Shown piece after piece: positions 1 to 64,000 of a stretch of 64,000 nucleotides of DNA. The stretch's first letter is position 1, and the number at the start of each line of letters is the position of its first letter. The stretch is from contig CAVWWD010000003.1 of assembly GCA_963758635.1 (NCBI GenBank), forward strand, positions 907,184 to 971,183, in the 5' to 3' direction. Made by a program: the position numbers and the translations under genes. The DNA comes from an uncultured Candidatus Rokubacteria bacterium. GTDB lineage: Bacteria > Methylomirabilota > Methylomirabilia > Rokubacteriales > CSP1-6. The notes under the pieces are model-generated. The model saw only the letters and a list, made by a program, of their open reading frames with translations, had not been told where the DNA came from and did not search any database.

Positions 1-28
1 CTCGGGCGCGGGACGCATCATAGCCGCG

Positions 29-529
29 TCAGAGCAGCTTTTCCATGATCAGGGTGTCCACCCAGCGATCGTCCAGCCGGCCCATCTCCCGGTACACGCC
101 CACCCGCTGGAACCCCATGCGCTCGTACAGGGCCACGCCGGCCCCGTTCCACGGGAACGCGGACAGCACGAGCTTGTGGTAGCCGAGCGCGCGGCCGGCC
201 TCGATCAGGCGCTCGAGGAGGCGGCGCCCCACGCCGCGGCCCCGCCACGCGCGCTCGACGTACACGGAAAAATCCGCCACGTGGTCATAGGCGGGACGGG
301 GGTTGAACGAGTTGAGGCTGGCCCAGCCCACGACCGGCCCGTCGGCCACCGCGACGAGCACGGGATGGCGCGGGCCCCGGGCGGCCAGCCACGCTCGGCG
401 CTCGTCGGGCGTGCGGAGCTCAGTCTCGAGCGTGGCGATCCGGTCCTCGATGCCCTGGTTGTAGATCTCGCAGATCGCCGCGGCGTCCGCCGCGACGGCG
501 TCACGGACCACGAGGTCGGTCTTCGACAT
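29..529 (-). CDS. GNAT family N-acetyltransferase (phosphinothricin acetyltransferase-like)
   Basis: C-terminal 166 codons of minus ORF 29..1705 starting MSKTDLVVRDAVAADAAAICEIYNQ...; acetyl-CoA-binding-like RGRGVGRRLLERL motif; ATG (cat) at 527-529. Confidence 0.7.
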   Translation of the reverse strand: MSKTDLVVRDAVAADAAAICEIYNQGIEDRIATLETELRTPDERRAWLAARGPRHPVLVAVADGPVVGWASLNSFNPRPAYDHVADFSVYVERAWRGRGVGRRLLERLIEAGRALGYHKLVLSAFPWNGAGVALYERMGFQRVGVYREMGRLDDRWVDTLIMEKLL

Positions 530-649
530 GAGCCGCTGCGCCTCCACGGTGAGATGCTCCGGTATAATGCCAGCCGTGCTCGACGGCAAGCCTTCACTCA
601 TGCGACGCGCAAGGAGTTCGTCCGACCCGGCCGCCCCGCTGGTGCCCCG

Positions 650-1642
650 ATGAAGCCCCTCGTGGTGGTCGGCGGGGCCATCCACGCCGACGGGATCGCG
701 CTGCTCGAGACCGAGGCCCGCGTGACCGTGATCGATCGGGCCACCGAGGCGCAGATGATCGGGGTGGCCAGGGACGCCGCGGGCATCCTGTTCATCCTCG
801 AGCCCCCGTGCACCCGCTCGCTGATGGCCGCGTGCCCGTCGCTCCGGGTCGTGGGGCGTCATGGGGTGGGCCTCGACACCGTGGACCTGCCCGCCGCCAC
901 CGACCTCGGCATCGCCGTGGTCCACGCGCCGGGGTCGAACTCCGACTCGGTGGCCGAGCACGCCATGATGCTCATCCTGGGCGCGGTGAAGAACGTGGTG
1001 GTGGTGGACCGGCTCACCCGGAAGTCCGACTGGTCGGAGGCCCGCTGGCGGGGCAACTTCGAGGTCCGGGGCAAGACCCTCGGCATCGTCGGCGTGGGGA
1101 ACATCGGCCGCCGGGTCGCGCGCATGGCCGCGGCCTTCGGCATGCGGGTGATCGGCTACGATCCCTACCTGCCCGCCGCCGAGCTCGCCGCCCGCGGCGC
1201 CGAGCCGATGGCGAGCCTGGCCGCCCTCCTCGGCCAGGCCGACGTGATCACGTGCCACACGCCGCACACGCCCGAGACCCACCACATGATCGACGCCACC
1301 GCGGTGCAGCGGATGAAGGACGGCGTGGTCTTCGTCAACACCTCCCGCGGCAAGGTGCAGGACGAGGCGGCGCTCCTCGCCGGCCTCAAGAGCGGCAAGA
1401 TCGCGCGCGCGGGGCTCGACGTGTTCGAGGAGGAGCCGATCTCGTCGGACAGCGAGCTCCTCCACCAGGACAACGTGATCGTCACCTCGCACCTGGCCGG
1501 CGTGACCGGCGAGAGCATGCGCGGGATGGCGCTCCAGGTCACGGGGGAGATGCTGCGCCTGCTGCGGGGCGAGCGTCCCCACGTGGTGGCGAACGCGGAC
1601 GTGCTCGCCACGCTGACCCACCTCGTGCCCCCCACGCGATGA
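650..1642 (+). CDS. D-isomer-specific 2-hydroxyacid dehydrogenase (phosphoglycerate dehydrogenase-like), NAD-binding
   Basis: ORF 176..1642 from internal ATG MKPLVVVGG...; GIVGVGNIGRRVA Rossmann motif; catalytic-domain similarity. Confidence 0.7.
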   Translation: MKPLVVVGGAIHADGIALLETEARVTVIDRATEAQMIGVARDAAGILFILEPPCTRSLMAACPSLRVVGRHGVGLDTVDLPAATDLGIAVVHAPGSNSDSVAEHAMMLILGAVKNVVVVDRLTRKSDWSEARWRGNFEVRGKTLGIVGVGNIGRRVARMAAAFGMRVIGYDPYLPAAELAARGAEPMASLAALLGQADVITCHTPHTPETHHMIDATAVQRMKDGVVFVNTSRGKVQDEAALLAGLKSGKIARAGLDVFEEEPISSDSELLHQDNVIVTSHLAGVTGESMRGMALQVTGEMLRLLRGERPHVVANADVLATLTHLVPPTR

Positions 1643-1754
1643 GGTCGCACATGAGTGACGAGCCGGCGCTGCGCGTGGACGCGGAATCGCGGTATCGGCC
1701 CGCATGGCGAAGTCGAATTCCGGAGTCCTTCACACCCTCGACGAGGAGTCCGCG

Positions 1755-2543
1755 ATGCCGATAGATCCTCGCCATCCCAAGGAGATCCGCGCCGACATCC
1801 GCCGGGGCGCGCTCACCGGCGTCACCGCCGGCCTCGCCCCCGGGTTCGTGCAGGCGAACCTCGCGATCCTCCCGAGGGACGCGGCGTACGATTTCCTCCT
1901 CTTCTGCCAGCGGAACCCGCGTCCCTGTCCCCTGATCGAGGTGACCGACGTGGGCTCGCCGGAGCCGGTGGGCGTCGCCCCGGGGGCCGACCTGCGCACG
2001 GACCTGCCGAAGTACCGCATCTACAAGGACGGCGTCCTCGCCGACGAGGTCACCGACCTCACGCCGTTCTGGCGCGACGACCTCGTGTCGTTCCTCCTCG
2101 GCTGCTCGTTCACGTTCGAGTGGGCGCTGCTCGACGCCGGCATCCCGCTGCGCCACATCGACACGGGCAAGAACGTGGCGATGTGGAAGACGTCCATCGA
2201 CTGCCGGCCCGCCGGCCGCTTTCACGGGCCGATGGTCGTGTCCATGCGCCCCATCCCGCAGGCGATGCTGCCCAAGGCGGTGACGGCCTCCGCGCGCTTC
2301 CCGGGCGCCCACGGCGCGCCCATCCACATGGGCGACCCGGCCGCGATCGGCATCGCCGACGTGGACCGGCCGGACTGGGGCGACTCGGTCGGCGTGCGCG
2401 CCGGCGAGGTTCCCGTGTTCTGGGCCTGCGGCGTGACCCCGCAGGCGGTGGCGCTGGCGTCGAAGCCGTCGTTCATGATGACCCACAGCCCCGGCCACAT
2501 GTTCATCACCGATGTCCCGAACCACGCGCTGTCGGTGATGTGA
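1755..2543 (+). CDS. DUF1445 family putative hydro-lyase (D-glutamate cyclase-like)
   Basis: ORF 1704..2543; ATG at 1755 preceded by gaggag RBS; conserved QANLAILP...DFLLFCQRNPRPCP block typical of DUF1445. Confidence 0.55.
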   Translation: MPIDPRHPKEIRADIRRGALTGVTAGLAPGFVQANLAILPRDAAYDFLLFCQRNPRPCPLIEVTDVGSPEPVGVAPGADLRTDLPKYRIYKDGVLADEVTDLTPFWRDDLVSFLLGCSFTFEWALLDAGIPLRHIDTGKNVAMWKTSIDCRPAGRFHGPMVVSMRPIPQAMLPKAVTASARFPGAHGAPIHMGDPAAIGIADVDRPDWGDSVGVRAGEVPVFWACGVTPQAVALASKPSFMMTHSPGHMFITDVPNHALSVM

Positions 2544-2594
2544 CATGGGCAACGCGCAGCGGTTCTCCGTTCCCGCCTGAGCGGGCCAACCGCC

Positions 2595-3356
2595 GTGGGC
2601 CTCTACGCCGAGCCGCGCCTGGCCCCGTGCGGCGACCTCGCCGTGGCCGTGGAGCTGGGCGACGAGATCAGCCGCGAGGTCAACGAGCGCGTCCTCGCCC
2701 TCGACTCGTTGATCGCCACGCGGGCCGTCCCCGGCATCGTCGAGACCGTCCCGAGCTTCCGCTCGCTCCTGGTCTACTACGAGCCGCGGGTCGTGTCGCA
2801 CCAGGCCTTGGCCGCCACGCTCCGCGCCCTCGCCGCGGAGGCGGGCGCGGCGCCGCCGGCGGCGGCGCGGACGGTCGAGCTCCCGTGCTGCTACGGCGGC
2901 GAGCTGGGCTTCGAGCTGGCCGCGGCGGCCAGGCGCCTGGGCCTCGCCGAGGACGAGGTGGCCCGCCTGCACGCGACGGCCGACTACCACGTCTACTTCG
3001 TGGGGTTCACGCCGGGGCTCCCGTACCTGGCGGGCATGCCCGACGCGCTGGCGATCCCGCGGCTCGAGACCCCGCGCACCCGCACGCCTCCGGGCAGCGT
3101 GTCCATCGGCGGCTCGCAGTGCTGCATCTACTCGGTGGAGAGCCCGGGCGGGTTCTGGGTGCTCGGGCGGACGCCGCTGCGGCTCTACGACCCGCGTGCC
3201 GCCGACCCGATCCTGCTCCGCGCGGGGGACCGCGTGCGCTTCCGCGCGATCGATCGAGCGGAGTTCGACGCGATCGCCGCCGCCGTGGCCGCGGGCGAGT
3301 TCCGGCCCCTCATTGGGGCGACCCCAGGAGAGACCCGGGGGGAGGCCCGGCCCTGA
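2595..3356 (+). CDS. pxpB: 5-oxoprolinase subunit B (PxpB / KipI, allophanate-hydrolase subunit 1 family)
   Basis: ORF 2595..3356; characteristic LAVAVELGDEI...VNERV...IVETVPSFRSLLVYYEP pattern. Confidence 0.65.
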   Translation: MGLYAEPRLAPCGDLAVAVELGDEISREVNERVLALDSLIATRAVPGIVETVPSFRSLLVYYEPRVVSHQALAATLRALAAEAGAAPPAAARTVELPCCYGGELGFELAAAARRLGLAEDEVARLHATADYHVYFVGFTPGLPYLAGMPDALAIPRLETPRTRTPPGSVSIGGSQCCIYSVESPGGFWVLGRTPLRLYDPRAADPILLRAGDRVRFRAIDRAEFDAIAAAVAAGEFRPLIGATPGETRGEARP

Positions 3357-3367
3357 GCGAGGCGCGC

Positions 3368-4297
3368 GTGGTCGTGCGGGAGGCCGGGCCTCTCACCACG
3401 GTGCAGGATCTCGGGCGGCTCGGCCACCTCCGTGTCGGCATCCCGCCCTCGGGTCCGGTGGACCGCGCGGCCTTCCTCCTCGCCAACCGTCTCGTGGGGA
3501 ATCCCGACGGTGCCGGCGGCCTCGAGTGCACGCTGGTCGGCCCGCGGCTCGAGTTCGCGGACGACCGCGTGGTCGCGGTGACGGGCGCGGAGATGCCGGT
3601 CAGCCTGAACGGAACGGAGGCGCCGCGCTGGACGTCGGTCGCGGTGCGGGCGGGCGACGTCCTGCGTCTCGGCCCCGCGCGCGCGGGCGCGCGCGCGTAC
3701 GTCGCCGTGTCGGGCGGGATCCAGACGCCGCTGGCCCTCGGCTCGCGCTCGACCTACGTGCGCGGGCAGCTGGGCGGCCTCGACGGCCGGGCTCTGCGCA
3801 CTGGTGATACCCTGCCCCTGGGCCCGGCGGGCGTGAGCCGGCCGTCGCGCGTGCGGCGCGACCGCATCCCCGACTACGCAGCGCCGCTCGAAGCGCGGGT
3901 GGTGCTGGGACCCCAGGACGACCGCTTCACGGCGGCGGGCATCGCCGCCTTTCTCGATGGCGTGTACGAGATGCTGCCGCAATCGGACCGCATGGGCGCC
4001 CGCTTCCGCGGGCCGCGCATCGAGCACGCGCGCGGCCACGACATCATGTCCGACGGCATCGCGCTCGGCGGCATCCAGGTGGTGGGCGACGGCCAGCCCA
4101 TCGTGCTCCTCGTGGACCGGCAGTCGACCGGCGGCTACACGAAGATCGCCACCGTCTGCTCCTTCGACGTCGACCGCGTCGGGCAGCTCAAGCCCGGCCA
4201 GCCGATCCGCTTCCGGCGGATCGGCGTCGCCGACGCCCACGCCCTCCTCGCCGCCCGTCGCCGCGACCTGGACGACGCGATGGAGCCGGCGGAGTGA
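3368..4297 (+). CDS. pxpC: 5-oxoprolinase subunit C (PxpC / KipA, allophanate-hydrolase subunit 2 family)
   Basis: Tail of ORF 1655..4297 in frame after the pxpB stop; GTG at 3368; TTVQDLGRLGHLRVGIPPSGPVD motif. Confidence 0.65.
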   Translation: MVVREAGPLTTVQDLGRLGHLRVGIPPSGPVDRAAFLLANRLVGNPDGAGGLECTLVGPRLEFADDRVVAVTGAEMPVSLNGTEAPRWTSVAVRAGDVLRLGPARAGARAYVAVSGGIQTPLALGSRSTYVRGQLGGLDGRALRTGDTLPLGPAGVSRPSRVRRDRIPDYAAPLEARVVLGPQDDRFTAAGIAAFLDGVYEMLPQSDRMGARFRGPRIEHARGHDIMSDGIALGGIQVVGDGQPIVLLVDRQSTGGYTKIATVCSFDVDRVGQLKPGQPIRFRRIGVADAHALLAARRRDLDDAMEPAE

Positions 4298-4355
4298 CGG
4301 GTCGCGCGGGGCCACCGTCGCGGCCGGACCGGCGAGGGAAGGGAAGCGGCGCGGC

Positions 4356-5186
4356 ATGACCCGGCGGCTCGTGATCTGGCTGGCTCTCGGCGCCATCGTC
4401 GCGGGATGCGCGCCGGCGGCCGGGCCCGCGCTCGTGCGTGTCGAGCGCATGACCGCGCCCCCGCTGCCCGCCGACCCGAGCGACGAGCGCCTGCTGTCCA
4501 CGGTGTCGTGGGCCCTCACCCAGCGCCTCGGCCTGCCGCTGTCGCTGCCCGTGCACGTGCACTTCTACCCGAGCCAGGCCGAGTTCGAGCGCGCCCTCAC
4601 CGCGGAGGCCCGCAGCGACAACCCGCTCGTCAAGGACCAGGCGCGCTACGCCACCGGCGTGGGCACGGCGAACGGCATCCACCTGCGCGGCGACCGGCTC
4701 GCGTCCGTTCCCCTCGAGGTCCGCGTGGCGCTCTTCGCCCACGAGCTCACCCACGTGAGCCAGTACGAGCTGGCGGGCGGCCGGCGGGCCACGTCGGAGC
4801 AGTGGCTGCGCGAGGGCTTCGCCGACTGGGTGCAGTTCCGCGCCACGGATCTCCTGTCCATCCGTCCCTACGCGGAGTCGCGGCGGCGCGTGGTCGAGTT
4901 CGTGCGACGCGGCGGCCCGGCGGACCGCTTCCCCTCTCTCGGCCTGCTCGTCAGCAACCGGCAGTGGATCCTCGCCCGCACCGAGCTGGGGAGCGCCGCC
5001 ACCTACGGCCAGGCGTTCCTCGCCACGGACTGGCTCATCGAGCGCCACGGCAGCGACCGCGTCGTGGAGTACTTCCGGCGATTCGCCTCGGTGGACGATC
5101 GCGCGAGGAACTTCCGGGCGGCGTTCGGTCGTCCGCCCGGGGAGTTCGCCCAGGAGTTCCGGGCGCGCCTCGCCTCGCTGCTCTGA
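4356..5186 (+). CDS. putative zinc-metallopeptidase lipoprotein (HExxH)
   Basis: Internal ATG of ORF 3957..5186 (MTRRLVIWLALGAIVAGCAP, lipobox); FAHELTHV HExxH motif. Confidence 0.4.
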   Translation: MTRRLVIWLALGAIVAGCAPAAGPALVRVERMTAPPLPADPSDERLLSTVSWALTQRLGLPLSLPVHVHFYPSQAEFERALTAEARSDNPLVKDQARYATGVGTANGIHLRGDRLASVPLEVRVALFAHELTHVSQYELAGGRRATSEQWLREGFADWVQFRATDLLSIRPYAESRRRVVEFVRRGGPADRFPSLGLLVSNRQWILARTELGSAATYGQAFLATDWLIERHGSDRVVEYFRRFASVDDRARNFRAAFGRPPGEFAQEFRARLASLL

Positions 5187-5226
5187 TGGGTATCGTCCGC
5201 GCCGTCACGCGCGTGCGCCGGCCACC

Positions 5227-5931
5227 GTGCCGACGATCCTGACCCACGCGGTGGTTGCGGTCGGGCTGGCACGGCTCCTGCCAAAGCCGTTGCCCGTGGC
5301 CGCGTCGCTCCTGGGCGCCGGCGTGGCGATCCTGCCCGACGTGGACGTCCTCGCCTGGCCCCTCGGCCTCGCCCGCGACTCCGCGTGGGCGCACCGGGGC
5401 CTCACGCATTCGCTTCCCGCCGCCGCGGTGACGGCGGCCGCGCTGGCGCTCGCGGCGCGGCGGTGGATCGGCGTCGGGACGCCGCTCCTCGCCGCGTACC
5501 TCCTGGCCGCGATGGCCTCCCACGGCCTGCTCGACGCCGCCACCAACGGCGGCTGGGGCGTGGCCTTCTGGGCGCCCTTCGACATGGAGCGCCACTTCTT
5601 CACGTGGCGTCCCGTGGAGGTGTCGCCGGTCGGGTGGAGCTTCGTCGGCCGCCGGGGCCTCGCGGTGCTGTGGAGCGAGCTCCGGTGGATCTGGCTCCCT
5701 CTCGCCGCCGTGATCACGACCGTGGAGGTCGTGCGAAGCGAGCCGAAGGCAGTGGCAGTGCGCAGCGAGCCGAAGGCGAGTGGCAGTGCGAAGCGAGCCG
5801 AAGGCGAGCGGAGCGAACAAGGAAATGCCGTGGAAACAACCGCCGACCGACAACCGCTGACCGACCACCGCCGACGGACCGCACCTGACCGCGGGCGCGC
5901 GCGGATTGCGGCCTCCGAAGGGCTCGATTAA
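5227..5931 (+). CDS. YdjM/DUF457-like membrane-bound metal-dependent hydrolase; 3' end probably inflated by intergenic repeat
   Basis: ORF 5227..5931 (GTG start) MPTILTHAVVAVGLARLL...; C-terminal VVRSEPKAVAVRSEPKASG... is translated tandem repeat DNA. Confidence 0.45.
   Translation: MPTILTHAVVAVGLARLLPKPLPVAASLLGAGVAILPDVDVLAWPLGLARDSAWAHRGLTHSLPAAAVTAAALALAARRWIGVGTPLLAAYLLAAMASHGLLDAATNGGWGVAFWAPFDMERHFFTWRPVEVSPVGWSFVGRRGLAVLWSELRWIWLPLAAVITTVEVVRSEPKAVAVRSEPKASGSAKRAEGERSEQGNAVETTADRQPLTDHRRRTAPDRGRARIAASEGLD
5731..5860. repeat. composite short repeat element, copy A: three tandem gtgcg(a/c)agcgagccgaagg units plus tail ...aatgccgtggaaacaacc
   Basis: Direct inspection; near-identical inverted copy at ~42941-43095. 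Confidence 0.7.
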
Positions 5932-5957
5932 GATGTGTGGGGCCTTCCAAGGACTCG

Positions 5958-7076
<1,119 letters not shown>

Positions 7077-7087
7077 GAGCGCATCCG

Positions 7088-7480
7088 ATGGCGAACGTTC
7101 CGGCCGACCTGCGGTACACCCGCGAGCACGAGTGGGCGAAGGTGGAGGGTGACCGCGCCCGCATCGGGATCACCGACTTCGCGCAGAAGGAGCTCGGCGA
7201 CGTGGTCTTCGTCGAGCTGCCCAAGGTGGGCGCGAAGGTCACCGCCCTGACGACGTTCGGGGTGGTGGAGTCGGTGAAGGCCGTCTCCGATCTCTACGCG
7301 CCGCTCTCCGGCGAGATCGCGGAGGTCAACGCGGATCTCGCCAAGACCCCGGAGCTGGTCAACAGCGACCCCTACGGGGCGGGCTGGATGGTCGTGGTCA
7401 CGCTCTCGAAGCCGGCGGAGACGGGCGAGCTGATGACCGCCGACGCCTACCGCCAGCTCATCGAAGGCGCGGGGCACTGA
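7088..7480 (+). CDS. gcvH: glycine cleavage system H protein
   Basis: ORF 7088..7480; lipoyl-lysine context [18 protein letters not shown]. Confidence 0.85.
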
Positions 7481-7493
7481 GGGGCTCACTCGC

Positions 7494-8837
7494 GTGCGCT
7501 ACATCTCGAACACCCCGGCCCAGCAGCGCGAGATGCTCGCCACGATCGGGGCGGCGAGCATCGAGGACCTGCTCGCGGCGATCCCGCCGAAGGCCCGGCT
7601 GTCGCGGCCGCTGGCCCTGCCCGCGGCGATGGCCGAGACCGACCTCGTGCGCCACCTCCGCGCGCTCGCCGGGAAGAACGCCGACGCGAACGACCACGCG
7701 TGCTTCCTGGGCGCCGGCGCCTACGACCACGCGGCGCCGAGCCCCATCGACCACCTCGTCCTGCGCGGCGAGTTCTTCACCGCGTACACGCCGTACCAGC
7801 CGGAGGCGAGCCAGGGCACGCTCCGCACCATCTTCGAGTACCAGACCATGATGGCGGAGCTGACGGGCATGGACGTGGCCAACGCGTCCCTCTACGACGC
7901 GGCGTCGTCCCTGGCCGAGGCCGCCCTCATGGCGCACTCGGCGACGGGGCGCGGCGAGGTGGCGCTGTCCCGCGGAGTGAATCCGCTCTACCGCCAGGTC
8001 GTCGAGACGTACGGCGAGGGGCCCGCGCTCCGCGTGCGAACCGTCCCCATCGGCGACGGCGTCACCGACCTCGAGGCGCTCGCGAAGGTCGTCTCCGAGC
8101 GGACCGCCGCCGTCGTCGTCCAGTACCCGAACTTCTTCGGCTGCCTCGAGGACGTGCGCGCGGCGGGGGAGATCGCCCACGCCGCCGGCGCGCTCCTCGT
8201 GGTCGTCGCGGACCCCGTGAACCTCGGCCTGCTCACCCCGCCCGGCGCCTTCGGCGCCGACATCGTCGTGGGCGAGGGGCAGGGGCTGGGCGTGCCGCTG
8301 TCCTTCGGCGGGCCGTACCTGGGCGTCTTCGCCGCGCGGCAGGAGCTGGTCCGGCGCATGCCCGGCCGCCTCGTCGGCGCCACCGTGGACCGCGACGGGC
8401 AGCGCGGCTTCGTGCTCACGCTGCAGACCCGCGAGCAGCACATCCGGCGCGACAAGGCCACCTCGAACATCTGCACGAACGTGGCGCTCTGCGCGCTGAT
8501 GGCCACGATCTACGTGGCCATCCTCGGCAAGCAGGGGCTCCGGCGCGTCGGCGAGCTGTCCCTCGCCAAGGCCCACTACGCGGCCGGGGAGCTCGCGCGC
8601 ATCCCCGGCGTGCGGCTCCGCTACGGCGCGCCGTTCTTCAAGGAGTTCACGCTGGACCTGCCGAAGGCGCCCGAGCGTGTGGCCAAGCGTCTGCTCCGCG
8701 ACCGCATCCTCGCCGGCGTGCCCCTGAAGGCGTTCGACCGCACGCTCAAGAGCGCGCTCCTCGTGGCCGTGACCGAGCGGCGCACGCGCGAGGAGATCGA
8801 CGCCCTCGTCGCGGGCGTCGGCCGCGCGGTGGCCTGA
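7494..8837 (+). CDS. gcvPA: glycine dehydrogenase (decarboxylating) subunit 1
   Basis: ORF 7494..8837 (GTG start), 447 aa, GcvPA similarity throughout. Confidence 0.85.
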   Translation: MRYISNTPAQQREMLATIGAASIEDLLAAIPPKARLSRPLALPAAMAETDLVRHLRALAGKNADANDHACFLGAGAYDHAAPSPIDHLVLRGEFFTAYTPYQPEASQGTLRTIFEYQTMMAELTGMDVANASLYDAASSLAEAALMAHSATGRGEVALSRGVNPLYRQVVETYGEGPALRVRTVPIGDGVTDLEALAKVVSERTAAVVVQYPNFFGCLEDVRAAGEIAHAAGALLVVVADPVNLGLLTPPGAFGADIVVGEGQGLGVPLSFGGPYLGVFAARQELVRRMPGRLVGATVDRDGQRGFVLTLQTREQHIRRDKATSNICTNVALCALMATIYVAILGKQGLRRVGELSLAKAHYAAGELARIPGVRLRYGAPFFKEFTLDLPKAPERVAKRLLRDRILAGVPLKAFDRTLKSALLVAVTERRTREEIDALVAGVGRAVA

Positions 8838-8840
8838 GCC

Positions 8841-10317
8841 ATGGCCGCCACGCGTCCGAGTTACGACAAGCTGATCTTCGAGCTGTCCGCGCCGGGGCGG
8901 TTCGCCCACTCGCTGCCCGCCGCCGACGTGCCGGTGACGGATCCCGCCGCGCTCCTGCCCGCCGCCTTCGTGCGGCCGGCCCCGCCCGAGCTGCCCGAGG
9001 TGTCCGAGGTGGACGTGGTCCGCCACTACTCGCGCCTGTCGCAGATGAACTACGGGCTCGACACGCACTTCTACCCGCTCGGCTCCTGCACGATGAAGTA
9101 CAACCCGAAGATCAACGAGGACATGGCGCGCCTGCCCGGCTTCGCGCGGCTGCACCCGCTCACCCCCGCGGCGGCCGCGCAGGGCGCGCTCCAGGTCATG
9201 CACGAGCTGGCCCGGGACCTCGCCGAGGTCTCGGGCATGGATCACGTCTCGCTCCAGCCCGCGGCGGGGGCGCAGGGCGAGCTGGCCGGCGTGCTGATGA
9301 TCCGCGCCTGGCACCTCTCCCGCGGCGAGCGGCGCCACAAGGTCCTCGTCCCGGACTCCGCGCACGGCACCAACCCCGCCACCACCGCGCTCGCCGGCTT
9401 CCAGGTGGTCGAGCTCACGTCCGAGGCGACCGGCGAGGTCGACCTCGGCGACCTCGAGAAGAATCTGTCCGAGGACGTGGCCGCGTTCATGATCACGCAG
9501 CCGAACACGCTCGGCATGTTCGAGTCGCGGATCCACGCAGATCACCGAGATGTGCCACGCCCGCGGCGTCCAGGTGTACATGGACGGGGCGAACTTCAAC
9601 GCGATCCTCGGCATCACGCGCCCGGGCGACCTCGGCTTCGACGTGTGCCACTTCAACCTGCACAAGACGTTCACGACGCCGCACGGGGGCGGCGGGCCGG
9701 GCGCGGGCCCGGTGGGCGTGAAGGCGCACCTCGCGCCGTTCCTGCCCACGCCGGTCGTGGCGCAGCGCGCGGACGGCGCCTACGACCTCGACTGGCGACG
9801 GCCGCAGTCCATCGGCAAGCTCGTCACGTTCTGGGGCCACTTCGGCATGTTCGTGCGCGCCCTCGCCTACATCCGCACCATGGGCGGAGACGGGCTGCGC
9901 GCGGTGTCCGACAACGCCGTCCTCAACGCCAACTACGTGCTCCGGCGCCTCGAGGGCCACTACGACCGCTCGGCTCCCGGGCCGTGCATGCACGAGTGCG
10001 TCGTGTCGGCGCGGCGCCAGAAGAAGCTCGGCGTCACCGCCATGGACATCGCCAAGCGGCTCCTGGACCTGGGCTTCTACGCGCCCTCGACGTACTTCCC
10101 GCTGATCGTCGAGGAAGCGCTGATGATCGAGCCCACCGAGACGGAGTCCCGGGAGACCCTCGACGCGTTCTGTGACGCCCTGGTGCAGATCGCGCGCGAG
10201 GCCGAGACCGACCCCGCGGTCATCCACGAGGCTCCGGTGACCACGCCGGTGCGGCGGCTCGACCAGACGCTGGCCGCGCGGCGGCCGGTGCTGCGGTGGA
10301 CGCCGCCCGCCCGGTGA
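8841..10317 (+). pseudogene. gcvPB: glycine dehydrogenase subunit 2 interrupted by a single extra base near 9538
   Basis: N-terminal 230 aa in ORF 8841..10175, C-terminal 255 aa in ORF 9550..10317 (+1 frame); removing one c from cacg[c]agatcaccgag restores ...[28 protein letters not shown]. Confidence 0.75.
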
Positions 10318-11169
10318 CGCGCTTCCGCCTGCTCGTCACGGAGCCCCTCGACGGCGCCTGGAACATGGCGCTGGACGAGGCGCTCCTCCAGAGCCGGCTC
10401 GACGGCGACGGGGCGCCCACGCTGCGGTTCTTCGGCTGGTCGCCCCCCACCGTGTCGCTCGGCTTCGGACAGCGCCTCGAAGCGCGGCATCGACCATGAC
10501 GCCATCCGCCGTCTCGGACTGGGGTTGGTCCGGCGGCCGACGGGTGGGAGCGCCATCCTCCACGAGGGCCCGGACCTCGAGCTGACCTACAGCGTGATCG
10601 CGGGCGCCGCCGACTTCCCCGGCGCCGACGACCTGCTGGGCACGTACCGCTGGATCGGCGACGGCCTCTGCGCGGGCCTCGCAGCGCTCGGCGCGCCGGT
10701 GGAGATGGTGCCGGCGCAGCCGTCCGATCCCGCGACGATGCCCGCCTTCTGCTTCGCGCGAACGGGCTCGTACGAGCTCGAGGTGGCGGGGAAGAAGCTC
10801 GTCGGCAGCGCCCAGCGCCGCCAGGGCCGCGCGTTCCTTCAGCACGGCGCCATCATGCTCGGCGCCGACCCGGCCCGGCTCCGCCAGGTGTTCACGGGGG
10901 CGGCCGATCCGCTCGGCGGCATGACCACGCTCGAGGCCGTGCTCGGCCGCCGCCCGACGTTCGGCGAGGTGGCGGAGAAGCTCGCCGAGGGCATGGCCTC
11001 CGCCCACGGCATCGAGGTCGCGCCGGGCGGGCTCTCCGAGCGCGAGATGGCGGTGGCCGCGGGGCTCGTGGACGGAAAGTACGGCGCCGCGGAGTGGACG
11101 CGCGCGGGGCGCGTCGTCACCGACCTCGCGCGCGTGTCCGCCGGCTCGGCGACCGAGGGCGCCCGATGA
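10296..11169 (+). pseudogene. lplA: lipoate-protein ligase (LplA/LipB family) with a single-base frameshift near 10485
   Basis: ORF 10296..10499 (...PTVSLGFGQRLEA) continues in ORF 10525..11169 frame as GIDHDAIRRLGLGLVRRPTGGSAILH; follows the gcv operon. Confidence 0.65.
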
Positions 11170-11639
11170 CCGACGCGCGGCGGGAATTCCCGGACGCGCC
11201 GCGCGTGGGCGTCGGCGGCGTCGTCCTGGACGACACGCGCGTGCTCCTCGTCCGGCGGGGCCGGCCGCCAGGCCAGGGGCGGTGGAGCATCCCCGGCGGG
11301 CTGGTGGGGCTGGGCGAGAGTCTCGAGGACGCGGTGGTGCGGGAGGTCGAGGAGGAGTCCGGCCTCCGCGTGCGCGTCCTCGGCCTGTGCGGCGTCATCG
11401 ACCGCGTCATCCAGGACGCCGACGCCGGCCGGGTCCGCTATCACTACGTCATCATCGACTATCTCTCCGTGGTCGAGGGCGGTCGCCTGTGCGCGGGGAG
11501 CGACGCCGCGGAGGCGCGCTGGGTCCCGGTGGACGCCCTCGGCGACTACGACATCACCGACGGGGTCGCGGACATGGTGCGGCGGGCCGTGCGCCTGCGC
11601 GCCGAGCTGTCACAGGCCTCCGCGGGAAAGGACAACTGA
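11166..11639 (+). CDS. NUDIX hydrolase
   Basis: ATG 11166 overlaps the lplA stop (ATGA); Nudix box GGLVGLGESLEDAVVREVEEESGL. Confidence 0.7.
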   Translation: MTDARREFPDAPRVGVGGVVLDDTRVLLVRRGRPPGQGRWSIPGGLVGLGESLEDAVVREVEEESGLRVRVLGLCGVIDRVIQDADAGRVRYHYVIIDYLSVVEGGRLCAGSDAAEARWVPVDALGDYDITDGVADMVRRAVRLRAELSQASAGKDN

Positions 11640-11673
11640 TCATGAAGCTCTCTGTCGGAAGGGGACACCACTC

Positions 11674-13170
11674 ATGAAGCTCTCCGTCGAGACACGCGAG
11701 CCGGTGGAGGTTCGCGCCGATGCGCTCATCCTGGGCCGGTATGCCGGCGAGGCGCGTCCCGGCCCGGCGATCGCCGCCGTCGACGAGAAGGTCGGCGGGA
11801 TGCTCCTGGCGGCGATGGGCGCCGAGAAGTTCGAGGGCAAGCCGGGACAGGTCAGCCAGGTCTTCGCGGGCGATCGGCTGCGCGCCCCGCGCGTCCTCGT
11901 GGTGGGGCTCGGGCCCCGCCGGGGTGGCGGCGCGGAGGCGGTGCGGCGCGCGGCCGCGACGGGAGCACGCCGCGCGCGGGACCTCGGGGCGGCGAATATC
12001 GCCATCGCCATGCCGCCCGACGGCCTCGACCCCCGGGCGCGCGCCCAGGCCGTCGTCGAGGGCGCGCTCCTGGGCACGTACCGCTTCGACAAGTACCTGA
12101 AGGAGAAGAGCACGAAGGTGCTCGAGGCGCTGACCGTGGTGGAGCCCGACCGGCGCCGCCACGCCGCGGCGCGGCAGGGCGTCCAGGTCGGCGAGGCGTG
12201 GGCGCATGCCACGGCCACCACCCGTGACCTCGTGAACGAGCCGGCCAACGTCGTCACGCCGACGTACCTGGCCGAGCAGGCCCGGGCCATCGCCGAGGAA
12301 GGGGGCTGCCAGGTCGAGGTCCTCGACCGGGACGACTGCGGGAAGCTCGGCATGGGCGCGTACCTGGGCGTGGCGCAGGGGAGCCAGGAGCCGCCGCAGT
12401 TCATCCACCTCACCTACACGCCCCGGCAGCGCGCGCGGCGGCGGGTGGTGGTGATCGGCAAGGGGATCACGTTCGACTCCGGCGGGCTCGACCTGAAGAG
12501 CGCCGACGGCATGCTGCGCATGAAGGACGACATGTCGGGCGCGGCCGCCGTGCTCGGCATGTTCACGGCGCTGCCCCGGCTGCGCCTGCCCGTGGAGGTG
12601 CACGGGCTCGTCGCCGCCACCGAGAACATGCCGTCGGGGACGGCCCAGCGTCCCGGCGACATCGTGCGGGCCATGAACGGCACGACGATCGAGATCGGCA
12701 ACACCGACGCGGAGGGCCGCTTGACCCTCGCGGACGCCCTCGCGTACGCCGCCCGCGAGATCAAGCCCGACGAGATGATCGACCTCGCCACCCTCACCGG
12801 GGCCGTGGTCGTCGCCCTCGGCCTCGGGGTGTCAGGCGTCTTCGGCTCGAACGACGGCTTCACCGGACGGGTGCTCGCCGCGGCGCAGGCCGCGGGGGAG
12901 CGGATGTGGCGGATGCCGCTCCACGACGAGTACAAGGAAGGCCTCAAGAGCGACGTGGCGGACCTGAACAACATCTCGAGCCAGCGCGGGGGCGGCGCGA
13001 TCGTGGCCGCGCTGTTCATGCGCGAGTTCACCGGCGGCCTCCCCTGGGTGCACATGGACATCGCGGGCACCGCGTTCGCCGAGCGCGAGTGGCCGCTCGG
13101 ACCCAAGGGCGGGACGGGGGTGGCGGTGCGCACGCTGCTCGCGTACCTCACGAGCCTGGGCGGACGCTAG
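11674..13170 (+). CDS. pepA: leucyl aminopeptidase (M17 family)
   Basis: ORF 11674..13170; NTDAEGRLTLADAL motif; preceded by ATGA-coupled mini-ORF 11642..11677. Confidence 0.85.
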   Translation: MKLSVETREPVEVRADALILGRYAGEARPGPAIAAVDEKVGGMLLAAMGAEKFEGKPGQVSQVFAGDRLRAPRVLVVGLGPRRGGGAEAVRRAAATGARRARDLGAANIAIAMPPDGLDPRARAQAVVEGALLGTYRFDKYLKEKSTKVLEALTVVEPDRRRHAAARQGVQVGEAWAHATATTRDLVNEPANVVTPTYLAEQARAIAEEGGCQVEVLDRDDCGKLGMGAYLGVAQGSQEPPQFIHLTYTPRQRARRRVVVIGKGITFDSGGLDLKSADGMLRMKDDMSGAAAVLGMFTALPRLRLPVEVHGLVAATENMPSGTAQRPGDIVRAMNGTTIEIGNTDAEGRLTLADALAYAAREIKPDEMIDLATLTGAVVVALGLGVSGVFGSNDGFTGRVLAAAQAAGERMWRMPLHDEYKEGLKSDVADLNNISSQRGGGAIVAALFMREFTGGLPWVHMDIAGTAFAEREWPLGPKGGTGVAVRTLLAYLTSLGGR

Positions 13171-13199
13171 GCGCGGGCGCGCTCGAGCGAGGCCAGGGC

Positions 13200-14042
13200 A
13201 TGGGCGGAGCGGTCGACCTGCACTCGCACACGACGGCGTCCGACGGCACGCTCACGCCGGAGGAGCTCGTGCGGGAGGCGGCCCGGCGCGGCGTCCGCGT
13301 CCTCGCCATCACCGACCACGACTCCACCGAGGGCCTCGCCGCCGCCCTCGACGAGGCCGCGCGGCACCGGCCGCTCGAGATCGTCCCCGGCATCGAGATC
13401 AACTGCGACGTCGAGGGCGGCGAGGTCCACGTCCTGGGGTACTGCCTGGACTACCAGGCGCCATGGTTCCAGGAGTTCTGCCGGGCCCAGCGGGAGGAGC
13501 GGCGCGCGCGCGTCCACCGCATGGCCGCGCGTCTCTCCGACCTCGGCATGCCGATCGACGCCGAGGAGGTCTTCGCCATCGTCCGTGAGGGCTCGGCGGG
13601 CCGGCCGCACGTGGCGCAGGTCATGGTCCGGCGCGGGTACGTGAAGACCGTCCGGGAGGCGTTCGATCGCTTCCTCGCCAGCGGGAAGCCCGGCCACGTG
13701 CCCCGGGCGAAGCTCGCCCCTGAAGGAGCGGTGCGCCTCATTCGTCGAGCCGGGGGGGTGCCGGTGTTCGCCCACCCGGGCCTCGGCGACCACGACGCCC
13801 TGATCCCCTCGATGGTCGAGGCGGGGCTGATGGGTATCGAGTGCTACTACAGCGAGCACTCCGCCGCCCAGACCGCCGGGTACGTCGAGACCTGCCGCCG
13901 CCTGCATCTGGTTGCAACAGGGGGCTCGGACTTCCACGGCCCGAAGGTGCGCGCGGGTCATCTCGGCATCCCGTCGGTGCCGCTCGCCGTGTGGGAGTCC
14001 CTCAAGGCCAAGGCGGCCCTGGCCCGCGACTCCCAGCCCTGA
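13200..14042 (+). CDS. PHP-domain phosphoesterase (TrpH/YciV-like)
   Basis: Internal ATG 13200 of ORF 12906..14042; MGGAVDLHSHTTASDG...ITDHD motifs. Confidence 0.7.
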   Translation: MGGAVDLHSHTTASDGTLTPEELVREAARRGVRVLAITDHDSTEGLAAALDEAARHRPLEIVPGIEINCDVEGGEVHVLGYCLDYQAPWFQEFCRAQREERRARVHRMAARLSDLGMPIDAEEVFAIVREGSAGRPHVAQVMVRRGYVKTVREAFDRFLASGKPGHVPRAKLAPEGAVRLIRRAGGVPVFAHPGLGDHDALIPSMVEAGLMGIECYYSEHSAAQTAGYVETCRRLHLVATGGSDFHGPKVRAGHLGIPSVPLAVWESLKAKAALARDSQP

Positions 14043-14241
14043 CGCTCCCCGCGGTCGCTCCGTCCCTCCCCACCGATTCTGCCGTGTAAGCCTTTCGCAC
14101 ATTGCTCGGTCGTGCGGGGGCGCCCAGCCCCTGGGCTAGAAGCCGCATCGCCACGCGCACTTCCGAGGCATCTGCGGCTGCCGCACCTGGCCTCTGGCGG
14201 CATGGTTCTTGCCCACGGGAAATCGCCAGGAGGTCTTCGCC

Positions 14242-14583
14242 ATGAGAATGATCACGACGATGGCGCTCATCGCGGCGCTCGGCCTGCTGCCGGCTGTAGG
14301 CGTGCGCGCCGCTGACGACTCGAAGGTGAAGGAGCGCACCAACCAGGTCGAGGACGGCGCCAGGAAGATCGGCCAGGGCGAGGTCGGCCAGGGCGTCGGA
14401 GAGACGGCCAGGGGCGTCGGCGGCACGGTCGTGGAGGGCAGCAAGTACGTCGGCGAGAAGCTGAAGGAGTCCGGGCAGGCGGCCGAGCCGGCGGCCCGGT
14501 CCGCCTGGGAGCACACGCGGGACGGGGCCGTGTCCTTCGGCCGGAGCGTGAAGAGCTTCTTCACCCGGCTGTTCTCGAACTAA
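14242..14583 (+). CDS. small secreted hypothetical protein (signal peptide)
   Basis: ATG 14242 after aggagg RBS; MRMITTMALIAALGLLPAVGVRA signal sequence. Confidence 0.4.
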   Translation: MRMITTMALIAALGLLPAVGVRAADDSKVKERTNQVEDGARKIGQGEVGQGVGETARGVGGTVVEGSKYVGEKLKESGQAAEPAARSAWEHTRDGAVSFGRSVKSFFTRLFSN

Positions 14584-14862
14584 TGGAGCCCCCGCGCACC
14601 AGACTCATGCCGAGCGGGGGGACTGTAGAGGCCCGTGGCGGTGACCGTATTCTGCCCGGGTCACGAGCGTCGGGGTCCGGACGTACGACCAAAGGCCACC
14701 GGGATTAGTGGTTGACGCTGCCCGGGCCGACCGATTACCGTCATGGGGCCATACGGTCCCGGATGTTGCCGCTAAGTCGAGCAAGGAGCCGCCGGGGCCC
14801 GCACGCAGACGGTCGCTCCGCCTGCGCGCGCGAGATTTCGCGGATGGGGGGGAGCCAAGTTT

Positions 14863-15063
14863 TTGAAGATCGACGTCGTTGACAATCAGATCGAGTCCGC
14901 CCTGAAGGCCCTCAAGAAGCAGATGGTCAAGGAAGGGCTGTTCAAGGACATGAAGCGGCGGGAGTACTACGAGAAGCCGTCGGTGAAGCGGAAGCGGAAG
15001 CAGGCCGCCGCGCGGAAGAAGCGTCTCAAGGCCCTCAAGCGCTCGCAGGGCGACTCCGACTAG
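14863..15063 (+). CDS. rpsU: 30S ribosomal protein S21
   Basis: ORF 14863..15063 (TTG start); ...KRREYYEKPSVKRKRKQAAARKKRLKA typical S21. Confidence 0.8.
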   Translation: MKIDVVDNQIESALKALKKQMVKEGLFKDMKRREYYEKPSVKRKRKQAAARKKRLKALKRSQGDSD

Positions 15064-15140
15064 TGCGACGGCACCGCCCCGGCCCGCGCCGGGGCGGTGT
15101 TCTCTGCGCCCACCGCCGCGGGGACCACGTCCCGCGCGTT

Positions 15141-15992
15141 CTACGCGGCGTAGTTCGGAAACATCCTCGAAAAGACACCCGGCGCGCTCCGTCCCCGGAA
15201 GTACTCTATCTGCCGCGCCGAGTACTCCGGCCCGCCCCGGAACACGATGCTCGCCTGGGCGAGCGTGACGTCGGCCGCGGCCAGCGTCACCGCGGCGCGC
15301 CGGAACGACCCGCGCCGGTCCACCGCCGTGACCTCGTCGAAGCGGCCGAACGCCGCGAGCTCCGTCATCGGGGCGCGCGCCCCGGTGAGGGTGAGATCGA
15401 TCCGGTTGGTGAGCCCGCCCTCCCGCATCGCCAGCGCGCCGAGCCACCAGGCGATCTCGTCGAGCACCACCGGCGCGAGCGCCGGATGGAGCGCCTGCGG
15501 GGTGCGCCACGCCGCCGACGGCACGAAGCGGGCCCACACGCCCTCCGCGTCGAACGAGAGGCCTAGCTTGAGCCCGAGCGGGTTGACCGACCCGCAGGCG
15601 AGGCACTGCTCGGACATGGGCAGGGGCCAGCCGCCCGCGCCGCCGCGCCACGGCGGCGCCGTCTCGGGTGCCAGCGCTCCGATCACCCGCACCGAGCCGG
15701 TGGTGAGCGGCTGCCCGGCGTCGAGGAAGCTCACGCTGACCGTTCCGTCCTGGACGTATCCCTCGAGCTCGAGCGGGGTCTCCACCGGCACCGACGAGGT
15801 GAGACGACCCTCGATCCGGCGCGCGCCCGCGGGGCCGCCGAGCCGCGCCGAGGCCTCGTCCAGCGCGGCCACGAGCCCGCCGCCATGGACGATGCCCGGC
15901 CAGCTCGACAGCTCCGAGGACGCGTGGAATCGCCCGCGTCCGTCGCCGCCGAGGCGCACCGCGCCGGCGAGCGCGGCGCCGATCGTCGTCAC
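15141..15992 (-). CDS. tandem hotdog-fold (PaaI-like) thioesterase family protein
   Basis: ORF 15141..15992; WPGIVHGGGLVAALDEA hotdog motif. Confidence 0.45.
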   Translation of the reverse strand: MTTIGAALAGAVRLGGDGRGRFHASSELSSWPGIVHGGGLVAALDEASARLGGPAGARRIEGRLTSSVPVETPLELEGYVQDGTVSVSFLDAGQPLTTGSVRVIGALAPETAPPWRGGAGGWPLPMSEQCLACGSVNPLGLKLGLSFDAEGVWARFVPSAAWRTPQALHPALAPVVLDEIAWWLGALAMREGGLTNRIDLTLTGARAPMTELAAFGRFDEVTAVDRRGSFRRAAVTLAAADVTLAQASIVFRGGPEYSARQIEYFRGRSAPGVFSRMFPNYAA

Positions 15993-16219
15993 GGTGAGGG
16001 TCGCGGGAGCGCCCGCCCGCCGCGCTCGTGTCCGGTCATGCTCGTGATTTTACGCTCGGGTTGTGATGGAACGCGGACGTTGGCTTCAGCGAGCGGGCTC
16101 ATACCGCGATTCTGCGGACTCGCGGCGTGCCGTCTCGCCCTTCATTCACGATCTCCCGGTGGACCAGGATGGCGGTCGGGGATCGATCGCGAACGCGCGC
16201 CGGGGGCGCCCGCGCCGTG

Positions 16220-17446
16220 ATGCGGCCGCGTCAGCTCCTGGGGGGCCCCTTCGCCCGGGCCATGGTCACGAACTTCCTGTTCTTCGGGTGCCTGAACGGG
16301 TTCGTGCTCTTGCCGCTGTACATCCAGCAGCTGGGGGGCACCGAGGCGCAGATCGGGCTGGTGCAGGGGATGTACAGCGCGGCGGGCATCGTGTGCCAGC
16401 CCGTCATCGGCCTCTACGTGGACCGGCTCGGCCGCCGGCTCTTCATGCTGATCGGCGCGGCGCTGCTCACCGGCGCCTCGGCGCTCTTCGTGGTGAGCGC
16501 CTCCATCCCGCTGTTCGCCGCCCTGCGGGTGCTCCACGGCGTGGCGTTCTCCACGTTCTTCGTCGCGAACTACATCCACGTGGTCGAGCTGGTGCCGCCG
16601 GAGCGGCGCGGCTGGGCGCTGGGCATCTACGGGCTCGCCGGCCTCCTGTCGACCGCGCTGGCCCCGCTGGTCGCGGAGTTCATCATCCGCCAGCTCGGCT
16701 TCCCCGCGGCGTTCTTCTTCTCGGCGCTGCTCGCCGCCGGCGCGCTCGGCATCCTGCTCAAGAGCCGCGACGCGCGCCCGCCGGCGCCCGGCGCGGGCCC
16801 GGGGCCCGAGGCCCTGGCCGAGATGGTCCGGGAGCTGCGGCGGCTGCACAACGGGCTCGCGTTCTTCTTCGGCCTCGGCACGGGGACGGTGTTCACGTTC
16901 CTGCCCACCTTCGCCGAGCAGCTCGGGGTGCGCGGGCTCGGCCTGTTCTACACGGCGTACGCCGGGGCCGCGATGGCCGTGCGGGTGGCGGGCGGCACGC
17001 TGATCGACGACCGTGGCCGGCGGGCGGTGATCGTGCCGTCGATGTTCGTGCAGACCTGCGCCACCGGCATCCTGGCCGCGCTGGCGATCCTGGTGACGCC
17101 CACGCTCGCCGTGCCGGTCCTGCCGTTCCTGTTCCTGGCCGGGCTCCTCGCCGGCGGCGCCCACGGCTTCCTCTATCCGGCGCTGTCGGCGCTCCTCATG
17201 GACGTGACGCCAGAGCGCCGGCGCGGCAGCGCGGTCGGCATCTTCAGCTCGGTCTTCCTGGTGGGCAACGCGATCGGCGCGATCGTGTTCGGCTACGTCG
17301 CGCACCGGCTCGGTTACGCGCCCATGTGGGGGATGCTGGTCGCGCTGCTGACCGGGGGCTTCGCGTGGAGCTTGAAGCTGCCCGCGGCCGTGCCGCGTCG
17401 CATCGCGGCCCTGCCGCCGCACCGCGCGACGCCGGAGTCGTCGTAA
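16220..17446 (+). CDS. MFS transporter
   Basis: ORF 16127..17446; 12 predicted hydrophobic segments, GLYVDRLGRR MFS signature. Confidence 0.65.
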   Translation: MRPRQLLGGPFARAMVTNFLFFGCLNGFVLLPLYIQQLGGTEAQIGLVQGMYSAAGIVCQPVIGLYVDRLGRRLFMLIGAALLTGASALFVVSASIPLFAALRVLHGVAFSTFFVANYIHVVELVPPERRGWALGIYGLAGLLSTALAPLVAEFIIRQLGFPAAFFFSALLAAGALGILLKSRDARPPAPGAGPGPEALAEMVRELRRLHNGLAFFFGLGTGTVFTFLPTFAEQLGVRGLGLFYTAYAGAAMAVRVAGGTLIDDRGRRAVIVPSMFVQTCATGILAALAILVTPTLAVPVLPFLFLAGLLAGGAHGFLYPALSALLMDVTPERRRGSAVGIFSSVFLVGNAIGAIVFGYVAHRLGYAPMWGMLVALLTGGFAWSLKLPAAVPRRIAALPPHRATPESS

Positions 17447-17612
17447 AGGCACGGCGACACGGCGCCGCCTGTGAACGCAGAAGCGCGGTGTTGTCCCGCA
17501 TGGCGAAGTCGAAATCCGCGTTCCTTCACAACCCCGCAGTCGAGTTGACTTGCTCGGAGGGCGGCGGCAGGATACTGCGGGACGTCACCCTCGCGACACG
17601 GAGGACGATGCG

Positions 17613-18236
17613 ATGATTGGAACGAACCGCCTGGGAACGGCCGGCGTCCTCCTGTCCAGACTCCTCGCACGCGTGGGCATGGTCGGCGCCCGGCCCGGCG
17701 CGGTGAAGCGCGTGGGCACGCTCGGAGCGCTCCTGGCGTGCGCGGCGGCGCTGATGGCCGCCACCGGCAAGACCGACGCGCCGGCGCCCCGCGCGGGCGG
17801 GCCGCAGGAGGCCGAGGTCGTCGGCCTGCTCGTCCACCCGGACACGCAGCAGCCGCTCGTCGTGCTCCAGGGCAAGCGCGACCGGCGCGCCTTCGCCATG
17901 GCGATCGGGCCCGCGGAAGCCACCGGCATCGCCGTCCCGCTGCGCAAGATGACGCCGCCCCGCCCGCTCACCCACGACCTGTTCCTGACGCTCTTCGGCC
18001 GGCTCAACGTGGCGGTCAAGCGCGTGGTGATCACCGACCTGCGCGACAACGTGTACTACGCCACGCTGTTCCTCACCGCGGGCGGCAACGAGCTCGCGCT
18101 GGACTCGCGCCCCTCCGATGCCATCGCGCTGGCCATCCGCGCCAAGGCGCCCGTGTACGTGGAGGAGCGCGTGTTCGAGAAGTCCGAGCGCATCGATCCC
18201 GCGCCGACCGACCCGGCGTCGGGGCCGAGGATCTGA
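17613..18236 (+). CDS. bifunctional nuclease (BFN, DUF151) domain protein
   Basis: ATG 17613 after ggagga RBS; LVVLQ...RRAFAMAIGPAEA...RPLTHDL...RPSDAIALA core. Confidence 0.55.
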   Translation: MIGTNRLGTAGVLLSRLLARVGMVGARPGAVKRVGTLGALLACAAALMAATGKTDAPAPRAGGPQEAEVVGLLVHPDTQQPLVVLQGKRDRRAFAMAIGPAEATGIAVPLRKMTPPRPLTHDLFLTLFGRLNVAVKRVVITDLRDNVYYATLFLTAGGNELALDSRPSDAIALAIRAKAPVYVEERVFEKSERIDPAPTDPASGPRI

Positions 18237-18240
18237 GCGC

Positions 18241-19230
18241 GTGTCCGAGCTGCCCCGTCCCGATACCGACCGAGCGCTCCCCGAGACGGCCAGCACGCCC
18301 GAGCTGTCGACGCAGCAGTGGGCCATCCAGCGCCGTATCGAGGACGTCTTCGCCAAGCTCGGCGAGAAGTTCGGCGACCTGTCCGGGCGGGTCGTCGTCA
18401 CGATCCGGCCCGAGGCGTCCTTCGACTCGATCGGCGGCCTCGCCGAGGCCAAGGCCATCGTGCGCGGCTTCGCCACCGCGCTCACCGAGCCGGAGCTCTA
18501 CCGGAAGTGGGGGATCACGCCGCCCCGCGGCGTGCTGCTCTACGGGCCGCCGGGCACGGGCAAGACCTTGCTCGCGCGCGCCCTCGCCACCAAGGCCGGC
18601 GCGATCTTCTTCCACCTCAAGCTGATGAACCTGACCTCCAAGTTCGGCCCGAACACCGGCGAGCTTCTCCAGGAGATCCTCGGCATCGCCCGGGCGGAGG
18701 GCCGGGCCGTGGTGTTCCTGGACGAGGCCAACGCGCTCTCGCTCGAGCACCTGCTCCCGCCCGCGCAAGCGCGCGAGGCGAGCGCGCGGCTCGTGGCCGC
18801 GCTCTGCGAGAAGCTCGACGGGCTCGGCGACTTCGCGCCGACCCTCGTCGTGGCCTCGACCGACCGCATCGACTCCATCGACGCGTCGCTGGTGGAGCCG
18901 CGCCGGCTCGATCGCCTCGTCGAGATCGCGCTGCCCGACGGTCCCGCGCAGCAGGAGATCGTGCAGCTTGCGAAATCTCGCGCGGAGTCGGCGGCGGGGC
19001 GGCCGCTGTTCGCCGAGATCGACTACCGCTCCCTCCTGCCGCCCATGGGCGGCATGTCAGGGGCGGAGATCTCCGAGCTGCTCCGGCGCTCCCTTGAGCG
19101 GAAGGTGCAGGCGGCGAGCGAGGGACGCGACGAGGGCCTCGTCACCACCCAGGACGTGCTGCAGCAGATCGACGGCTACCGCCGCGTGCGCGAGGTGGTG
19201 GAGAAGATCCGGTACGGACAGTATCTCTAG
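18241..19230 (+). CDS. AAA+ ATPase (classic AAA module)
   Basis: GTG 18241 overlapping upstream stop; Walker A GPPGTGKT, Walker B VVFLDEA. Confidence 0.65.
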   Translation: MSELPRPDTDRALPETASTPELSTQQWAIQRRIEDVFAKLGEKFGDLSGRVVVTIRPEASFDSIGGLAEAKAIVRGFATALTEPELYRKWGITPPRGVLLYGPPGTGKTLLARALATKAGAIFFHLKLMNLTSKFGPNTGELLQEILGIARAEGRAVVFLDEANALSLEHLLPPAQAREASARLVAALCEKLDGLGDFAPTLVVASTDRIDSIDASLVEPRRLDRLVEIALPDGPAQQEIVQLAKSRAESAAGRPLFAEIDYRSLLPPMGGMSGAEISELLRRSLERKVQAASEGRDEGLVTTQDVLQQIDGYRRVREVVEKIRYGQYL

Positions 19231-19259
19231 TCGAAGGGGGCCTCGACGGCCCCCTTCGA
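19231..19259 (+). terminator. perfect 12-bp stem hairpin tcgaagggggcc-tcgac-ggcccccttcga directly after the AAA ATPase stop
   Basis: Inverted repeat seen in sequence; no T-tract (GC-rich genome). Confidence 0.4.
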
Positions 19260-19522
19260 GCATCACCGGCGTGCGGGCACCCGGGCTTCGCCCGCCCGCA
19301 CCGTGCGTGGTCTCGTCGGGAGCCCGCGCACGGTGCGGACTCGGCGACCCCTGGCGTGCACGTCGGCGTGGTAGGATTTCGAGCGTCGATGTCGTTCCGC
19401 GCTCCCTCCTCTCACCGGACTTCACCGAGCGTCGTGGCGGCGGCCGCTGGCTGTCCTGGGCTGGCCACGGCGGATCCGTCGGCGCGCCCGGCGGACACGG
19501 AAGGGCGGGGCGCGTGCCGTCG

Positions 19523-19936
19523 GTGACGTTGATCAGGGTGCGGTACAAGGACACGGACACGATGTCGGTCGTCTACTACGGGAACTACCTGACCTACTTC
19601 GAGGTGGCCCGCGTGGAGTACCTGCGGGAGCGGGGCCTGCCGATGTCGGAGGTGGACCGCCGGATGCACATGCCGGTGGTGGAGGCGCGCGTGCGCTACG
19701 TGAAGCCCGCCCGCCTCGACGACCTCCTCGAGGTGACCTCGCGCGTGAGCGAGAGGAAGCGCGCGAGCTTCACGTTCAGCTACGAGATCCGCAACGAAGC
19801 CAAGGAGCTGGTGGCGACGGGCAGCACGCGCCACGCCTGCTGGGATCCCGCCACGAGCCGGATGATCCCGCTGCCCGACTGGCTCAAGGAGATCATGCCC
19901 GATGGCGACCTCGACCCCGACCCCCGCCACGCCTGA
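19523..19936 (+). CDS. acyl-CoA thioesterase (YbgC/4HBT family)
   Basis: Part of ORF 18968..19936; VYYGNYLTYFEVARVEYL hotdog motif. Confidence 0.6.
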   Translation: MTLIRVRYKDTDTMSVVYYGNYLTYFEVARVEYLRERGLPMSEVDRRMHMPVVEARVRYVKPARLDDLLEVTSRVSERKRASFTFSYEIRNEAKELVATGSTRHACWDPATSRMIPLPDWLKEIMPDGDLDPDPRHA

Positions 19937-21575
19937 GCCCCCGCGGCTCATCGCCGACGTCGCCCGCGACCTGGGCCTCGGCGAGGCCGAGTGGATGCCC
20001 TACGGCCGGTACAAGGCCAAGGTGCTGCTCGGCGCCCTCGAGGCCCGCCGCGCGCGCCCCGACGGCAAGCTCGTGCTCGTCTCCTCGATCACCCCGACGC
20101 CGGCGGGTGACGGCAAGACGACGATGACGATCGGCCTCGGGCAGGCCCTCTGCAAGGCGGGGAAGCGGGCGGTGATCGCGCTGCGCGAGCCGTCGATCGG
20201 CCCGACCCTCGGCATGAAGGGCGGCGGCACGGGCGGCGGCCGCTCGCAGGTCGTGCCCATGGACGAGATCAACCTGCACTTCACCGGCGACTTCCACGCC
20301 ATCACCTCCGCCAACAACCTGCTCGCCGCCATGATCGACAATCACCTCCACCACGGCAACGCGCTCGGCATCGACCCGCGCCAGGTGTTCTGGAAGCGCG
20401 CGCTCGACGTGAACGACCGCGCGCTCCGGAAGAACGTGCTCGGCCTCGGCGGCGCCATGGACGGCGTCCCGCGCGAGGGCGGCTTCCTCATCACCGCCGC
20501 CTCCGAGATCATGGCCGCGCTGTGCCTCGCCGAGAGCCTGGCCGACCTCCGGGCGCGGCTCGGGCGCATGGTGGTCGCGGTCACCCGCGAGGGGAAGCCC
20601 GTCGCCGCCGACGCCCTCGGCGTGACGGGGGCGATGACGGCGCTCCTGCGGGACGCCGTGCACCCGAACCTGGTGCAGACCATGGAGGGCACGCCCGCGC
20701 TCGTCCACGGCGGGCCGTTCGCCAACATCGCGCATGGGTGCAACTCGGTGGTGGCCACGCGGATGGCGCTCAAGCTCGGCGAGATCTGCCTGACCGAGGC
20801 GGGCTTCGCCACCGACCTCGGCGCCGAGAAGTTCTTCGACATCAAGTGCCGGTTCGCGGGCCTCTCCCCCGACGCCGCGATGATCGTGGCCACCGCGCGC
20901 GCCCTCAAGTACCACGGGGGCGTCGCGATCAAGGACCTCGGGCAGGAGGACGTGGAGGCGGTGCGCCGCGGCATCGACAACCTGGCCGCCCACGTCGAGT
21001 CGGTGCGGCAGTTCGGCGTGCCGGTGATCGTGGGCATGAACCGCTACCCCACCGACACCGCCAAGGAGTACGCGGTGGTGAGCGAGGCCTGCGCCCGGCT
21101 CGGGGTGCGCGTGGGATTCGCGGACATCTTCGCGCGGGGCGGCGACGGGGGGCAGGAGCTCGCGCGCGAGGTCCTGGACCTGCTCGACCGCGAGCCGTCG
21201 GCCTACAAGCCGCTCTACCCGCTGGACGCCTCGATCAAGACCAAGCTCTCGACCATCGCCACCCGGGTGTACGGCGCCGACGGCGTCTCCTACTCGGCGC
21301 GCGCCGAGCGCCAGATCGCCCAGGCGGAGGCGCTGGGCTACGGCGGCGTGCCCGTCTGCGTGGCCAAGACCCAGCGCTCGCTGAGCGACGACCCGTCGCG
21401 GCTGGGACGGCCGCGGGGGTTCACGGTCGCGGTCAACGAGGTCTACATCTCGGCGGGCGCCGGCTTCCTGGTGGCCCTCACCGGCGACATCACCACCATG
21501 CCCGGCCTGCCGCGCCGGCCGAACGCCGAGAACGTCGACGTCGCTCCCGACGGGGCCATCACTGGCCTTTTCTGA
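19902..21575 (+). CDS. fhs: formate--tetrahydrofolate ligase
   Basis: ORF 19902..21575, 557 aa, full-length Fhs similarity (PTPAGDGKTTMTIGL). Confidence 0.9.
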   Translation: MATSTPTPATPEPPRLIADVARDLGLGEAEWMPYGRYKAKVLLGALEARRARPDGKLVLVSSITPTPAGDGKTTMTIGLGQALCKAGKRAVIALREPSIGPTLGMKGGGTGGGRSQVVPMDEINLHFTGDFHAITSANNLLAAMIDNHLHHGNALGIDPRQVFWKRALDVNDRALRKNVLGLGGAMDGVPREGGFLITAASEIMAALCLAESLADLRARLGRMVVAVTREGKPVAADALGVTGAMTALLRDAVHPNLVQTMEGTPALVHGGPFANIAHGCNSVVATRMALKLGEICLTEAGFATDLGAEKFFDIKCRFAGLSPDAAMIVATARALKYHGGVAIKDLGQEDVEAVRRGIDNLAAHVESVRQFGVPVIVGMNRYPTDTAKEYAVVSEACARLGVRVGFADIFARGGDGGQELAREVLDLLDREPSAYKPLYPLDASIKTKLSTIATRVYGADGVSYSARAERQIAQAEALGYGGVPVCVAKTQRSLSDDPSRLGRPRGFTVAVNEVYISAGAGFLVALTGDITTMPGLPRRPNAENVDVAPDGAITGLF

Positions 21576-21664
21576 TCGCTGCCGCCGGTGAGCGCGCTCC
21601 GGCGCGTGTTATACTTACCGCCGCTCGCTGCTCCGCGCGAGCGTCGTCCCGTGCTTCCGCACTC

Positions 21665-22655
21665 ATGATCCACGTCGACCATCTGACGAAGCGCTACGGG
21701 CCGGTCACGGCCATCCGCGACGTCTCCTTCACGGTCGACGAGGGGAAGGTCGTCGGCTTCCTCGGCCCCAACGGGGCGGGCAAGTCGACGACGATGAAGA
21801 TCCTCTCGTGCTTCATGCCGGCCTCGGGGGGCACCGCGACGGTGGCGGGCTTCGACGTCTTCCGCCAGTCGATGGAGGTGCGGCGCCGGATCGGGTACCT
21901 CCCGGAGAACGCCCCCCTCTACCTCGACCTCTCGGTGGCCGCGTACCTGGACTTCGTCGCCGAGATCAAGGGCGTGTCCCGTGGCGCGCGGAAGGCGCGG
22001 GTGGCCGAGGTGATGGACCGGTGCTTCATCGCCGACATGAAGCACCGGACTGATCGGCAAGCTGTCGAAGGGCTACCGCCAGCGCGTGGGCCTCGCCCAG
22101 GCGCTCCTCGGCGATCCCAAGGTCCTGATCCTCGACGAGCCCACCATCGGGCTGGACCCGCGGCAGATCACCGACATCCGCGCGCTCATCAAGTCGCTGG
22201 CCGGGCAGCACACGGTGATCCTGTCGACCCACATCCTCCCCGAGGTGCAGATGGTGTGCGACGGCATCGTGATCATCAACCGCGGCCGCATCGTGGCCCA
22301 GGGCACCCAGGCGCAGCTCGTCGAGCAGGTGTTCCCCACCGCGCGCGTGGAGCTGGCCGTGGGCGGACCCGCCGACGCCGTCGCCGCCGCGCTGCGCGCG
22401 GTGCCCGGCGTGCTCCGCGTGGCGCCCATCGAGCCCGTTGGCGCGCAGAACGGCGTGGTCGGCTTCGCCGTCGAGTCGCCCCGCGAGCACGACCTGCGCG
22501 AGGAGCTGGGCCGGCTCGTGCTCGCCCGCGGCTGGCGTCTCATCGAGCTGCACCAGGCCGGCCTCAGCCTGGAGGACGTGTTCATCCGCGTGGTCGCGGG
22601 CGAGGAGGCGGCGGAGACGGCCACGATCGAGATGACCGCCGCCGAGGGCGCCTGA
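21665..22655 (+). pseudogene. ABC transporter ATP-binding protein (GldA-like) with an extra base at 22049
   Basis: Walker A GPNGAGKST before, signature LSKGYRQRV and Walker B ILDEPT after the shift (ORF 22086..22655 frame); the frames differ by exactly one base, an inserted a. Confidence 0.75.
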
Positions 22656-23422
22656 TGCGCTGGCTCCCCGTGTTCAAGAAGGAGATGCGGCTGTACTTCG
22701 GCTCGCCCGTGGCCTACGTGGTGTGCACGTTCTTCCTGGTCATCTCCGGCTTCTTCTTCAGCCAGATCTTCTACTTCTACACGATGCAGTCCATGCAGGC
22801 CACGATGAACCCCATGGCCGGCTCGAACCTGACGCCGACCGAGGGGATCCTCCGGCCGCTCTTCAACAACATGAGCGTGGTGCTGCTGTTCTTCATGCCG
22901 ATGCTCACGATGCGGCTCTTCGCCGAGGAGGCGAAGTCGGGGACGATGGAGCTGCTGCTGACCTATCCGGTGCGGGACGGCGAGATCCTGTTCGGCAAGT
23001 TCCTCGCCGCCGGCCTCCTGTACGCGCTCATGCTGGCCTTGACCCTGCTCTATCCGGGCCTGGTCGGGCGCTTCGCGCGGCTCGAGTGGGGCAGCGTCCT
23101 CACCGGGTACCTCGGCATGCTCCTCCTCGGCGCGGCGTTCCTCAGCATCGGGATCTTCCTGTCCGCCCTCACCGAGAACCAGATCGTCGCCGGCTTCTCC
23201 ACGTTCGGCGTGCTGCTGGGGCTCTGGGTCATCGGCTGGGGCGCGGAGTTCGCGAGCGGCACCCTGCGGAGCGTGCTTCAGTACCTCTCCCTGATCGAGC
23301 ACATGGACGGCTTCGGCAAGGGCGTGCTCGACACCAAGGACATCGTCTACTACGTCTCGGTGAGCGCGTTCGCCCTGTTCCTGGCCCTGCGCGCCGTCGA
23401 GGCGAAGCGCTGGAAGGGATAG
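22655..23422 (+). CDS. ABC-2 type transporter permease (GldF-like)
   Basis: ATG 22655 overlapping ATPase stop; six hydrophobic segments. Confidence 0.75.
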   Translation: MRWLPVFKKEMRLYFGSPVAYVVCTFFLVISGFFFSQIFYFYTMQSMQATMNPMAGSNLTPTEGILRPLFNNMSVVLLFFMPMLTMRLFAEEAKSGTMELLLTYPVRDGEILFGKFLAAGLLYALMLALTLLYPGLVGRFARLEWGSVLTGYLGMLLLGAAFLSIGIFLSALTENQIVAGFSTFGVLLGLWVIGWGAEFASGTLRSVLQYLSLIEHMDGFGKGVLDTKDIVYYVSVSAFALFLALRAVEAKRWKG

Positions 23423-23426
23423 TGGC

Positions 23427-25067
23427 GTGAGCGCGCTGAAGGCGTGGATCGGCCCGCTCGGCGTGGCGTGTCTCGTGGGCGCCGGCGCCGTGTTCCTGTT
23501 CGTGCCCTGGCTGGAGCGCCTCCGCTGGGCGCTCCTGATCGCGGGCGTCCTGGCTCTCCTCGTCGCGGTGGCGCTCAACGCGCGCGAGCTGGGCGCCGTC
23601 CTCGGGCGCCGCTCCGCCCGCTACGGCCTCGGCCTCGGCGTGACCGCGCTCCTCGCCCTGGCCGTGCTCGTGTTCGCCAACGCGGTGTCGGTCCGGCACA
23701 GCGCGCGCTGGGACTTCACCGAGAACCGGCGGCACAGCCTCTCGCCGCAAACCCTCAAGATCCTGAAGGGGCTCACGACGCCGGTGCAGGCCATCGCGTT
23801 CCCGCGCACCGACACCACGAGCAAGCAGAAGACCGAGGACCTCCTCAAGCTCTACGCCGCGTACTCGAGCGGGAAGTTCACGTGGCGGGTGGAGGACCCG
23901 GATCGCTCTCCGGGCCTGGCGCGGCGCTACGGCATCGAGAGCTACGGGACGGTGGTGCTCGAGCGGGCGGGCAAGGGCGAGGCCCGGTCCGAGAAGATCC
24001 TCGACGCCGAAGAGGAGAAGGTGACCAACGGCCTCGTCAAGCTCACCCGGGACGGCAAGCGCGTGATCTACGTCCTCAAGGGGCACGGCGAGCTCGACCC
24101 CGCGAACGCGGAGCGGCCGGGCATGAGCCAGGCGAAGGAGCAGATGGAGAAGGTCAACTACGAGGTGCGGGAGCTCATCCTCGCCCGGGAGGCCAAGGTC
24201 CCGGCCGAGGCCGCCATCGTGGTGGTGCCAGGGCCGAAGAACGATCTCCTCCCCCCCGAGCTGGAGGCGCTCGACGCGTACATCGCCCGGGGCGGCAAGG
24301 TCTTCTTCATGCTCGCGCCGTTCGAGGCCGATGGGCTTGCCAAGCACCTGGCCCGGTACGGGCTCGAGGTGGCCGACGACCTCGTCATCGAGACCAACCC
24401 GGTGGGCCGCCTCTTCAACGTGGGGCCGGAGGTGCCCGTCGTCACCCAGTACGAGGGCCATCCGATCACCCGGGAGCTCGGGAACACGATGACGTTCTTC
24501 CCCCTCACGCGCTCGATCGAGCCGGCCAAGACGCCACCGAAGGGGATCGTGGTGCAGGCCCTCGCCCGGACGAGCGCGCAGTCCTGGGGGGAGACCGACC
24601 GGGCGGCGCTCCGGCGCGGCGAGGTGCAGTTCGACGGTAAGGACCGCAAGGGCCCGCTGCCCGTGGCCGCGGTCGCCACGATCGAGGTCACCGCGGCGCC
24701 CGCGCCCGCCGGCAAGGCCGAGGGCGCCGGCAAGGGTGACGCGACCGGCAAGGGCGAGGCGGGCAAGGGGGACGGCGCCGAGCCGAAGCCCGCGCGCGCG
24801 CGGATCGTGGTCATCGGCACCGCGAACCTGGCCTCGAACCAGTTCCTCGCCGCCCAGGGCAACCGTGACTTCTTCCTGAACGTGATTTCCTGGCTCGCCG
24901 AGGAGGAAGACCTCCTCTCGATCCGACCCCGGGAGGCCACGGCCGCGCCGATCATCCTGACGGCCGCGCAGTCGCAGATGGTGTTCTGGCTGCCGGTCGT
25001 CGTGCTGCCGCTGGCGATCGTCGCCTCCGGCATCGTGGTGAGGGTGCGCCGGCGGCGCGCCGGCTGA
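23427..25067 (+). CDS. GldG-like ABC-transporter auxiliary protein
   Basis: ORF 23427..25067 (GTG); N- and C-terminal TM anchors, GldG family similarity. Confidence 0.65.
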   Translation: MSALKAWIGPLGVACLVGAGAVFLFVPWLERLRWALLIAGVLALLVAVALNARELGAVLGRRSARYGLGLGVTALLALAVLVFANAVSVRHSARWDFTENRRHSLSPQTLKILKGLTTPVQAIAFPRTDTTSKQKTEDLLKLYAAYSSGKFTWRVEDPDRSPGLARRYGIESYGTVVLERAGKGEARSEKILDAEEEKVTNGLVKLTRDGKRVIYVLKGHGELDPANAERPGMSQAKEQMEKVNYEVRELILAREAKVPAEAAIVVVPGPKNDLLPPELEALDAYIARGGKVFFMLAPFEADGLAKHLARYGLEVADDLVIETNPVGRLFNVGPEVPVVTQYEGHPITRELGNTMTFFPLTRSIEPAKTPPKGIVVQALARTSAQSWGETDRAALRRGEVQFDGKDRKGPLPVAAVATIEVTAAPAPAGKAEGAGKGDATGKGEAGKGDGAEPKPARARIVVIGTANLASNQFLAAQGNRDFFLNVISWLAEEEDLLSIRPREATAAPIILTAAQSQMVFWLPVVVLPLAIVASGIVVRVRRRRAG

Positions 25068-25077
25068 CGCCCTCCGC

Positions 25078-26844
25078 ATGAGCTGGAAGACCTTCGCGGC
25101 GCTCGTCGTCCTCGCCGCCGGCTTCGGCGCCTTCTACGCCTACGACACGTACTGGCTCTTGCCCGCCCGCGACAAGGCGGAGACGGTCAAGGGCCGCCTC
25201 TGGCAGGTCGAGGCCAAGGACGTGGAGACGGTCACCATCAAGCGCAAGAGCGAGACGCTGAAGCTCGCCCGCGCCGGCGACGGCTGGGAGATGCTCGAGC
25301 CGGTCAAGGCGCGCGCCGATCGCGGCGCCGTCGACGGGCTCGTCACCAGCCTCACCACGGTGCGCGTCGATCGAGAGATCGATCCCTCGCCCGCGAAGCT
25401 CACCGACTTCGGCCTCGACGCGCCGGACGCCGAGGTCACGATGCAGGTGAAGGGTCAGAAGGAGCCCCTCGCCCTGCTCCTCGGGGGCAAGAGCCCGACG
25501 GGCGCGTGGGTCTACGGCAAGGAGGCGGCCAAGCCCGCGGTGCTCGCGCTCTCGGACTCCGTCTCGCGCGAAGCGGCCCGTCCGGTGCCCGAGCTGCGCG
25601 ACAAGACCGTGCTCGCCTTCGATCGCAAGAGCGTCACGGCCATGGACCTCGAGGTCGGCGGGGACCAGATCTCGCTCGAGGCGCAGGACGGCGGGAAGTG
25701 GCGGATCGTCAAGCCGCGGGACTTCGCCGGCGACCCCGACGTCGTGGCCGAGTTCCTCGACAAGCTCGGCGCGGCCAAGGCCGTCGAGTTCGTGGCCGGC
25801 GTCGACAAGCCCGCCCAGTACGGCCTCGACAAGCCGGCCAGGCTCACGCTGTGGACGGGGAAGGACAAGGACCGCGCCTCCAAGGCCCTCCTGTTCGGCC
25901 GGCCCGTGCCGGACAAGAAGGGCGTCTACGTGATGCGCCCCGGCGAGGCCGAGGCCATGCTGACCGGCGAGGAGGTCTGGACGGCCTTTCCGAAAACCGT
26001 CGCCGCGCTCCGCAACAAGGTCGTCGTCACCTACGCGTACGACAAGGTGAAGCGCCTCGACCTCGAGAGCTCGAAGGGCCCCGTGTCGATCGAGAAGGAG
26101 GCGTCGGGCTGGAAGCTCACCGGCCCCGAGACGCTCAAGGCGGACACGGGCGCGGTCACCTCGCTCCTCTGGCGCCTGCGCGACCTGCGCGCCTCCGGGT
26201 TCCTGGCCGAGGAGGCGGCCGACATCCCGCGCTACCTGGCCCGTCCCGAGGTCACGGTGCGCATCTGGGAGGAGGGAGCCAAGGAGCCCCGCACGGTGCT
26301 CCTCGGCGCCTCGAAGGAGGTCCGCGGCGGAGCGCCGGCGGCGGTGGCCGCGGTCGCTGGCCAGGGGCCGGTGATGCTCGTCGACGGCAAGGCGCTCCAG
26401 GACTTGGCCAAGACGACCGACGACCTGCGCGACAAGTCGCTCGTCCCCGCGTTCGACCTGGGCGACCTGAAGGGCGCCCGGCTGTCCGCGGGCGGCAAGC
26501 GCATCGTGGTCGAGCGCGTCGGCGACCTCGACTGGAAGCTGGTCGAGCCCCGCGGCTCGCTCAAGGCGGGCAAGGTCACCGACGTCCTCCTGGCCGTGAA
26601 GGGCCTCGCCTGGAAGGCCATCGTCTCGCCGAAGGGCGACGACGCGGCGCGGTTCGGGCTCGACACACCCCAGGCCGAGGTGACGCTGATCAAGCGCGAC
26701 GGGACGGAGCTCGCCACGCTCCTCGTCGGCCGCGACGAGGGCGACGTGTCCTACGTCCGGCTGAAGTCCGGCCCGGCGATCTACTCGGTGGACGGCAAGG
26801 CGATCGGCGACATCAGGAAGGCGCCGGCCGAGATCCCCGGCTGA
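25078..26844 (+). CDS. DUF4340 domain protein (partner of GldG-type ABC systems)
   Basis: ORF 25078..26844; N-terminal TM, repeated DUF4340 modules. Confidence 0.6.
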   Translation: MSWKTFAALVVLAAGFGAFYAYDTYWLLPARDKAETVKGRLWQVEAKDVETVTIKRKSETLKLARAGDGWEMLEPVKARADRGAVDGLVTSLTTVRVDREIDPSPAKLTDFGLDAPDAEVTMQVKGQKEPLALLLGGKSPTGAWVYGKEAAKPAVLALSDSVSREAARPVPELRDKTVLAFDRKSVTAMDLEVGGDQISLEAQDGGKWRIVKPRDFAGDPDVVAEFLDKLGAAKAVEFVAGVDKPAQYGLDKPARLTLWTGKDKDRASKALLFGRPVPDKKGVYVMRPGEAEAMLTGEEVWTAFPKTVAALRNKVVVTYAYDKVKRLDLESSKGPVSIEKEASGWKLTGPETLKADTGAVTSLLWRLRDLRASGFLAEEAADIPRYLARPEVTVRIWEEGAKEPRTVLLGASKEVRGGAPAAVAAVAGQGPVMLVDGKALQDLAKTTDDLRDKSLVPAFDLGDLKGARLSAGGKRIVVERVGDLDWKLVEPRGSLKAGKVTDVLLAVKGLAWKAIVSPKGDDAARFGLDTPQAEVTLIKRDGTELATLLVGRDEGDVSYVRLKSGPAIYSVDGKAIGDIRKAPAEIPG

Positions 26845-26957
26845 CCGGCCGGGCGGGGCTCCCAACCGCCCCGGGGAACCGCGCGCGGCTCTCGGCGGTT
26901 AGCCATGCGTCCGTGGGCGGACGCGCATCTTCCTCAAACCAACGGAAGGAGATCGGC

Positions 26958-27518
26958 ATGACCAGGAGACGGCACCTCACGTGCGCCGTCCTGGCGGGCA
27001 TGATCGGGATCCTGGCCCTGGCCGGCGTCGCGCACGCGCAGACGCTCGAGGTCGGCCAGAAGGCCCCCGATTTCACGCTCGCCGGGCCGGGCAACAAGCC
27101 CGTGAAGCTCTCGGAGCTGCTCGGGAAGGGCCCCGTCGTCGTCTACACGTTCATCCAGGCCTTCACCGCGACCTGAATCAAGGAGATCGGCGACTTCGAG
27201 GCGAACCTCGCCCAGTTCGAAGCCGCCAACGCCCAGGTCGTGGGTGTGAGCGCCGATCACGTTGCGACCCTCGATGCCTTCCGCAAGGCCAACCCGACCA
27301 AGCACCTGCTGCTCTCCGACTTCCGGCGCACCATGCTGCCGGCATGGGGCGCGCTGAACACCGACGAGAAGAGCCCGATCTTCCGCTACGCCAAGCGGAC
27401 GTGGTTCATCCTCGACCGCGAGGGCACCGTCCGGTGGAAGAAGATCAACGACAACGCGCTGGACCTCCTCAAGGCCGACGAGGTGCTCAAGGCGCTCAAG
27501 GACTCGGGCGCGTCATGA
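26958..27518 (+). CDS. candidate selenoprotein: secreted AhpC/TSA-family peroxiredoxin, in-frame UGA 27174-27176 at the peroxidatic Cys position (FTAT-U)
   Basis: ORF ending at 27176 (...KAPDFTLAGPG...VVYTFIQAFTAT*) and ORF 27240..27518 share frame 0 with only that single TGA between them; ATG 26958 after ggaagga RBS; signal peptide MTRRRHLTCAVLAGMIGILALAGVAHA. Confidence 0.6.
27189..27212 (+). promoter_or_regulatory. putative bacterial SECIS-like hairpin 12 nt downstream of the UGA (ggcga...cgagg-cgaa-cctcg...tcgcc)
   Basis: Hand-folded; imperfect stem with bulge. Confidence 0.3.
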
Positions 27519-28042
27519 CACGGTCCGTCGCCGCCATGGCGCTGGCGCTCGTCGTGAGCGCCATGGCGGTGGCGTCCGCCGCCGCGCCCGCGTTCGAGCT
27601 CAACACGTACGCCCCGCGGAAGGCCGCGCCCGCGTTCTCCCTGCCCAACCTCGACGGGCGCGGGGTGTCCCTGGAGAGCCTCCGGGGAAAGGTCGTCCTC
27701 CTCTTCTTCTGGGCCACCTGGTGACCGACCTGCCGGAAGGAGTTGCCTTCCGTCAATCGGCTGCACACGGAGTTGAAGGATCGGGGGCTCGAGGTCGTGC
27801 TGGTGACGTTCCGGGAGTCGCCCGAGGTCGTGGCGCGGGCGGTGCGCGAGCGCGGCTACGTCGCCCCCGTGCTGATCGACGCGAGCGGCGACGTCACGGG
27901 CAGGCTCTACGGTGTCTTCGGCCCCCCCACCGCGTACCTGATCGACCGTAAGGGACAGCTCGTCGCGCGGATCGTCGGCGAGCGCGACTGGTCGACCCCG
28001 GAGGCGCGGGCCACGCTCTCGCGCCTGCTCGAGGAAAGGTAA
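27515..28042 (+). CDS. candidate selenoprotein: secreted TlpA/ResA-like thioredoxin-fold thiol:disulfide oxidoreductase, in-frame UGA 27722-27724 replacing the first Cys of CxxC (W-U-P-T-C)
   Basis: ORF 26981..27724 tail (MTRSVAAMALALVVSAMAVASAAAP...LLFFWATW*) and ORF 27743..28042 are in one frame across a single TGA; ATG 27515 overlaps the upstream stop (ATGA). Confidence 0.6.
27734..27752 (+). promoter_or_regulatory. putative bacterial SECIS hairpin: 7-bp stem cggaagg/ccttccg with AGUUG apical loop, 10 nt after the UGA
   Basis: Perfect inverted repeat seen in sequence; G/U-containing loop as in known bSECIS. Confidence 0.4.
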
Positions 28043-28052
28043 ACTGACCGCC

Positions 28053-28736
28053 GTGACCGACACGCTCTACCTGAAGCAGATGGAGCTGGGCCCGATGCAG
28101 AACTTCGTCTACCTCATCGGCGACCCGGAGACCCGCGACTGCGTGGCCGTCGACCCGGCGTGGGACATCGACGCCGTGCTCGACGAGGTCGCCGCCGACG
28201 GCATGCGCCTGACCGGCGTGCTCGTGACCCACACGCATCAGGATCACGTGGGCGGCCACCTCTTCGGTCACGACATCCCCGGCATCGCCGAGCTGATGCA
28301 GCGGAGCCCGGCGAAGGTCTACGTCCACAAGGCGGAGCGCGAGTTCCTCAAGGGCTACGGCGGGGACGTCGTCAAGGTGGACGGCGGCGACACGCTCTCC
28401 GTCGGCCGGATCCCCGTGACGTTCCTGCACACGCCCGGGCACACCCCGGGGTCGCAGTGCTTCCTGGTGGACGGCCGGCTCATTTCGGGCGACACGCTGT
28501 TCATCCGCTCGTGCGGCCGCACGGACCTGCCGGGCAGCGATCCGTCGGAGATGTACCGCTCGCTCACCCAGCGGCTCGGGGTGCTGCCGGACGACACCGT
28601 GGTCTTTCCCGGCCACAACTACGGCGGCGCCGCGACGACCATCGGCGACGAGAAGCGCGAGAACCCGATGATGCGCTTTCCGTCGATGGGCGACTTCCTT
28701 CGCGTCATGGGCGGCGGGCGCATCGTCCGGCCGTAG
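28053..28736 (+). CDS. MBL-fold metallo-hydrolase (glyoxalase II / persulfide-dioxygenase-like)
   Basis: ORF 28053..28736; HTHQDHVGG metal-binding motif. Confidence 0.7.
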   Translation: MTDTLYLKQMELGPMQNFVYLIGDPETRDCVAVDPAWDIDAVLDEVAADGMRLTGVLVTHTHQDHVGGHLFGHDIPGIAELMQRSPAKVYVHKAEREFLKGYGGDVVKVDGGDTLSVGRIPVTFLHTPGHTPGSQCFLVDGRLISGDTLFIRSCGRTDLPGSDPSEMYRSLTQRLGVLPDDTVVFPGHNYGGAATTIGDEKRENPMMRFPSMGDFLRVMGGGRIVRP

Positions 28737-28859
28737 CTCGCTTCCGCCGCCGCGCCTCGATCCCACGCTCGCGCGTCCTCAGTGATCCTCGCAGGATACG
28801 GTAACCGCCACGGGCCTCTACAATCCCACCGCTCGGCACTAGTCTGATGCGCGGGGCTG

Positions 28860-29639
28860 TTAGAGCACGCTCGCGCCCCCGTCCACGTGGAGGACCTGTC
28901 CGGTGATGTAGTCCGGGCAGGTGGCGAAGAAGCAGACCGCCTCCGCCACGTCGTCCGGCCGGCCGTGACGGCCCATGGGCACGCGGGCGGCGAGCCGGCG
29001 CCCCATCCTCGAAGGGAAGCCCTCGGGCAGCAGCACGACCCCGGGCGCCACCGCGTTGACCTGGATCCGCGGCGCGAGCGCGGCGGCGAGGCCCCGCGTG
29101 AGCATCACCACGCCCGCCTTGGAGATGCCGTACGGGATGTAGCCCGGCCACGCGCGCGAGGCGCCCACGTCGGCGATGTTGACGATCCGCCCGCCGCGGC
29201 GCCGCATGATCCGGGCCGCGGCCTGGGCGCAGAAGAAGGCGCCGCGCACGTTCACCGCGATGGCGCGGTCGAACTGCGCCGGCGTCGTGGTGTCGAGCGG
29301 TGTGCGCTCGAACACCGCCGCGTTGTTGACGAGGAGGTCGAGGCGACCGAGGCGGCGCGCCGCCTCGGTCACCAGCCGGCGCGCCGCGGCGGCGTCGGCG
29401 AGGTCGGCGCGGAGCGCGAGCGCCCGCACGCCGAGGGCGGTGAGGTCGCGCACGGTGGCCCGCGCCGCTTTCGCCGAGGCGTGGTAGCCGATGGCGACGT
29501 CGCAGCCGTGGCGCGCGAGGCCGAGCGCGATGGCGCGGCCGACGCGCGCCGCGCCTCCCGTCACGAGCGCCGCCGTGCCGGTCAGCGCGCGCGCGCGCGG
29601 CCGCGCTCGGTTGACTTGCCCTGACCCCTGTGGTGTCAT
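28860..29639 (-). CDS. SDR family oxidoreductase
   Basis: C-terminal 259 codons of ORF 28860..30020; TGGAARVGRAIA cofactor motif, YxxxK (YGISKAG). Confidence 0.7.
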   Translation of the reverse strand: MTPQGSGQVNRARPRARALTGTAALVTGGAARVGRAIALGLARHGCDVAIGYHASAKAARATVRDLTALGVRALALRADLADAAAARRLVTEAARRLGRLDLLVNNAAVFERTPLDTTTPAQFDRAIAVNVRGAFFCAQAAARIMRRRGGRIVNIADVGASRAWPGYIPYGISKAGVVMLTRGLAAALAPRIQVNAVAPGVVLLPEGFPSRMGRRLAARVPMGRHGRPDDVAEAVCFFATCPDYITGQVLHVDGGASVL

Positions 29640-29648
29640 CGGGCCGAC

Positions 29649-30260
29649 ATGCCGGGCCCGGTGAGCAACTGGCTGAAAGTTCGGTTCATCACCGGCTTCT
29701 TCGTGACCGTCCCCGCCGTTGCCACGTCGTGGCTCCTCTACGTGTTCTGGGACAACATCGACGGGTTCTTCTCGCCGATGTACGAGCGCATCTTCGGGCG
29801 GCGGATCCCCGGCCTCGGCTTCCTCACCGCGATGGTGGTCATCTTCGTCATGGGCACGATCGCGACCAACGTGGTGGGCCGGCGCATCCTGTCCCGGGTC
29901 GAGCGCCTGTTCGAGCACCTGCCCGTGTTCCGGAGCATCTATCCGTCGATCAAGCAGCTCTTCGAGTCGTTCTCGCCGCAGAAGCGCACGTCGTTCAAGG
30001 AGGTCGTGCTCGCCGAGCACCCGCGCAAGGGCGAGTTCGTGTTCGGCTTCGTGACCTCGGAGCTGCTCCTCGACGGGCCCGACGGCAAGCTCGACATGGT
30101 CACGGTATTCGTGCCCACCAACAACCTCTACCTGGGCGACGTGATCGTGCTGCCCCGGGGGGAGACCGTGACCACGGGGCTGACCGTCGAGGAAGGCATC
30201 CGCGTCATCCTGTCCGCCGGCACCGCCACGCCGCGGCGGCTGCCGCGCCGGCGCGCCTGA
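29649..30260 (+). CDS. DUF502 family membrane protein
   Basis: ORF 29649..30260. Confidence 0.55.
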   Translation: MPGPVSNWLKVRFITGFFVTVPAVATSWLLYVFWDNIDGFFSPMYERIFGRRIPGLGFLTAMVVIFVMGTIATNVVGRRILSRVERLFEHLPVFRSIYPSIKQLFESFSPQKRTSFKEVVLAEHPRKGEFVFGFVTSELLLDGPDGKLDMVTVFVPTNNLYLGDVIVLPRGETVTTGLTVEEGIRVILSAGTATPRRLPRRRA

Positions 30261-30282
30261 CGCCGGCGGTCGTCCGCCTCCG

Positions 30283-30922
30283 TCACGCCACCGCGCCGAT
30301 CACGTTCCGGCACCACGTCTCCACCGCCGCGCCCAGCGGGAACAGCTTGCCGAAGAAGAAGTGGTCGGCGCCCTCGATCACCGTGACGGTCGCGGCGGGC
30401 ATGCGTCGGCCCAGGTCCTCGAGCGCGTCGACCGGACAGTACTGGTCTCGGGAGCCCGCCACGACGAGGGTGGGGTGGACGGCCGGCGCCGCGCTCACGT
30501 CGAGCATCGAGAGCGGCGGCGCGACCAGGCACAGCCCGGCCAGCGCGGCCGGGTCCTCGCCGGCGACCCGCGCGGAGATCCACGCCCCGAACGAGTAGCC
30601 GGCCAGCGCGATCCGACGCTCCGCGCCGACCCGAGCGGCGAGGCCAGCGAGGGCCGCCCGGACGTCCGCCTGTTCCGCGCCCTTGCCGTCACGGGGTCCG
30701 GTCGATGCCCCGACCCCCCGGAAATTGAAGCGCAGCGTGGCCAGGCCCAGCCCCCAGGCTACCTCGGCGCACCGGATCACGACGGGGTTGTCCATGTCGC
30801 CCCCGTACAGCGGGTGCGGATGGCAGACCACGAGCCCGCCGGCGGGCGATGCGGGGAGCGCCGATCCTCGCCTCGAGGCGCGGCCCTCCGGGAACGTCCA
30901 CGGTCAGGGGAGCTTCGTCCAC
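30283..30922 (-). pseudogene. COG2945-type alpha/beta hydrolase with frameshift near ~30845
   Basis: N-terminus MDEAPLTVDVPGGPRLEARIGAP (ORF 30689..30922 frame) joins ...AGGLVVCHPHPLYGGDMDN...RFNFRGVGAS (ORF 30283..30831) after a 1-nt shift. Confidence 0.5.
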
Positions 30923-31008
30923 GGGTGGTCCGTCCTTGCTCGCTGCGGCGCGGCGGGAATAATCCCGTCCGGCTGGCCGTCAGAGGGTTCGGAGGTATAC
31001 TTCACGCG

Positions 31009-31518
31009 ATGTTCGGGCTCGGCTGTTCCTGGTATCGATCCCGCCTCGAAGCGCAGGCCAGCGGACGACTCGAGGGCCGCGCCGCGGTCGGCCTCAGCCG
31101 CCATCTCGGTCGCTGCGAGGCCTGCCGGCGTACGGTCGAGGCGTTCGCCCGCATGCGCTCCCTGGTGCGAAGCGCGGCGGCGGCGCCCGGCCCGTCCGAC
31201 TGGACCGGGTTCTGGCCGGCGGTGCGCGTCCGCATCGAGACCGAGGCGCCACGGCCCATCCGCGACTCGTGGTGGCTGCCCTTCTGGAAGCCGATCTGGG
31301 GGCACCCTCGGCTCGCCACCTCGGCGGCGATGGCCGCCGCGCTCCTGATGGTGATCTCGCTGCAGCCCGTGGGCAACGACGGGTCGGCCATGCCGGTGAC
31401 GGTCCACGACGTGACGGCCAGCGATCCGCGGGGCAGCGTCATGGTGTACTCCAGCCAGGACGCTACCGTGATCTGGATGTTCGCCGCCGATACCAGCGGC
31501 GCCGGCACCGACGACTGA
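31009..31518 (+). CDS. putative anti-sigma factor (zf-HC2 type, membrane-anchored)
   Basis: ATG 31009 after ggagg RBS; HLGRCEACRR zinc-finger motif; C-terminal TM; no adjacent sigma-factor gene. Confidence 0.45.
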   Translation: MFGLGCSWYRSRLEAQASGRLEGRAAVGLSRHLGRCEACRRTVEAFARMRSLVRSAAAAPGPSDWTGFWPAVRVRIETEAPRPIRDSWWLPFWKPIWGHPRLATSAAMAAALLMVISLQPVGNDGSAMPVTVHDVTASDPRGSVMVYSSQDATVIWMFAADTSGAGTDD

Positions 31519-31665
31519 TCGCCCCGCCTCCTCACGACCCTGACGGGTTCGCCAGCTTTTCCTTCGGCCTGGATGTTCGCCGCCGATACGAGCAGTGCGG
31601 CCGGCGACGGCTGATTGGCGTCCCGGCGTCCTCATGACCCTGACGGGTTCGCCAGCTTTTCTCTC
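31470..31665. repeat. ~100-bp imperfect tandem duplication spanning the 3' end of the anti-sigma gene and the 3' end of cpoB
   Basis: Units ...ggatgttcgccgccgata...cctca(c/t)gaccctgacgggttcgccagcttttc repeated at ~31470-31562 and ~31563-31665. Confidence 0.65.
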
Positions 31666-31689
31666 GCCAGCGGCGCTTCCTGCGGACTG

Positions 31690-32493
31690 GGGGAAGTGCT
31701 CGATCAGGTATCGCAGCCGCGCCTCCGCGAGGCGCGGCTGCTTGAGCTCGATCAGAGCCAGGGCCTCCTTGTAGAGGGCCGTCGGCACCCGCTCACCTCT
31801 CGGATAGTTCACGACGACACGCCGGAACTCCTGAACGGACTGCTCGAGGTGACGCGTCGCCTCGTCCCGGCGGCCAGCGTCGGAGCTGGCTCGCGCCATC
31901 CCGAAGTACGCCTCGCCCACCGAGTACTGGGCCTTGTCGGCGAGCGGGGAATCCGGGAACCTGCGCACGAACTCCCGGAAACCGGAGATGGCGAGCGGAT
32001 AGTTGCCCTTGGTCAGGTCGAGCGACGCGGCCTGGAAGGCCTGCTCGGCGCTGGTTCCGTCCGCCGCCCCCCGCGGCGCGGCGGGGGCGATCGGGGGCGT
32101 GGGCGCCGTGGGCTGGCCGGCGGGCGCGCTTCCACGAGCGGCCACCTGACGGCTCAGCGCGTCCAGGCGCCCCGACACGTCCTCGAGCCGGGCCGACACC
32201 CGGCCGAGCTCGGCGGCGATGTTGTCGAGCCGGGTCGACAGCGCGTTGACCTGTCGCGCCGTCTCCGCCGACTCCGTCCGTGTGCGGCGATCGGTCTGGC
32301 CGACCGACGTCTCCGTCTCGGCCCGGCTCCGGTGCACCGCGAGCGTGAGGGCGTTCAGGTCCTTGCGGAGCTGGGCCACGTCCTGGGGCAGGCTCTCGTC
32401 GCCGGTGGCGCAGCCGCCGGCCATGGCCGCCGTCGCGAGGAGCCCGAAAACGACGAAGGGGAGCCCGAGGCTCCCCTTCGGGTGCTGCCGCAC
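31690..32493 (-). CDS. cpoB: Tol-Pal system protein CpoB/YbgF (lipoprotein, coiled coil + TPR); 3' end uncertain
   Basis: Part of ORF 30904..32577; GTG ~32493 just after pal stop; lipobox LLATAAMAGGC, coiled-coil then TPR; frame stays open to 30904 so the true stop is unclear. Confidence 0.5.
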
Positions 32494-32507
32494 CGCGGGC
32501 GCTCGAC

Positions 32508-33105
32508 TTAGCGTGCCTTCACCAGGAAGTGGGCGTGCCGGTTGCGCTGCCAGCAACTCTCGCTCTTCTCGGTGCACACCGGGCGCTCCTCGCCGTAGGA
32601 GATGATCGTGATGCGATTGGCCTGGACGCCCTGGGTCACCAGGTAGTTCATCGTCGCCTTCGCCCGGCGCTCGCCGAGCGCCAGGTTGTACTCGTTCGTG
32701 CCGCGCTCGTCACAGTGTCCCTCGATCAGGACCAGCATGGTGCCGTTCGACTTGAGCCAGCTCGAGTTGTCGTCGAGGATCTTCGCGTCGCTCGGACGGA
32801 TGTCGTACTTATCGAAGTCGAAGTACACGTCCTTGAGCGCCGTGTTCTCCGCGAACTCGCTGGGCGCGGGCGGCGTCGCGGGCGCGGCGGTCGCCGGCGC
32901 GGGCGGCGGGGGCCGGCGCGGGGGCGGAGGCCGACGGCGTCGACGGTGAGGCGGCCGCAGGGGCGCTCGGGGCCATCGCGGCGGGGGCCGCGGGAGCCGG
33001 TGCGGATGCCGCCGTCGTGGCGGGCCGCTTCGGGCACCCCACCAGGAACAGCGCGGCGATGAGCAGGGGCATCACCAGGAGCGAGCTACCGCGTCCGTGC
33101 CGCAT
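32508..33105 (-). pseudogene. pal: peptidoglycan-associated lipoprotein Pal with frameshift in the Ala/Pro-rich linker (~32895-32905)
   Basis: N-terminus MRHGRGSSLLVMPLLIAALFLVGC (ORF 32809..33153 frame, ATG 33105 after ggagg RBS); OmpA-like C-terminus ...PSEFAENTALKDVYFDFDKYDIRP... (ORF 32508..32828) one base out of frame. Confidence 0.7.
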
Positions 33106-33213
33106 AGCCTCACATCCTCCTTGTGAACAACCGTTGGAGCCCGACCGGGCCATCGAAAGAGCGTCCCGCCGCGGGATCGCCGATGTCCTCGCTAACTTTT
33201 CGCCGAGAGTCTA

Positions 33214-34554
33214 TCACGGAAGCCGCGGGGACCAAGCGGGACTTGCCGCGTCTCCCGCGCCGCGCGGCACCGCGTGCTGCTCGGAGCCGTCGGCGAGCAT
33301 CGTGAAGAGCCCGATGCCGCGCCCGCGCGTGGACTGGAACACGAGGTGACGGCCGTTCGGCGACCAGGACGCGCTCTCGTTGTCGCCGGGCCCCGCGGTG
33401 AGCCGCCGCGCACCGCTGCCGTCCGGGCCCACCGCCCACAGGTCGTGATTGCCCTGCCGCGAGGTGTAGACGATCGCGTCGCCCTTGGGCGACCAGCGCG
33501 GCTGGGTGTTGAAGCCGCCCTGGGTGATGCGCCGGACGTTCGTGCCCTCCGCGTCCATCACGTAGACCTGTGCCGCGCCGCTGCGATCCGACACGAAGGC
33601 GATCTCGCGGCCCGTGGGCGACCACGACGGCTCGGTATCGATCCCCGGATGCGTGGTCACCCGGCGGAACGTACCGGCGGCCACGTTCAGGACGTAGACC
33701 TCCGGGTTGCCGTCCTTCGACAGGGTGAGGGCCACCGATCGCCCATCCGGGCTCCACGCGGGCGAGCTGTTGATGCCGAGGTGGCCGGCGAGGAGCTGCA
33801 CGGGGCGGCGCTCGAACGGGAACATGCGGTAGAGGTACGGATAGCCGCGCATGAACGACGTGAACGCGAGCGAGCGCGTGTCGGGGCTCCACGCCGGCGA
33901 CATGTTGATCGACTGGTTCGCGGTGAGGGCGGCCACGCCCACCCCGTCGTAGTCCATGAGCTGGAGCTCGCGCACGCCGCGCTGCGGGGTGATGAACGCG
34001 ATCTTGGTGTCGGCGATGCCGGCCTCGCCCGTGAACTGGAGCACCACCTCGTCGGCGATGCGGTGGGCGAGCCGCCGGGACTCGGCCGGCGGCACCGCGA
34101 ACGTCTTGGTCGCGATCTGGCGCTGCTCGGGCGACGTGAGGTCGTAGAGGCGCATCTCCGCCTCCGCGCGGTCCGCGCCCGCCCGCACCACCCCGTGGAG
34201 CGCGGCGTGCGCGCCCGCCGCGGCGGCGTCGGCCCACGCCTTGCGGAGCGCCTCGGCGTCGCCGGGCGGCGGCGCGGGGGCCCCCGCCACCACGTTGAAG
34301 AGCGCGGAGAACGTGAGGTCCTTGCCCGCGACCTCGGAGAGCCGGCGGCCCAGGGTGGGATCGGCGGCGGCGCCCGTGACCGCGAACTCCGGCACGAAGA
34401 TGTTCAGCCGCTGGGCGCCGCTGCGCATCACGTTCAGGAACACGTCGGCGCCCTGCGATCGCGCGGGGGGCGCGCCGGTGAGGACGAGCCCCGCCGTCAC
34501 CACGAGCACGGCGGCGAGCAGGGCCAGGAATCCGCGGAAGGGGCTCATCGGCAT
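33214..34554 (-). CDS. tolB: Tol-Pal system beta-propeller protein TolB
   Basis: C-terminal 446 codons of ORF 33214..35349; ATG at 34554; repeated ...SPAWSPDG.. / WSP.G.. propeller motifs. Confidence 0.85.
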   Translation of the reverse strand: MPMSPFRGFLALLAAVLVVTAGLVLTGAPPARSQGADVFLNVMRSGAQRLNIFVPEFAVTGAAADPTLGRRLSEVAGKDLTFSALFNVVAGAPAPPPGDAEALRKAWADAAAAGAHAALHGVVRAGADRAEAEMRLYDLTSPEQRQIATKTFAVPPAESRRLAHRIADEVVLQFTGEAGIADTKIAFITPQRGVRELQLMDYDGVGVAALTANQSINMSPAWSPDTRSLAFTSFMRGYPYLYRMFPFERRPVQLLAGHLGINSSPAWSPDGRSVALTLSKDGNPEVYVLNVAAGTFRRVTTHPGIDTEPSWSPTGREIAFVSDRSGAAQVYVMDAEGTNVRRITQGGFNTQPRWSPKGDAIVYTSRQGNHDLWAVGPDGSGARRLTAGPGDNESASWSPNGRHLVFQSTRGRGIGLFTMLADGSEQHAVPRGAGDAASPAWSPRLP

Positions 34555-35349
34555 CAGCCTCGCTCGGGTCGGAGCTCGAAACGGAACATCACGCGCAGCG
34601 ATGCGCGGCTCCAGTCCTGGGGAAGGGGCGGGAATGGGCTGGCGTCGGCGATGGCCCGCAGCGCGGCCTGATCGTAGAACGTGTTGCCCGACGTCTTCTC
34701 GATCCTCGGCGGCCGGATCGACCCGTCCCGCTGGATCTCGACCATGATGAACGGCTTCTGGGCCGGCGCCTGCGTCGGCCCCTGGCGCTGCCACTGGTCC
34801 TCGACCTTCTGGAGCACCTGCCGCAGGTACCACGCGTACGGGAAGTCCGAGACGTCGAGGGCGAGGGTCCCCACGCCGGTCACCGACCCCGTGGCCAGGC
34901 CGGCGGGCGGAGGCGGGGCGGGCCGCGCCTCCACCGGATCGCCTGCGCGCGAGGCGGTGGGAGGCGGCGCGGGCCGTGGTTGCCGATCGGCGGGGCTGGA
35001 CAGCGGCGGCGCCTCCTTGTCCCCGGGCCGGGGCAGGGCCACCGGCCGCGACGGCAGCTGCGGGAGCGCCGGCGGGCTGTTCGGAAGCTGGACCGGCTCG
35101 CGCGCCCGCGCCTCGCGGGGCGCCGGCTCGGGAAGCTTGACCTCCCGCGTGGGCGGCACGACGGTCGGACGAGTCGGCAGGGGCGGACGCGACTCGCCCC
35201 GGGGCGTGCCGACGGCGGCCACCGCGGGCACGAGGTTCACCACGTAGGTCTTCGAGGTCTCCCAGCCGCTCCACACCACCAGCGCGGCGAGGCCGCCGAG
35301 CAGCGACGACGTGGCCGATGGCCGAGATGGTCAGCGCGGCCACGGGCAC
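34554..35349 (-). pseudogene. tolA: TolA (TonB-family C-terminal domain) with frameshift near ~35300
   Basis: ORF 34554..35279 has a Pro-rich linker and TonB_C domain; its TM helix (SSLLGGLAALVVWSGW) lies upstream in the same frame but is closed by a stop; start MPVAALTISAIGHVV is in the ORF 33214..35349 frame. Confidence 0.45.
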
Positions 35350-35442
35350 GCGGGGGCGCGTGAGGGCGAGGCTCGGGCGCCGGGGCGACCACGAGAGGGA
35401 GCCCGCGCGCGGGCGCGGGATAGCTCTCCGCGCCGAGGGCGC

Positions 35443-35881
35443 TCAGCGTTCCCTCGTGGGCTCGGTGACCATGCCGAGCTTTTCCACGCCGGCCCTGCGG
35501 ATCCGGTCCATGGTCTCGACCACGAACCCGTACTGGAGCGCCTGGTCGGCCTTCAAGTAGAGCGTCTTGTCGGTCCGGTCCTTCATGGTCTCGCGCAGCC
35601 GCCCGTCGAGCCCCGACATGGGCACCGGCTTGTCGTTCAGGAAGACGGTCTGGTCCTTCGTCAGGGTCAGCACCAGGCGCTCCTCGGTGGCGGTGGGGCG
35701 GCCGGTGCTCTTGCGGCAGGTTCACGTCGATCCCGCGATGCATCAGGGGCGCGGTCAGCATGAAGATCAGGAGGAGGACGAGGATCACGTCCACCAGCGG
35801 GATGATGTTGATCTCCGAGAGCGTGGGTCCGATCCGGTACGCCCCGCCGCTTCCCTCCGACGACTCGAGCCTAAACGCCAT
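35443..35881 (-). pseudogene. tolR: TolR/ExbD with an extra base at 35710
   Basis: N-terminus MAFRLES...EINIIPLVDVILVLLLIFMLTAPLMHRGIDVNLPQ (ORF 35237..35881) and C-terminus STGRPTATEERLVLTLTKDQTVFLNDKPV... (ORF 35443..35673) are out of phase by exactly one nucleotide. Confidence 0.65.
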
Positions 35882-36608
35882 CTTTCACCCGCGCGGCCTT
35901 CGGGGCCGGCCGCGCGAAGAGGTTGAGCAGGTCGAGGGCGAAGCCTTCCATCTCCGTGGCCCAGTGCTTCACGCGGTTGACGAAGAAGTTGTACGCCATG
36001 ACGGCGGGAATGGCCGCGCCCAGGCCGGCCGCCGTCGCGATGAGCGCCTCCGAGATGCCCGGAGCCACCACGGCGAGGCTCGCCGAGCCCTGCTGCCCGA
36101 TGCCGTGGAAGGCGGCCATGACGCCCCACACCGTGCCGAAGAGGCCGATGAAGGGCGCGGCGCTGGCCGTGGTGGCGAGGAAGGGCAGGAACCGCTCCAT
36201 GCGGGAGACCTCGCCCGCCGCGGCGCGTCGCATCGCGCGATTCACCGCGTCCACGCGCTCGGGCCCGAGGCCGTCCTCCGCCTCGTCGAGGGCGTGGTCG
36301 ATCATGTCCGCGCCCCCGAGCGCGCCGCCCGCCTCCTGGCAGCCCGCGACGTAGAGCTGGGCGAGGGGACTGTCGCGGTACTTCTTGGCCGCGGCGAAAA
36401 CGGCCGAGAACCGCCGGCCTTCGCGGAAGACCTTGAGGAACCGCACCGACTCCCGGCGGATCTTCCTGAACTGCCACCACTTCTCGACCATCAGCGCCCA
36501 GCAGACGACGGAGAGGACGCAGAGCACCAACAGGACGACCTTCGCCATCGGGCCCGCGTTGAGGACGAGCTCGAACACGCTCGAGTCGAGGGATCCGCTG
36601 CCTTGCAC
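35871..36608 (-). CDS. tolQ: TolQ/ExbB proton-channel protein
   Basis: Part of ORF 35871..36758; GTG 36608 six nt after aaggag RBS; GLFGTVWGVMAAF and PGISEALIATAAGL motifs. Confidence 0.8.
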   Translation of the reverse strand: MQGSGSLDSSVFELVLNAGPMAKVVLLVLCVLSVVCWALMVEKWWQFRKIRRESVRFLKVFREGRRFSAVFAAAKKYRDSPLAQLYVAGCQEAGGALGGADMIDHALDEAEDGLGPERVDAVNRAMRRAAAGEVSRMERFLPFLATTASAAPFIGLFGTVWGVMAAFHGIGQQGSASLAVVAPGISEALIATAAGLGAAIPAVMAYNFFVNRVKHWATEMEGFALDLLNLFARPAPKAARVKDGV

Positions 36609-36829
36609 TCGGAGCTCCTTATCGCGTGGCTCGGGGACGAACCGGGAATTGCTTCCGAATGATACAGAAGGGTCCGGAAACGTGTCAATCAATTGACACC
36701 GAAAGCAGTCGCGCCGTATAAGCTGGCGAAGGGTTTTTCCATGCTCATCCCCGCGCACTCCCGTCGTTCGACGCGCCCCACGCCGCCCGTATTCCGCCCG
36801 GAGGCGGTGAAAGCGCGGCCGGCGCGCCC

Positions 36830-37615
36830 ATGATGTTCCGCTCGCCGGGCCCGATCGCCTTCCAGATCGGCCCGTTCAGCCTCCGCTGGTACGGAATCCT
36901 GATGGCCACCGCGATGGCGCTCGGCCTCTGGCTCGCGTACCGCGACGCGCAGCGCCGCCACCTGGATCCCGAGAGCCTCCTGAAGGCCGCGGAGCTCGCG
37001 CTCCTCGGCGGCCTCGTGGGCGCCCGCCTCTACTACGTGCTGTTCAACCTCGACCACTACCTCCCGAACCCGGCCAAGATCGTCGCGGTGTGGGAGGGGG
37101 GGCTCGCGATCCACGGCGGCGTGATCGGGGGCATCCTCGTCGGGGGCGGCTACGCGATGCGCCGGGGGCTCCCGGTGGCGAAGTACCTCGACATCGCGGC
37201 GCCGAGCCTGGCCCTCGGGCAGGCGATCGGGCGCTGGGGCAACTTCTTCAACGAGGAGGCCTTCGGCACCCCCACGGAGCTGCCGTGGAAGCTCTTCATC
37301 TCGCCCGCGCACCGGCCCCTGATCTACGCCCAGGACCAGTTCTTCCACCCCACGTTCCTGTACGAGTCGCTCTGGGACCTGGGCGTGTTCGCGATCGTCT
37401 ACTGGGTCCTCCGCGACCGGTTCGCCCGGGCGCCGGGGGCGCTGTTCCTCGCCTACGTCGGTCTCTACTCGCTAGGCCGCTTCGTGACCGAGGGGATCCG
37501 CACCGATCCCCTGATGCTCGGGCCGCTCCGCATCGCCCAGGTGGTGAGCGTGCTCGGCGTCGCCGCCGCGATCGTGGCCGTCCCGCTCCTGCTCCGGCGC
37601 GCCCGCCAGGCGTAA
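36830..37615 (+). CDS. lgt: prolipoprotein diacylglyceryl transferase
   Basis: ORF 36830..37615; RWGNFFNEEAFG signature. Confidence 0.85.
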   Translation: MMFRSPGPIAFQIGPFSLRWYGILMATAMALGLWLAYRDAQRRHLDPESLLKAAELALLGGLVGARLYYVLFNLDHYLPNPAKIVAVWEGGLAIHGGVIGGILVGGGYAMRRGLPVAKYLDIAAPSLALGQAIGRWGNFFNEEAFGTPTELPWKLFISPAHRPLIYAQDQFFHPTFLYESLWDLGVFAIVYWVLRDRFARAPGALFLAYVGLYSLGRFVTEGIRTDPLMLGPLRIAQVVSVLGVAAAIVAVPLLLRRARQA

Positions 37616-37629
37616 ACGCCGGCCGGACC

Positions 37630-38421
37630 GTGCACTTCGCGTTCCTCGGCACGTCCAGCGCGCTTCCGTCGCCCCGTCGCGACAACACCGCGATGGTGTT
37701 CGTGGGGCGGAGCGACTCCGTCCTCGTCGATTGCGGCGGCAGCCCGCTGCAGAAGCTGCTCCTCGCCGCGGTGGATCCCGCCACCCTGGCCCACGTGGTG
37801 ATCACCCACCTCCACGTGGACCACGCCTACGGTCTCCCCGCGCTGGTGCAGAGCCTGATCCTGACGCGACGCGAGGCGCCCCTCACGGTGTCGTGCCGCG
37901 AGGAGCACGTCGAGCCGCTGCGGGCCGTCCTGGGCGCGTTCGGGCTTCTCGGCCGCCCGGGCGCGTTCCCGCTCGAGCTCGTCGGGGTGCCGGCGCGGCA
38001 GGGCGCGCCGGTGGCGGCCACCGCGTCGTTCAGGATCACCGCCGCGCCGAACGATCACGGGACCATGCCGAACCTCGCCGTCCGCGTCGAGGCGGCAGGC
38101 GGGGGCACGGTCGTGTACTCCTCCGACACCGCGCCGTGCGACGCCGTCGTGGAGCTCGCGCGGGGCGCGGAGACGCTCGTCCACGAGGCCACGTTCACCG
38201 CCGCCCGCGAGTCGCCGCGGGTCGGCGCGCACTCCACGGCCGCCGAGGCGGGCGAGATCGCGGCGCGCGCGGGCGTCCGGCGGCTGATCCTGACCCACAT
38301 CGACCCGGCCTTCCACGACGACCCGGCATCGCTCGTCCGCGAGGCGGCCGCGCGCTTCCCGGGCGAGGTGGAGATCGCCGAGGAGCTCGTGCCGTATCCC
38401 ATTCCGGCCCGCGCGTCATGA
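37630..38421 (+). CDS. MBL-fold metallo-hydrolase (RNase Z / beta-lactamase superfamily-like)
   Basis: Frame of ORF 37090..38421 from GTG 37630; HFAFLGTSSALPS...HLHVDHAYGL. Confidence 0.55.
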   Translation: MHFAFLGTSSALPSPRRDNTAMVFVGRSDSVLVDCGGSPLQKLLLAAVDPATLAHVVITHLHVDHAYGLPALVQSLILTRREAPLTVSCREEHVEPLRAVLGAFGLLGRPGAFPLELVGVPARQGAPVAATASFRITAAPNDHGTMPNLAVRVEAAGGGTVVYSSDTAPCDAVVELARGAETLVHEATFTAARESPRVGAHSTAAEAGEIAARAGVRRLILTHIDPAFHDDPASLVREAAARFPGEVEIAEELVPYPIPARAS

Positions 38422-39227
38422 CCGGCCCGGCGGGGACGGGCGGCGGCGAGGAGCCTCGAAAAGGCATGAGCCGGCGGCCGTTTCTACTTCGATTTCCATG
38501 TGCGCTCGGCTCGCCTGCGGCTCACCTCGCGAGCGCTATACGCAGCCGGGACGGCCGCCACCGGCTCTACGCCCGCGACAGCCGGGACCTGTCTCCGATC
38601 GCCACCGGGAGCGTCGGCGTCATCGTGACCTCACCGCCCTACTGGCAGTCCGGACGCGGGGTTGCCGCGGCCGATCGCTACGCGAGGACGCTCGCCGAGC
38701 GGTTCAGCCCGGAGTGGCGCCGCGTGCTCTCGCCCGGGGGAGATCTCTGGATCGTCATCGGCGACCGTCACGACGGCCGCGAATGGGCGGGGATCGACGG
38801 CCTCCTCACGAGCTGGCTCAGGCAAGCGGGGTTCGGGCTTCAGGCCAAGGGGTGCTGGGCCCAGACACGCTCGCGCGAGCGGTGGTACGACCGCATCAAC
38901 CACGTCCTTCGCTTCCGGAAGGCCCGCCGGCGCGCGCGGCCCACCTCCACGACGCTCGCCTGGATGCTGCCGCTCCCGCGCTCCCATCGCGAGAGCCAAT
39001 GGGACGCCACGCCGGACCCGATCATCCGGACGGCCATCTCGGAGAGCGCCCGGCGCGGCGCCGTCCTCGATCCGTTCGCGGGCGCGGGCACGGTGGGGCT
39101 CGTCGCCGCAGCCATGGGACGAGCCTGGATCGGCGTGGAGCGCGATCCGAAGATGGCTGCCCTGGCCGCCCGCCGGCTCGGCCTTCGTCCGATAACGGGC
39201 CCCGGAGCGCGTCCCGCCGGCGTGTAA
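38418..39227 (+). CDS. DNA methyltransferase (N6-adenine/N4-cytosine type)
   Basis: Frame of ORF 37731..39227 from ATG 38418 (ATGA overlap); SPPY catalytic motif and DPFAGAGT AdoMet motif; no restriction-enzyme partner seen. Confidence 0.55.
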   Translation: MTGPAGTGGGEEPRKGMSRRPFLLRFPCALGSPAAHLASAIRSRDGRHRLYARDSRDLSPIATGSVGVIVTSPPYWQSGRGVAAADRYARTLAERFSPEWRRVLSPGGDLWIVIGDRHDGREWAGIDGLLTSWLRQAGFGLQAKGCWAQTRSRERWYDRINHVLRFRKARRRARPTSTTLAWMLPLPRSHRESQWDATPDPIIRTAISESARRGAVLDPFAGAGTVGLVAAAMGRAWIGVERDPKMAALAARRLGLRPITGPGARPAGV

Positions 39228-39426
39228 GACTTGCCTGGGCCGTGCCACTTTGGCACGGCAACGCTGTTCCAAGTTCCTCGCGAGCAGCTTCCAAGGCATT
39301 GCCACATCTTGCCGATTCGGTGCGGCGGCCCTGCGTGGCATGGGCGTTGCTCCTCCAGGGACCCACGGCACGCCGGCCTTGCTGGCGCGCCGGACGACCT
39401 TCACAGCTTCCAAGGAGGATGTACCG

Positions 39427-40153
39427 ATGAGAGGCACGCGGATCAGCTTGGCGTTGATCGGGGCCGTGACGTTCCTGTCCGTCGGATGCGCGACGAGGGC
39501 GTACGTGCGGGAGCAGGTGCAGCCTACCCAGGCGCAGCTGGCCCAGACCAACCAGCGGGTCGACGCGCAGGAGACTCAGCTGAAGCAGAACGTCGAGCCT
39601 CTCCGAGACCAGCCGCATGCGGCTCGACACCCTCGACGGGCGCATGGGCGAGACGCAGACGACGGCGAACCGCGCGGCCGCTCGCGCCGAGGAAGCGGCG
39701 GGCAGCGCGGCCGAGGCCAACCGGAAGGTCGACTCCGTGTCGGAGCAGGTACGCGACCTCGACGGGCGGCTCACGGCGCGGATCGCCAACCGCAACAAGT
39801 TCAGCTCCCTCGACACCCGCAGCATCTTCTTCGACTCCGGCAGGTCTGACCTGAAGGACGAGGGCATGACGATGCTCCTCGAGGTGGCCAAGGCCCTGAA
39901 GGAAGACCCCAACGCGATCGTTGAGCTGCGCGGGCACACCGATGGTGTGGGCAACGAGCGGCAGAACGTGCTCCTCTCCCGGGAGCGCGTGGACGCCGTC
40001 GTGCGCTATCTCGTGCAGAAGGAAGGCGTCGAGCTGCGGCGCATCCACTCGGTGGGACTGGGCAAGGCCGTGCCCGTGGCCGATAACAACACCCGCGAGG
40101 GTCGCGCCAAGAACCGGCGGGTCGACGTGACGTTGCTGTCTCCCCAGAGCTGA
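39427..40153 (+). pseudogene. OmpA-family lipoprotein (coiled-coil + OmpA_C) with frameshift near 39603
   Basis: ATG 39427 after aaggagg RBS, lipobox FLSVGC (ORF 39250..39849 frame); OmpA C-domain ...ELRGHTDGVGNERQNVLLSRERV in ORF 39617..40153. Confidence 0.6.
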
Positions 40154-40181
40154 TCCGGGATCGGATCGGCGGAGCCCGCGG

Positions 40182-40787
40182 ATGAGGCGTGAGGGCGCCG
40201 TGCTCGCCCGGCGGATCGCGAGGCCGATGGTCGGGCTCGTGATCCTGCTCGGAACGGGCGCGTGCGTCCTCCCGCCGACCGCCGCGTTGCCGCCGGTGCA
40301 GCCGGTCAGCGCCGACGCGCGCGCGCTCCGCTACGGGGCCAGCGCGGCGGAGATCATGAATCATCCCGCGCTCCGCGACGGCGTCGTCGCGCTCTACCAG
40401 GCCGAGGGGATCCCGCGGAGCGGCCTCACCGCCCTCGGCGCCCCGCCCCCCGAGTTCTTCGCCCGGACCGAGTCGCTCCGGCTCCTGCGCGTCGGTGATC
40501 GCGTCTACATCGCCGCCGTCGGGTGCGCGCCCGCGGCCTGCGCGGCGCGCCGCGGCCTCCTGCTGGTGCGGGAGGACGGCGGGGAGCTCCTGTCGCGGCT
40601 GGACGAGGGGGGCTTCTCGCACTACTACGTCCACGGCGCCGGGGCCACTGCCGGCCCGGGCGTCCAGGCGCTTCTGGACGAGGCCTGGTACGTGTCGATG
40701 CGGGCCGCCGTCGTCGGCGTCGTCGTCGCCGGGCTCCGCTCGCTCGCCCTTCCGTCCCCCGCCGCTCGACCGTCCCCCGCCGGCTGA
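40182..40787 (+). CDS. hypothetical lipoprotein
   Basis: ORF 40182..40787; signal peptide and LGTGAC lipobox; no recognisable domain. Confidence 0.35.
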   Translation: MRREGAVLARRIARPMVGLVILLGTGACVLPPTAALPPVQPVSADARALRYGASAAEIMNHPALRDGVVALYQAEGIPRSGLTALGAPPPEFFARTESLRLLRVGDRVYIAAVGCAPAACAARRGLLLVREDGGELLSRLDEGGFSHYYVHGAGATAGPGVQALLDEAWYVSMRAAVVGVVVAGLRSLALPSPAARPSPAG

Positions 40788-40813
40788 GCGCCCCGGCGCG
40801 CCGGGGCGCCGGA

Positions 40814-41809
40814 TCAGTCCACGGAGCCGAAGCGCTCCTCGAGGACCGCCAGCATCTCCTCGATCCGGTGCCGGAGCGTGTGCTCGGCGAGGGCCCGCTT
40901 GTGTCCTGCCTGGCCGATGGCGCGCGCCTCGTCGGGATGCGCGAGGTGGTAGTCGATCACGCGTCGCAGCTCCGCGGGGTCGCGGTAGGTGAGCACCTCG
41001 CGGCCCGGGGCGAAGAGGCTCGCCAGCTCCTCGCGGTAGTCGGCCACCTGGCACGCGCCGCTCGCCGCCAGCTCGAAGGCGCGGCTGTTGACCGCGGCGA
41101 TGTCGTTCATCGGGTGGTGGTGGTTCAGGAGCAGCGTCGAGCCCGAGTACACCGCGAGCTTCGCCCGTCCCCACACCGGCCCGCCCGCCGCCATGGCGCG
41201 CACGGTGGCCGAGGCCGCCCGCTCCCACCCCGTGCCCCAGAGGCGCAGGGGGTAGCCGCAGAGTTCCTGCACGAACCGCTCCCGGAACGCGTAGTGGCTG
41301 CCCACGAACGCCACCGGCGACGCGAAGCGCCGGGCCTCCTCGTCGGTCAAGTCGAGGGGATGATGGAACTCGGGGACGCAGTAGAGCGGCAGGTAGTGGA
41401 GGTTCCGGAGCCCCACCGACTCGAGGGCGCGGAGGGCATAGCGCTCCTTGGTGAAGAAGAGGTCGTATGGCTCGATGCACTCGAACGGCATCATCCACAG
41501 GGGGTTGTCGGGGAACAGGTTCAGGAAGCGGGTGTCGATGCGGCGCTTGACTCGCCCGATGAGCCCCGGCGTGATGGGCCCGCCCTTGACCACGAGCACG
41601 ATGTGGGGCTCCCAGCGGAGGCACACGCGCTCGAGCCGCCGCAGGATCCAGAGCTGGTAGGCCGCCTTCGTGCCCCGGTTCTTGTAGAGCAGGTTGTCGC
41701 GACGATAGGCGAAGGTCTGCGCCTCGTGCCCCATGGCCCGGAGCTCGTCGCGGAAGTCCATGCCCATGTGCTCGGGGCGGGCGGAGGGGAGCACGATCAG
41801 CCAGCGCAT
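40814..41809 (-). CDS. CgeB-like / DUF3880 glycosyltransferase
   Basis: C-terminal 331 codons of ORF 40814..42286 from MRWLIVLPSARPEH (ATG 41809). Confidence 0.5.
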   Translation of the reverse strand: MRWLIVLPSARPEHMGMDFRDELRAMGHEAQTFAYRRDNLLYKNRGTKAAYQLWILRRLERVCLRWEPHIVLVVKGGPITPGLIGRVKRRIDTRFLNLFPDNPLWMMPFECIEPYDLFFTKERYALRALESVGLRNLHYLPLYCVPEFHHPLDLTDEEARRFASPVAFVGSHYAFRERFVQELCGYPLRLWGTGWERAASATVRAMAAGGPVWGRAKLAVYSGSTLLLNHHHPMNDIAAVNSRAFELAASGACQVADYREELASLFAPGREVLTYRDPAELRRVIDYHLAHPDEARAIGQAGHKRALAEHTLRHRIEEMLAVLEERFGSVD

Positions 41810-41858
41810 CGGGGGGAGCCTATCACACGGGTCGAGGGCGCAGCGGCCCGTGCCGCGC

Positions 41859-42812
41859 TCAGCGGGCGGCGCGGGCGCGGGCGGCGATGAGGGGATTAGC
41901 GAGGGCGGCCGTTCCCACCAGGACGGCCTCGGCGCCCGTGGCAAGGGCGGCCCGCACGCGCTCCGGCGTGGTGAGCCCGCCCTCGGCGAAGACAACCCGG
42001 CTCCACGCGCCCGCGCGGCGCCACGCCAGGAGCTCGTCGACCTGGACCCGGGAATGCTCGTACACGTCCGCGCCGGAGATGGCGGCCACCTCGCGTCCCG
42101 GTCCCGGGAACGCCGGGGTCCCGTCGGGCTTGACCACGCGGCGCTCGAGGCTCGAGACGAGCGCGAAGCCGTCGACCCAGGGCGCGAGGCGCCCCGCGAG
42201 CTCGTGGAGCGCCCGCGGACTCTGGGCGCTGCCGAGCCGGGCGACCACGGGGCGCGTCCCCACGGCGCGCCGCACCTGCTGGGCAACGTGGGCGGCCAGC
42301 GGCGGCTGCTCGAACACCATCGGGGCGCGGTCGACGGTCGACGCCGGGCAGGCGAGGTGCACCTCGATCACGTCCGCCCCCGCCTCGCCGGCCCAGCGCG
42401 CGCACTCGGCGTAGTCCAGGGCGAGGCGCTCGCCATCGCCATCTGGCACCGGGGTGCCGGCCACGCTGACGCTCAGGAGCTGCGTCGCGGAGAGCCGGCT
42501 CTTGGCCCGGCGCACGTCGGCACGCCACTCGTCGGGCGCCGCCGACGGCAGGCCGAAGGACCACGCGAGGGTCACGCTCCCGGGGTCGGCCCGGCGGGGC
42601 GCCCGCGGCTCGATCACCGCGGGGTCGCCGAAGTGGCAGAAGGCGAGGTTGGGCGGCGAGAAGGCCGCGCGAGCCACGCTCCGGACGGTCGCGTACGTGA
42701 GGAGGCCGTAGCCGAGCCGCGCGTAGCCCTGGATCCACCGCGCGTTCGGCAAGGGCCCCGCCGCCACGCCCACCGGACACTCCACCGGCAGGTCGAAGAG
42801 GCGGGTGGGCAT
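41859..42812 (-). CDS. dihydroorotate dehydrogenase family (DHOD/DPD-like TIM-barrel) protein
   Basis: C-terminal 317 codons of the 1140-aa stop-free frame 41859..45281, from MPTRLFDLPVECPVGVAAGP; ...GGLTTPERVRAALATGAEAVLVGTAAL. Confidence 0.55.
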   Translation of the reverse strand: MPTRLFDLPVECPVGVAAGPLPNARWIQGYARLGYGLLTYATVRSVARAAFSPPNLAFCHFGDPAVIEPRAPRRADPGSVTLAWSFGLPSAAPDEWRADVRRAKSRLSATQLLSVSVAGTPVPDGDGERLALDYAECARWAGEAGADVIEVHLACPASTVDRAPMVFEQPPLAAHVAQQVRRAVGTRPVVARLGSAQSPRALHELAGRLAPWVDGFALVSSLERRVVKPDGTPAFPGPGREVAAISGADVYEHSRVQVDELLAWRRAGAWSRVVFAEGGLTTPERVRAALATGAEAVLVGTAALANPLIAARARAAR

Positions 42813-42940
42813 CGGAGGAACCTTCCGCGGCCGCGCCGGGAGCCGGGGCGGGTGGGCCGCGTTCCACGCGTGCGAGCGCCCGGTGCGGTACGCGATCAGG
42901 TGCCGACCCTCCCACAAGGCGGTCGCTTCCGGCTGCTCTC

Positions 42941-43095
42941 GCAGGGGGAGCGGTTGGTTCCACGGCATTACCATATCCGCTCCTCTCGGCTCCAGGCGGT
43001 TGGTTCCACGGCATTGCCATATTCGCTTCGCTCGCCTTCGGCTCGCTGCGCACTGCAAGTCGCCTCCGGCTCGCTTCGCACTGCGGGTGTCATGG
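42941..43095. repeat. composite short repeat element, copy B (inverted relative to copy A at 5731-5860)
   Basis: Reverse complement contains gcagtgcg(a/c)agcgagccg(a/g)agg units and two aatgccgtggaaccaacc tails; intergenic between DHOD-like and LLM genes. Confidence 0.7.
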
Positions 43096-43105
43096 TGGGC
43101 GGCGC

Positions 43106-44096
43106 TCAGGCGAACGCCGGCAGGACCTCCTTCGCGAGCAGCGTCAGCTCGCGCATGATGTGGCGGTGCGGCATGCCGGGGAAGAACAGCCGGCAGATCA
43201 GGTGCGTGGCGCCGTAGCGCTCGACGAACGGCTTGAGGTCGCGGATCACCTGGTCGGGCCCGCCGATCAGGAACCGGTCCTTCTTGATCGGTGTCGAGGT
43301 CGGTGGCGATGGACGCGTCGATGAACGGATGCTTCCACCCGCCCGCGTACTCGCGCCGGTACGAGATCATGATGTGCCGCTCGGCGAGCTCGCGGGCCTC
43401 GGCGTCGGTGTCGGCGATGATCACGTCGCGCGTGAGCGGCCACTCCGTCACCGGCTCGGCGCGGCCGGCGGCCGCGCGGTTGGCGAGGAACTGTTGCTTG
43501 CCCTGGAGCAGCCGCGCCAGGTCGGCGGTGGGGCCGGGGATCCAGTTGTCGGCGAGCGTGGCGGCGCGGCGCAGCGTGATGTCACCCCACCCGCCGATCC
43601 ACACCGGCGGGTGCGGCTTCTGGACGGGCTTGGGCTCGAGCCGGCCCGTCACCTGGTAGTAGCGCCCGGCGAACGAGAAGCTGTCCTGCGTCCACAGGCC
43701 GCGGAGGATGGCGAGCTGCTCCTCGAAGCGGGCCCCGCGCCTGTCCAGGTCCACGCCGTAGAGCGCGAACTCGTCGGGCTTGTAGCCGATGGCCGCGCCC
43801 AGCACCACCCGGCCCCCCGAGATCACGTCGAGCATGGCCACGTCCTCGGCGAGCCGGACCGGATGGTGGAAGGGGGCGACGACGATGTCCGTCCCGAGCG
43901 TCATCCGGGACGTGCGGGTGGCGAACCCGGCGAGCACGGTGAGGGGAGAGGGCCAGTAGTGATCGACCACCGAGTGGTGCTCCTCCATCCACACGGAGTC
44001 GAACCCGAGGTCCTCGGCGCGGACGACCTCCTCGATCGCGTCGGTGTAGAAGTGTCCTCCCTCGATGGGGATGAACCCGACCTTGAGCCTCGCCAT
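43106..44096 (-). pseudogene. LLM-class (luciferase-like) flavin-dependent oxidoreductase with frameshift near ~43288
   Basis: MARLKVGFIPIEGGHFYTD...GGWKHPFIDASIATDLD in the long frame; C-terminus KKDRFLIGGPDQVIRDLKPFVERYGATHLICRLFFPGMPHRHIMRELTLLAKEVLPAFA* in an adjacent frame. Confidence 0.6.
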
Positions 44097-44113
44097 GCCG
44101 GCCTGCCTCGGGC

Positions 44114-45031
44114 CTATAGCTCGCCGGCCTCCTCGAGCGCCTGCTTCAGCCGCTGCCGGTCCTCGGGCCCCACGGGCGTGAGCGGCGGGCGCATGTGGCC
44201 GTGCTCGAGGATGCCCTGCATCACCAGGACTTCCTTGCAGCGCGCCCGGTAGTCGCGGATCGGCGTGGCGAAGATCGCGTCGACCAGGCGCTGGATGCGA
44301 TCGCCCCGCTCCCGCGCCGTCGCCCAGTCGCCCCGCATGGCCGCGGCGTGCACGGCGACGTGGCTGGCCGTGGTCACCGCGCACGCCCCCAGCAGCGCGC
44401 CCTCGGCGCCGAGGAGGTACGACTCCCAGATGAAGTTGTCGTTGCCAGTGAGGATGGTGATGCGGCGAGGCGCGGAGCGGATCACGTCGACGATCTCGCG
44501 GAAGCGCTTGGCGTCGAAGAGGGCCTCCTTGATCGCCACCACCTGGGGGATCTCGATGAGCCGCGCCAGCGTCTCGTCCGCGAAGTTGGTGCCGCCCAGC
44601 GCGGGCTGGAGCGTGAAGATGACCATGGGCAGGCCCGCGGCGTCCGCGATGGCCTTGTGGTACGCGTACGGAACCTCCGCGGGGAGCGGCTGGCCCAGGT
44701 ACGCGGTGATCGGGAAGACGAGGAAGGCGTCGGCCCCCGCCTCGCGATAGTCCTTCGCGTACTTCACGGCCTGGGCGGTGAACGAGGCGCCGAGGCCGGC
44801 CACGATCGGGATGCCGCGCCCGGCCAGCTCCTCGCGGTAGATGGCGAGGACGCGGAGCCGCTCCTCGTGCCAGAGGTGCGGGCCCTCGCCCGTGTCCACG
44901 TTGACCGCCACCGCCTTGATCCCCTGACCGGCGATCCAGCGGATGTAGCGGCGCAGCGCGGGCTCGTCGATCTGCGCGTCCGCCGTCATCGGGAGGACGG
45001 TGGCGGGGACGATGCCGGCGAGGTCGAGCAT
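44114..45031 (-). CDS. dihydrodipicolinate synthase family (DapA-like) lyase
   Basis: ORF 44114..45031, 305 aa, DapA/NAL family similarity. Confidence 0.7.
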   Translation of the reverse strand: MLDLAGIVPATVLPMTADAQIDEPALRRYIRWIAGQGIKAVAVNVDTGEGPHLWHEERLRVLAIYREELAGRGIPIVAGLGASFTAQAVKYAKDYREAGADAFLVFPITAYLGQPLPAEVPYAYHKAIADAAGLPMVIFTLQPALGGTNFADETLARLIEIPQVVAIKEALFDAKRFREIVDVIRSAPRRITILTGNDNFIWESYLLGAEGALLGACAVTTASHVAVHAAAMRGDWATARERGDRIQRLVDAIFATPIRDYRARCKEVLVMQGILEHGHMRPPLTPVGPEDRQRLKQALEEAGEL

Positions 45032-45039
45032 GGCGGGGC

Positions 45040-45227
45040 TCGCACGCGTCGCTGGCGAGCTTGCCGTTCACGCCCCAGTTCGACTTCTCCACGTCCTGGA
45101 AGACGATGTGGACCTGGTCGGCGGTGGTCTTGCCGATCTTGACCATCGCCTCGGTGATGGCGGCGGTGATCTCGCGCTTCTGCTGGTCGGTGCGGCCCGC
45201 GTACCACTGGACGGTGATGTTCGGCAT
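45040..45227 (-). CDS. 4-oxalocrotonate tautomerase family protein; no in-frame stop nearby (3' end unresolved)
   Basis: MPNITVQWYAGRTDQQKREITAAITEAMVKIGKTTADQVHIVFQDVEKSNWGVNGKLASD within ORF 41859..45281; N-terminal Pro1 signature. Confidence 0.45.
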
Positions 45228-45403
45228 GTGCGCCCCCTTGTCTCGCGGCGACGGCGAGGTGGATGGACCGACGGCGCGCATTATCCCACGTGCGGCGGCG
45301 CGGCGCCGCGCGGCGAGTTCGTGCGGCCGCTTGACGCCTCGGGCGCGTTCCGCCTAGGGTGAACCAAGCGTTTTTCGATCGCCGTCCCGCGAGGAGGACA
45401 GCC

Positions 45404-45769
45404 ATGCCGGTTCCGGTCATGCACGGGTACGCGAGGCTCCGCGAGCTTCCGGAGGAGAAGATCGGCGACAAGATCACCCGCCGCATCGTGGTCGGCGAGA
45501 AGGGCATGATCGTGTTCTGGTCGATGAAGGCGGGCGCGCACGCCACGCGCCACCAGCATCCCCACGAGCAGATCTTCTGGATGATCTCCGGCCGCATGGA
45601 GTTCGACCTGGACGGCGACAAGCGCACCTGCGTGGCCGGCGACTGCGGGGTCATCCCCGGCAACACGCCGCACGAGGCCTTCTTCCCGGAGGACACCGAG
45701 GTCATCGACGTGTTCTCGCCGCCGCGGGAGGACATGTTCACGGGGGACGACACCTACCTGCGGCGCTGA
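45404..45769 (+). CDS. cupin domain protein
   Basis: ATG 45404 after gaggagga RBS within ORF 45359..45769; HQHPHEQIFWMISGRMEF cupin motif. Confidence 0.6.
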   Translation: MPVPVMHGYARLRELPEEKIGDKITRRIVVGEKGMIVFWSMKAGAHATRHQHPHEQIFWMISGRMEFDLDGDKRTCVAGDCGVIPGNTPHEAFFPEDTEVIDVFSPPREDMFTGDDTYLRR

Positions 45770-45948
45770 GGAATGGGGACAGCGTACCGGCGTCCGCGCG
45801 GCGGTCCGGGAGCGTTGGCGCTTGCGCTCGCCGGGCCTTCGGAGCCAGAGTGACGCGAGAAGGGACTCACCGGACGCTACCGACCTCCGGCGGGCGCCGC
45901 CCGCCGAGAGCGCAGCGAAGCGCTTGTCATCCACGAAGGAGAGGCGCG

Positions 45949-47065
45949 ATGCAGCCTGGATGGCTCAAGGAGTACTTCCAGCCCCGGCCGGACCGGGGTC
46001 CCCGAAGGCGCGACCGACAGGCGCCGACAGTCGAGGAAACGCAGGACGGCGTGTCACGGCGCGACTTCGTGAAGAGCGGGTTCGTGGCCGGGATGACGGC
46101 CGGGCTCGCCGCCGGCGCCGTGGTGGCCCAGACGGGCTCGGCGCAGGCGCAGGCGACGCCGAATCCGCTCGCCCGGGCGCATGGTGGCCATCGCCCTGGG
46201 GCGCCCAGGACCAGCGCGGCGCCAACAACCGCATCACGCCCGCCAAGGTGCTGGAGGCCGCGCGCCTCATCAAGACCGGAAAGATCTACCCGCTGGGGCG
46301 CGTGCTCGAGAAGGGCATCCCGCTGTTCGGCGAGCGGCTCGGCGCGCACGTGGTCATCCCGGGCACGCCGACCGGGGGCCCTTCGGCAAGCACAACCTCT
46401 ACTACCACGACGAGCTGTTCGTGGGGGAGATCGGGCAGGCGGGCTCGCAGTTCGACGGCCTCGGCCACATCGGCATGGCCGCGAGCGACGGCAAGATCCG
46501 GTACTACAACGGCTTCACGCAGGAGGAGGTCGGCTCCGCCTACGGTCTGAAGAAGCTCGGCATCGAGCATCTCCAGCCGTTCTTCACCCGCGGCATCCTG
46601 CTCGACGTGCTCGCGCTCAAGGGCGGCGATCGCCTGCCGATCAACTACGTCATCACGGTCGACGACATCCGGGCGACGCTGGCGCGCCAGAACATCCGCG
46701 AGCCCGGCGAGGGCGACGCCGTCGATCTTCAACACCGGCCACGGCAAGCTCTGGAAGAAGGACAACGCCGAGTTCAACAAGGGCTGCCCCGGCCCCGGCA
46801 TCACGGCGGGGCGGTGGCTCGCCGAGCGGAAGGTCGCGGTGGTCGGCGCCGACACGTGGCCGGTGGAGGCGGTGCCCGGCGAGAACCCGGACCTGCCGTT
46901 CGCCTGCCACGCCATCTGGCTCACGCTGAACGGCATCTACATCAACGAGAACCTCTTCACCGAGGACCTCGCGAAGGACCGGGTCTACGAGTTCGCGTGG
47001 TCGTTCAACCCCGTGCCCATCAAGGGCGCGACGGGCGCGCCGGGAACTCGGTCGCCATCGCGTAG
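45949..47065 (+). pseudogene. TAT-signal cyclase-family protein (kynurenine-formamidase-like, PF04199) broken by about four single-base shifts (~46197, ~46385, ~46729, ~47050)
   Basis: SRRDFVKSGFVAGMTAGLAAGAVVA TAT signal; pieces WGAQDQRGANNRITPAKVLEAARLIKTGKIYPLG, FGKHNLYYHDELFVGEIGQAGSQFDGLGH, IFNTGHGKLWKK...VVGADTWPVEA, NSVAIA* lie in alternating frames. Confidence 0.5.
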
Positions 47066-47281
47066 CCGCGGCGGCGGGGGCGCCGGCACCGCCTCCACCC
47101 GCTGTCCCGCGGGTGCGCTTACTCGTATGCCCCCGGTACGGCGAGCATTTTCGCGCAACACACGGCGCGTGCGCCGTTGACACGTCCCGGAGCCGGGCGC
47201 TATCCTGCGCCTGCTCGGCGCGCGTCACGAGACGCGTGGCGCTCCGCGAGGCCTCGGACCCCAACGTTGAGGAGAGGCGAC

Positions 47282-48149
47282 ATGAGAAAGTCAGCCGTCG
47301 CAGCGCTCGCTCTGACCCTGCTGTGTCTCCTTCCCGCGATCGCGTCCGCCCAGGTGAAAGGCGTGTACTGGACGGCGAGCGGCGTGTTCGGCCCGTTCCC
47401 CCTCAACGCGTTGATCCCGTCGCTTCCGGCGGACAAGTCCCGCGAGGTCACCCTGCCGGTCAACATGTGGATCATCGATCACCCCAAGGGGCTGGTCGTG
47501 TTCGACACCGGCAACAACGTCGCCGATCTCGGACGGCAAGTGCAAGTCGTACTGGGCCGCGGGCCTGTGCGACCTCCTCAAGCCGAGCCAGAAGCGGGAC
47601 GACGTGATCGACATGCAGCTCAAGAAGCTCGGGTTCTCGACGGATCAGGTGAAGGCCGTGATCTCCTCCCACGCGCATCTCGACCACATCGGCAACATCA
47701 AGCTGTTCCCGAAGGCCGTTCACGTGATCCAGAAGAAGGAGCTCTACCAGGCCTGGTGGCCCGAGAAGTTCCAGGGGCGCGAGGGCGGAGTCTTCGTGCT
47801 GGGCGACTTCGACGGTCCCGCGCGCGGCTTCAACTACCTCGAGCTCGAGGGCGACTACGACCTGTTCAGCGACGGCAGCATCATGATCATCACCACGCCG
47901 GGGCACACCCTGGGCCACCAGTCGGTGAAGGTGAAGCTGCCCAGCGGCAAGACGATCGTGATGACGCAGGACGCGGTGTGGGTGAAGGAGAACCTCGAGG
48001 GGTTCCCCGCCGGCATCAACTACAGCGTCAAGGACTACGAGGCGTCGGTCCAGCGGCTCAAGATGATCCGCGACCTCGAGAACGCGGAGCTCTTGTTCGG
48101 CCACGATCCCGATCAGTTCAAGCAGGGCGGCAACAAGTGGCATAGGTAG
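47282..48149 (+). pseudogene. secreted MBL-fold N-acyl-homoserine-lactonase-like (AiiA family) hydrolase with frameshift near ~47527
   Basis: ATG 47282 after gaggagagg RBS, signal peptide; SHAHLDH motif and ITTPGHTLGH in ORF 47604..48149; N-terminus in ORF 47177 frame. Confidence 0.55.
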
Positions 48150-48210
48150 CTCGCGAACCTCCCCCGCCGGCCCGCTCTCGCGCGGCGCCGGCGGGGGCGT
48201 CTCCGCCGTC

Positions 48211-49185
48211 GTGACCTCCCGTCCCGCCGCCATCGTCCTCGAGTCCGTCACCAAGCGCTACGGCTCCACCGTCGCCGTCCAGGACCTGTCGTTCACCGTC
48301 GAGCCCGGCGAGATCGTCGGATTCCTCGGGCCGAACGGGGCGGGCAAGACGACGACGATGCGGATGATCGCCGGCTTCACCGCCGCCACCTCCGGACGCG
48401 TGACGGTGGGTGGTCATGACATGGCCACCGACAACGTGCGGGCGGCGCGGCTGCTCGGCTACCTGCCCGAGCGGCCGCCCCTCTACGACGCGCTCGACGT
48501 GGCGGCCTACCTGCGGTTCGTCGCGCGGGCCAAGGGGGTGTCCCGCTCGGAGATGCGGGCCGAGCTCGAGCGCGTCACCTCGGCCTGCCGGCTGGAGGCG
48601 GTGTTCCGGAGCGAGATCTACAAGATCTCGCGCGGCTACCGGCAGCGGGTCGGGCTCGCCCAGGCCTTGCTCGGTCGGCCCCAGGTGCTCCTGCTCGACG
48701 AGCCGACCGCCGGGCTCGATCCCGGGCAGATCCACGAGACCCGCGAGGTCATCCGGTCCTTCGGGGAAGCGCACGCGGTGCTGCTGAGCACCCACATCCT
48801 GGCCGAGGCCACGCTCATCTGCCGCCGGGTGGCCATCATCGACCACGGGCGCCTGCTCGCCATCGACTCGCCCGCCGGGCTGCAGCGGGCCGCGGAGCAG
48901 ACCAACGTCGTGACCCTCCAGGTGGCCGGCCCGGCGCCGGACGTGCGCGAGGCGCTCGCCTCGATCCAGGGCGTGGTCGGCGTCGAGGTCCGCGGGCCCG
49001 CCGGTGACCGAGGCCTCCTGACGTGCTCGTGTCGGGTCGAGCCCATCGAGGGGGTGGAGGCGGCCATCGCGCGCGTCGTCTCCGGCCGTTTCCACCTCCA
49101 CCGGCTGGAGCGGCAGCAGCCCACGCTCGAGAACGTCTTCCTCCGGTACGTGAACGAGGCGACCCGGCCCGGGGATGCGGGATGA
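48211..49185 (+). CDS. ABC transporter ATP-binding protein (second GldA-like copy, intact)
   Basis: ORF 48211..49185; Walker A GPNGAGKTT, signature ISRGYRQRV, Walker B LLLDEPT. Confidence 0.8.
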   Translation: MTSRPAAIVLESVTKRYGSTVAVQDLSFTVEPGEIVGFLGPNGAGKTTTMRMIAGFTAATSGRVTVGGHDMATDNVRAARLLGYLPERPPLYDALDVAAYLRFVARAKGVSRSEMRAELERVTSACRLEAVFRSEIYKISRGYRQRVGLAQALLGRPQVLLLDEPTAGLDPGQIHETREVIRSFGEAHAVLLSTHILAEATLICRRVAIIDHGRLLAIDSPAGLQRAAEQTNVVTLQVAGPAPDVREALASIQGVVGVEVRGPAGDRGLLTCSCRVEPIEGVEAAIARVVSGRFHLHRLERQQPTLENVFLRYVNEATRPGDAG

Positions 49186-49889
49186 CCGGCCTGGGCGCCG
49201 TCTATCGCAAGGAGATCGCGACGTACTTCAGATCGCCGATCGCCTACTTCGTGGTCGCGGTCTTCCTGCTCGGCACCGGCTACTTCTTCCTCTACAACAT
49301 CTTCCTGACCGGCGACGCCACGATGGCGAGCACGTTCCTGAACATGGGCCTGCTCCTGCTCACGCTGACCCCGCTCCTGTCCATGCGCCTGTTCGCCGCG
49401 GAGCACGGCGCGGGCACGATGGAGCTGCTCATGACGCTGCCGCTCACGCCCTGGCAGATCGTGCTCGGCAAGTACCTGGGCGCGGTCACGATCCTGGTCG
49501 CGATCGCCGTCGGCACCGGCATCGACCTGGTGCCGCTCTACCTGTTCGGCAACCCCGAGACGATGACGATCGTCTCCGGCTACGTCGGCTTCCTGCTGCT
49601 CGGCATGGCGTGTCTCGCCGTCGGCCAGCTCGCCTCCGCGCTCACGGAGAACCAGATCGTGGCCGCGCTCCTGACCGCGGCCATCCTGCTCGCGTTCTGG
49701 CTGGTCGGACACCTCCAGGGCTTCCAGACGTCGCCGGCCCTGCGCGCGCTCATCGCGTACCTCTCGTTCGCGCTCCACTTCGCCGATTTCATCCACGGGC
49801 TCGTGCGCACGGAGGCGATCGCCTTCTTCCTGATCGTCTCCGCGGTCGCCCTGACGTTGAACGCCAGCTATCTCCAGTGGCGGCGCTGA
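49182..49889 (+). CDS. ABC-2 type permease (second copy)
   Basis: ATG 49182 overlapping ATPase stop; paralogous to 22655..23422. Confidence 0.75.
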   Translation: MTGLGAVYRKEIATYFRSPIAYFVVAVFLLGTGYFFLYNIFLTGDATMASTFLNMGLLLLTLTPLLSMRLFAAEHGAGTMELLMTLPLTPWQIVLGKYLGAVTILVAIAVGTGIDLVPLYLFGNPETMTIVSGYVGFLLLGMACLAVGQLASALTENQIVAALLTAAILLAFWLVGHLQGFQTSPALRALIAYLSFALHFADFIHGLVRTEAIAFFLIVSAVALTLNASYLQWRR

Positions 49890-51451
49890 CGTGGACGGGC
49901 GCGTTCCGGGCGGGCCTGATCCTCCTCGCCGGCCTCGTCCTCCTGGGCGTGGCCGCGAGCCTCTCGATGCTCCTCGTCGAAACGCCCTGGTGGACGCTCG
50001 CCGTGGCCGGGGCCGGCGCCCTGCTCGCGGCGGCGGGGGGCTGGGGGCTCCGCGCCGATCTCCGGGAGTGGGGACGCGGCCGGCGGGGCGAGATCGCGCT
50101 CTACACCGCGGGGGCGATCGGCGTGCTCCTGGTGCTGGCCCACCTCTCCGTGCGGTACCCCGCCCGCTTCGACCTGACCGAGTCGCGACGCTACTCGCTG
50201 TCGGCGGCCACCGTCACGATGCTGGAGAAGCTCGACCGGCCCGTGCACGTCGTGTTCTTCCACGATCCGATGATGCGGGAGACGGTGGAGCTCTATGAGC
50301 TCATCGCGAAGCGCACGCCGCGCGTCACCGTGGAGTTCTACGATCCCGTGATCAATCCGGCCCAGGCCCGGATGATGGGCGTGCAGTTCGCGGGCAGCGC
50401 GGTGCTGGAGAGCGAGGGCCGCCGGCTCCAGGTGCACGGCCCGAGCGAGACCGACATCGCCAACGGCATCCTCCGTGTCTCGCGCAGCGCCACACAGCGT
50501 GTCTGCTTCCTCGACGGCCACGGCGAGCCCGATCCGTTCAGCCTCGAGTCGCACGATCACCTCGAGGGCGCGGTCGGACACAGCCACGGGCTGGGGGTGA
50601 ACTACGTGCTGCACGAGCGGCACGGGATGGCCAAGGCGCGCCACGCCCTCGAGACGCTCAACTACCGGGTGGAGAAGGTCTCGCTGCTGCAGGGCGGCGA
50701 CGGGCTGGCCGGCTGCGGCGTCCTCGTGGTGGCGGGGCCGAAGACCGCGCTGCTCGCCGTGGAGGTCACCGCGGTCCGCGCCTACCTGGCCGCGGGCGGG
50801 AACGCGTTCCTGATGCTCGACCCGTTCCTCGTGAGCGGCCTCGAGCCCATCGCCCGCGAGTACGGGATCGTCGTCGACGACGACCTCGTGATCGACGAGG
50901 CGAGCCACTTCTGGGCCGATGCGTCGTCGCCCGCGGTGACGGACTACAACCGGCATCAGGTCACCCGCGAGCTTCCGCTGACGTTCTTCCCCGGCGTGCG
51001 TTCCCTGTCGCCCACCCGGGAGCGCGTGCCCGGCACCGCGGTGCTGCCCCTCGTGAACTCCTCCAAGCGGAGCTGGGGGCAGAAGAATCGCGAGCGCGTC
51101 GAGTTCACCCCGGGCCGCGACGAGCTGGGCCCGCAGACGCTGATGGTCCTGGCCTTGAGCGGCGGCGGGGAGGGCGGGGCGACCCGGCGCTCGCGCCTGG
51201 CCGTGGTGGGGGATTCGGACTTCGCGACGAACTCGTTCTTCCACGTCATGGGCAACGGCACGCTGTTCGTGAACACGATCAACTACCTCGCGGCCCAGGA
51301 GAGCCTCATCGGCATCCCGCCGCGCACGCACGACCTCCCGCGCGTGAACCTCACGAATCGCCAGATGAAGGGCACCTTCCTGCTGTCCGTGGTCCTCGTG
51401 CCCGCCGTCCTCGCCATCGTCGGGACCGCGGTCTGGTGGAAGCAGCGGTGA
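49877..51451 (+). CDS. GldG-like ABC auxiliary protein (second copy)
   Basis: GTG 49877 within ORF 49175..51451; paralogous to 23427..25067 (RFDLTESRRYSLSAAT... vs WDFTENRRHSLSPQT...). Confidence 0.6.
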   Translation: MAALTWTGAFRAGLILLAGLVLLGVAASLSMLLVETPWWTLAVAGAGALLAAAGGWGLRADLREWGRGRRGEIALYTAGAIGVLLVLAHLSVRYPARFDLTESRRYSLSAATVTMLEKLDRPVHVVFFHDPMMRETVELYELIAKRTPRVTVEFYDPVINPAQARMMGVQFAGSAVLESEGRRLQVHGPSETDIANGILRVSRSATQRVCFLDGHGEPDPFSLESHDHLEGAVGHSHGLGVNYVLHERHGMAKARHALETLNYRVEKVSLLQGGDGLAGCGVLVVAGPKTALLAVEVTAVRAYLAAGGNAFLMLDPFLVSGLEPIAREYGIVVDDDLVIDEASHFWADASSPAVTDYNRHQVTRELPLTFFPGVRSLSPTRERVPGTAVLPLVNSSKRSWGQKNRERVEFTPGRDELGPQTLMVLALSGGGEGGATRRSRLAVVGDSDFATNSFFHVMGNGTLFVNTINYLAAQESLIGIPPRTHDLPRVNLTNRQMKGTFLLSVVLVPAVLAIVGTAVWWKQR

Positions 51452-52068
51452 CGGGGACGCCGCGCCCCTCGGTGGACGCCCCGCCGCGGCGCCGGCGCGT
51501 GCTCGTCGTCTGGTCGATCCTCGCCGTGCTGGCCGGAGCCGCGGGGGTGATCGAGCTGCGGGACGTGATGGCCTCGCGCGCGGGGCGCGGCCCGACCATC
51601 GATGCCCGCCTCCTCGTCCCGGCGCCCGCGGCGGAGCTCGGCGCGCTCGAGATCGCCGCGGCGGGCACGCTCCACCGGTTCGAGCGCGACGAGGCCGGCG
51701 CGTGGTTCTCCCACGGCGTCCACACCGGCTCCGAGGGCGCTCACGCCCACGCCGCCGACGCCGGGACGGCGGCCCGGATCGAGCAGGTGGTGCAGGCGTT
51801 CGCGCGCACGCGCGTGGAACGACGGCTGCCTCCGGGCACCGACGCGCGCGCGCTGGGCCTGGCGAGCCCGCGCGTCCTCGTCCTGGTCTATCGCCGGGGC
51901 GAGCGGCAGCCGCTCGCGCAGTACGCGGTCGGCGACCTCGCGGCCGACACGCTCAGCCGCTACGTCGACGTGGTCGGAGGCGCGGGGATCGTCACGATTC
52001 CCGGCTACCAGATCGACAACCTCATGACCCTCCTGGACGCCGCCCGGAGCGCTCCTGGCTCGCGATGA
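51448..52068 (+). CDS. short DUF4340-like protein (second cluster)
   Basis: ORF 51436..52068; N-terminal TM anchor; position equivalent to DUF4340 of cluster 1. Confidence 0.4.
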   Translation: MTGTPRPSVDAPPRRRRVLVVWSILAVLAGAAGVIELRDVMASRAGRGPTIDARLLVPAPAAELGALEIAAAGTLHRFERDEAGAWFSHGVHTGSEGAHAHAADAGTAARIEQVVQAFARTRVERRLPPGTDARALGLASPRVLVLVYRRGERQPLAQYAVGDLAADTLSRYVDVVGGAGIVTIPGYQIDNLMTLLDAARSAPGSR

Positions 52069-52111
52069 CCTGGCGCCAGAGGCGGTGCGCGAGCCTCGGG
52101 GTCTTCTGCCG

Positions 52112-53161
52112 ATGACCTGGCGCCAGAGGCGGTGCGCGGCCCTCGTCGTCCTGGCCGTGGCCGGCGGCGTGGCGCCGGCGCTCGCCCACGTGGGCGGCAG
52201 CACCGGCCACGCCGCGTTCGCCATCGACGGCGCCACGATTCGCTACACCCTCACGCTGTGGCCCGCCACCTTGCCGGCCCCGATCGCCGCCGACCTCCGG
52301 CGCGTCGTCCCGGGGGAGGCCCCGCCGGGGATCCTCGCCGCGTTGCCCGAGAAGGTGATTCTCGTCGCCGGGGGTGGGCGGTGCGGCGCGGGGACGGCGG
52401 CGGTGGAGAGCGGAGCGGGGGAGAGCGTGATCGTGCGGGTGGCCTTCACGTGCCCCGGCCCGGTGCGCGATCTCCTGGTCCGTGACGACCTGTTCGACGT
52501 CCTCGGCGCGGACCATCACACGCTGGCCCGGATCGACGCTCACGGCCGCACCTGGCAGTTCGTGTTCTCGCCCGAGGCGCGCGAGGCGCGCGTGAGCGTC
52601 GACGCGGCCGGGTTCCGCGGCGTGGTGGGCTTCGTCGGCCTGGGCGTCGAGCACATCTTGACGGGGTACGATCACCTGCTGTTCCTGCTCTGCTTGCTGC
52701 TTCCCGGCGGGGGCATCGTGGCGCTGGCCAAGATCATCACCGCCTTCACCGTCGCCCATAGCGTCACGCTCTCGCTCGCCGTGCTCGACGTGGTGACGCT
52801 GCCCGAGCGGCTCATCGAGGCGGTGATCGCGCTGTCGATCGCCGCCGTGGCGGCCGAGAACCTCTTCCGCCGAGCCACCGTCACGCGGCGGTGGATCGTC
52901 AGCTTCGGCTTCGGGCTCGTCCACGGGTTCGGCTTTTCCTCGGCGCTCCGGGAGCTGGGTCTGCCCGCCCAGGGCTTGCTCCTGTCGCTCTTCGGGTTCA
53001 ACGCCGGCGTCGAGCTGGGGCAGGCGCTCGTGGTCGCCGTCGCCCTGCCTGCCCTCGTGGCGCTGCGACGCACGAGCTACGAGCGGCGGGTCATCTGGAG
53101 CTCGTCGATGGCCATCCTGCTCGTCGGTCTCGCCCTCTTCGTCGAGCGCATGTTCCTCTGA
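52112..53161 (+). CDS. HupE/UreJ family membrane protein (Ni/Co transporter-like)
   Basis: ORF 52085..53161 from ATG 52112; GYDHLLFLL and HSVTL motifs; preceded by ATGA-coupled mini-ORF 52065..52115. Confidence 0.6.
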   Translation: MTWRQRRCAALVVLAVAGGVAPALAHVGGSTGHAAFAIDGATIRYTLTLWPATLPAPIAADLRRVVPGEAPPGILAALPEKVILVAGGGRCGAGTAAVESGAGESVIVRVAFTCPGPVRDLLVRDDLFDVLGADHHTLARIDAHGRTWQFVFSPEAREARVSVDAAGFRGVVGFVGLGVEHILTGYDHLLFLLCLLLPGGGIVALAKIITAFTVAHSVTLSLAVLDVVTLPERLIEAVIALSIAAVAAENLFRRATVTRRWIVSFGFGLVHGFGFSSALRELGLPAQGLLLSLFGFNAGVELGQALVVAVALPALVALRRTSYERRVIWSSSMAILLVGLALFVERMFL

Positions 53162-53234
53162 CGCGAACGCGCGCCGCCGCCCGGGCCACGCGCGGGCGGC
53201 CGGGCGCCGGAGGGCCGCGGAGCGGCGTGCTAGG

Positions 53235-54953
53235 ATGCAGCACGTGGAGACGTTCACCGCCGGGGAGCGCCGGGCGCTCGCGCCGTACGTCACCAACCTC
53301 GACGGCCCCGTCTTCGCCCTCGTCAACCTCCCGGAGGTCGTCAAGGGCGCCCTCTTCGCGCGCTACTCGCGCTCGGCCAAGTCCCTGCGCCGGCTCTTCC
53401 TCGACGAATTCCTCGGCGCGGGCGACCTTGAGGACGCGCCGATGCCCGTCGCCGACGTGGCGAGCATCGGCACCACGCGGGCCGACGCGCTCTACGCCCG
53501 CATGCTCAGCGAGTACGGCGACGACTCCGTCGCCCAGCTCGGGGGCGTCCACCTCGCGTGCGAGGGCGCGTCGAACCTCCTGACCAAGGTCCTCGAGTGG
53601 GGCCGCCTCATGGCCTACCTCGAGCAGTCCACCCGCTACGTGCCGTACACCGATCGGCCCGGCGGCGCGTGGAAGTATCACGTCCCCGCCGAGCTCGCCG
53701 GGCATCCTCTCCGCGCGCGCTTCGTGGAGACGCTCGACCGCGCCTTCGAGACCTACGCGCGGTGGATCGACCCGCTGCGCGAGCACTGGGGCAACCAGAT
53801 CGCGCGGGCCGCCGGCGAGTCCGACGCCGTCCGGCGCACGACGATCCGTGCCCGCGCGCTCGACAGCCTGCGCGGGCTGCTTCCCGCGGCCACGCGGTCG
53901 AACGTGGGCATCTTCGGGACGGCGCAGGCCTACGAGGCCCTGCTGCTCCGGATGCGCGGGCACGGCCTCGCCGAGGTGCGCGAGTACGCGGAGCTGATGA
54001 AGGCGGAGCTGGACAAGGTCGTCCCCGCGTTCCTCCAGCGCCTCGACCGGCCCGAGCGGGGCGGGACGTGGGCCGAGTACCTGCGGACCGCGCGCGAGGC
54101 CACGCAGGCGGTGGCCGACGAGCTGCTGGAGGATGTGGAGCCGGAGCCGCGCGCCGAGGTGACCCTGACCGACTTCGACCCCGACGGCGAGGTGAAGGTC
54201 GTCGCCGCCGCGCTCTACGCCGCGACCGCGCTGCCCGACGACCAGCTCCTGGCCATCGCCAGGAAGCTCGGCGAGGAGGAGCGCCACCGCGTGCTCGCGG
54301 CCTACGTCGGCGCCCGCGAGAACCGCCGGCACAAGCCCGGCCGCGCCTTCGAGCGCACGTCGTACCGCTTCGACGTGCTCGGCGACTACGGCGCCTTCCG
54401 GGACCTCCAGCGCCACCGGCTGCTCACGCTCGAGTGGCAGCGCCTGTCGCCACGCCACGGCTTCGCGGTGGGCGACGAGATCGCGGAGGTGGGGGCCGCC
54501 GCGGACTGGACGCGCGTGATGGACGAGACGGCGGCGCTCCACGACGCGCTCGCCGGGGCCGGCCTCGGCGTGGTGGCGCCGTACGCCGTGCCCATGGCCT
54601 ACCGCGTCCGCTTCTACATGGAGATGAACGCGCGCGAGGCCATGCACGTGATCGAGCTGCGCACGACGCCGCAGGGGCACCCCGCGTACCGGCGCATCTG
54701 CCAGGCCATGCACCGGCTGATCGCCGATCAGGCCGGCCACCGCGCGCTCGCCCGCGCCATGCGTCACGCCGACGTTCTCGGCCGGGGAGTCCGGCCGCCG
54801 CGACGCCGAGCGCGCGGCCGAGCGCCGCCGCCAGTCCGGCGCCTGACCGACCCCGACCGCGCCCGCCCACCGCGGACGCGTCTTCCTTCGGTCGTCCGCT
54901 CCGCCCCGGTCGCCCCGTCCGATTTTAATTGGTTGACTGACCAATCAAGATAA
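53235..54953 (+). CDS. long-form flavin-dependent thymidylate synthase (ThyX-like); tentative
   Basis: ORF 53235..54953; ...FRDLQRHRLLTLEWQRLS resembles the ThyX RHR motif; C-terminal ~60 aa low-complexity may be mis-framed. Confidence 0.35.
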   Translation: MQHVETFTAGERRALAPYVTNLDGPVFALVNLPEVVKGALFARYSRSAKSLRRLFLDEFLGAGDLEDAPMPVADVASIGTTRADALYARMLSEYGDDSVAQLGGVHLACEGASNLLTKVLEWGRLMAYLEQSTRYVPYTDRPGGAWKYHVPAELAGHPLRARFVETLDRAFETYARWIDPLREHWGNQIARAAGESDAVRRTTIRARALDSLRGLLPAATRSNVGIFGTAQAYEALLLRMRGHGLAEVREYAELMKAELDKVVPAFLQRLDRPERGGTWAEYLRTAREATQAVADELLEDVEPEPRAEVTLTDFDPDGEVKVVAAALYAATALPDDQLLAIARKLGEEERHRVLAAYVGARENRRHKPGRAFERTSYRFDVLGDYGAFRDLQRHRLLTLEWQRLSPRHGFAVGDEIAEVGAAADWTRVMDETAALHDALAGAGLGVVAPYAVPMAYRVRFYMEMNAREAMHVIELRTTPQGHPAYRRICQAMHRLIADQAGHRALARAMRHADVLGRGVRPPRRRARGRAPPPVRRLTDPDRARPPRTRLPSVVRSAPVAPSDFNWLTDQSR

Positions 54954-55071
54954 GCGAGCGTACGGGGGTGGCGACCGGAGTGCTTGGGCCACCGCCCCTC
55001 ACCCTACCCTCTCCCCGGAGGGGAGAGGGTCATGAGGAGCCGGCCTTCGGCCGGGCTGTGGTCGGGGCCGC

Positions 55072-55686
55072 ATGAGTCCGAAGCGAGGGGTGGCGCCGGC
55101 GCGCCGCGCGGCCATCGTGGCCGCGACCATCCGGTGCCTCGCGCGGGACGGCTACGCGGGCCTGACGATGAAACGCGTGGCCGCCGAGGCCGGGCTCAGC
55201 CAGGGCATCCTCCACTACTACTTCGCGGACAAGCGGGCCATCCTCGCCGCCGCCGCGCTGGCCGTCACCGACGACCTCGACCGCCGCGTGGCCGAGGCGG
55301 CGCGCGGCGCGCGAGGGGCCCGGGCCCGGCTTCGCGCCCTCGTCCGCGCGTGCCTGGTGGTGGCGGCGAAGGACCGCGACGCGTGGACAGTGTTCATCGA
55401 GTTCTGGGGCGAGACGCTCCACGATCCCGAGCTCGCCGCGCTGAACGCGCGGACCTACGCGCGGACGCGCCGCCTCATCGGGCGCCTCGTCGCCGCGGGC
55501 ATCGCCGAGGGGGTCTTCCGGCGCGCGCGCGTCGAGGAGGCCTCGGCGGTCGTCCTGGCCCTGCTGGACGGGATGTCGCTCCAGCTCACGTTCGACGCGG
55601 AGGTCATGACGGTGGCGCGGGCCGCCCGCATCACCGAGGAGGCGCTCTCCGCGTGCCTTGGACCTCGAGCATCACGAAGGATGTGA
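55072..55686 (+). CDS. TetR/AcrR family transcriptional regulator
   Basis: ORF 55072..55686; HTH TMKRVAAEAGLSQGILHYYFADK. Confidence 0.75.
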   Translation: MSPKRGVAPARRAAIVAATIRCLARDGYAGLTMKRVAAEAGLSQGILHYYFADKRAILAAAALAVTDDLDRRVAEAARGARGARARLRALVRACLVVAAKDRDAWTVFIEFWGETLHDPELAALNARTYARTRRLIGRLVAAGIAEGVFRRARVEEASAVVLALLDGMSLQLTFDAEVMTVARAARITEEALSACLGPRASRRM

Positions 55687-55721
55687 AGCCATTGCTTCAC
55701 CACTCTGACGAGGAGATCACG

Positions 55722-56303
55722 ATGACGCTCAGACCGGAGCAGATCAGGGCACGGCAGTACTTCGAGGAGAAGGGCAGCCGCCTGCCCGTGGCGGAGATCC
55801 GGACCCGGCTCGCCGCCGCCTTCCGGACTCTGGAGGATCTCCTCGCCACGGTCGACGAGGCGACGGCGCGCCGGCGAACGATCCCGGCCGCGTGGACCGT
55901 GCACGAGGTGGTGGACCATCTGGTCGAGACCCATCGCCCGAGCGTCGCCGAGCTGCGCGAGCTCCTCGCCGGGCGGCGCCCGTCCGGGGCGCCCATCCCC
56001 GCCGGGCTCCAGTCGCGCGCGCCGATGGAGCGGCGCTGGGCGGACCTCGTGGGCGAGCTCGGCGCCCTGCACGCGGAGACCCTGGCCGCGCTGGCCGGCG
56101 CCACCGACGCGACCCCCACCGCGGCGCGCGCGCCGATCGTCATGGTGGTCAACGTCCGGGAACCGGACGGACGGGAAGCGCCACTGCACTGGATCGAGGA
56201 GCTCGACTGGAAGGCGTACGCGGCGGTGGCGTTCCGACTGCACGTGCTGGACCACCTGAGCCAGGTGCGGAAGACCCTCGCCGCGGGGCGAAGCGCGGCA
56301 TGA
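55722..56303 (+). CDS. DinB/YfiT-like metal-dependent hydrolase family protein
   Basis: ATG 55722 after gaggag RBS within ORF 54984..56303; HEVVDHLVETH motif. Confidence 0.5.
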   Translation: MTLRPEQIRARQYFEEKGSRLPVAEIRTRLAAAFRTLEDLLATVDEATARRRTIPAAWTVHEVVDHLVETHRPSVAELRELLAGRRPSGAPIPAGLQSRAPMERRWADLVGELGALHAETLAALAGATDATPTAARAPIVMVVNVREPDGREAPLHWIEELDWKAYAAVAFRLHVLDHLSQVRKTLAAGRSAA

Positions 56304-56391
56304 GCGCTCCTCCCGCCGACCTGGTCGCGCTGCTGGACGGGCCACCACACCGTGACGTACTTCCGGCCGGACGCAGCGACCGCGGAGGCGG

Positions 56392-57933
56392 CTACCCCTC
56401 GATGAAGGCGTCCCACCAGCGGCGCTCCGGCTCGCCTGGCGCCTCGAGGATCTGCGGCTTCTCGCCGAGCTCGAGCGTGGCGCGCCGCGGCGGCGCGTAG
56501 GGCGGCCACTCGGGAAGCCCCGGGCTCACCGGGCGCCCGGAGCGCGCGAACGCCAGCCAGGCGTCCTGCATCTTCCCGGACAGCTCGCGGGCTGCCGCCG
56601 TGCGCCCGGCGATGGCCCCGACCTCCGACCGGTCGAGCGTGCCGAACACGAACGGCAGCTCGAGCGCGTGGACCGCGCCCTGCGGCTTGCCCGGCGTCGC
56701 CGCTCGCCACGCAAACTGGTACACGAACACCTCCGGCGTGTGGGCGGCGTGGAGCTCGGCCAGCTTGAGCGCTCCCGCGCGGAAGGTGTGGTCGGTGGAC
56801 ATGGCGAGCCACGTCTCCACCGGAGATGCGTCGTCTCCGCGCTCGGCCCGCGCCTGGCGATAGACCTCGGCCGCGCGCTCGGCGTGCGGCCGGCCGTCCG
56901 CGTCCGCGCCGGGGAAGAGCGCGCGGCAGCGCTCGACCAGCGCCGCGCCGTCCAGCGTCTCGAGGGACGGATCGAGGAAGCGGTAGAGCTTCATCTCCTC
57001 GAGGTTCGTGCCCACGATCAACGGCACGCCGCGGGCCGAGCCGGACCGGATCGCGTCGAACGGGCGCGCGGAAATGACGTCGCCGTCGACGACGGGCGAG
57101 AACGGCGGGATGACCATGCGTCCCGCGACCGCGTTCTGCGCCGCGACCAGGTCGGTGGCGGGCACGTCCCGGAGCCGGCCGGCCTGCTCGGCGGGAATCC
57201 CGAGGTGCTCGAGGATGCGCCGCGTCGTGGCGAGCGCCGTCTCCGGCGGCCGCGTCAGGTTCAGCGACCCGCTCTCGAGCACCGCCCTGTGGAAGAGGCC
57301 GCGCGCCCGGGGCATCGTGAGGAGGCAGGCGATGTTGACCGATCCCGCGGACTCGCCGAACACCGTGACGTTGCCGGGATCGCCCCCGAAGGCCGCGATC
57401 TCGTCCCGCACCCACGCGAGCGCGGCGAGCTGGTCCAGCATCGCCTCGTTGCCCGTGCAGTCGAGGCCGGCCCCGAGCTCCCGGCCGCGCAGGAAGCCGA
57501 ACGGCCCGAGCCGGTAGTTGATCGTCACGATCACGGCGTCGCCGCGCTCGGCGAGGCTCGCGCCGTCGTAGGTCGGCTCGGAGCCGGCGCCGATGATCCA
57601 GGCGCCCCCGTGGATCCACACCAGGACGGGACGCCGCCGCCCGTCGCCCGGCCCCGGCGTCCAGACGTTCAGGGTGAGGCAGTCCTCGCTCTGCTCGGGA
57701 ACGATGATGCCGAGGATCGGCGCCAGCGGCCGGTTGGCCTGGTACGAGCCCGGGCCGAATCGCGTCGCGTCGCGGACGCCCTCCCAGGACGCGGCGCGCT
57801 CGGGCGGGCGGAAGCGCAGCGGGCCCACCGGCGGCGCCGCGAATGGGATGCCGCGGAATGCGGCGATGCCGCCCTCCGCCGTGCCCCGGAGCTTGCCGTA
57901 GCTCGTCGATGCCACCGGGCTGGACGCGGCCAT
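56392..57933 (-). CDS. carboxylesterase type B (para-nitrobenzyl esterase-like)
   Basis: ORF 56392..57933, 513 aa; nucleophile elbow GESAGS. Confidence 0.8.
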   Translation of the reverse strand: MAASSPVASTSYGKLRGTAEGGIAAFRGIPFAAPPVGPLRFRPPERAASWEGVRDATRFGPGSYQANRPLAPILGIIVPEQSEDCLTLNVWTPGPGDGRRRPVLVWIHGGAWIIGAGSEPTYDGASLAERGDAVIVTINYRLGPFGFLRGRELGAGLDCTGNEAMLDQLAALAWVRDEIAAFGGDPGNVTVFGESAGSVNIACLLTMPRARGLFHRAVLESGSLNLTRPPETALATTRRILEHLGIPAEQAGRLRDVPATDLVAAQNAVAGRMVIPPFSPVVDGDVISARPFDAIRSGSARGVPLIVGTNLEEMKLYRFLDPSLETLDGAALVERCRALFPGADADGRPHAERAAEVYRQARAERGDDASPVETWLAMSTDHTFRAGALKLAELHAAHTPEVFVYQFAWRAATPGKPQGAVHALELPFVFGTLDRSEVGAIAGRTAAARELSGKMQDAWLAFARSGRPVSPGLPEWPPYAPPRRATLELGEKPQILEAPGEPERRWWDAFIEG

Positions 57934-57959
57934 GACGATCGTCGTCGGGCGCGTCGTGC

Positions 57960-58379
57960 TCAGGCGTGAGCGCCGTGACCGGCGGGCAGCTGGGCCAGCT
58001 CGATCAGGACGTTGCCCGTCGCGGCGGGGTCGATGAAGGCGATGCGCGAGCCTCCGTGGCCGATGCGCGGCGTCTCGTCGCGGAGCTTCACGCCCTTGGC
58101 CTTGAGCTCGGCGAGCGCGGCGTCGATGTCCTCCACCTCGAAGCAGATGTGGAAGAGCCCGGGTCCCTTCTCCTCGATCCAGCGCGTCACGCCGGACTCC
58201 GGACCCTGGCCCTCGAGCAGCTCGATGTAGGTCTCGCCCACCGGCAGCATGGCGAGGCGGGTCTGTCCGATCTGCTCCTCGTACTCGAGGGGCAGGCCGA
58301 AGGTGTCCCGCAAGAGGTCGATCGACTGGCGGAGCGAGTTGACGGCGATGGCGACGTGCTCGACGCGCTTGATCTTCAT
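57960..58379 (-). CDS. methylmalonyl-CoA epimerase / VOC family protein
   Basis: C-terminal 139 codons of ORF 57960..58439 from MKIKRVEHVAIAV; ATG at 58379. Confidence 0.6.
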   Translation of the reverse strand: MKIKRVEHVAIAVNSLRQSIDLLRDTFGLPLEYEEQIGQTRLAMLPVGETYIELLEGQGPESGVTRWIEEKGPGLFHICFEVEDIDAALAELKAKGVKLRDETPRIGHGGSRIAFIDPAATGNVLIELAQLPAGHGAHA

Positions 58380-58482
58380 GGAATCTCTCCGGCGCGCCCC
58401 CATGGCCTCGGGAGCGTCGGCCCGAGGCGATGCTGTCACGGCAGTCGGCGGAGGGTCAAGGCCGCTCCGACGACCCGCCGAG

Positions 58483-59223
58483 CTACCGGACGAGGATTCC
58501 CAGGGCGTCGCCGCGCAGCATCGCGACCAGGCTCGCGGCCACGGTGTGAATGTCCTCGGAGGGGACCACGCGCGGCCGCGAGGTGAGCTCGAACACGCCG
58601 GCGCGCGAGCGCACCGTGAAGCCCATGGTGCGGCCCGTGCTGCCCCGCGGCGGGCGGGTCACGCGGACGCGCGTGGCGTCGAGCCCCGGCCCCGCGAGCG
58701 CGGCGGCTACCGCCACGTTGACGCCCTCGGAAAAGCGGAGCGCGACCTCGCGCGCCGTGCCCTCGAAGAGCAGCTCGCGCTCGGGCTGATCGCCGGGCCC
58801 GAGGTCCACGAAGACCGCAAGATCCTCGAGGCCGCCGGCCATCGCGGCGGCGATGCCGTCGAACCCCGCGAAGGCGCCCGGCGCAATGCGGAGCGCGTGG
58901 CCGGTCGCCGCCGAGACGCGGCGCACCTCGCGCTCGAGCGCGGCGTCGCCCAGGGGAATGGGGCTCACCGCCCAGACCTCCGCGCGCTCGAGCGCGGCCG
59001 GCACGAGGGCGCGAAACGCCGCGGGTCCCGCGGCCTCGACGATCAGGTCGTGCCGCGCGGCGAGGAAGGCGGCGGGATCGGCGCCCACGGGGAACCCGTC
59101 GAGGTCGCGCGTCGATCGTGCCAGCACCGCGGTCAGTACGTGTGGTCCTGCGGCGCCCGCGCGGAGAGCCCGGGCCACGGGACGGCCGATCGCCCCGCAC
59201 CCGATCACGCCGACGGCGCTCAC
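58483..59223 (-). CDS. aspartate dehydrogenase family protein
   Basis: ORF 58483..59223; N-terminal GVIGCGAIG Rossmann motif; Asp-DH family. Confidence 0.6.
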   Translation of the reverse strand: MSAVGVIGCGAIGRPVARALRAGAAGPHVLTAVLARSTRDLDGFPVGADPAAFLAARHDLIVEAAGPAAFRALVPAALERAEVWAVSPIPLGDAALEREVRRVSAATGHALRIAPGAFAGFDGIAAAMAGGLEDLAVFVDLGPGDQPERELLFEGTAREVALRFSEGVNVAVAAALAGPGLDATRVRVTRPPRGSTGRTMGFTVRSRAGVFELTSRPRVVPSEDIHTVAASLVAMLRGDALGILVR

Positions 59224-59336
59224 CGATCCGGCCGCTCAGAGGTTGGGAAGCAATGCGGATTTCGACTTCGCCATGCGGGCCAACACCGCGATTCCGCGTA
59301 CACACGCGGCGCCCCGTCACCACTCATCACAAGCTC

Positions 59337-59969
59337 TCAGCCGAGCATCGCCAGCGTCTGATCCAGCGTGCGGATGCGCGCGTACATCTTCATCGACGTG
59401 TCGAGGCTGTAGGCGTGGGCGGCGGCGTCGCCGCCCCAGCAGCACTCGCGCACCACCACGGTGTCGAGGTCCATGCTGAAGGCCTCGCGCACGCTCGTCT
59501 CCACGCCGCGGTTCGTCGCGCCTCCGCCGATGACGAGCGCGGTCCGGCGCAGCAGCCGTAGTATCTCGGCGACGCCGGTGCCGTAGAACGCGCTCGGCCG
59601 CCGCTTGAGGAAGACGTAGTCCTCGGGCCGAGGGGCGATCTCGTCGGGGAAGCCCGCCTCCGGCGTGCCCTCGACGCAGTTGGTGAGCGACGGCACGCCG
59701 GTCGCGACGCTCAGGTCGGTGGGCAGGAGCACCACGTCGGCGCCGTCCGCCCGGCTGACCGGCGTGGTGTAGACGATCGGCATCCCGCGGGCCCGGCAGG
59801 CGCCGATCAGGCTCACCCAGGCGTCCAGCACCGGGCGCATCGCCGCGCGGCGCGCGGGATCCGACGGGGTGAGGGCGCGGCGGCACGCGTCGTAGACGAT
59901 GAGCGCGGCGCGAGCGGTGTCGATGCGGTCGGCGGCGGCGGGGCGGCTCATGGGCCGATTGTACGGCAC
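59337..59969 (-). CDS. isochorismatase-family cysteine hydrolase
   Basis: ORF 59337..59969; LIVYDAC...; VVRECC catalytic Cys context. Confidence 0.65.
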   Translation of the reverse strand: MPYNRPMSRPAAADRIDTARAALIVYDACRRALTPSDPARRAAMRPVLDAWVSLIGACRARGMPIVYTTPVSRADGADVVLLPTDLSVATGVPSLTNCVEGTPEAGFPDEIAPRPEDYVFLKRRPSAFYGTGVAEILRLLRRTALVIGGGATNRGVETSVREAFSMDLDTVVVRECCWGGDAAAHAYSLDTSMKMYARIRTLDQTLAMLG

Positions 59970-60096
59970 CGGGCCGGGTGATCGGCGCCTTGACCGGTCG
60001 GTCTCGAGCGCGGCAGTATCTCCACCATGGCCGGCGCCGTCGGATCGCGCGCCGCCATCGCTCAGCCGTCAACGTCGCCCACACCAAGGAGCTTGA

Positions 60097-60295
60097 GCAT
60101 GGAGAGGAAGCGCGTGTTCGGGACGGGGGAGAGCTGCTCGTCCACCAGCTCGTGGCGCAGGGGGTCAATTACGCGTTCACCAACACGGGGAGCGCCGAGG
60201 CCGGCTTCTTCAACGGTCTCCTCACCGTCCCCGGCGTGCAGCCGATCCTCCTCCTCGCCGAGTCGCTGGTGCTGTCCGCCTCGGACGGCCAATGA
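60097..60295 (+). pseudogene. N-terminal remnant of a thiamine-diphosphate-dependent enzyme (~65 codons, frameshifted, truncated)
   Basis: MERKRVFGTG... joins GELLVHQLVAQGVNYAFTNTGSAEAGFFNGL (TPP_enzyme_N-like) after a shift in a G-run near 60130; stop at 60295. Confidence 0.3.
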
Positions 60296-60368
60296 ACGTT
60301 GACCCTGAACAGCCCGTTTGTCCGCTGAGCCCGTTCAGCCCTGGGCTCGGATAGGCCGCGCCCCGATC

Positions 60369-61769
60369 ATGGCGTCGCTGAGCCGGCAGCTCGCGCGGTG
60401 GGTGGCCGGCCTCCGGTTCGAGGACCTTCCCGCGGAGGTCGTCGATCGCGCGAAGGGCGTGACGCTCCAGGCGCTCGCCTCGGCCCTCCTGGGCTCCCGC
60501 ACGGCCGCCGGCCAGCAGGCCATCGCCTTCGCCGCCGAGGAGGACGCGGGCGTGCGGGCGGGCGCCACCATCCTGGTGGACGGCCGCACGGTGACCCGCG
60601 GCAGCGCCGGCTTCGCCAACTCCGAGCTGGTCTTCGCGGGCGGCAAGTGGGACACGTTCCGGATGCTGACCCATCCAGGCACCAGCATCGTGCCGAGCGC
60701 GCTGGTCGCCGCCGAGACGGCCGGCGCGTCGGGGCGGGACTTCCTCGCCGGCATCGCCGCGGGCTACGAGGTCATGGAGCGCATGGCCGCGGAGTTCATC
60801 CCCACCGTGATGGCACGGGGCTTCCACGCCGGGCCGGTGTTCGGCATCTTCGGCGCGACGGTGGCGGCGGCGAAGATCCTCGGGCTCACCGAGGATCAGG
60901 TGCAGAGCGCGATCGCGCTCTGCGCGAGCCTGGCCGGCGGCAACCTCGAGGGGCCGCGGGGCGGGGGCCGCGCGCTCCGCGAGGGCGCGGCGGTGCGGAA
61001 CGCCATGCTCGCGATCGCCCTCGCGCGCCAGGGCCACGTCGCGGGCGAGACCGTCCTCGAGGGCGACGCCGGGTTCTATCACGCGTACGCGGGGAGCAAC
61101 ACCGGCGCGCTGACCTACAGCTTCGTCGGCGACACGCGGGCGCGCCTCGACGGGATCGCCGCCGGGCTCGGGCAGGAGTGGCTGTTCCTCGAGACCCTCT
61201 ATCGCATCTACTCGACGGCCGGGTACAACATCGCCCACGTCGACGTGACGGCCCGGCTCTGCGAGGAGCACGACATCCGGCCCGCCGACGTGGAGCGGAT
61301 CGAGGCGGTGGTCAACTGGCTCGAGACCCAGTATCCGAGCCCGGCCTTCCCGAGCCGCCGGGAGGACCTCGAGACGCGGGTGGGCGGCACGACCTACTAC
61401 ACCGCCTACGGCTGCGTGAAGCGCGGCTTCCCGGTGCTGCGCGGCCACGCCGGCGACCCCGAGGCCGGCGACGATCCGCCCGAGGTGCTCGACCTCATGA
61501 GGCGCGTCACGCTGGTCCCGTCGCACCACATGACGCTCTTCGGGCCGTGCATCACCATCCACACGCGGGACGGCAAGAGCTACACCCGGCAGGGGACGGG
61601 GCGCGAGTTCATGTGGGACTTCGACGAGGAGGCCCGGCGGATCCGCGCCGTGATTCCCGGCCTTCCCATCCCGGCCGCGCGGTTCGAGGAGATCGTCGCG
61701 GCCTGCCGCGACCTCGACCGTGAGGACCGGGCCGACCGCCTCGTCCGCCTCACGCTGGCCTCGCCCTGA
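60369..61769 (+). CDS. MmgE/PrpD family protein (2-methylcitrate dehydratase-like)
   Basis: ORF 60318..61769 from ATG 60369 MASLSRQLARWVAGLRFEDLP. Confidence 0.75.
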   Translation: MASLSRQLARWVAGLRFEDLPAEVVDRAKGVTLQALASALLGSRTAAGQQAIAFAAEEDAGVRAGATILVDGRTVTRGSAGFANSELVFAGGKWDTFRMLTHPGTSIVPSALVAAETAGASGRDFLAGIAAGYEVMERMAAEFIPTVMARGFHAGPVFGIFGATVAAAKILGLTEDQVQSAIALCASLAGGNLEGPRGGGRALREGAAVRNAMLAIALARQGHVAGETVLEGDAGFYHAYAGSNTGALTYSFVGDTRARLDGIAAGLGQEWLFLETLYRIYSTAGYNIAHVDVTARLCEEHDIRPADVERIEAVVNWLETQYPSPAFPSRREDLETRVGGTTYYTAYGCVKRGFPVLRGHAGDPEAGDDPPEVLDLMRRVTLVPSHHMTLFGPCITIHTRDGKSYTRQGTGREFMWDFDEEARRIRAVIPGLPIPAARFEEIVAACRDLDREDRADRLVRLTLASP

Positions 61770-61852
61770 AGGCCGGCGTCGTCAGCTAGACTCGCGCGCT
61801 CCAGAACGTCATCCCGAGCTCATCGAAGATCCGGCGCGCCGACGCGGCGTGC

Positions 61853-63990
61853 TCAGGCGAGACGCCGAGCGAGCACCCGGTGGCAGTGACCGATCTCGGG
61901 TGGCGCGCCCAGCTCGAGCGCGGCGGCCAGCGCCTCCTCGGCGCGTGGCTGCGCCGCCGCGGTGTCGCCGTCAGCGAGCAGGATCTCCGCTTCCAGGCGC
62001 AGGAGCGGCGCGCAATAGCCCTGCGCCCCGCGCTCGGCCGCCGCGGCCGTGCCGGCGGCGACGACGCGCCGCGCGTCGGAGGTTCGCCCGCCCGCAAGGT
62101 AGGCCGCCGCCGTCACCGTCCCGAACCGCGTCCACTGCATGAGCGCTGGCGGCGTGCCGCTCGAAGGCGCGGTCGAGGTATTCGAGGCCGCGTGCCCGGT
62201 CGCCGGCGAGGCATCGGGCCCATGCCAGGTAGACGCCGTTGGCGAAGATGCCGTGCAGGACGTCGTGCTCCTCGGCGATGGCCAGGCCCCGCTCGAGGAC
62301 GGGAATGGCCGCCGGCAGGTCGCCGCGGAGCAGGTGCGTGTAGCCGAGGAACGCGTTGGCGAGCGCGAGGCTGGACGAGTGACGGATCTCCGCGGCCACG
62401 CGCAGCGCCTCGCCGCCTGTGGCGAGCGCGGCGTCAAAGCGGCCGAGCGCGGCCTCGACTTCCGATCGCCACCCGCACAGGCTGACGAAGATCGGGTAGA
62501 CGAGCCCGGGCTCGTGGCCGGCCGCCTCCGTGGCGAAGAGCCGGGCGCCCGCGTCGTGCTCGCGGATGGCCTCCTCGAGGCGGCCCATGTCGCGGTACGC
62601 GACGCCCATGACGAAGCGCGCGTAGCTGCGGGTCCGGAGGTCGGCGGTGTCGGCACCGGCGGCCGCCTCGCCTGCGAGCTGCAACGCGCTCGCCAGCGTC
62701 CCCGGGATCGCGTCCGCGAAGGCGATGGCCTGCGCCTGTCGGACCTGCACCTGCGCGAGCCGCGGTCCGGCCTCGAGACGGCGGGCCAGCGCCTCGACGC
62801 GTGCGCCCAGCTCGCCGAGGCCGTCCACGCGGTTCGTGGAGATCCGCGTGGACCAGAGCTCCAGGCACACGTCGAGCTCCAGCCGCGGGTCGGCGGCCTC
62901 ACCGAGGCGCTGCAGAGCGTCCATCGCCGCCTCGTAGAAGTCCACCGCCGGGCCGTGCCGCGCCTCCGCCTGCGCCTTGGCACCGGCGCGGTAGAGATAC
63001 GAGGCCGCAGGCTCCCACAATTCGCCGCGCAGGGCATGATGGGCGAGGACCTCCACGCTGATCGGGCCCTGTTCGCGGCTGCGAGCCTCGAGCGCGGCCA
63101 GCACGCCCGCGTGCAGCATGCGCCGCCGCTCGCGCAGCAGGCTCTGGTACGCGACCTCGAGGGTCAGCGCGTGCTTGAACGTGTACTCGAGCTCCGGGAA
63201 CAGGCTGGTCTCGTAGAGGAACTCGGCGGCCTGCAGCTGAGCGAGCCCGCGCCGCAGCTCGAGCGCCGCCATCTCGGCGACCGTCTCCAGGAGCGTGAGG
63301 GCGACCGTCTTGCCGATGACGGCCGCGGACTGGAGCAGGTGCTTGACGGGCGGCGGCAGCCGATCGATGCGCGCGGCGAGCACGGCCTGGACGGTCGCGG
63401 GAACGTGTGTCGTGTCGAGCGCCCTGGCGAGACGGAAGGAGCCGCGCTCGCCGACGAGGACACCGCTCTCGACCAGCGTGCGCACCGACTCCTCGAGGAA
63501 GAAGGGATTGCCCTCGGTCCGGTCGAGGAGCAGCCGCTTGAGCGGCTCGAGCGACCGGCTGGCGCCGAGGAGGCCGTCCAGCAGCTCCGCCGCGCTCGCC
63601 GTGCCCAGCGGATCGATGCGGAGCTGCGTGTAGTAGCTCTTGCCGCCCCAGGCGTGCCGGTACTCGGGCCGGTAGTTGACGAGCAGCAGCACGCGCGCGG
63701 TCGGCAGGCTCTCGACCAGGGTGTCGAGCAGCCCCTGCGTCTCGTCGTCGATCCAGTGCAGGTCCTCGAACAGGAGGGCGACGGGCTGGACGCGGCTCTC
63801 GCGCAGCACGAGGTGCTTGATGGCGTCGAAGGTCCGGTGCCGTCGCTCGACGGCCCCGAGCCCCTCCCATGACGGGTCGCCGCCGGGCGCGCCCAGCAGT
63901 ACCAGGAGCGGCACCAGGGCGGGCCGGAGGTTCTCGTCCAGCGTGAGCAGCTTGCCCGTGACCTTCTCCCGAACGACGCGCGCCTCGTCT
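61853..63990 (-). CDS. large signal-transduction regulator C-terminal part (NB-ARC/AAA-like ATPase + TPR); 5' end outside window; frameshift ~62150-62300
   Basis: ORF 61971..63914 stays open to the window edge; TPR C-terminus ...YCAPLLRLEAEILLADGDTAAAQPRAEEALAAALELGAPPEIGHCHRVLARRLA* is in the ORF 61853..63037 frame. Confidence 0.45.
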
Positions 63991-64000
63991 CGCTCCCCGA

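Follow-up and report, generated by a model that had tools for sequence, protein, structure and literature searches.

Single-base frame shifts in conserved genes of a Rokubacteria metagenomic contig as probable consensus errors

In a stretch of 64,000 nucleotides from an uncultured Candidatus Rokubacteria bacterium (the window hereafter; lineage Rokubacteria/Methylomirabilota, 72% GC), conserved genes are repeatedly interrupted by single-nucleotide changes of frame. Are these frame shifts lesions in the genome of the organism, or errors in the assembly? An earlier note counted at least 15 such genes, against 13 confirmed and one further candidate here, and attributed the shifts to uncorrected indel errors rather than to pseudogenisation. 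This attribution is supported: the indels are absent elsewhere and repairable, the genes show no sign of decay, and the shifts stand in the deposited contig. We put the probability that the frame shifts arose as errors in the consensus of the deposited contig, and that the organism's genes are intact, at about 0.9.

Frame shifts located against near-identical genomes

Five contigs from other samples, 95.9–99% identical to the window and together spanning 47.4 kb of it, served as references; the contigs compared at base level are labelled L081, L082, L164, L165, L167 (NCBI GCA_040511415.1) and L168; L166, a further relative, comes from ENA and is named in the style of Flye contigs. The references are strains diverging by 1–4% and represent a different clone from the window strain. 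A TolB scan of GTDB species genomes and JGI metagenome contigs gave only relatives of at most 73% identity, which served for protein-level junctions and are unsuitable for base-level comparison. Two related Rokubacteria MAGs, L002 and L011, come from the catalogue of Nanopore MAGs of Microflora Danica, whose assembly used Flye and one round of Medaka (PMC12313526); to place the window in this catalogue as well would be a guess.

Against the near-identical contigs, 20 isolated single-base indels (17 insertions and three deletions) are found in 13 conserved genes, and base positions were pinned for 19 of them, the exception being the one in pal. GC3 frame plots and three-frame translations show a frame switch inside a conserved gene at each place listed by the earlier note. 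The positions listed earlier, given below in brackets, are accurate within about 50 bases, and the description of usually one inserted base, often C, G or A, is also borne out (six G, five C, five A and one T on the + strand). The density, given earlier as roughly one per 4 kb, is about one per 2.4 kb over the 47.4 kb covered by references.

The first broken gene, gcvPB for glycine dehydrogenase subunit 2 (8841..10317, + strand), has an extra G at 9537 (cac[G]cag; earlier ~9538), which is missing in both L081 and L082; without it, a 491-aa ORF differing by nine residues from the L081 protein is obtained. The lplA-type lipoate-protein ligase gene (10296..11169, +) has an extra C at 10483 (aag[C]gcg; earlier ~10485), missing in L081, whose orthologue matches Pfam LplA-B_cat and BPL_LplA_LipB, and the corrected ORF is of 290 aa. 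In the ABC transporter ATPase gene (21665..22655, +), the extra A is at exactly the listed position of 22049 (cgg[A]ctg); it is missing in L165, tblastn with ORFs of four distant loci changes frame at the same site, and correction gives 329 aa. The gene for a COG2945-type alpha/beta hydrolase (30283..30922, − strand) has an extra C at 30861 (earlier ~30845), about 20 codons past the start, again missing in L165; the corrected ORF has 212 aa, and about 20 homologues from Rokubacteria share its N-terminal stretch (..GGP.LEARL..), which precedes the HPHPLYGG motif.

That essential operons are hit, as had been claimed, is confirmed for glycine cleavage and for five Tol-Pal genes. In ybgF/cpoB (31632..32493, −), an extra G at 31684, 17 codons ahead of the stop, is new to the list; it is missing in both L165 and L166, and the corrected ORF is intact. 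In tolA (34554..35349, −) the extra base is at 35304 (coding strand gtc[G]ctg; earlier ~35300) and in tolR of the ExbD family (35443..35881, −) at 35714 (coding strand cc[G]caag; earlier 35710); both bases are missing in L167 and L166, the corrected ORFs are of 264 and 145 aa, respectively, and in tblastn the ORFs of 30 distant loci change frame at the tolR site. The shift in pal (32508..33105, −; earlier ~32900) is confirmed by the architecture of the gene: the frame that encodes the signal peptide and lipobox (LFLVGC) differs from that of the OmpA domain, while both parts are in a single frame in all four homologues compared (L002, L004, L006 and L037). This +1 shift falls in an Ala/Pro-rich variable linker at about 32903–32908, where L166 has one base fewer, as does L165 in its last bases.

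Downstream, four genes are compared with L164. The OmpA-like lipoprotein gene (39427..40153, +) has an extra A at 39589 (earlier ~39603), the gene for a luciferase-like monooxygenase (LLM oxidoreductase; 43106..44096, −) an extra T at 43288 (earlier ~43288), and the gene for a metallo-beta-lactamase-fold lactonase (47282..48149, +) an extra G at 47525 (earlier ~47527). All of these are missing in L164, and the corrected ORFs have 241, 329 and 288 aa, respectively; ORFs of eight distant loci change frame at the LLM site in tblastn. The gene for a Tat-signal cyclase (PF04199; 45949..47065, +) has seven indels in the L164 alignment. Shifts listed at ~46197, ~46385, ~46729 and ~47050 correspond to a deletion of T at 46174, a deletion of T at 46379, an insertion of G at 46724 and a deletion of G at 47042. 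Three extra A, at 45992, 46019 and 46029, are an addition to the list and mutually compensate. With the seven indels undone, a 371-aa ORF is obtained.

The last of the 13 is a gene for a class-3 cyclase/AAA_16/TPR regulator, whose C-terminal two thirds are found at 61786..64000 (−) and run off the window. It has two extra bases, one at 62150 (earlier ~62200) and one at 61864 that was not listed before. Both are missing in L168, the orthologue P0089 has 1015 aa, and the corrected reading stays open up to the orthologous stop.

Several other places were examined and rejected. A tblastn "junction" at 41571 is a false positive, as L164 is collinear there, and frame switches at ~49900, 55680, 58440 and 1700–4300 are ordinary gene boundaries. 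Fragmented AhpC/TSA calls at 26.9–28.0 kb are not frameshifts; two adjacent thioredoxin-fold genes with in-frame UGA for selenocysteine are present in the window there. An Rfam scan of the whole window gave no match. The claim that the frame shifts explain many of the long spurious ORFs holds for a few read-throughs, namely 8841..10175, 30904..32577 and parts of 20522..23422 and 41859..45281; for example, the spurious 557-aa ORF at 30904..32577 exists because of the ybgF shift. Long spurious ORFs occur just as often in the first 9.5 kb, which has no frame shift, and are mainly due to the 72% GC.

Errors or lesions

All 19 pinned indels are absent from L081, L082, L164, L165, L167 and L168, and those overlapping L166 are absent there too. 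The contigs without the indels come from three independent short-read-style assemblies (JGI 3300038383, NCBI GCA_040511415.1 and ENA k141) and another long-read-style ENA contig, in the 96–99% identity range. Every broken gene is intact in the orthologues of other assemblies; for example, a JGI contig of 236 kb, with proteins 95–98% identical, encodes full-length TolR (145 aa), TolA (262 aa), TolB (444 aa) and Pal (189 aa). Since near-identical genomes lack the stray bases, these are almost certainly sequencing or assembly errors. L166 has many frame-breaking indels of its own, different from those of the window, in the same genes, indicating that such errors do occur in assemblies of this population.

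The indels are specific to this assembly and are present in the public record: the deposited contig of 1,082,291 bp (NCBI and ENA) itself contains the frameshifts. Among its called genes are a truncated C-terminal GcvPB fragment of 255 aa and a regulator, P0088, that terminates in a frameshifted read-through peptide. In protein look-ups, repaired GcvPB and LplA were absent from the public record, and a 444-aa read-through ORF had no match to an exact protein.

The bases do stand in the deposited sequence, and with references that differ by 1–4%, strain-specific real mutations would be formally possible; the case for errors is an indirect one. The indels could then be a recent burst of frameshifts, by genome decay or a mutator, inactivating Tol-Pal, glycine cleavage and others. 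In accord with such a reading, the window has one lesion that is likely real, and this is the sole candidate. It is the N-terminal stump of a TPP-enzyme gene (59978..60295, +), matching positions 2–57 of 119 of Pfam TPP_enzyme_N with 24.9 bits, a score below the cut-off. In L168, the C-terminus of a full TPP-enzyme gene stands ahead of the same GCCAATGAACGT junction, which suggests an internal deletion; as the gene is cut short by the end of L168, the size of the deletion, probably about 1.4 kb, is estimated from the 104-aa stump. A ribosome-binding site and an ATG at 60099 are in the frame neighbouring TPP_enzyme_N, and a candidate loss of one base in the G5 run at 60125–60129 (earlier ~60130) would plausibly join the two.

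Decay of the broken genes, however, leaves no trace other than the indels. Undoing the indicated bases restores a full ORF, with start, stop and no internal stop, in all 12 genes with a pinned base. There are 20 single-base indels yet no nonsense codon in the 42 compared genes, and the ratio of synonymous to nonsynonymous substitutions in broken genes (114:50) is as conservative as that in their intact neighbours (243:133); apart from the indels, the affected genes are under purifying selection. The 13 genes hold single-base indels only; nonsense codons, relaxed selection and lesions shared with related strains were all looked for and not found, and no event is common to any of the five related assemblies. 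Furthermore, 17 of the 20 events are insertions, whereas mutation in bacteria favours deletions. An essential envelope system would have been struck in five genes together, and three A insertions within a 37-nt stretch of the cyclase gene would have restored the frame by chance. A real burst is therefore very unlikely.

Mass pseudogenisation is known from reductive genome evolution, as in Mycobacterium leprae and recent symbionts. The window resembles such genomes in that a large share of its conserved genes, about one in five, is disrupted. Unlike them, it has no nonsense mutations, relaxed selection or insertion-sequence elements (none of the last was found in the window); the lesions are private to one assembly, and essential envelope genes are struck repeatedly.

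The shifts could also be read through by programmed ribosomal frameshifting or other recoding. Shifts of +1 are present, and the UGA-selenocysteine genes are real recoding in the same window. Nevertheless, these proteins are each read from one frame in orthologues of 96–99% identity and in distant homologues, so that neither a shift nor a slippery site conserved in near or far orthologues was found; no slippery motif is common to the sites, and the 13 genes are unrelated. The probability of recoding is negligible.

Spectrum and possible origin of the indels

Gene fragmentation by indels is well documented in long-read assemblies and low-coverage MAGs (PMC9262707, PMC12007338, PMC12313526). The window resembles assemblies with long-read (Nanopore or PacBio CLR) errors in several respects: isolated single-base indels split conserved genes into adjacent frames, the 1.08-Mb contig is very long for a soil/groundwater-type population, and short-read assemblies of this population lack the indels, while the sister contig L166 is similarly damaged. 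Gene-fragmenting indel errors in long-read assemblies were reportedly described by Watson and Warr in 2019. The classical residue of Nanopore reads consists of deletions in homopolymers, and homopolymer-length error is also typical of 454 and Ion Torrent. L166 fits the Nanopore residue: it differs from the window at 68 places, and at 51 of these it lacks a base.

The indels of the window, on the other hand, are not of this type. The corrections do not cluster in homopolymers, for which a check had been proposed: only one of the 20 indels lies within a run of four or more, and four of the 17 insertions duplicate a neighbouring base, versus 44–52% expected for random insertions (P about 0.02–0.07). 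Because of the non-homopolymer signature and the 17:3 bias toward insertions, the platform is uncertain. GATC is found within 3 nt of six of the 20 sites versus 1.5 expected, the top of 136 4-mers (P = 0.003, uncorrected); the association with this methylation motif is suggestive, but loses significance after correction for the 136 4-mers.

The spacing of the indels is clumped (variance/mean 2.8), with seven in the single 1.1-kb cyclase gene. The cyclase-lactonase stretch at 45.9–48.1 kb holds eight of the 20 indels in 2.2 kb, including all three deletions; its GC is lower (68%), its divergence from L164 is higher (4–6%), and substitution divergence peaks in the cyclase region. It could be that most indels are errors while this stretch is an island that was acquired horizontally and is genuinely decaying in this strain. 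In comparison with L164, however, the cyclase gene shows 33 synonymous versus 10 nonsynonymous substitutions and no stop after undoing the indels, and has therefore been under selection throughout the divergence; moreover, a consensus of mixed reads is expected to be worst precisely in a strain-variable region, an effect described for collapsed alleles (PMC8445201). We regard a decaying island as very unlikely.

Indel artefacts also arise when alleles or strains that differ are collapsed to a single consensus (PMC8445201). The window is similar to such cases in that the indels are densest where strains differ most, in the cyclase region, and dissimilar in that they are no nearer to substitutions relative to the reference strains than random positions are. 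To explain the clumping by errors, an extra assumption of locally poor coverage or strain mixture is required.

Probably, the 1.08-Mb contig represents a Rokubacteria population and was assembled from reads that were prone to error and most likely long, and insufficient coverage or polishing would have left isolated single-base insertions and a few deletions in the consensus. In the strain-variable, lower-GC cyclase/lactonase stretch, where errors are densest, the consensus would probably have been drawn from fewer or mixed reads. We infer both the platform and the low or mixed coverage as the cause.

Meaning for the organism and its phylum

If the insertions were nevertheless real, a burst of +1 insertions, for example by a polymerase or repair defect, would have occurred in this Rokubacteria lineage too recently to leave other traces, and would have inactivated Tol-Pal and glycine cleavage along with a dozen further functions; we consider this highly improbable. 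As consensus errors, the frame shifts themselves hold no new biology, and their meaning is one of data quality. Their spectrum, which is insertion-biased, context-independent and clumped in a strain-variable region, is relevant to polishing tools that focus on homopolymers. About one fifth of the genes in the window, including the essential ones for Tol-Pal and glycine cleavage, would be miscalled as pseudogenes, split genes or spurious long ORFs, and such miscalls make gene loss in this uncultured phylum look greater than it is and depress estimates of completeness and coding density.

Frame shifts in conserved genes

The 64-kb window has a GC content of 68–75% along its whole span, and because of this it holds 265 overlapping open reading frames (ORFs) of at least 80 aa; a TolB query assigns it to Candidatus Rokubacteria/Methylomirabilota, the closest species-representative match having 73% identity. 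Strand and frame were assigned along the window by a codon-position GC plot, in which the frame switches within conserved genes at every site that an earlier note had named from the sequence. In three-frame translations, the N- and C-terminal halves can be recognised in frames next to each other. Furthermore, tblastn of query ORFs from 38 Rokubacteria loci against the window placed frame changes at ~22055 (4 loci), ~35704 (30 loci), ~43287 (8 loci) and ~46370 (2 loci).

The affected bases were located by aligning the window to near-identical contigs from other samples (95.9–99% identity), recovered by exact-protein look-ups, and taking isolated single-base differences within coding sequence. 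The references are L081, L164, L165 and L168 from JGI sample 3300038383, L082 and L167 from NCBI GCA_040511415.1, and L083, an ENA contig with a MEGAHIT-style (k141) name; they cover 47,387 bases of the window in total, and in every one of them the orthologues are called as full-length, with the expected Pfam domains. Single-base insertions are found in gcvPB (G at 9537), lplA (C at 10483), an ABC ATPase gene (A at 22049), a COG2945 hydrolase gene (C at 30861), ybgF (G at 31684), tolA (35304), tolR (35714), an OmpA-like gene (A at 39589), an LLM oxidoreductase gene (T at 43288), a lactonase gene (G at 47525) and a regulator gene (61864 and 62150). The cyclase gene has seven indels: A insertions at 45992, 46019 and 46029, T deletions at 46174 and 46379, a G insertion at 46724 and a G deletion at 47042. 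In pal, the lipobox and the OmpA domain lie in separate frames, while homologues have both in one; from this architecture a shift is certain, its base falling somewhere within a variable linker. The disrupted N-terminal stretch of the COG2945 hydrolase is conserved in about 20 homologues, and the JGI gene caller picks a late start for this gene.

These results confirm, and slightly extend, the frame shifts of the earlier note, whose coordinates are 0–50 nt from the positions pinned by the reference alignments. Its proposal that the shifts account for many long spurious ORFs holds for a few, which are read-throughs; most are due to GC content. No frame anomalies were seen in the stretches 11.9–15.4 kb and 50.8–60.3 kb, where near-identical references are lacking, and the proteins there match Pfam models end to end. 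Single-base indels also occur between genes (e.g., 26865, 35400, 40175, 45780, 47248 and 49901), where they are indistinguishable from real strain polymorphism.

GcvH, GcvPA, TolQ, Lgt and other window proteins are all on one public contig of 1,082,291 bp (NCBI, ENA). The record of this 1.08-Mb contig includes a truncated 255-aa C-terminal GcvPB fragment (ORF 9550..10317), the repaired 491-aa GcvPB is not on record by exact-sequence look-up, and the source contig's own call of the regulator, P0088, ends in the out-of-frame peptide made by the 62150 insertion. The frame shifts are therefore already present in the public record and are not later introductions. P0088 (837 aa) begins midway through the cyclase domain, as compared with its 1015-aa orthologue P0089, which hints at one or more further disruptions in the regulator N-terminus, just beyond the 3′ end of the window.

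Further differences from related contigs and putative selenoprotein genes

An extra DinB_2-family gene of ~510 nt, at 4958–5466 of L081, is missing at 2543/2544 of the window, a presence/absence difference between strains. Strains also differ by dense multi-base indels at 5737–5880 (the 3′ end of a YdjM-like gene and the spacer before gcvT) and 11568–11634 (the 3′ end of a NUDIX gene), one including a 27-nt repeat-like insertion; these resemble genuine variation in length more than errors. At gathering score, Rfam gave no family in the whole window, including no glycine riboswitch at 5880–5940, upstream of the gcvT-H-PA-PB operon.

At 59978–60295 (+) lies a ~100-aa N-terminal stump of a TPP-dependent enzyme, with a junction at ~60288. 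Since the C-terminus of the full enzyme precedes the same GCCAATGAACGT junction in L168, an internal deletion of ~1.4 kb probably occurred in the window's strain or assembly. The additional shift proposed at ~60130 is plausible, because a G5 run is present and the other frame has an RBS and ATG upstream.

Two adjacent thioredoxin-fold genes, at 26958–27518 (+) and 27515–28042 (+), have one in-frame TGA each, exactly at the expected position of the redox-active Cys: FTAT-U-IKE in the BCP/peroxiredoxin-like gene (27174–27176, +) and FWATW-U-PTC in the TlpA/ResA-like gene (27722–27724, +). L165 retains both TGAs, and in three assemblies each of the two genes is split by the gene caller. Cys in place of TGA gives one full-length AhpC-TSA match per gene, and a hairpin follows each UGA. 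These are likely selenoproteins rather than pseudogenes.

Origin of the frame shifts

The confirmed coding indels consist of 17 insertions (G6, C5, A5 and T1 on the + strand) and three deletions. The prediction that corrections cluster in homopolymers, which the earlier note raised as a check, fails, because just 4 of the 17 insertions copy an adjacent base (44–52% expected for random insertions) and a single event lies in a run of at least four (47042, GGGG to GGG). Several insertions split short runs, e.g., CC to CGC and GGG to GCGG, at about the chance frequency. GATC occurs within 3 nt of 6 of the 20 sites (1.5 expected), the top of 136 4-mers and not significant after correction; three insertions newly create it. 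The distance from indels to strain substitutions is not shorter than for random positions. The indels are clumped (variance/mean 2.8 in 2-kb bins): the first 9.5 kb is free of them, 30.8–35.8 kb contains six and 45.9–47.6 kb eight. In this last stretch divergence is the highest, and GC content the lowest, of the whole window. Thin or strain-mixed local read support is likely to underlie the clumping; an analogous effect is known for collapsed alleles (PMC8445201).

A related strain's long-read-style contig with a Flye-style name, L166 (ENA ERZ25039541 contig_61133), aligns to 31666–38400 at 96.6% identity and is far more damaged, with TolQ, TolR, TolA, TolB, Pal and Lgt all split. Its bias is opposite to that of the window: at 51 of the 68 indel differences L166 lacks bases and at 17 it has additional ones, and its many other frame-breaking differences are mostly of deletion type.

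Deleting or restoring exactly the bases indicated by the references gave intact ORFs in 12 of 12 cases, and codon-by-codon comparison found no nonsense substitution in 42 genes. Comparison with orthologues gives 114 synonymous and 50 nonsynonymous changes for the broken genes, and 243 and 133 for intact ones; even the cyclase gene, despite its seven indels, has 33 against 10. The three A insertions at its 5′ end cancel one another within 37 nt, which looks like noise, not history. The events are private to the window's contig, those in tolR, tolA and ybgF being absent even from L166, and they affect five Tol-Pal genes as well as two genes in the cluster for glycine cleavage and lipoylation. 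Taken together, these observations argue, with a probability of about 90%, that the frame shifts are consensus errors, and so the earlier reading as uncorrected indel error is supported, apart from the homopolymer expectation. Gene fragmentation of this kind is known from long-read assemblies and low-coverage long-read MAGs (PMC9262707, PMC12007338, PMC12313526). As an assembly artefact, the feature is of low biological interest.

Follow-up and report, generated by a model that had tools for sequence, protein, structure and literature searches.

Probable selenoproteins encoded by an overlapping pair of peroxiredoxin-like and TlpA-like genes in Rokubacteria

Background

We know of only one selenocysteine-containing peroxiredoxin (Sec-Prx) that has been shown biochemically, PrxU of Eubacterium acidaminophilum. 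Sec-Prx proteins (TxxU) and Sec-containing Prx-like or TlpA-like proteins (UxxC) have been recognized as predicted selenoproteins since 2005, and both families are abundant (PMC1088965, PMC2398784, PMC13188914). The former (COG1225/PF00578) were predicted in the Sargasso Sea and GOS metagenomes (PMC1088965, PMC13188914). The latter include the Prx-like thiol:disulfide oxidoreductases ("Prx-like 1"; UxxC, PF00578, for example WP_010940744.1), which constitute a high-confidence predicted selenoprotein family (PMC2398784, PMC13188914). Clusters of selenoprotein genes have also been described, namely Prx/SelW-like, Prx-like/AhpD-like, frhA-frhD-hdrA, SAO and Tso, and GOS contributes only one Prx/Prx-like 2 read (PMC13188914, PMC2398784).

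A related arrangement built on cysteine is the ScsB, TlpA and PprX pathway of Caulobacter crescentus, which reduces peroxide in the cell envelope; its exported TlpA reduces PprX, an exported peroxiredoxin of the BCP/PrxQ type (PMC3322552). Within the Methylomirabilota, reports exist of a metagenome-assembled genome for which 63 selenoproteins are predicted, and of Sec-type hydrogenases (PMC13188914, PMC13582414). Here we describe two adjacent genes in a 64,000-nucleotide stretch of DNA (the window) that very probably form a single translationally coupled operon in a Rokubacteria/Methylomirabilota bacterium and encode a genuine selenoprotein each.

Gene organization and protein folds

Gene 1 (positions 26958-27518, forward strand) has 186 codons, counting a putative selenocysteine at U73. 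Its ATG at 26958 is 6 nt downstream of a Shine-Dalgarno-like AAGGAG (26946-26951, forward strand), and its stop codon is the TGA at 27516-27518. Gene 2 (27515-28042, forward strand; 175 codons counting U70) extends from an ATG at 27515 to a TAA at 28040-28042. The start of gene 2 and the stop of gene 1 share an ATGA at 27515-27518 on the same strand, which is indicative of translational coupling, and an (A/G)TGA overlap recurs in 41 of the 44 orthologous pairs among the matches listed. Each gene contains a single in-frame TGA, located at 27174-27176 in gene 1 (...YTFIQAFTAT-U-IKEIGDF) and at 27722-27724 in gene 2 (...FFWATW-U-PTCRKEL), both on the forward strand. The tandem, coupled arrangement and the preservation of the frame across one TGA per gene, both part of the original prediction from this sequence, are thereby confirmed.

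The protein folds that had been proposed, an AhpC/TSA peroxiredoxin and a TlpA/ResA-like protein, are also recovered. When U is replaced by C, the gene 1 product matches the Pfam family AhpC-TSA (PF00578) above the cut-off (4.4e-26), and its match in the PDB is the BCP structure 2cx3 (1.7e-24, residues 3-152). The corresponding version of gene 2 matches AhpC-TSA (1.1e-26), Redoxin (3.4e-24) and also Thioredoxin_8, and in the PDB it matches 3kcm (2.4e-30), ResA (4nmu, 4e-26) and TlpA (1jfu, 1.2e-15). Its scores are below the cut-offs of all of the named NCBIfam equivalogs (ResA, 101 bits against 170; WAxxUGC_long, 76 against 300; TlpA, 71.7 against 230; DsbE, 60 against 123), so gene 2 can be assigned only to the general family.

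Both TGAs fall on redox-active residues, as had been claimed. In gene 1, U occupies the column of the peroxidatic Cys in the BCP structures 2cx3 and 2ywn, and the aligned proteins P0124, P0125, P0126, P0128, P0130 and P0145 also have Cys there. The U of gene 2, in a W-U-P-x-C motif, corresponds to the leading Cys of WCxxC in 3kcm and ResA (4nmu), and the same column is Cys in P0001, P0007 and P0013. Cys-form relatives from the same phylum likewise have Cys at both U columns. Gene 2 encodes exactly one Cys, which is the C of UxxC, and its P138 and T139 (GPPT, the cis-Pro loop) are invariant in alignment A1. If the UGAs are read as selenocysteine, then Sec would take the place of the peroxidatic Cys in the BCP/PrxQ-like gene 1 protein and of the nucleophilic first Cys of CxxC in the TlpA/ResA-like gene 2 protein.

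Conservation of the UGA codons

A metagenome scan for the pattern W-x-T-W-TGA-P-x-C-R returned at least 120 stretches. When these are combined with the loci found earlier, an intact TlpA-like ORF continues through the TGA in 106 of 132 among the matches listed, and at the upstream Prx position every one of the 56 listed loci with coverage has TGA, never TAA or TAG. Cluster mates and homologues are labelled Candidatus Rokuibacteriota, Rokubacteria or Methylomirabilota. The pair is present in 56 of approximately 64 close orthologue loci among the matches listed; in about eight of this set the upstream sequence is long enough, but no Prx gene partners the TlpA-like orthologue. Flanking genes vary between loci while the gene pair stays together. 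Values of Ka/Ks are approximately 0.27-0.46 on both sides of the TGAs in both genes, and both halves of both genes are under purifying selection.

These observations bear on the possibility that nonsense mutations or errors of sequencing have produced two pseudogenes, or that TGA has been reassigned to Trp or Gly. Gene callers do split both genes, and some JGI calls place W at the TGA. In a locus that is 98% identical to this one (L001), the JGI calls are 72, 92, 69 and 100 aa long, the four fragments that ORF calling had been expected to give. However, the W-containing JGI products run past the true stop codon as well, which indicates that Trp at the TGA reflects the caller's choice of the wrong code. 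TGA is the commonest stop in the window, terminating 33 of the 52 called genes, including gene 1, and has therefore not been reassigned. The same invariable TGA codons occur in 56 and at least 106 independent loci with ORFs conserved on either side. Because both recur in dozens of diverged, independently assembled loci, the pair of TGAs is far beyond chance, which upholds the earlier argument against accidental mutation. The conservation data refute the pseudogene, error and reassignment readings, and we give them virtually no chance of being correct.

Elsewhere in the window, a candidate third selenoprotein gene at 1659-3356 (two same-frame ORFs and one TGA) was rejected, since it consists of adjacent D-Glu-cyclase-like and carboxyltransferase CT_C_D genes.

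Hairpins downstream of the UGA codons

In the standard bacterial route, each UGA would be translated as selenocysteine by SelB and Sec-tRNA(Sec), which would be recruited by a stem-loop located just 3' of the codon. A covarying hairpin that resembles a bacterial SECIS (bSECIS) element follows each TGA, as a check suggested alongside the original prediction had anticipated. The gene 1 stem-loop (27189-27227, forward strand; MFE -20.3 kcal/mol, z -3.39) consists of a lower stem, a 3' AGU bulge and an upper stem of 5 bp whose triloop begins 28 nt past the UGA. Its pairing is maintained in 90% of cells across 44 orthologues among the matches listed, compared with 32-53% when the partners are slid, and six pairs are supported by compensatory changes on both sides (24 cells). 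The gene 2 hairpin (27734-27752, forward strand; MFE -10.0 kcal/mol, z -3.36) has a 7-bp stem (CGGAAGG/CCUUCCG) capped by the loop AGUUG, which starts 16 nt past the UGA. Among 90 distinct sequences from the matches listed, 90.5% of its cells are paired, compared with 51-64% for slid partners, and three pairs have changed on both sides in a compensatory manner.

Structure downstream of the codon distinguishes the Sec forms from the Cys forms. The 42 nt after the codon have a mean z of -1.84 in TlpA Sec forms, with 62% below -1.5, versus a mean z of +0.05, with 8% below -1.5, in 87 TlpA homologues of the Cys form with the same GC content among the matches listed. The latter are generic Cys TlpA homologues of at most 46% identity, drawn from a contig search with W-C-centred patterns among the matches listed. 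The hairpin is also gone in the Cys forms L212 and L215, in the second case from gene 1. Another locus (L005), which resembles a Cys-form Prx at first sight, was rejected as one because its protein has an unrelated sequence in place of the N-terminal half.

The published bSECIS model places the loop 16-37 nt from the UGA, with an upper stem of 4-16 bp, a loop of 3-9 nt and an MFE of at most -7.5 kcal/mol, and it calls for a G at the first or second position of the apical loop, usually followed by G or U (PMC13188914). Both hairpins are within its limits for spacing, stem, loop and energy. The AGUUG loop of gene 2 also follows the loop-G rule. The gene 1 loop is ACC here and CCU in most orthologues; G is absent from its first two positions, so that it fails one consensus constraint. 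A subset of putative bSECIS elements is known to fail this consensus model (PMC13188914). An Rfam scan of the window at gathering thresholds gave zero matches. This outcome is uninformative, since we know of no Rfam model that covers bacterial SECIS elements in general.

Selenocysteine machinery and the identity of the inserted residue

Searches with tblastn using approximate E. coli queries for SelA, SelB and SelD returned nothing in the window or in the loci that carry the pair; the only match to any of these queries was SelA in a Nitrospirota locus (L045), and the SelB and SelD queries have no such validation. ARAGORN scans of the loci gave no tRNA-Sec either.

A rival explanation is that the UGAs are recoded through SelB and the hairpins, but as cysteine, by a tRNA-Cys of the tRNA(ReC) type with a UCA anticodon. 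In that case both products would be conventional Cys enzymes synthesized through a Sec-like route. In the survey PMC13582414, which cites Vargas-Rodriguez 2018, tRNA(ReC) is described as reading UGA plus SECIS as Cys and as present in several Sec-using phyla. The content of the window, in which no tRNA gene was found, fits this route and the Sec route alike. The phyla for which that survey reports tRNA(ReC) are, however, Armatimonadota, Desulfobacterota and JAPLJL01 and not Methylomirabilota, and there it is found alongside canonical tRNA-Sec and not instead of it (PMC13582414). Moreover, relatives of the Cys form just have TGC or TGT at this position and no longer carry the hairpin, from which it can be argued that the costly combination of UGA and hairpin is kept for something beyond Cys. 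We therefore regard cysteine insertion as highly unlikely. Recoding as selenocysteine in both genes, the central claim of the original prediction, is strongly supported by the conserved TGAs, the alignment of each U with a catalytic Cys, the covarying hairpins that are missing in Cys forms and the use of TGA otherwise as a stop.

Export signals and neighbouring genes

Signal peptides had been predicted for both proteins, and the N-termini fit this well. Each has basic residues followed by a hydrophobic core and an AxA site, a pattern of n-, h- and c-regions that is kept in 24 orthologue pairs despite sequence variation. The predicted signal peptide of gene 1 (MTRRRHLTCAVLAGMIGILALAGVAHA, with an AxA cleavage site) spans 26958-27038 and that of gene 2 (MTRSVAAMALALVVSAMAVASA) spans 27515-27580, both on the forward strand. 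Solved BCPs begin at residues equivalent to LEVGQKAPDF of gene 1. A cleavable signal peptide is predicted, with strong support, for each protein, and both are predicted to act outside the cytoplasm. A Tat signal in gene 1, suggested by its RRR sequence, was rejected since no twin-arginine motif is conserved across the orthologues.

A downstream MBL-fold hydrolase gene and an SDR gene had been suggested as possible members of the same locus. Of approximately 60 Prx-bearing loci listed, only L001 and L153, which are close relatives, have them next to the pair, and the SDR gene is on the opposite strand to the pair. This linkage is rejected.

Possible functions of the pair

The description of gene 1 as a Sec-peroxiredoxin holds for the AhpC-TSA fold, the position of U on the peroxidatic Cys and the catalytic Arg (R147, invariant in alignment A4), but not for the Pro at position -7 or the resolving Cys. 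Its active site reads I-x-x-F-T-x-x-U. Among the matches listed, the 42 distinct orthologues all have Ile (38) or Val (4) and never Pro at position -7, and position -3 is Thr (38), Asn (3) or Ala (1). None of these 42 has Cys anywhere in the mature protein, including position +5, where archaeal BCPs carry the resolving Cys; this implies a 1-Cys/1-Sec type. Because the Pro of PxxxTxxC is missing, peroxidase activity is not assured for gene 1.

Such departures would fit a reading in which both proteins genuinely contain Sec, but gene 1 lacks a peroxidase function and the two do not form a peroxide relay. In this case they might perform another extracytoplasmic redox task, such as reduction of protein sulfenates or methionine sulfoxide, copper or cytochrome maturation, or the handling of selenium or sulfur species. 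TlpA/ResA relatives usually function in the maturation of cytochromes or Cu centres. Cys-form relatives of the gene 1 clade carry the motif L-x-x-x-N-x-x-C, and gene 1 scores far under the cut-offs of all NCBIfam peroxiredoxin equivalogs. An exported Prx-like protein of Caulobacter without the conserved residues, PrxL, has no peroxidase activity (PMC3322552). Nevertheless, the structures closest to gene 1 in sequence are those of true BCP peroxidases, whose peroxidatic Cys aligns with U, and Thr at -3 and the catalytic Arg motif [AG][KQR]R.[YWF][FV][IV][ILV][DN] are each retained in 38 of the 42 orthologues among the matches listed. The layout of an exported BCP plus TlpA is also that of a demonstrated peroxide pathway. 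A role outside peroxide reduction seems unlikely to us.

We infer from the gene coupling alone that the two proteins may be redox partners, by analogy with the step from TlpA to PprX in the periplasmic peroxide pathway of Caulobacter. In a peroxide relay of this kind, the single selenolate of gene 1 would be oxidized by peroxide or a similar oxidant. The oxidized protein would be recycled by the U-x-x-C of gene 2, since the gene 1 protein has no Cys of its own, and gene 2 would in turn be re-reduced by a membrane electron transporter of the CcdA, DsbD or ScsB type that is encoded elsewhere. No CcdA, DsbD or ScsB gene was found among the Pfam-scanned genes of the window or in the flanks of loci L001-L011. 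Because the whole gene 1 clade is without the Pro of PxxxTxxC and the resolving Cys, the pair may, rather than must, constitute such a relay.

A more specific model is that the proteins form an obligate extracytoplasmic couple. A Cys-free, Pro-less, single-Sec Prx-like protein would be recycled through an intermolecular Se-Se bond with the Sec of its TlpA-like partner, which would then resolve to an intramolecular Se-S bond, and the G-less hairpin of gene 1 would represent a second SelB-binding class within one operon. We think that this combination is quite unlikely as a whole. We know of no selenium-to-selenium relay in any peroxiredoxin system, and none was found in the literature searched.

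Implications for annotation

The practical value of this finding lies in annotation. In public metagenomes and metagenome-assembled genomes, the pair almost always appears as four pieces called "hypothetical", "redoxin" or "peroxiredoxin", or with Trp at the TGA. This mis-annotation conceals part of the selenoproteome of the Rokubacteria/Methylomirabilota, a phylum that is widespread in soil and groundwater. The pair suggests that these bacteria spend selenium on extracytoplasmic redox defence. Natural Sec and Cys versions exist for each partner (L214, L215), as do mixed pairs of a Cys-Prx with a Sec-TlpA (L215/L216). Because of these natural versions, the two-gene system is well suited to tests of what Sec contributes to a peroxiredoxin and to its reductant.

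Comparison with known systems

Gene 1 shares with the Sec-Prx family the AhpC/TSA fold, a putative Sec at the peroxidatic Cys (T-x-x-U), the Arg and a hairpin after the UGA. It differs in that its clade has Ile or Val for the Pro of PxxxTxxU and no Cys in the mature protein, and in its predicted signal peptide and a hairpin loop that lacks the consensus G. It is not PrxU, for which the model NF040737 gives 28.5 bits against a cut-off of 270. Gene 2 resembles Prx-like 1 in its PF00578/Redoxin matches, its TlpA/ResA-like fold, the placement of U first in UxxC and a canonical bSECIS element (loop AGUUG, 16 nt from the UGA). Unlike that family, it belongs to a separate clade with the motif W-U-P-x-C-R-x-E-L-P, found in Methylomirabilota of soil and groundwater, is coupled to a Sec-Prx gene and falls under the NCBIfam cut-offs for ResA, TlpA and WAxxUGC.

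The Caulobacter pathway likewise combines an exported BCP/PrxQ-type Prx with an exported TlpA-like partner of the thioredoxin fold, but it relies on Cys, and the PxxxTxxC motif is complete in PprX, which, unlike gene 1, also has a resolving Cys. Its ScsB has no counterpart here among the genes found near the pair, where no ScsB, DsbD or CcdA gene was detected. As in the known selenoprotein clusters, a single operon probably unites two selenoprotein genes, and this points to a redox process in common. The combination of a Prx (TxxU) with a TlpA-type Prx-like protein (UxxC) is absent from the clusters described in PMC13188914 and PMC2398784. The two genes of the pair are further members of selenoprotein families that are already known, and the pair is not new in kind.

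Paired genes with in-frame TGA codons

Each of the two genes continues in frame across a single internal TGA, which is very probably read as selenocysteine (Sec, U). The peroxiredoxin-like gene (gene 1) runs from the ATG at 26958 to a TGA stop at 27516-27518 and has its in-frame TGA at 27174-27176 (...GPVVVYTFIQAFTAT-U-IKEIGDFEANL...). The TlpA/ResA-like gene (gene 2) starts at the ATG at 27515, within an ATGA overlap, ends with the TAA at 28040-28042, and has its in-frame TGA at 27722-27724 (...VVLLFFWATW-U-PTCRKELPSV...). When re-read and translated, all coordinates and sequence statements of the original prediction, a secreted Sec-peroxiredoxin paired with a Sec-TlpA, proved correct for both genes. 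With U written as C, gene 1 (4.4e-26) and gene 2 (1.1e-26) both match Pfam AhpC-TSA, and gene 2 alone also matches Redoxin and Thioredoxin_8. The G+C content is ~72% throughout the window, and 33 of its 52 called genes terminate with TGA, so this codon is not reassigned in the organism and an alternative genetic code is excluded.

Three other loci in the window were noted. A third read-through candidate at 1659-3356, two same-frame ORFs separated by a single TGA, is just a D-glutamate-cyclase-like gene next to a carboxyltransferase CT_C_D gene. The gcvPB gene (glycine-cleavage P-protein subunit 2, 8841-10317) changes frame near 9530-9545, after ...GMFESRI, an apparent one-base frameshift due to assembly error or pseudogene formation. 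A 572-aa ORF at 53235-54950 with two matched ThyX (Thy1) stretches is ~2x the usual length and may be a tandem-duplicated ThyX.

Conservation across relatives

A search with the joined gene 2 protein retrieves full-length homologs of ~180 aa (45-65% identity) and a much larger population of ~100-aa fragments (66-98% identity). All retrieved fragments begin with L/MPSVN or LPPVN directly past the TGA, and they are gene-caller output from UGA-containing orthologues. The joined gene 1 protein likewise finds >100 C-terminal fragments of 102-113 aa (69-82% identity), several of them named 'redoxin domain-containing protein' by NCBI and derived from Candidatus Rokubacteria or Methylomirabilota. The contigs of five such fragments share the pair arrangement and differ in their neighborhoods. 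As anticipated, standard calling splits the pair into four pieces in related loci L001, L002-L004, and L006-L008; in L009-L011 the second called piece has no Pfam match. In each of these contigs a single TGA interrupts the gene 2 frame, at W-*-P-x-C.

A metagenome scan for TGGNNNACNTGGTGACCNNNNTGCCG returns at least 120 stretches. Among the matches listed, together with the earlier loci and the window, an intact TlpA-like ORF continues through the TGA in 106 of 132, and among the matches listed the upstream peroxiredoxin site is TGA in 56 of 56 covering loci, with no TAA, TAG, or sense codon at this position. The predicted ATGA coupling recurs as an (A/G)TGA overlap in 41 of 44 pairs, in all of which gene 1 stops with TGA; a bicistronic, translationally coupled operon is strongly supported. 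Nei-Gojobori Ka/Ks values from 24 diverged loci, which are rough since the comparison was ungapped, are 0.31 and 0.46 for the gene 1 segments before and after the TGA, respectively, and 0.27 and 0.32 for those of gene 2. Purifying selection acts on both halves of both genes. Together, these findings exclude pseudogenes and sequencing errors.

At L005:5219-5779, the N-terminal half of the peroxiredoxin, including the Sec site, is swapped for unrelated sequence through either rearrangement or assembly chimerism, and the downstream split Sec-TlpA gene is intact. Metagenomes also contain further Sec TlpA-like subfamilies, with ...NFWATW-U-PNCRKE[AG]PSF... (L101, L119, L120, L136, L155, L165, L169, L187, L189, L194, L210, L211) and ...W-U-PYCRKERSALQ... 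(L112, L121, L156, L160, L201). Their downstream hairpins are shifted in register, and members with enough upstream sequence have no upstream peroxiredoxin gene.

Hairpins downstream of the UGA codons

The published model of the bacterial Sec insertion hairpin (bSECIS) has a 3-9 nt loop with a G within its first two positions, a 4-16 bp stem, a spacing of 16-37 nt, and MFE <= -7.5 (PMC13188914). The gene 2 hairpin fits this model: it begins 9 nt past the UGA with a 7-bp stem (CGGAAGG/CCUUCCG) and a loop (AGUUG) that starts 16 nt from the UGA and has G and U at positions 2-3 (MFE -10.0 kcal/mol, z -3.36). Across 90 distinct sequences, 90.5% of stem cells are paired, compared with 51-64% for a slid 3' arm, and two-sided changes occur at 3 pairs. 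The variants CGGAAGG/CCUUCCG, CGGGAGG/CCUCCCG, CGGAGGG/CCCUCCG, CGGGGGG/CCCCCCG, and CGCAGCC/GGCUGCG also alter the encoded K/R/E and S/P residues in concert; therefore it is the pairing that is preserved and not the peptide sequence.

In the gene 1 stem-loop (27189-27227; z -3.39), a lower stem (CUUCGA/UCGAAG), which most orthologues extend, is joined through a 3' bulge to a 5-bp upper stem that carries a triloop. Its loop start 28 nt past the UGA and its MFE of -20.3 kcal/mol agree with the bSECIS model, but the loop lacks the required G, being ACC in the window and CCU in most orthologues. Some putative bSECIS elements likewise miss the consensus model (PMC13188914). Among 44 distinct orthologues, 90% of stem cells are paired versus 32-53% when slid, with two-sided changes at 6 pairs (24 cells). 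In a comparison at equal G+C (0.61), the 42 nt past the codon have a mean z of -1.84 in Sec forms (62% below -1.5) versus +0.05 in 87 Cys-form TlpA homologues (8% below -1.5). TGA conservation, U on the catalytic Cys column, and covarying hairpins support the Sec reading of both TGAs, and the predicted recoding of both UGAs with the aid of 3' hairpins is strongly supported.

Catalytic position and Cys-form relatives

The structures closest to gene 1 are BCP/PrxQ peroxiredoxins, Aeropyrum BCP 2cx3 (1.7e-24) and 2ywn (8e-23; 'peroxiredoxin-like protein' to its depositors), and its U aligns with their peroxidatic Cys (aFTatC versus aFSpvC). For gene 2 the nearest structures are 3kcm, ResA, and TlpA (2.4e-30 to 1.2e-15), and in the structure-chain alignment its U takes the place of the nucleophilic Cys that opens WCxxC. 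Both U residues lie where the original prediction had placed them. Related proteins carry Cys at the U column of gene 2 (P0001, P0007, P0013) and of gene 1 (P0124, P0125, P0126, P0128, P0130, P0145). Four 'full-length' JGI proteins with W at the Sec site that extend past the true stop, where TGA is likewise translated as W (P0121, P0122, P0123, P0136), are code-4 mistranslations of Sec forms, artificially lengthened peroxiredoxins.

The hairpin is absent from Cys forms of gene 2 (L212) and gene 1 (L215/L216). One TGC form of the TlpA-like orthologue (L214:300-845) still has the complete Sec-type hairpin CGGGAGG-AGTTG-CCTTCCG, which suggests a very recent Sec-to-Cys switch or a population variant. 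A mixed pair in L215 and L216:4001-5046 (GCA_036001065.1) combines a TGT peroxiredoxin gene with an overlapping TGA TlpA-like gene. Read-through is already annotated in at least one public record: the NCBI entry for L216 calls the TlpA-like gene as a single 180-aa product spanning the TGA.

Selenocysteine machinery

No tRNA gene occurs within the 64-kb window, and no tRNA-Sec occurs in any fetched locus. Approximate SelA, SelB, and SelD queries find no match in the window; only the SelA query was validated, by a match in an unrelated Nitrospirota locus. In that MAG (L045), selA (1014-2375, minus strand, 44% identical to E. coli SelA) adjoins a divergently transcribed TlpA-like gene (2739-3152). 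PMC13188914 reports, from its reference 66, 63 predicted selenoproteins in one MAG of the Methylomirabilota, and group 4 hydrogenases of the Sec type are reported for the same phylum (PMC13582414); a Sec trait is thus expected in this lineage. A minor alternative is that the UGAs are read as Cys by tRNA(ReC), which is able to decode UGA plus SECIS in this way (PMC13582414).

Protein features, export, and neighborhood

In 24 orthologue pairs, both N-termini have a few basic residues, 12-20 hydrophobic residues, and AxA right before a conserved mature start. These signal-peptide-like sequences agree with the signal peptides originally proposed, and predicted export of both products is strongly supported. 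No twin-arginine motif is conserved in the orthologues. The organism is diderm, as indicated by Tol-Pal, OmpA-family, and lgt genes: 32511-40150 encodes OmpA/Pal-like, TPR (YbgF-like), TonB/TolA-like, ExbD/TolR, and MotA/TolQ proteins together with lgt.

Of 42 gene 1 orthologues, 38 keep T at -3 and 38 keep the catalytic Arg motif, and all 42 have Ile or Val in place of the Pro of PxxxTxxC, a residue described as 'absolutely conserved'. The mature gene 1 protein has zero Cys (42/42), so Sec would be the sole redox-active chalcogen residue. The only Cys of gene 2 is the one in U-x-x-C (42/42). Gene 1 scores under every NCBIfam peroxiredoxin cut-off, including that of the Sec enzyme PrxU, and gene 2 reaches no named NCBIfam equivalog cut-off.

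The genes flanking the pair vary from locus to locus. The downstream MBL hydrolase and SDR, proposed as members of the locus, are shared by L001 and L153, the two nearest relatives, and by no other locus compared; the SDR also lies on the opposite strand. Conservation extends to the two genes of the pair and no further. CcdA, DsbD, and ScsB are absent from the scanned window genes and flanks.

Relationship to known systems

In the Sargasso Sea and GOS surveys, Sec-Prx (TxxU, COG1225/PF00578) and Prx-like (UxxC, PF00578) proteins belonged to the most abundant selenoprotein families (PMC1088965, PMC2398784). A 2026 review lists the former as experimentally supported and the latter as 'predicted with high confidence' (PMC13188914). 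Both families are already known, and the pair adds a member. The incremental additions are a conserved peroxiredoxin and TlpA-like double-selenoprotein operon, absent from the clusters listed in PMC1088965, PMC2398784, and PMC13188914; a peroxiredoxin clade without the canonical Pro or any Cys; a gene 1 hairpin that departs from the consensus loop rule; and widespread mis-annotation in Rokubacteria/Methylomirabilota data.

In Caulobacter, ScsB reduces TlpA, which reduces the exported BCP/PrxQ-type PprX (PMC3322552). By analogy, peroxide would oxidize the lone selenolate of the peroxiredoxin-like protein. The oxidized protein, which lacks a resolving residue, would then be reduced by the partner's U-x-x-C, and a membrane reductase encoded elsewhere would recycle the TlpA-like partner. 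The lack of the canonical Pro makes a role other than that of a peroxidase a real alternative for gene 1, one that we consider rather unlikely. The peroxidase relay that we favor has in common with the Caulobacter pathway an exported BCP/PrxQ-type peroxiredoxin and a TlpA-like protein (PMC3322552).

Follow-up and report, generated by a model that had tools for sequence, protein, structure and literature searches.

Does selenocysteine replace the catalytic cysteine in two neighbouring redox genes of an uncultured Candidatus Rokubacteria bacterium, and does the RNA behind each of their in-frame UGA codons carry the signal for its insertion? The two genes lie in a stretch of 64,000 nucleotides (the window; contig CAVWWD010000003.1), and each is interrupted by a single in-frame UGA (Table 1). 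We propose, with a probability of roughly 0.8, that the genes form a translationally coupled pair in which both catalytic Cys residues are replaced by UGA-encoded selenocysteine (Sec), that the hairpins downstream of the UGAs direct its insertion and that the signal of gene 1 is bipartite, a proposal drawn from comparative sequence analysis. Gene 1 starts with the ATG at 26958, preceded by an AGGAG ribosome-binding site, and stops with TGA (27516-27518); gene 2 runs from the ATG at 27515 to a TAA (28040-28042), and the stop of the first overlaps the start of the second as ATGA.

Table 1. The gene pair, its in-frame UGA codons and the associated RNA hairpins (positions in the window).
Feature	Position	Strand	Description
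Gene 1	26958..27518	+	apparently exported peroxiredoxin (BCP/PrxQ-like, AhpC-TSA fold), 186 codons, predicted Sec at codon 73, motif T-A-T-U
First in-frame UGA	27174..27176	+	predicted Sec codon of gene 1 (codon 73)
H1	27189..27227	+	long hairpin from 12 nt past the first UGA; minimum-energy fold, 94% paired outer stem
H3	27229..27247	+	7-bp hairpin ACGCCCA-GGUCG-UGGGUGU, 1 nt after H1
Gene 2	27515..28042	+	apparently exported TlpA/ResA-like thiol:disulfide oxidoreductase, 175 codons, predicted Sec at codon 70, motif W-U-P-T-C
Second in-frame UGA	27722..27724	+	predicted Sec codon of gene 2 (codon 70)
Hairpin 2	27731..27755	+	predicted canonical bacterial SECIS; core 27734-27740 with 27746-27752; loop 27741-27745

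The two UGAs occupy the catalytic Cys position of their proteins. When the UGA codons are read as Cys, each protein gives Pfam matches to AhpC-TSA and Redoxin that form a single domain spanning the TGA: PF00578 covers residues 32-160 of gene 1, and gene 2 yields a single-domain match of AhpC-TSA/Redoxin/Thioredoxin_8. The nearest types for gene 1 are the BCP/PrxQ-type thiol peroxidases, and its U73 is aligned to the peroxidatic Cys (…AFSPVCTKE…) of the solved BCP 2cx3; for gene 2 they are ResA/TlpA/DsbE, and its U70 is aligned to the first Cys of WCxxC in 3kcm and in ResA 4nmu. By inspection, the N-termini of both proteins are signal-peptide-like and the products appear to be exported.

Both genes are predicted members of known selenoprotein families. 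Gene 1 shares with the selenoprotein Prx family (PF00578) the AhpC-TSA fold, the T-x-x-U motif, Sec at the position of the peroxidatic Cys and widespread Cys homologues, and it has TGA orthologues; it differs from that family in that it appears exported and is paired with a second selenoprotein gene, and it reaches 28.5 bits against the NCBIfam PrxU model, for which the cut-off is 270. Gene 2 is similar to the known Prx-like/TlpA-like UxxC selenoproteins, with a thioredoxin fold, a W-U-x-x-C active site in which the UGA falls on the first Cys of CxxC, Cys homologues and TGA orthologues, and among solved structures it is closest to a Geobacter thioredoxin-family protein (3kcm), ResA and TlpA. 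It reaches the cut-off of no NCBIfam equivalog (76 bits vs 300 for the ResA-like WAxxUGC family), and its motif, WUP[TD]C, is a further difference from the known selenoproteins.

A functional precedent for such a pair is the ScsB-TlpA-PprX envelope peroxide-reduction pathway of Caulobacter, in which an exported peroxiredoxin works with a TlpA-like reductase (PMC3322552); the Caulobacter proteins use Cys, whereas selenium is predicted here at both active sites. The gene 2 product is likely the TlpA-like reductant of the gene 1 peroxiredoxin, a partnership that we infer from operon structure only, and no ScsB/DsbD-type membrane electron donor was seen beside the gene pair in a Pfam scan of the window genes. 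The locus would thus add a peroxiredoxin and TlpA-like pair with selenocysteine in both partners.

The ortholog set comprised 100 loci, gathered from species-representative genomes and from metagenome contigs, each scanned once. Among the orthologous loci with at least 50% identity, which belong to the Methylomirabilota/Rokubacteria, the codon is TGA in 77/77 for gene 1 and in 97/97 for gene 2, and both TGAs are confirmed by about 100 independent assemblies. More distant, Cys-type homologues carry TGC or TGT at the aligned codon (for gene 2, L161-L164 and L169-L172), and TGA reappears in some Sec-type homologues of gene 1 from Betaproteobacteria, Anaerolineae, Pyrinomonadaceae, Binatia and Syntrophobacteraceae. 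Several operons are mosaics: gene 1 has TGA and gene 2 Cys in L161 and L169-L172, and the arrangement is reversed in L165-L168. Together, the Sec/Sec, Sec/Cys and Cys/Sec operons should offer a clean comparative system for the gain and decay of SECIS hairpins within coding sequence. In the databases, protein searches returned hundreds of entries of 100-113 aa that start after the UGA of gene 1 and are truncated gene calls, similarly truncated entries of about 100 aa for gene 2, a small number of Cys forms at full length, and entries with W or G in place of the UGA; many of the truncated entries are named from Methylomirabilota/Rokubacteria. Recognition of the two selenoproteins would correct the annotation of a widespread Methylomirabilota operon that is split or W/G-translated in hundreds of entries.

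The prototype of the bacterial SECIS element is that of E. coli fdhF. For the comparison with known elements we applied the consensus model of Zhang and Gladyshev (2005) in the form given by PMC13188914: a stem-loop within the coding region, immediately 3′ of an in-frame UGA aligned to Cys in homologues, with a loop of 3-9 nt, a stem of 4-16 bp, a spacing of 16-37 nt, an energy of at most -7.5 kcal/mol and a G at loop position 1 or 2, with G or U usually next. The first-pass annotation had drawn a perfect 7-bp stem (cggaagg/ccttccg, 27734-27752) with an AGUUG loop behind the second UGA, and this structure is confirmed to the base: CGGAAGG and CCUUCCG enclose the 5-nt loop, and two extra pairs (27731/27732 with 27755/27754) extend the stem downwards. 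Between the UGA and the stem lie 9 nt, and between the UGA and the loop 16 nt. The loop residues G27742 and U27743, at positions 2-3 of the loop, lie 18-19 nt beyond the UGA; at about 18 nt, the conserved G is where the structural model of SelB (PMC4605307) places it. Folded alone, the hairpin has an energy of -12.1 kcal/mol (z = -3.5; 1/200 shuffles as stable). Hairpin 2 therefore agrees with the consensus model in location, loop, stem, loop G, spacing and energy; it is unlike fdhF in that its sequence is unrelated, and it has no Rfam family match. Perfect 7-bp hairpins with loops of 3-9 nt occur at 2.6 per kb on this strand and, because the chance that one starts in a given 10-nt slot is about 3%, the evidence from the single sequence is only suggestive and the comparative data carry the case.

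The same model-fitting hairpin is found in 65/66 distinct orthologous sequences by a strict, bulge-free implementation of the consensus model, and the AGUU of the loop is invariant in the 66 sequences. Pairing across the nine positions of the stem reaches 98.7%, and both partners have changed in three of the pairs. At pair 16-28, AU (24), GC (22) and GU (20) alternate and AC is never seen (Fisher p = 4.5e-6). The pairs change both through amino-acid substitutions (K/E, S/P) and through synonymous ones (CGG to CGA, CCT to CCC). Synonymous-codon identity of gene 2, taken as a sliding measure, has its highest peak at codons 68-80 (0.90 vs 0.49 expected). Leu77 is encoded by TTG/TTA in 94/94 sequences and Pro78 by CCT in 92/94, codons that are rare here, CTC/CTG and CCG/CCC otherwise dominating these genes. 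As independent proof of selection at the RNA level, the rare TTG and CCT codons are weakened by close Cys-type relatives that keep both; since these relatives retain the codons as remnant hairpins, the rare-codon signal is partly one of shared ancestry. The remnant is seen in four close Cys-type relatives that keep ELPSVN, with an internal mismatch in 3/4, and the hairpin is absent in the Cys-type L161 and L163 (…EEAPS…, GCG CCC TCG). Remnant SECIS-like structures in Cys forms have already been described in the literature. On this comparative evidence, hairpin 2 is predicted to be a genuine, canonical SECIS.

The first UGA is a different matter. The first-pass annotation had placed stem-loops at a SECIS-like distance after both UGAs and, for the first, had drawn a less regular hairpin at 27189-27212. 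This hairpin can indeed be drawn (GGCGA.UUCG-AGG-CGAA..UCGCC, -9.2 kcal/mol) and, in the window alone, it fits the SECIS model with a loop AGG and a spacing of 22 nt. It is not the minimum-energy fold, however; its z is -0.6 (55/200 shuffles are as stable), and in 66 orthologous sequences it is 55% paired vs 54% in shuffles, no better than controls slid along the alignment. We rejected it: the second hairpin stands as drawn, the first was mis-drawn, and the conserved fold behind the first UGA consists of two other hairpins, H1 and H3.

H1 (39 nt) has an energy of -20.3 kcal/mol (z = -3.4). Its outer stem pairs 27189-27192 and 27194-27199 with 27217-27222 and 27224-27227, and its inner stem pairs 27200-27204 with 27208-27212, closing a triloop ACC (27205-27207) and leaving a 3′ bulge CAGU (27213-27216). 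The outer stem, with the consensus GGCUUCGA/UCGAAGCC, is paired at the level given in Table 1 across 66 sequences, and four of its pairs are changed on both sides, for example UUC…GAA to AUC…GAU, AUU…AAU or UUU…AAA. The inner stem alternates between GCGGC/GCCGC and GGGGC/GCCCC, with a shift of register to GGCGA/UCGCC in the subgroup of the window, and the triloop, ACC in the window, is NNU in most orthologues and has no conserved G. H3 carries the loop GGUCG (27236-27240), which begins 59 nt past the UGA, on a stem of -9.7 kcal/mol (z = -3.0). It is 97.6% paired in the 66 sequences, with pair 57-73 being CG in 56 and UA in 3; of the five cases with Ile/Met at codon 97 (A at column 73), three have U as the last base of codon 91. 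The synonymous-site conservation of gene 1 is highest over codons 86-96. The H3 loops are GGUCG, GGUGG or, on an 8-bp stem, GUN, with AGUUG in L102 and L117, and in loop and stem length H3 resembles hairpin 2 (AGUUR, same stem length). The conserved peptide A-Q-V-(V/L)-G partly favours the H3 stem, GCC/GGC and CAG/CUG being reverse complements.

Neither H1 nor H3 alone satisfies the published SECIS model, and the SECIS function that had been suggested for both sites agrees with every structural feature of the model only in the case of hairpin 2. H1 has a suitable spacing (28 nt), stem and energy and lacks the loop G; H3 has a suitable loop, stem and energy and lies outside the 16-37 nt spacing. 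In 50/66 gene 1 sequences, the window included, no simple hairpin with a G-containing loop is found 16-37 nt from the UGA. Eight orthologues do have one, CUCCUCG-GNUU-CGAGGAG at 16 nt, with the same geometry as hairpin 2, and a proximal, model-fitting hairpin at 19 nt, CCGGGC-UGGAC-GCCCGG, is found in L015 and L020, in which H3 is degraded to 5 and 4 pairs; no other orthologue has a degraded H3.

A comparison of Sec and Cys forms of the peroxiredoxin links these structures to the UGA. H3 recurs in Sec-type peroxiredoxins of other phyla, 54 nt from the TGA to the first H3 codon, and includes compensated variants (GCCGAG/CUCGGC in L025, GCUCAG/CUGAGC in L076 and ACUGA/UCGGU in L047). The H3 register has a mean of 6.6/7 pairs in Sec forms vs 4.5/7 in Cys forms (p = 2e-11), the difference also holds for the Sec forms of other phyla alone (p = 1e-4), and 4/49 Cys forms also show 7/7 pairs. 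The segment from the UGA to H3 has a z of -3.0 in the Sec orthologues, -2.3 in other Sec forms and -0.06 in 51 Cys forms. At both sites the sequences are related, which makes results against shuffles look more significant than they are. H3 or a proximal model-fitting hairpin is present in 80/81 distinct Sec sequences, and neither is present in 40/50 Cys forms; the sole Sec exception, L035, has an A/U-rich hairpin, GAUAUCA-GGC-UGAUAUC, that fails only the energy cut-off. A covariance model of H1+H3 gave 32-51 bits for other-phylum Sec forms on which it had not been trained and at most 24 bits for distant Cys forms, scores that also carry sequence similarity. These data and those on hairpin 2 show that, behind each UGA, selection acts on the nucleotide sequence of the RNA structure and that the structure goes with the TGA state. 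The RNA signal of gene 1 is most likely genuine, with a possibly undescribed two-hairpin architecture.

How might such signals work? At gene 2, with the UGA in the A site, hairpin 2 would stand at the mRNA entrance of the ribosome, the winged-helix domains at the C-terminus of SelB would bind its loop (G27742, U27743), and SelB would deliver Sec-tRNA(Sec), competing with release factor 2. At gene 1, H1 would fold just outside the mRNA channel and loop out 39 nt, bringing the base of H3 next to the channel entrance, so that H3 would be offered to SelB at about the canonical physical distance of a SECIS. We favour this bipartite signal because the loop and stem of H3 resemble those of hairpin 2 and because of the distribution of H3 or a proximal model-fitting hairpin between Sec and Cys forms; in this reading H3 is the candidate contact for SelB. 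If H3 is the SelB site, this would explain one class of SECIS missed by current predictors, and the rule for UGA-to-loop spacing would become directly testable. More tentatively, and with the balance somewhat against it, the same architecture might extend to Sec-peroxiredoxins of at least four phyla, as a variable H1 spacer about 12 nt past the UGA, with 33-42 nt looped out, followed by a conserved, SelB-binding H3 of 7-8 bp with a GU-containing loop, 54 nt from the UGA in sequence. It would then give a defined structure to some of the 'atypical' SECIS missed by the consensus model and bSECISearch, and the spacing rule would be one of physical distance, not sequence distance.

An alternative, which we consider unlikely, is that H1 alone is the SelB-binding SECIS of the first UGA, belonging to an atypical class without a loop G, and that H3 is accessory or unrelated: it might, for instance, slow the ribosome as a helicase barrier or simply follow from the A-Q-V-V-G codons. 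SelB might then recognise the conserved 3′ bulge, (C)AGU. The loop of H1, 28 nt from the UGA, does fall within the 16-37 nt of the model, H1 exceeds every other structure at this site in stability and covariation, the H3 palindrome is favoured by the peptide motif, and reviews report that a fraction of bacterial SECIS elements lies outside the consensus, about 13% of known genes being missed by bSECISearch in one test. However, the sequence of H1 and the register of its inner stem vary between subgroups and phyla, and no base of its loop is conserved. H3 retains a loop with GU, similar to the loop of hairpin 2 and in L102 and L117 identical to it (AGUUG), and has been lost only from sequences that have a canonical proximal hairpin.

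The amino acid inserted is a separate issue. The same SECIS hairpins could serve a SelC*-type tRNA (tRNA-ReC) that is carried by SelB and decodes the UGAs as Cys; such tRNAs are reported to read UGA as Cys when a SECIS is present, in several uncultured phyla (Vargas-Rodriguez 2018). In the 64-kb window, ARAGORN found no tRNA or tRNA-Sec gene that could decide the matter, and a Pfam scan of its approximately 40 likely genes found no selA, selB or selD. The Sec trait of the phylum is taken from the literature and not from this window: the phylum is reported to be selenoprotein-rich, one MAG having 63 predicted genes (PMC13188914). We regard decoding as Cys as very improbable, since the literature covered holds no report of tRNA-ReC for this phylum, its many predicted selenoproteins speak for Sec, and the repeated Sec/Cys switches in the operon fit better if UGA and UGC encode different residues. 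Sec is the residue that we predict at both active sites.

The idea that the UGAs are real stops in split or decaying genes, or sites of non-specific readthrough, with hairpins due to chance or to codon usage, has a probability close to negligible: gene callers do split both genes, two other genes of the window look frameshifted in an imperfect assembly and the chance of a 7-bp hairpin close to any given site is about 3%, but TGA falls exactly on the catalytic Cys codon in 77/77 and 97/97 independent assemblies with the downstream frame conserved, paired bases have changed in a compensatory way, rare codons are frozen and synonymous conservation peaks locally, the structure is absent in Cys forms, and the comparative data already contradict this reading.

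Over the whole window, Rfam returned nothing at gathering thresholds, and around the site only chance-level matches were obtained at E up to 10. The gcvPB gene and an ABC ATPase gene, which seem interrupted, are frameshifted and not TGA-interrupted; these two frameshifted genes hint at assembly errors. TGA is not globally reassigned: it is the commonest ordinary stop in the window, terminating 23/38 genes, gene 1 included. A scan of the window for other in-frame TGAs flanked by coding-like sequence gave just two, at 2541 and 8835, both of which are ordinary boundaries between genes in the same frame.

Within the first 40 nt past the TGA of gene 1, the peroxiredoxin gene, H1 (the hairpin that begins 12 nt past this codon in the window) is swapped for another, canonical-looking proximal hairpin in two subgroups of orthologous loci (see the table), and the SECIS structure has therefore turned over inside one gene family. 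The operon can also be mosaic: some related genomes combine a gene 1 TGA with a Cys codon in gene 2, the TlpA/ResA-like gene (L161, L162, L169-L172), and others show the opposite arrangement (L165-L168). The gene 2 hairpin persists as a decaying copy in close Cys forms, which carry TGC or TGT at the catalytic codon, and is gone from the more distant ones.

A Shine-Dalgarno-like AAGGAG lies just past the first UGA; it is nearly invariant among orthologues, and it codes for the K-E that is conserved in the active-site motif of the peroxiredoxin. In both proteins the N-terminus runs from a basic through a hydrophobic to an A-x-A type segment, which suggests putative periplasmic export of both, and this would fit a TlpA-peroxiredoxin envelope pair. 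Some public gene calls render the UGAs as Trp (P0001-P0003, P0016, P0124) or as Gly (P0007, P0128); evidently, the in-frame TGA led annotation pipelines to treat short contigs as using genetic code 4 or 25.

Two more TGAs in the window have coding-like, same-frame sequence around them. Recoding was rejected for both: they are ordinary stops, and the next gene begins immediately. The reading frame of gcvPB changes past about codon 215; the break is apparently a frameshift (an assembly indel or a pseudogene) rather than an interruption by a TGA. An apparent frameshift also divides an ABC-transporter ATPase into an N-terminal half (MIHVDHLTKRYGP…) and a C-terminal half (…LSKGYRQRVGLAQALL…).

Replacement hairpins in orthologous loci and features of the window
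Feature	Position	Detail
CUCCUCG-GNUU-CGAGGAG	16 nt from gene 1 TGA	L152, L147, L111, L125, L157, L012, L014, L149
CCGGGC-UGGAC-GCCCGG	19 nt from gene 1 TGA	L015, L020
AAGGAG	27180-27185	4-9 nt past first UGA
N-terminal segment, gene 1	26958-27040	…LALAGVAHA/Q
N-terminal segment, gene 2	27515-27590	…AMAVASA/A
TGA, D-glutamate cyclase / carboxyltransferase boundary	2541-2543	
TGA, gcvPA / gcvPB boundary	8835-8837	
gcvPB, glycine dehydrogenase subunit 2	8838-10314	break near 9480-9495
ABC-transporter ATPase	21665-22652	break near 22030-22045
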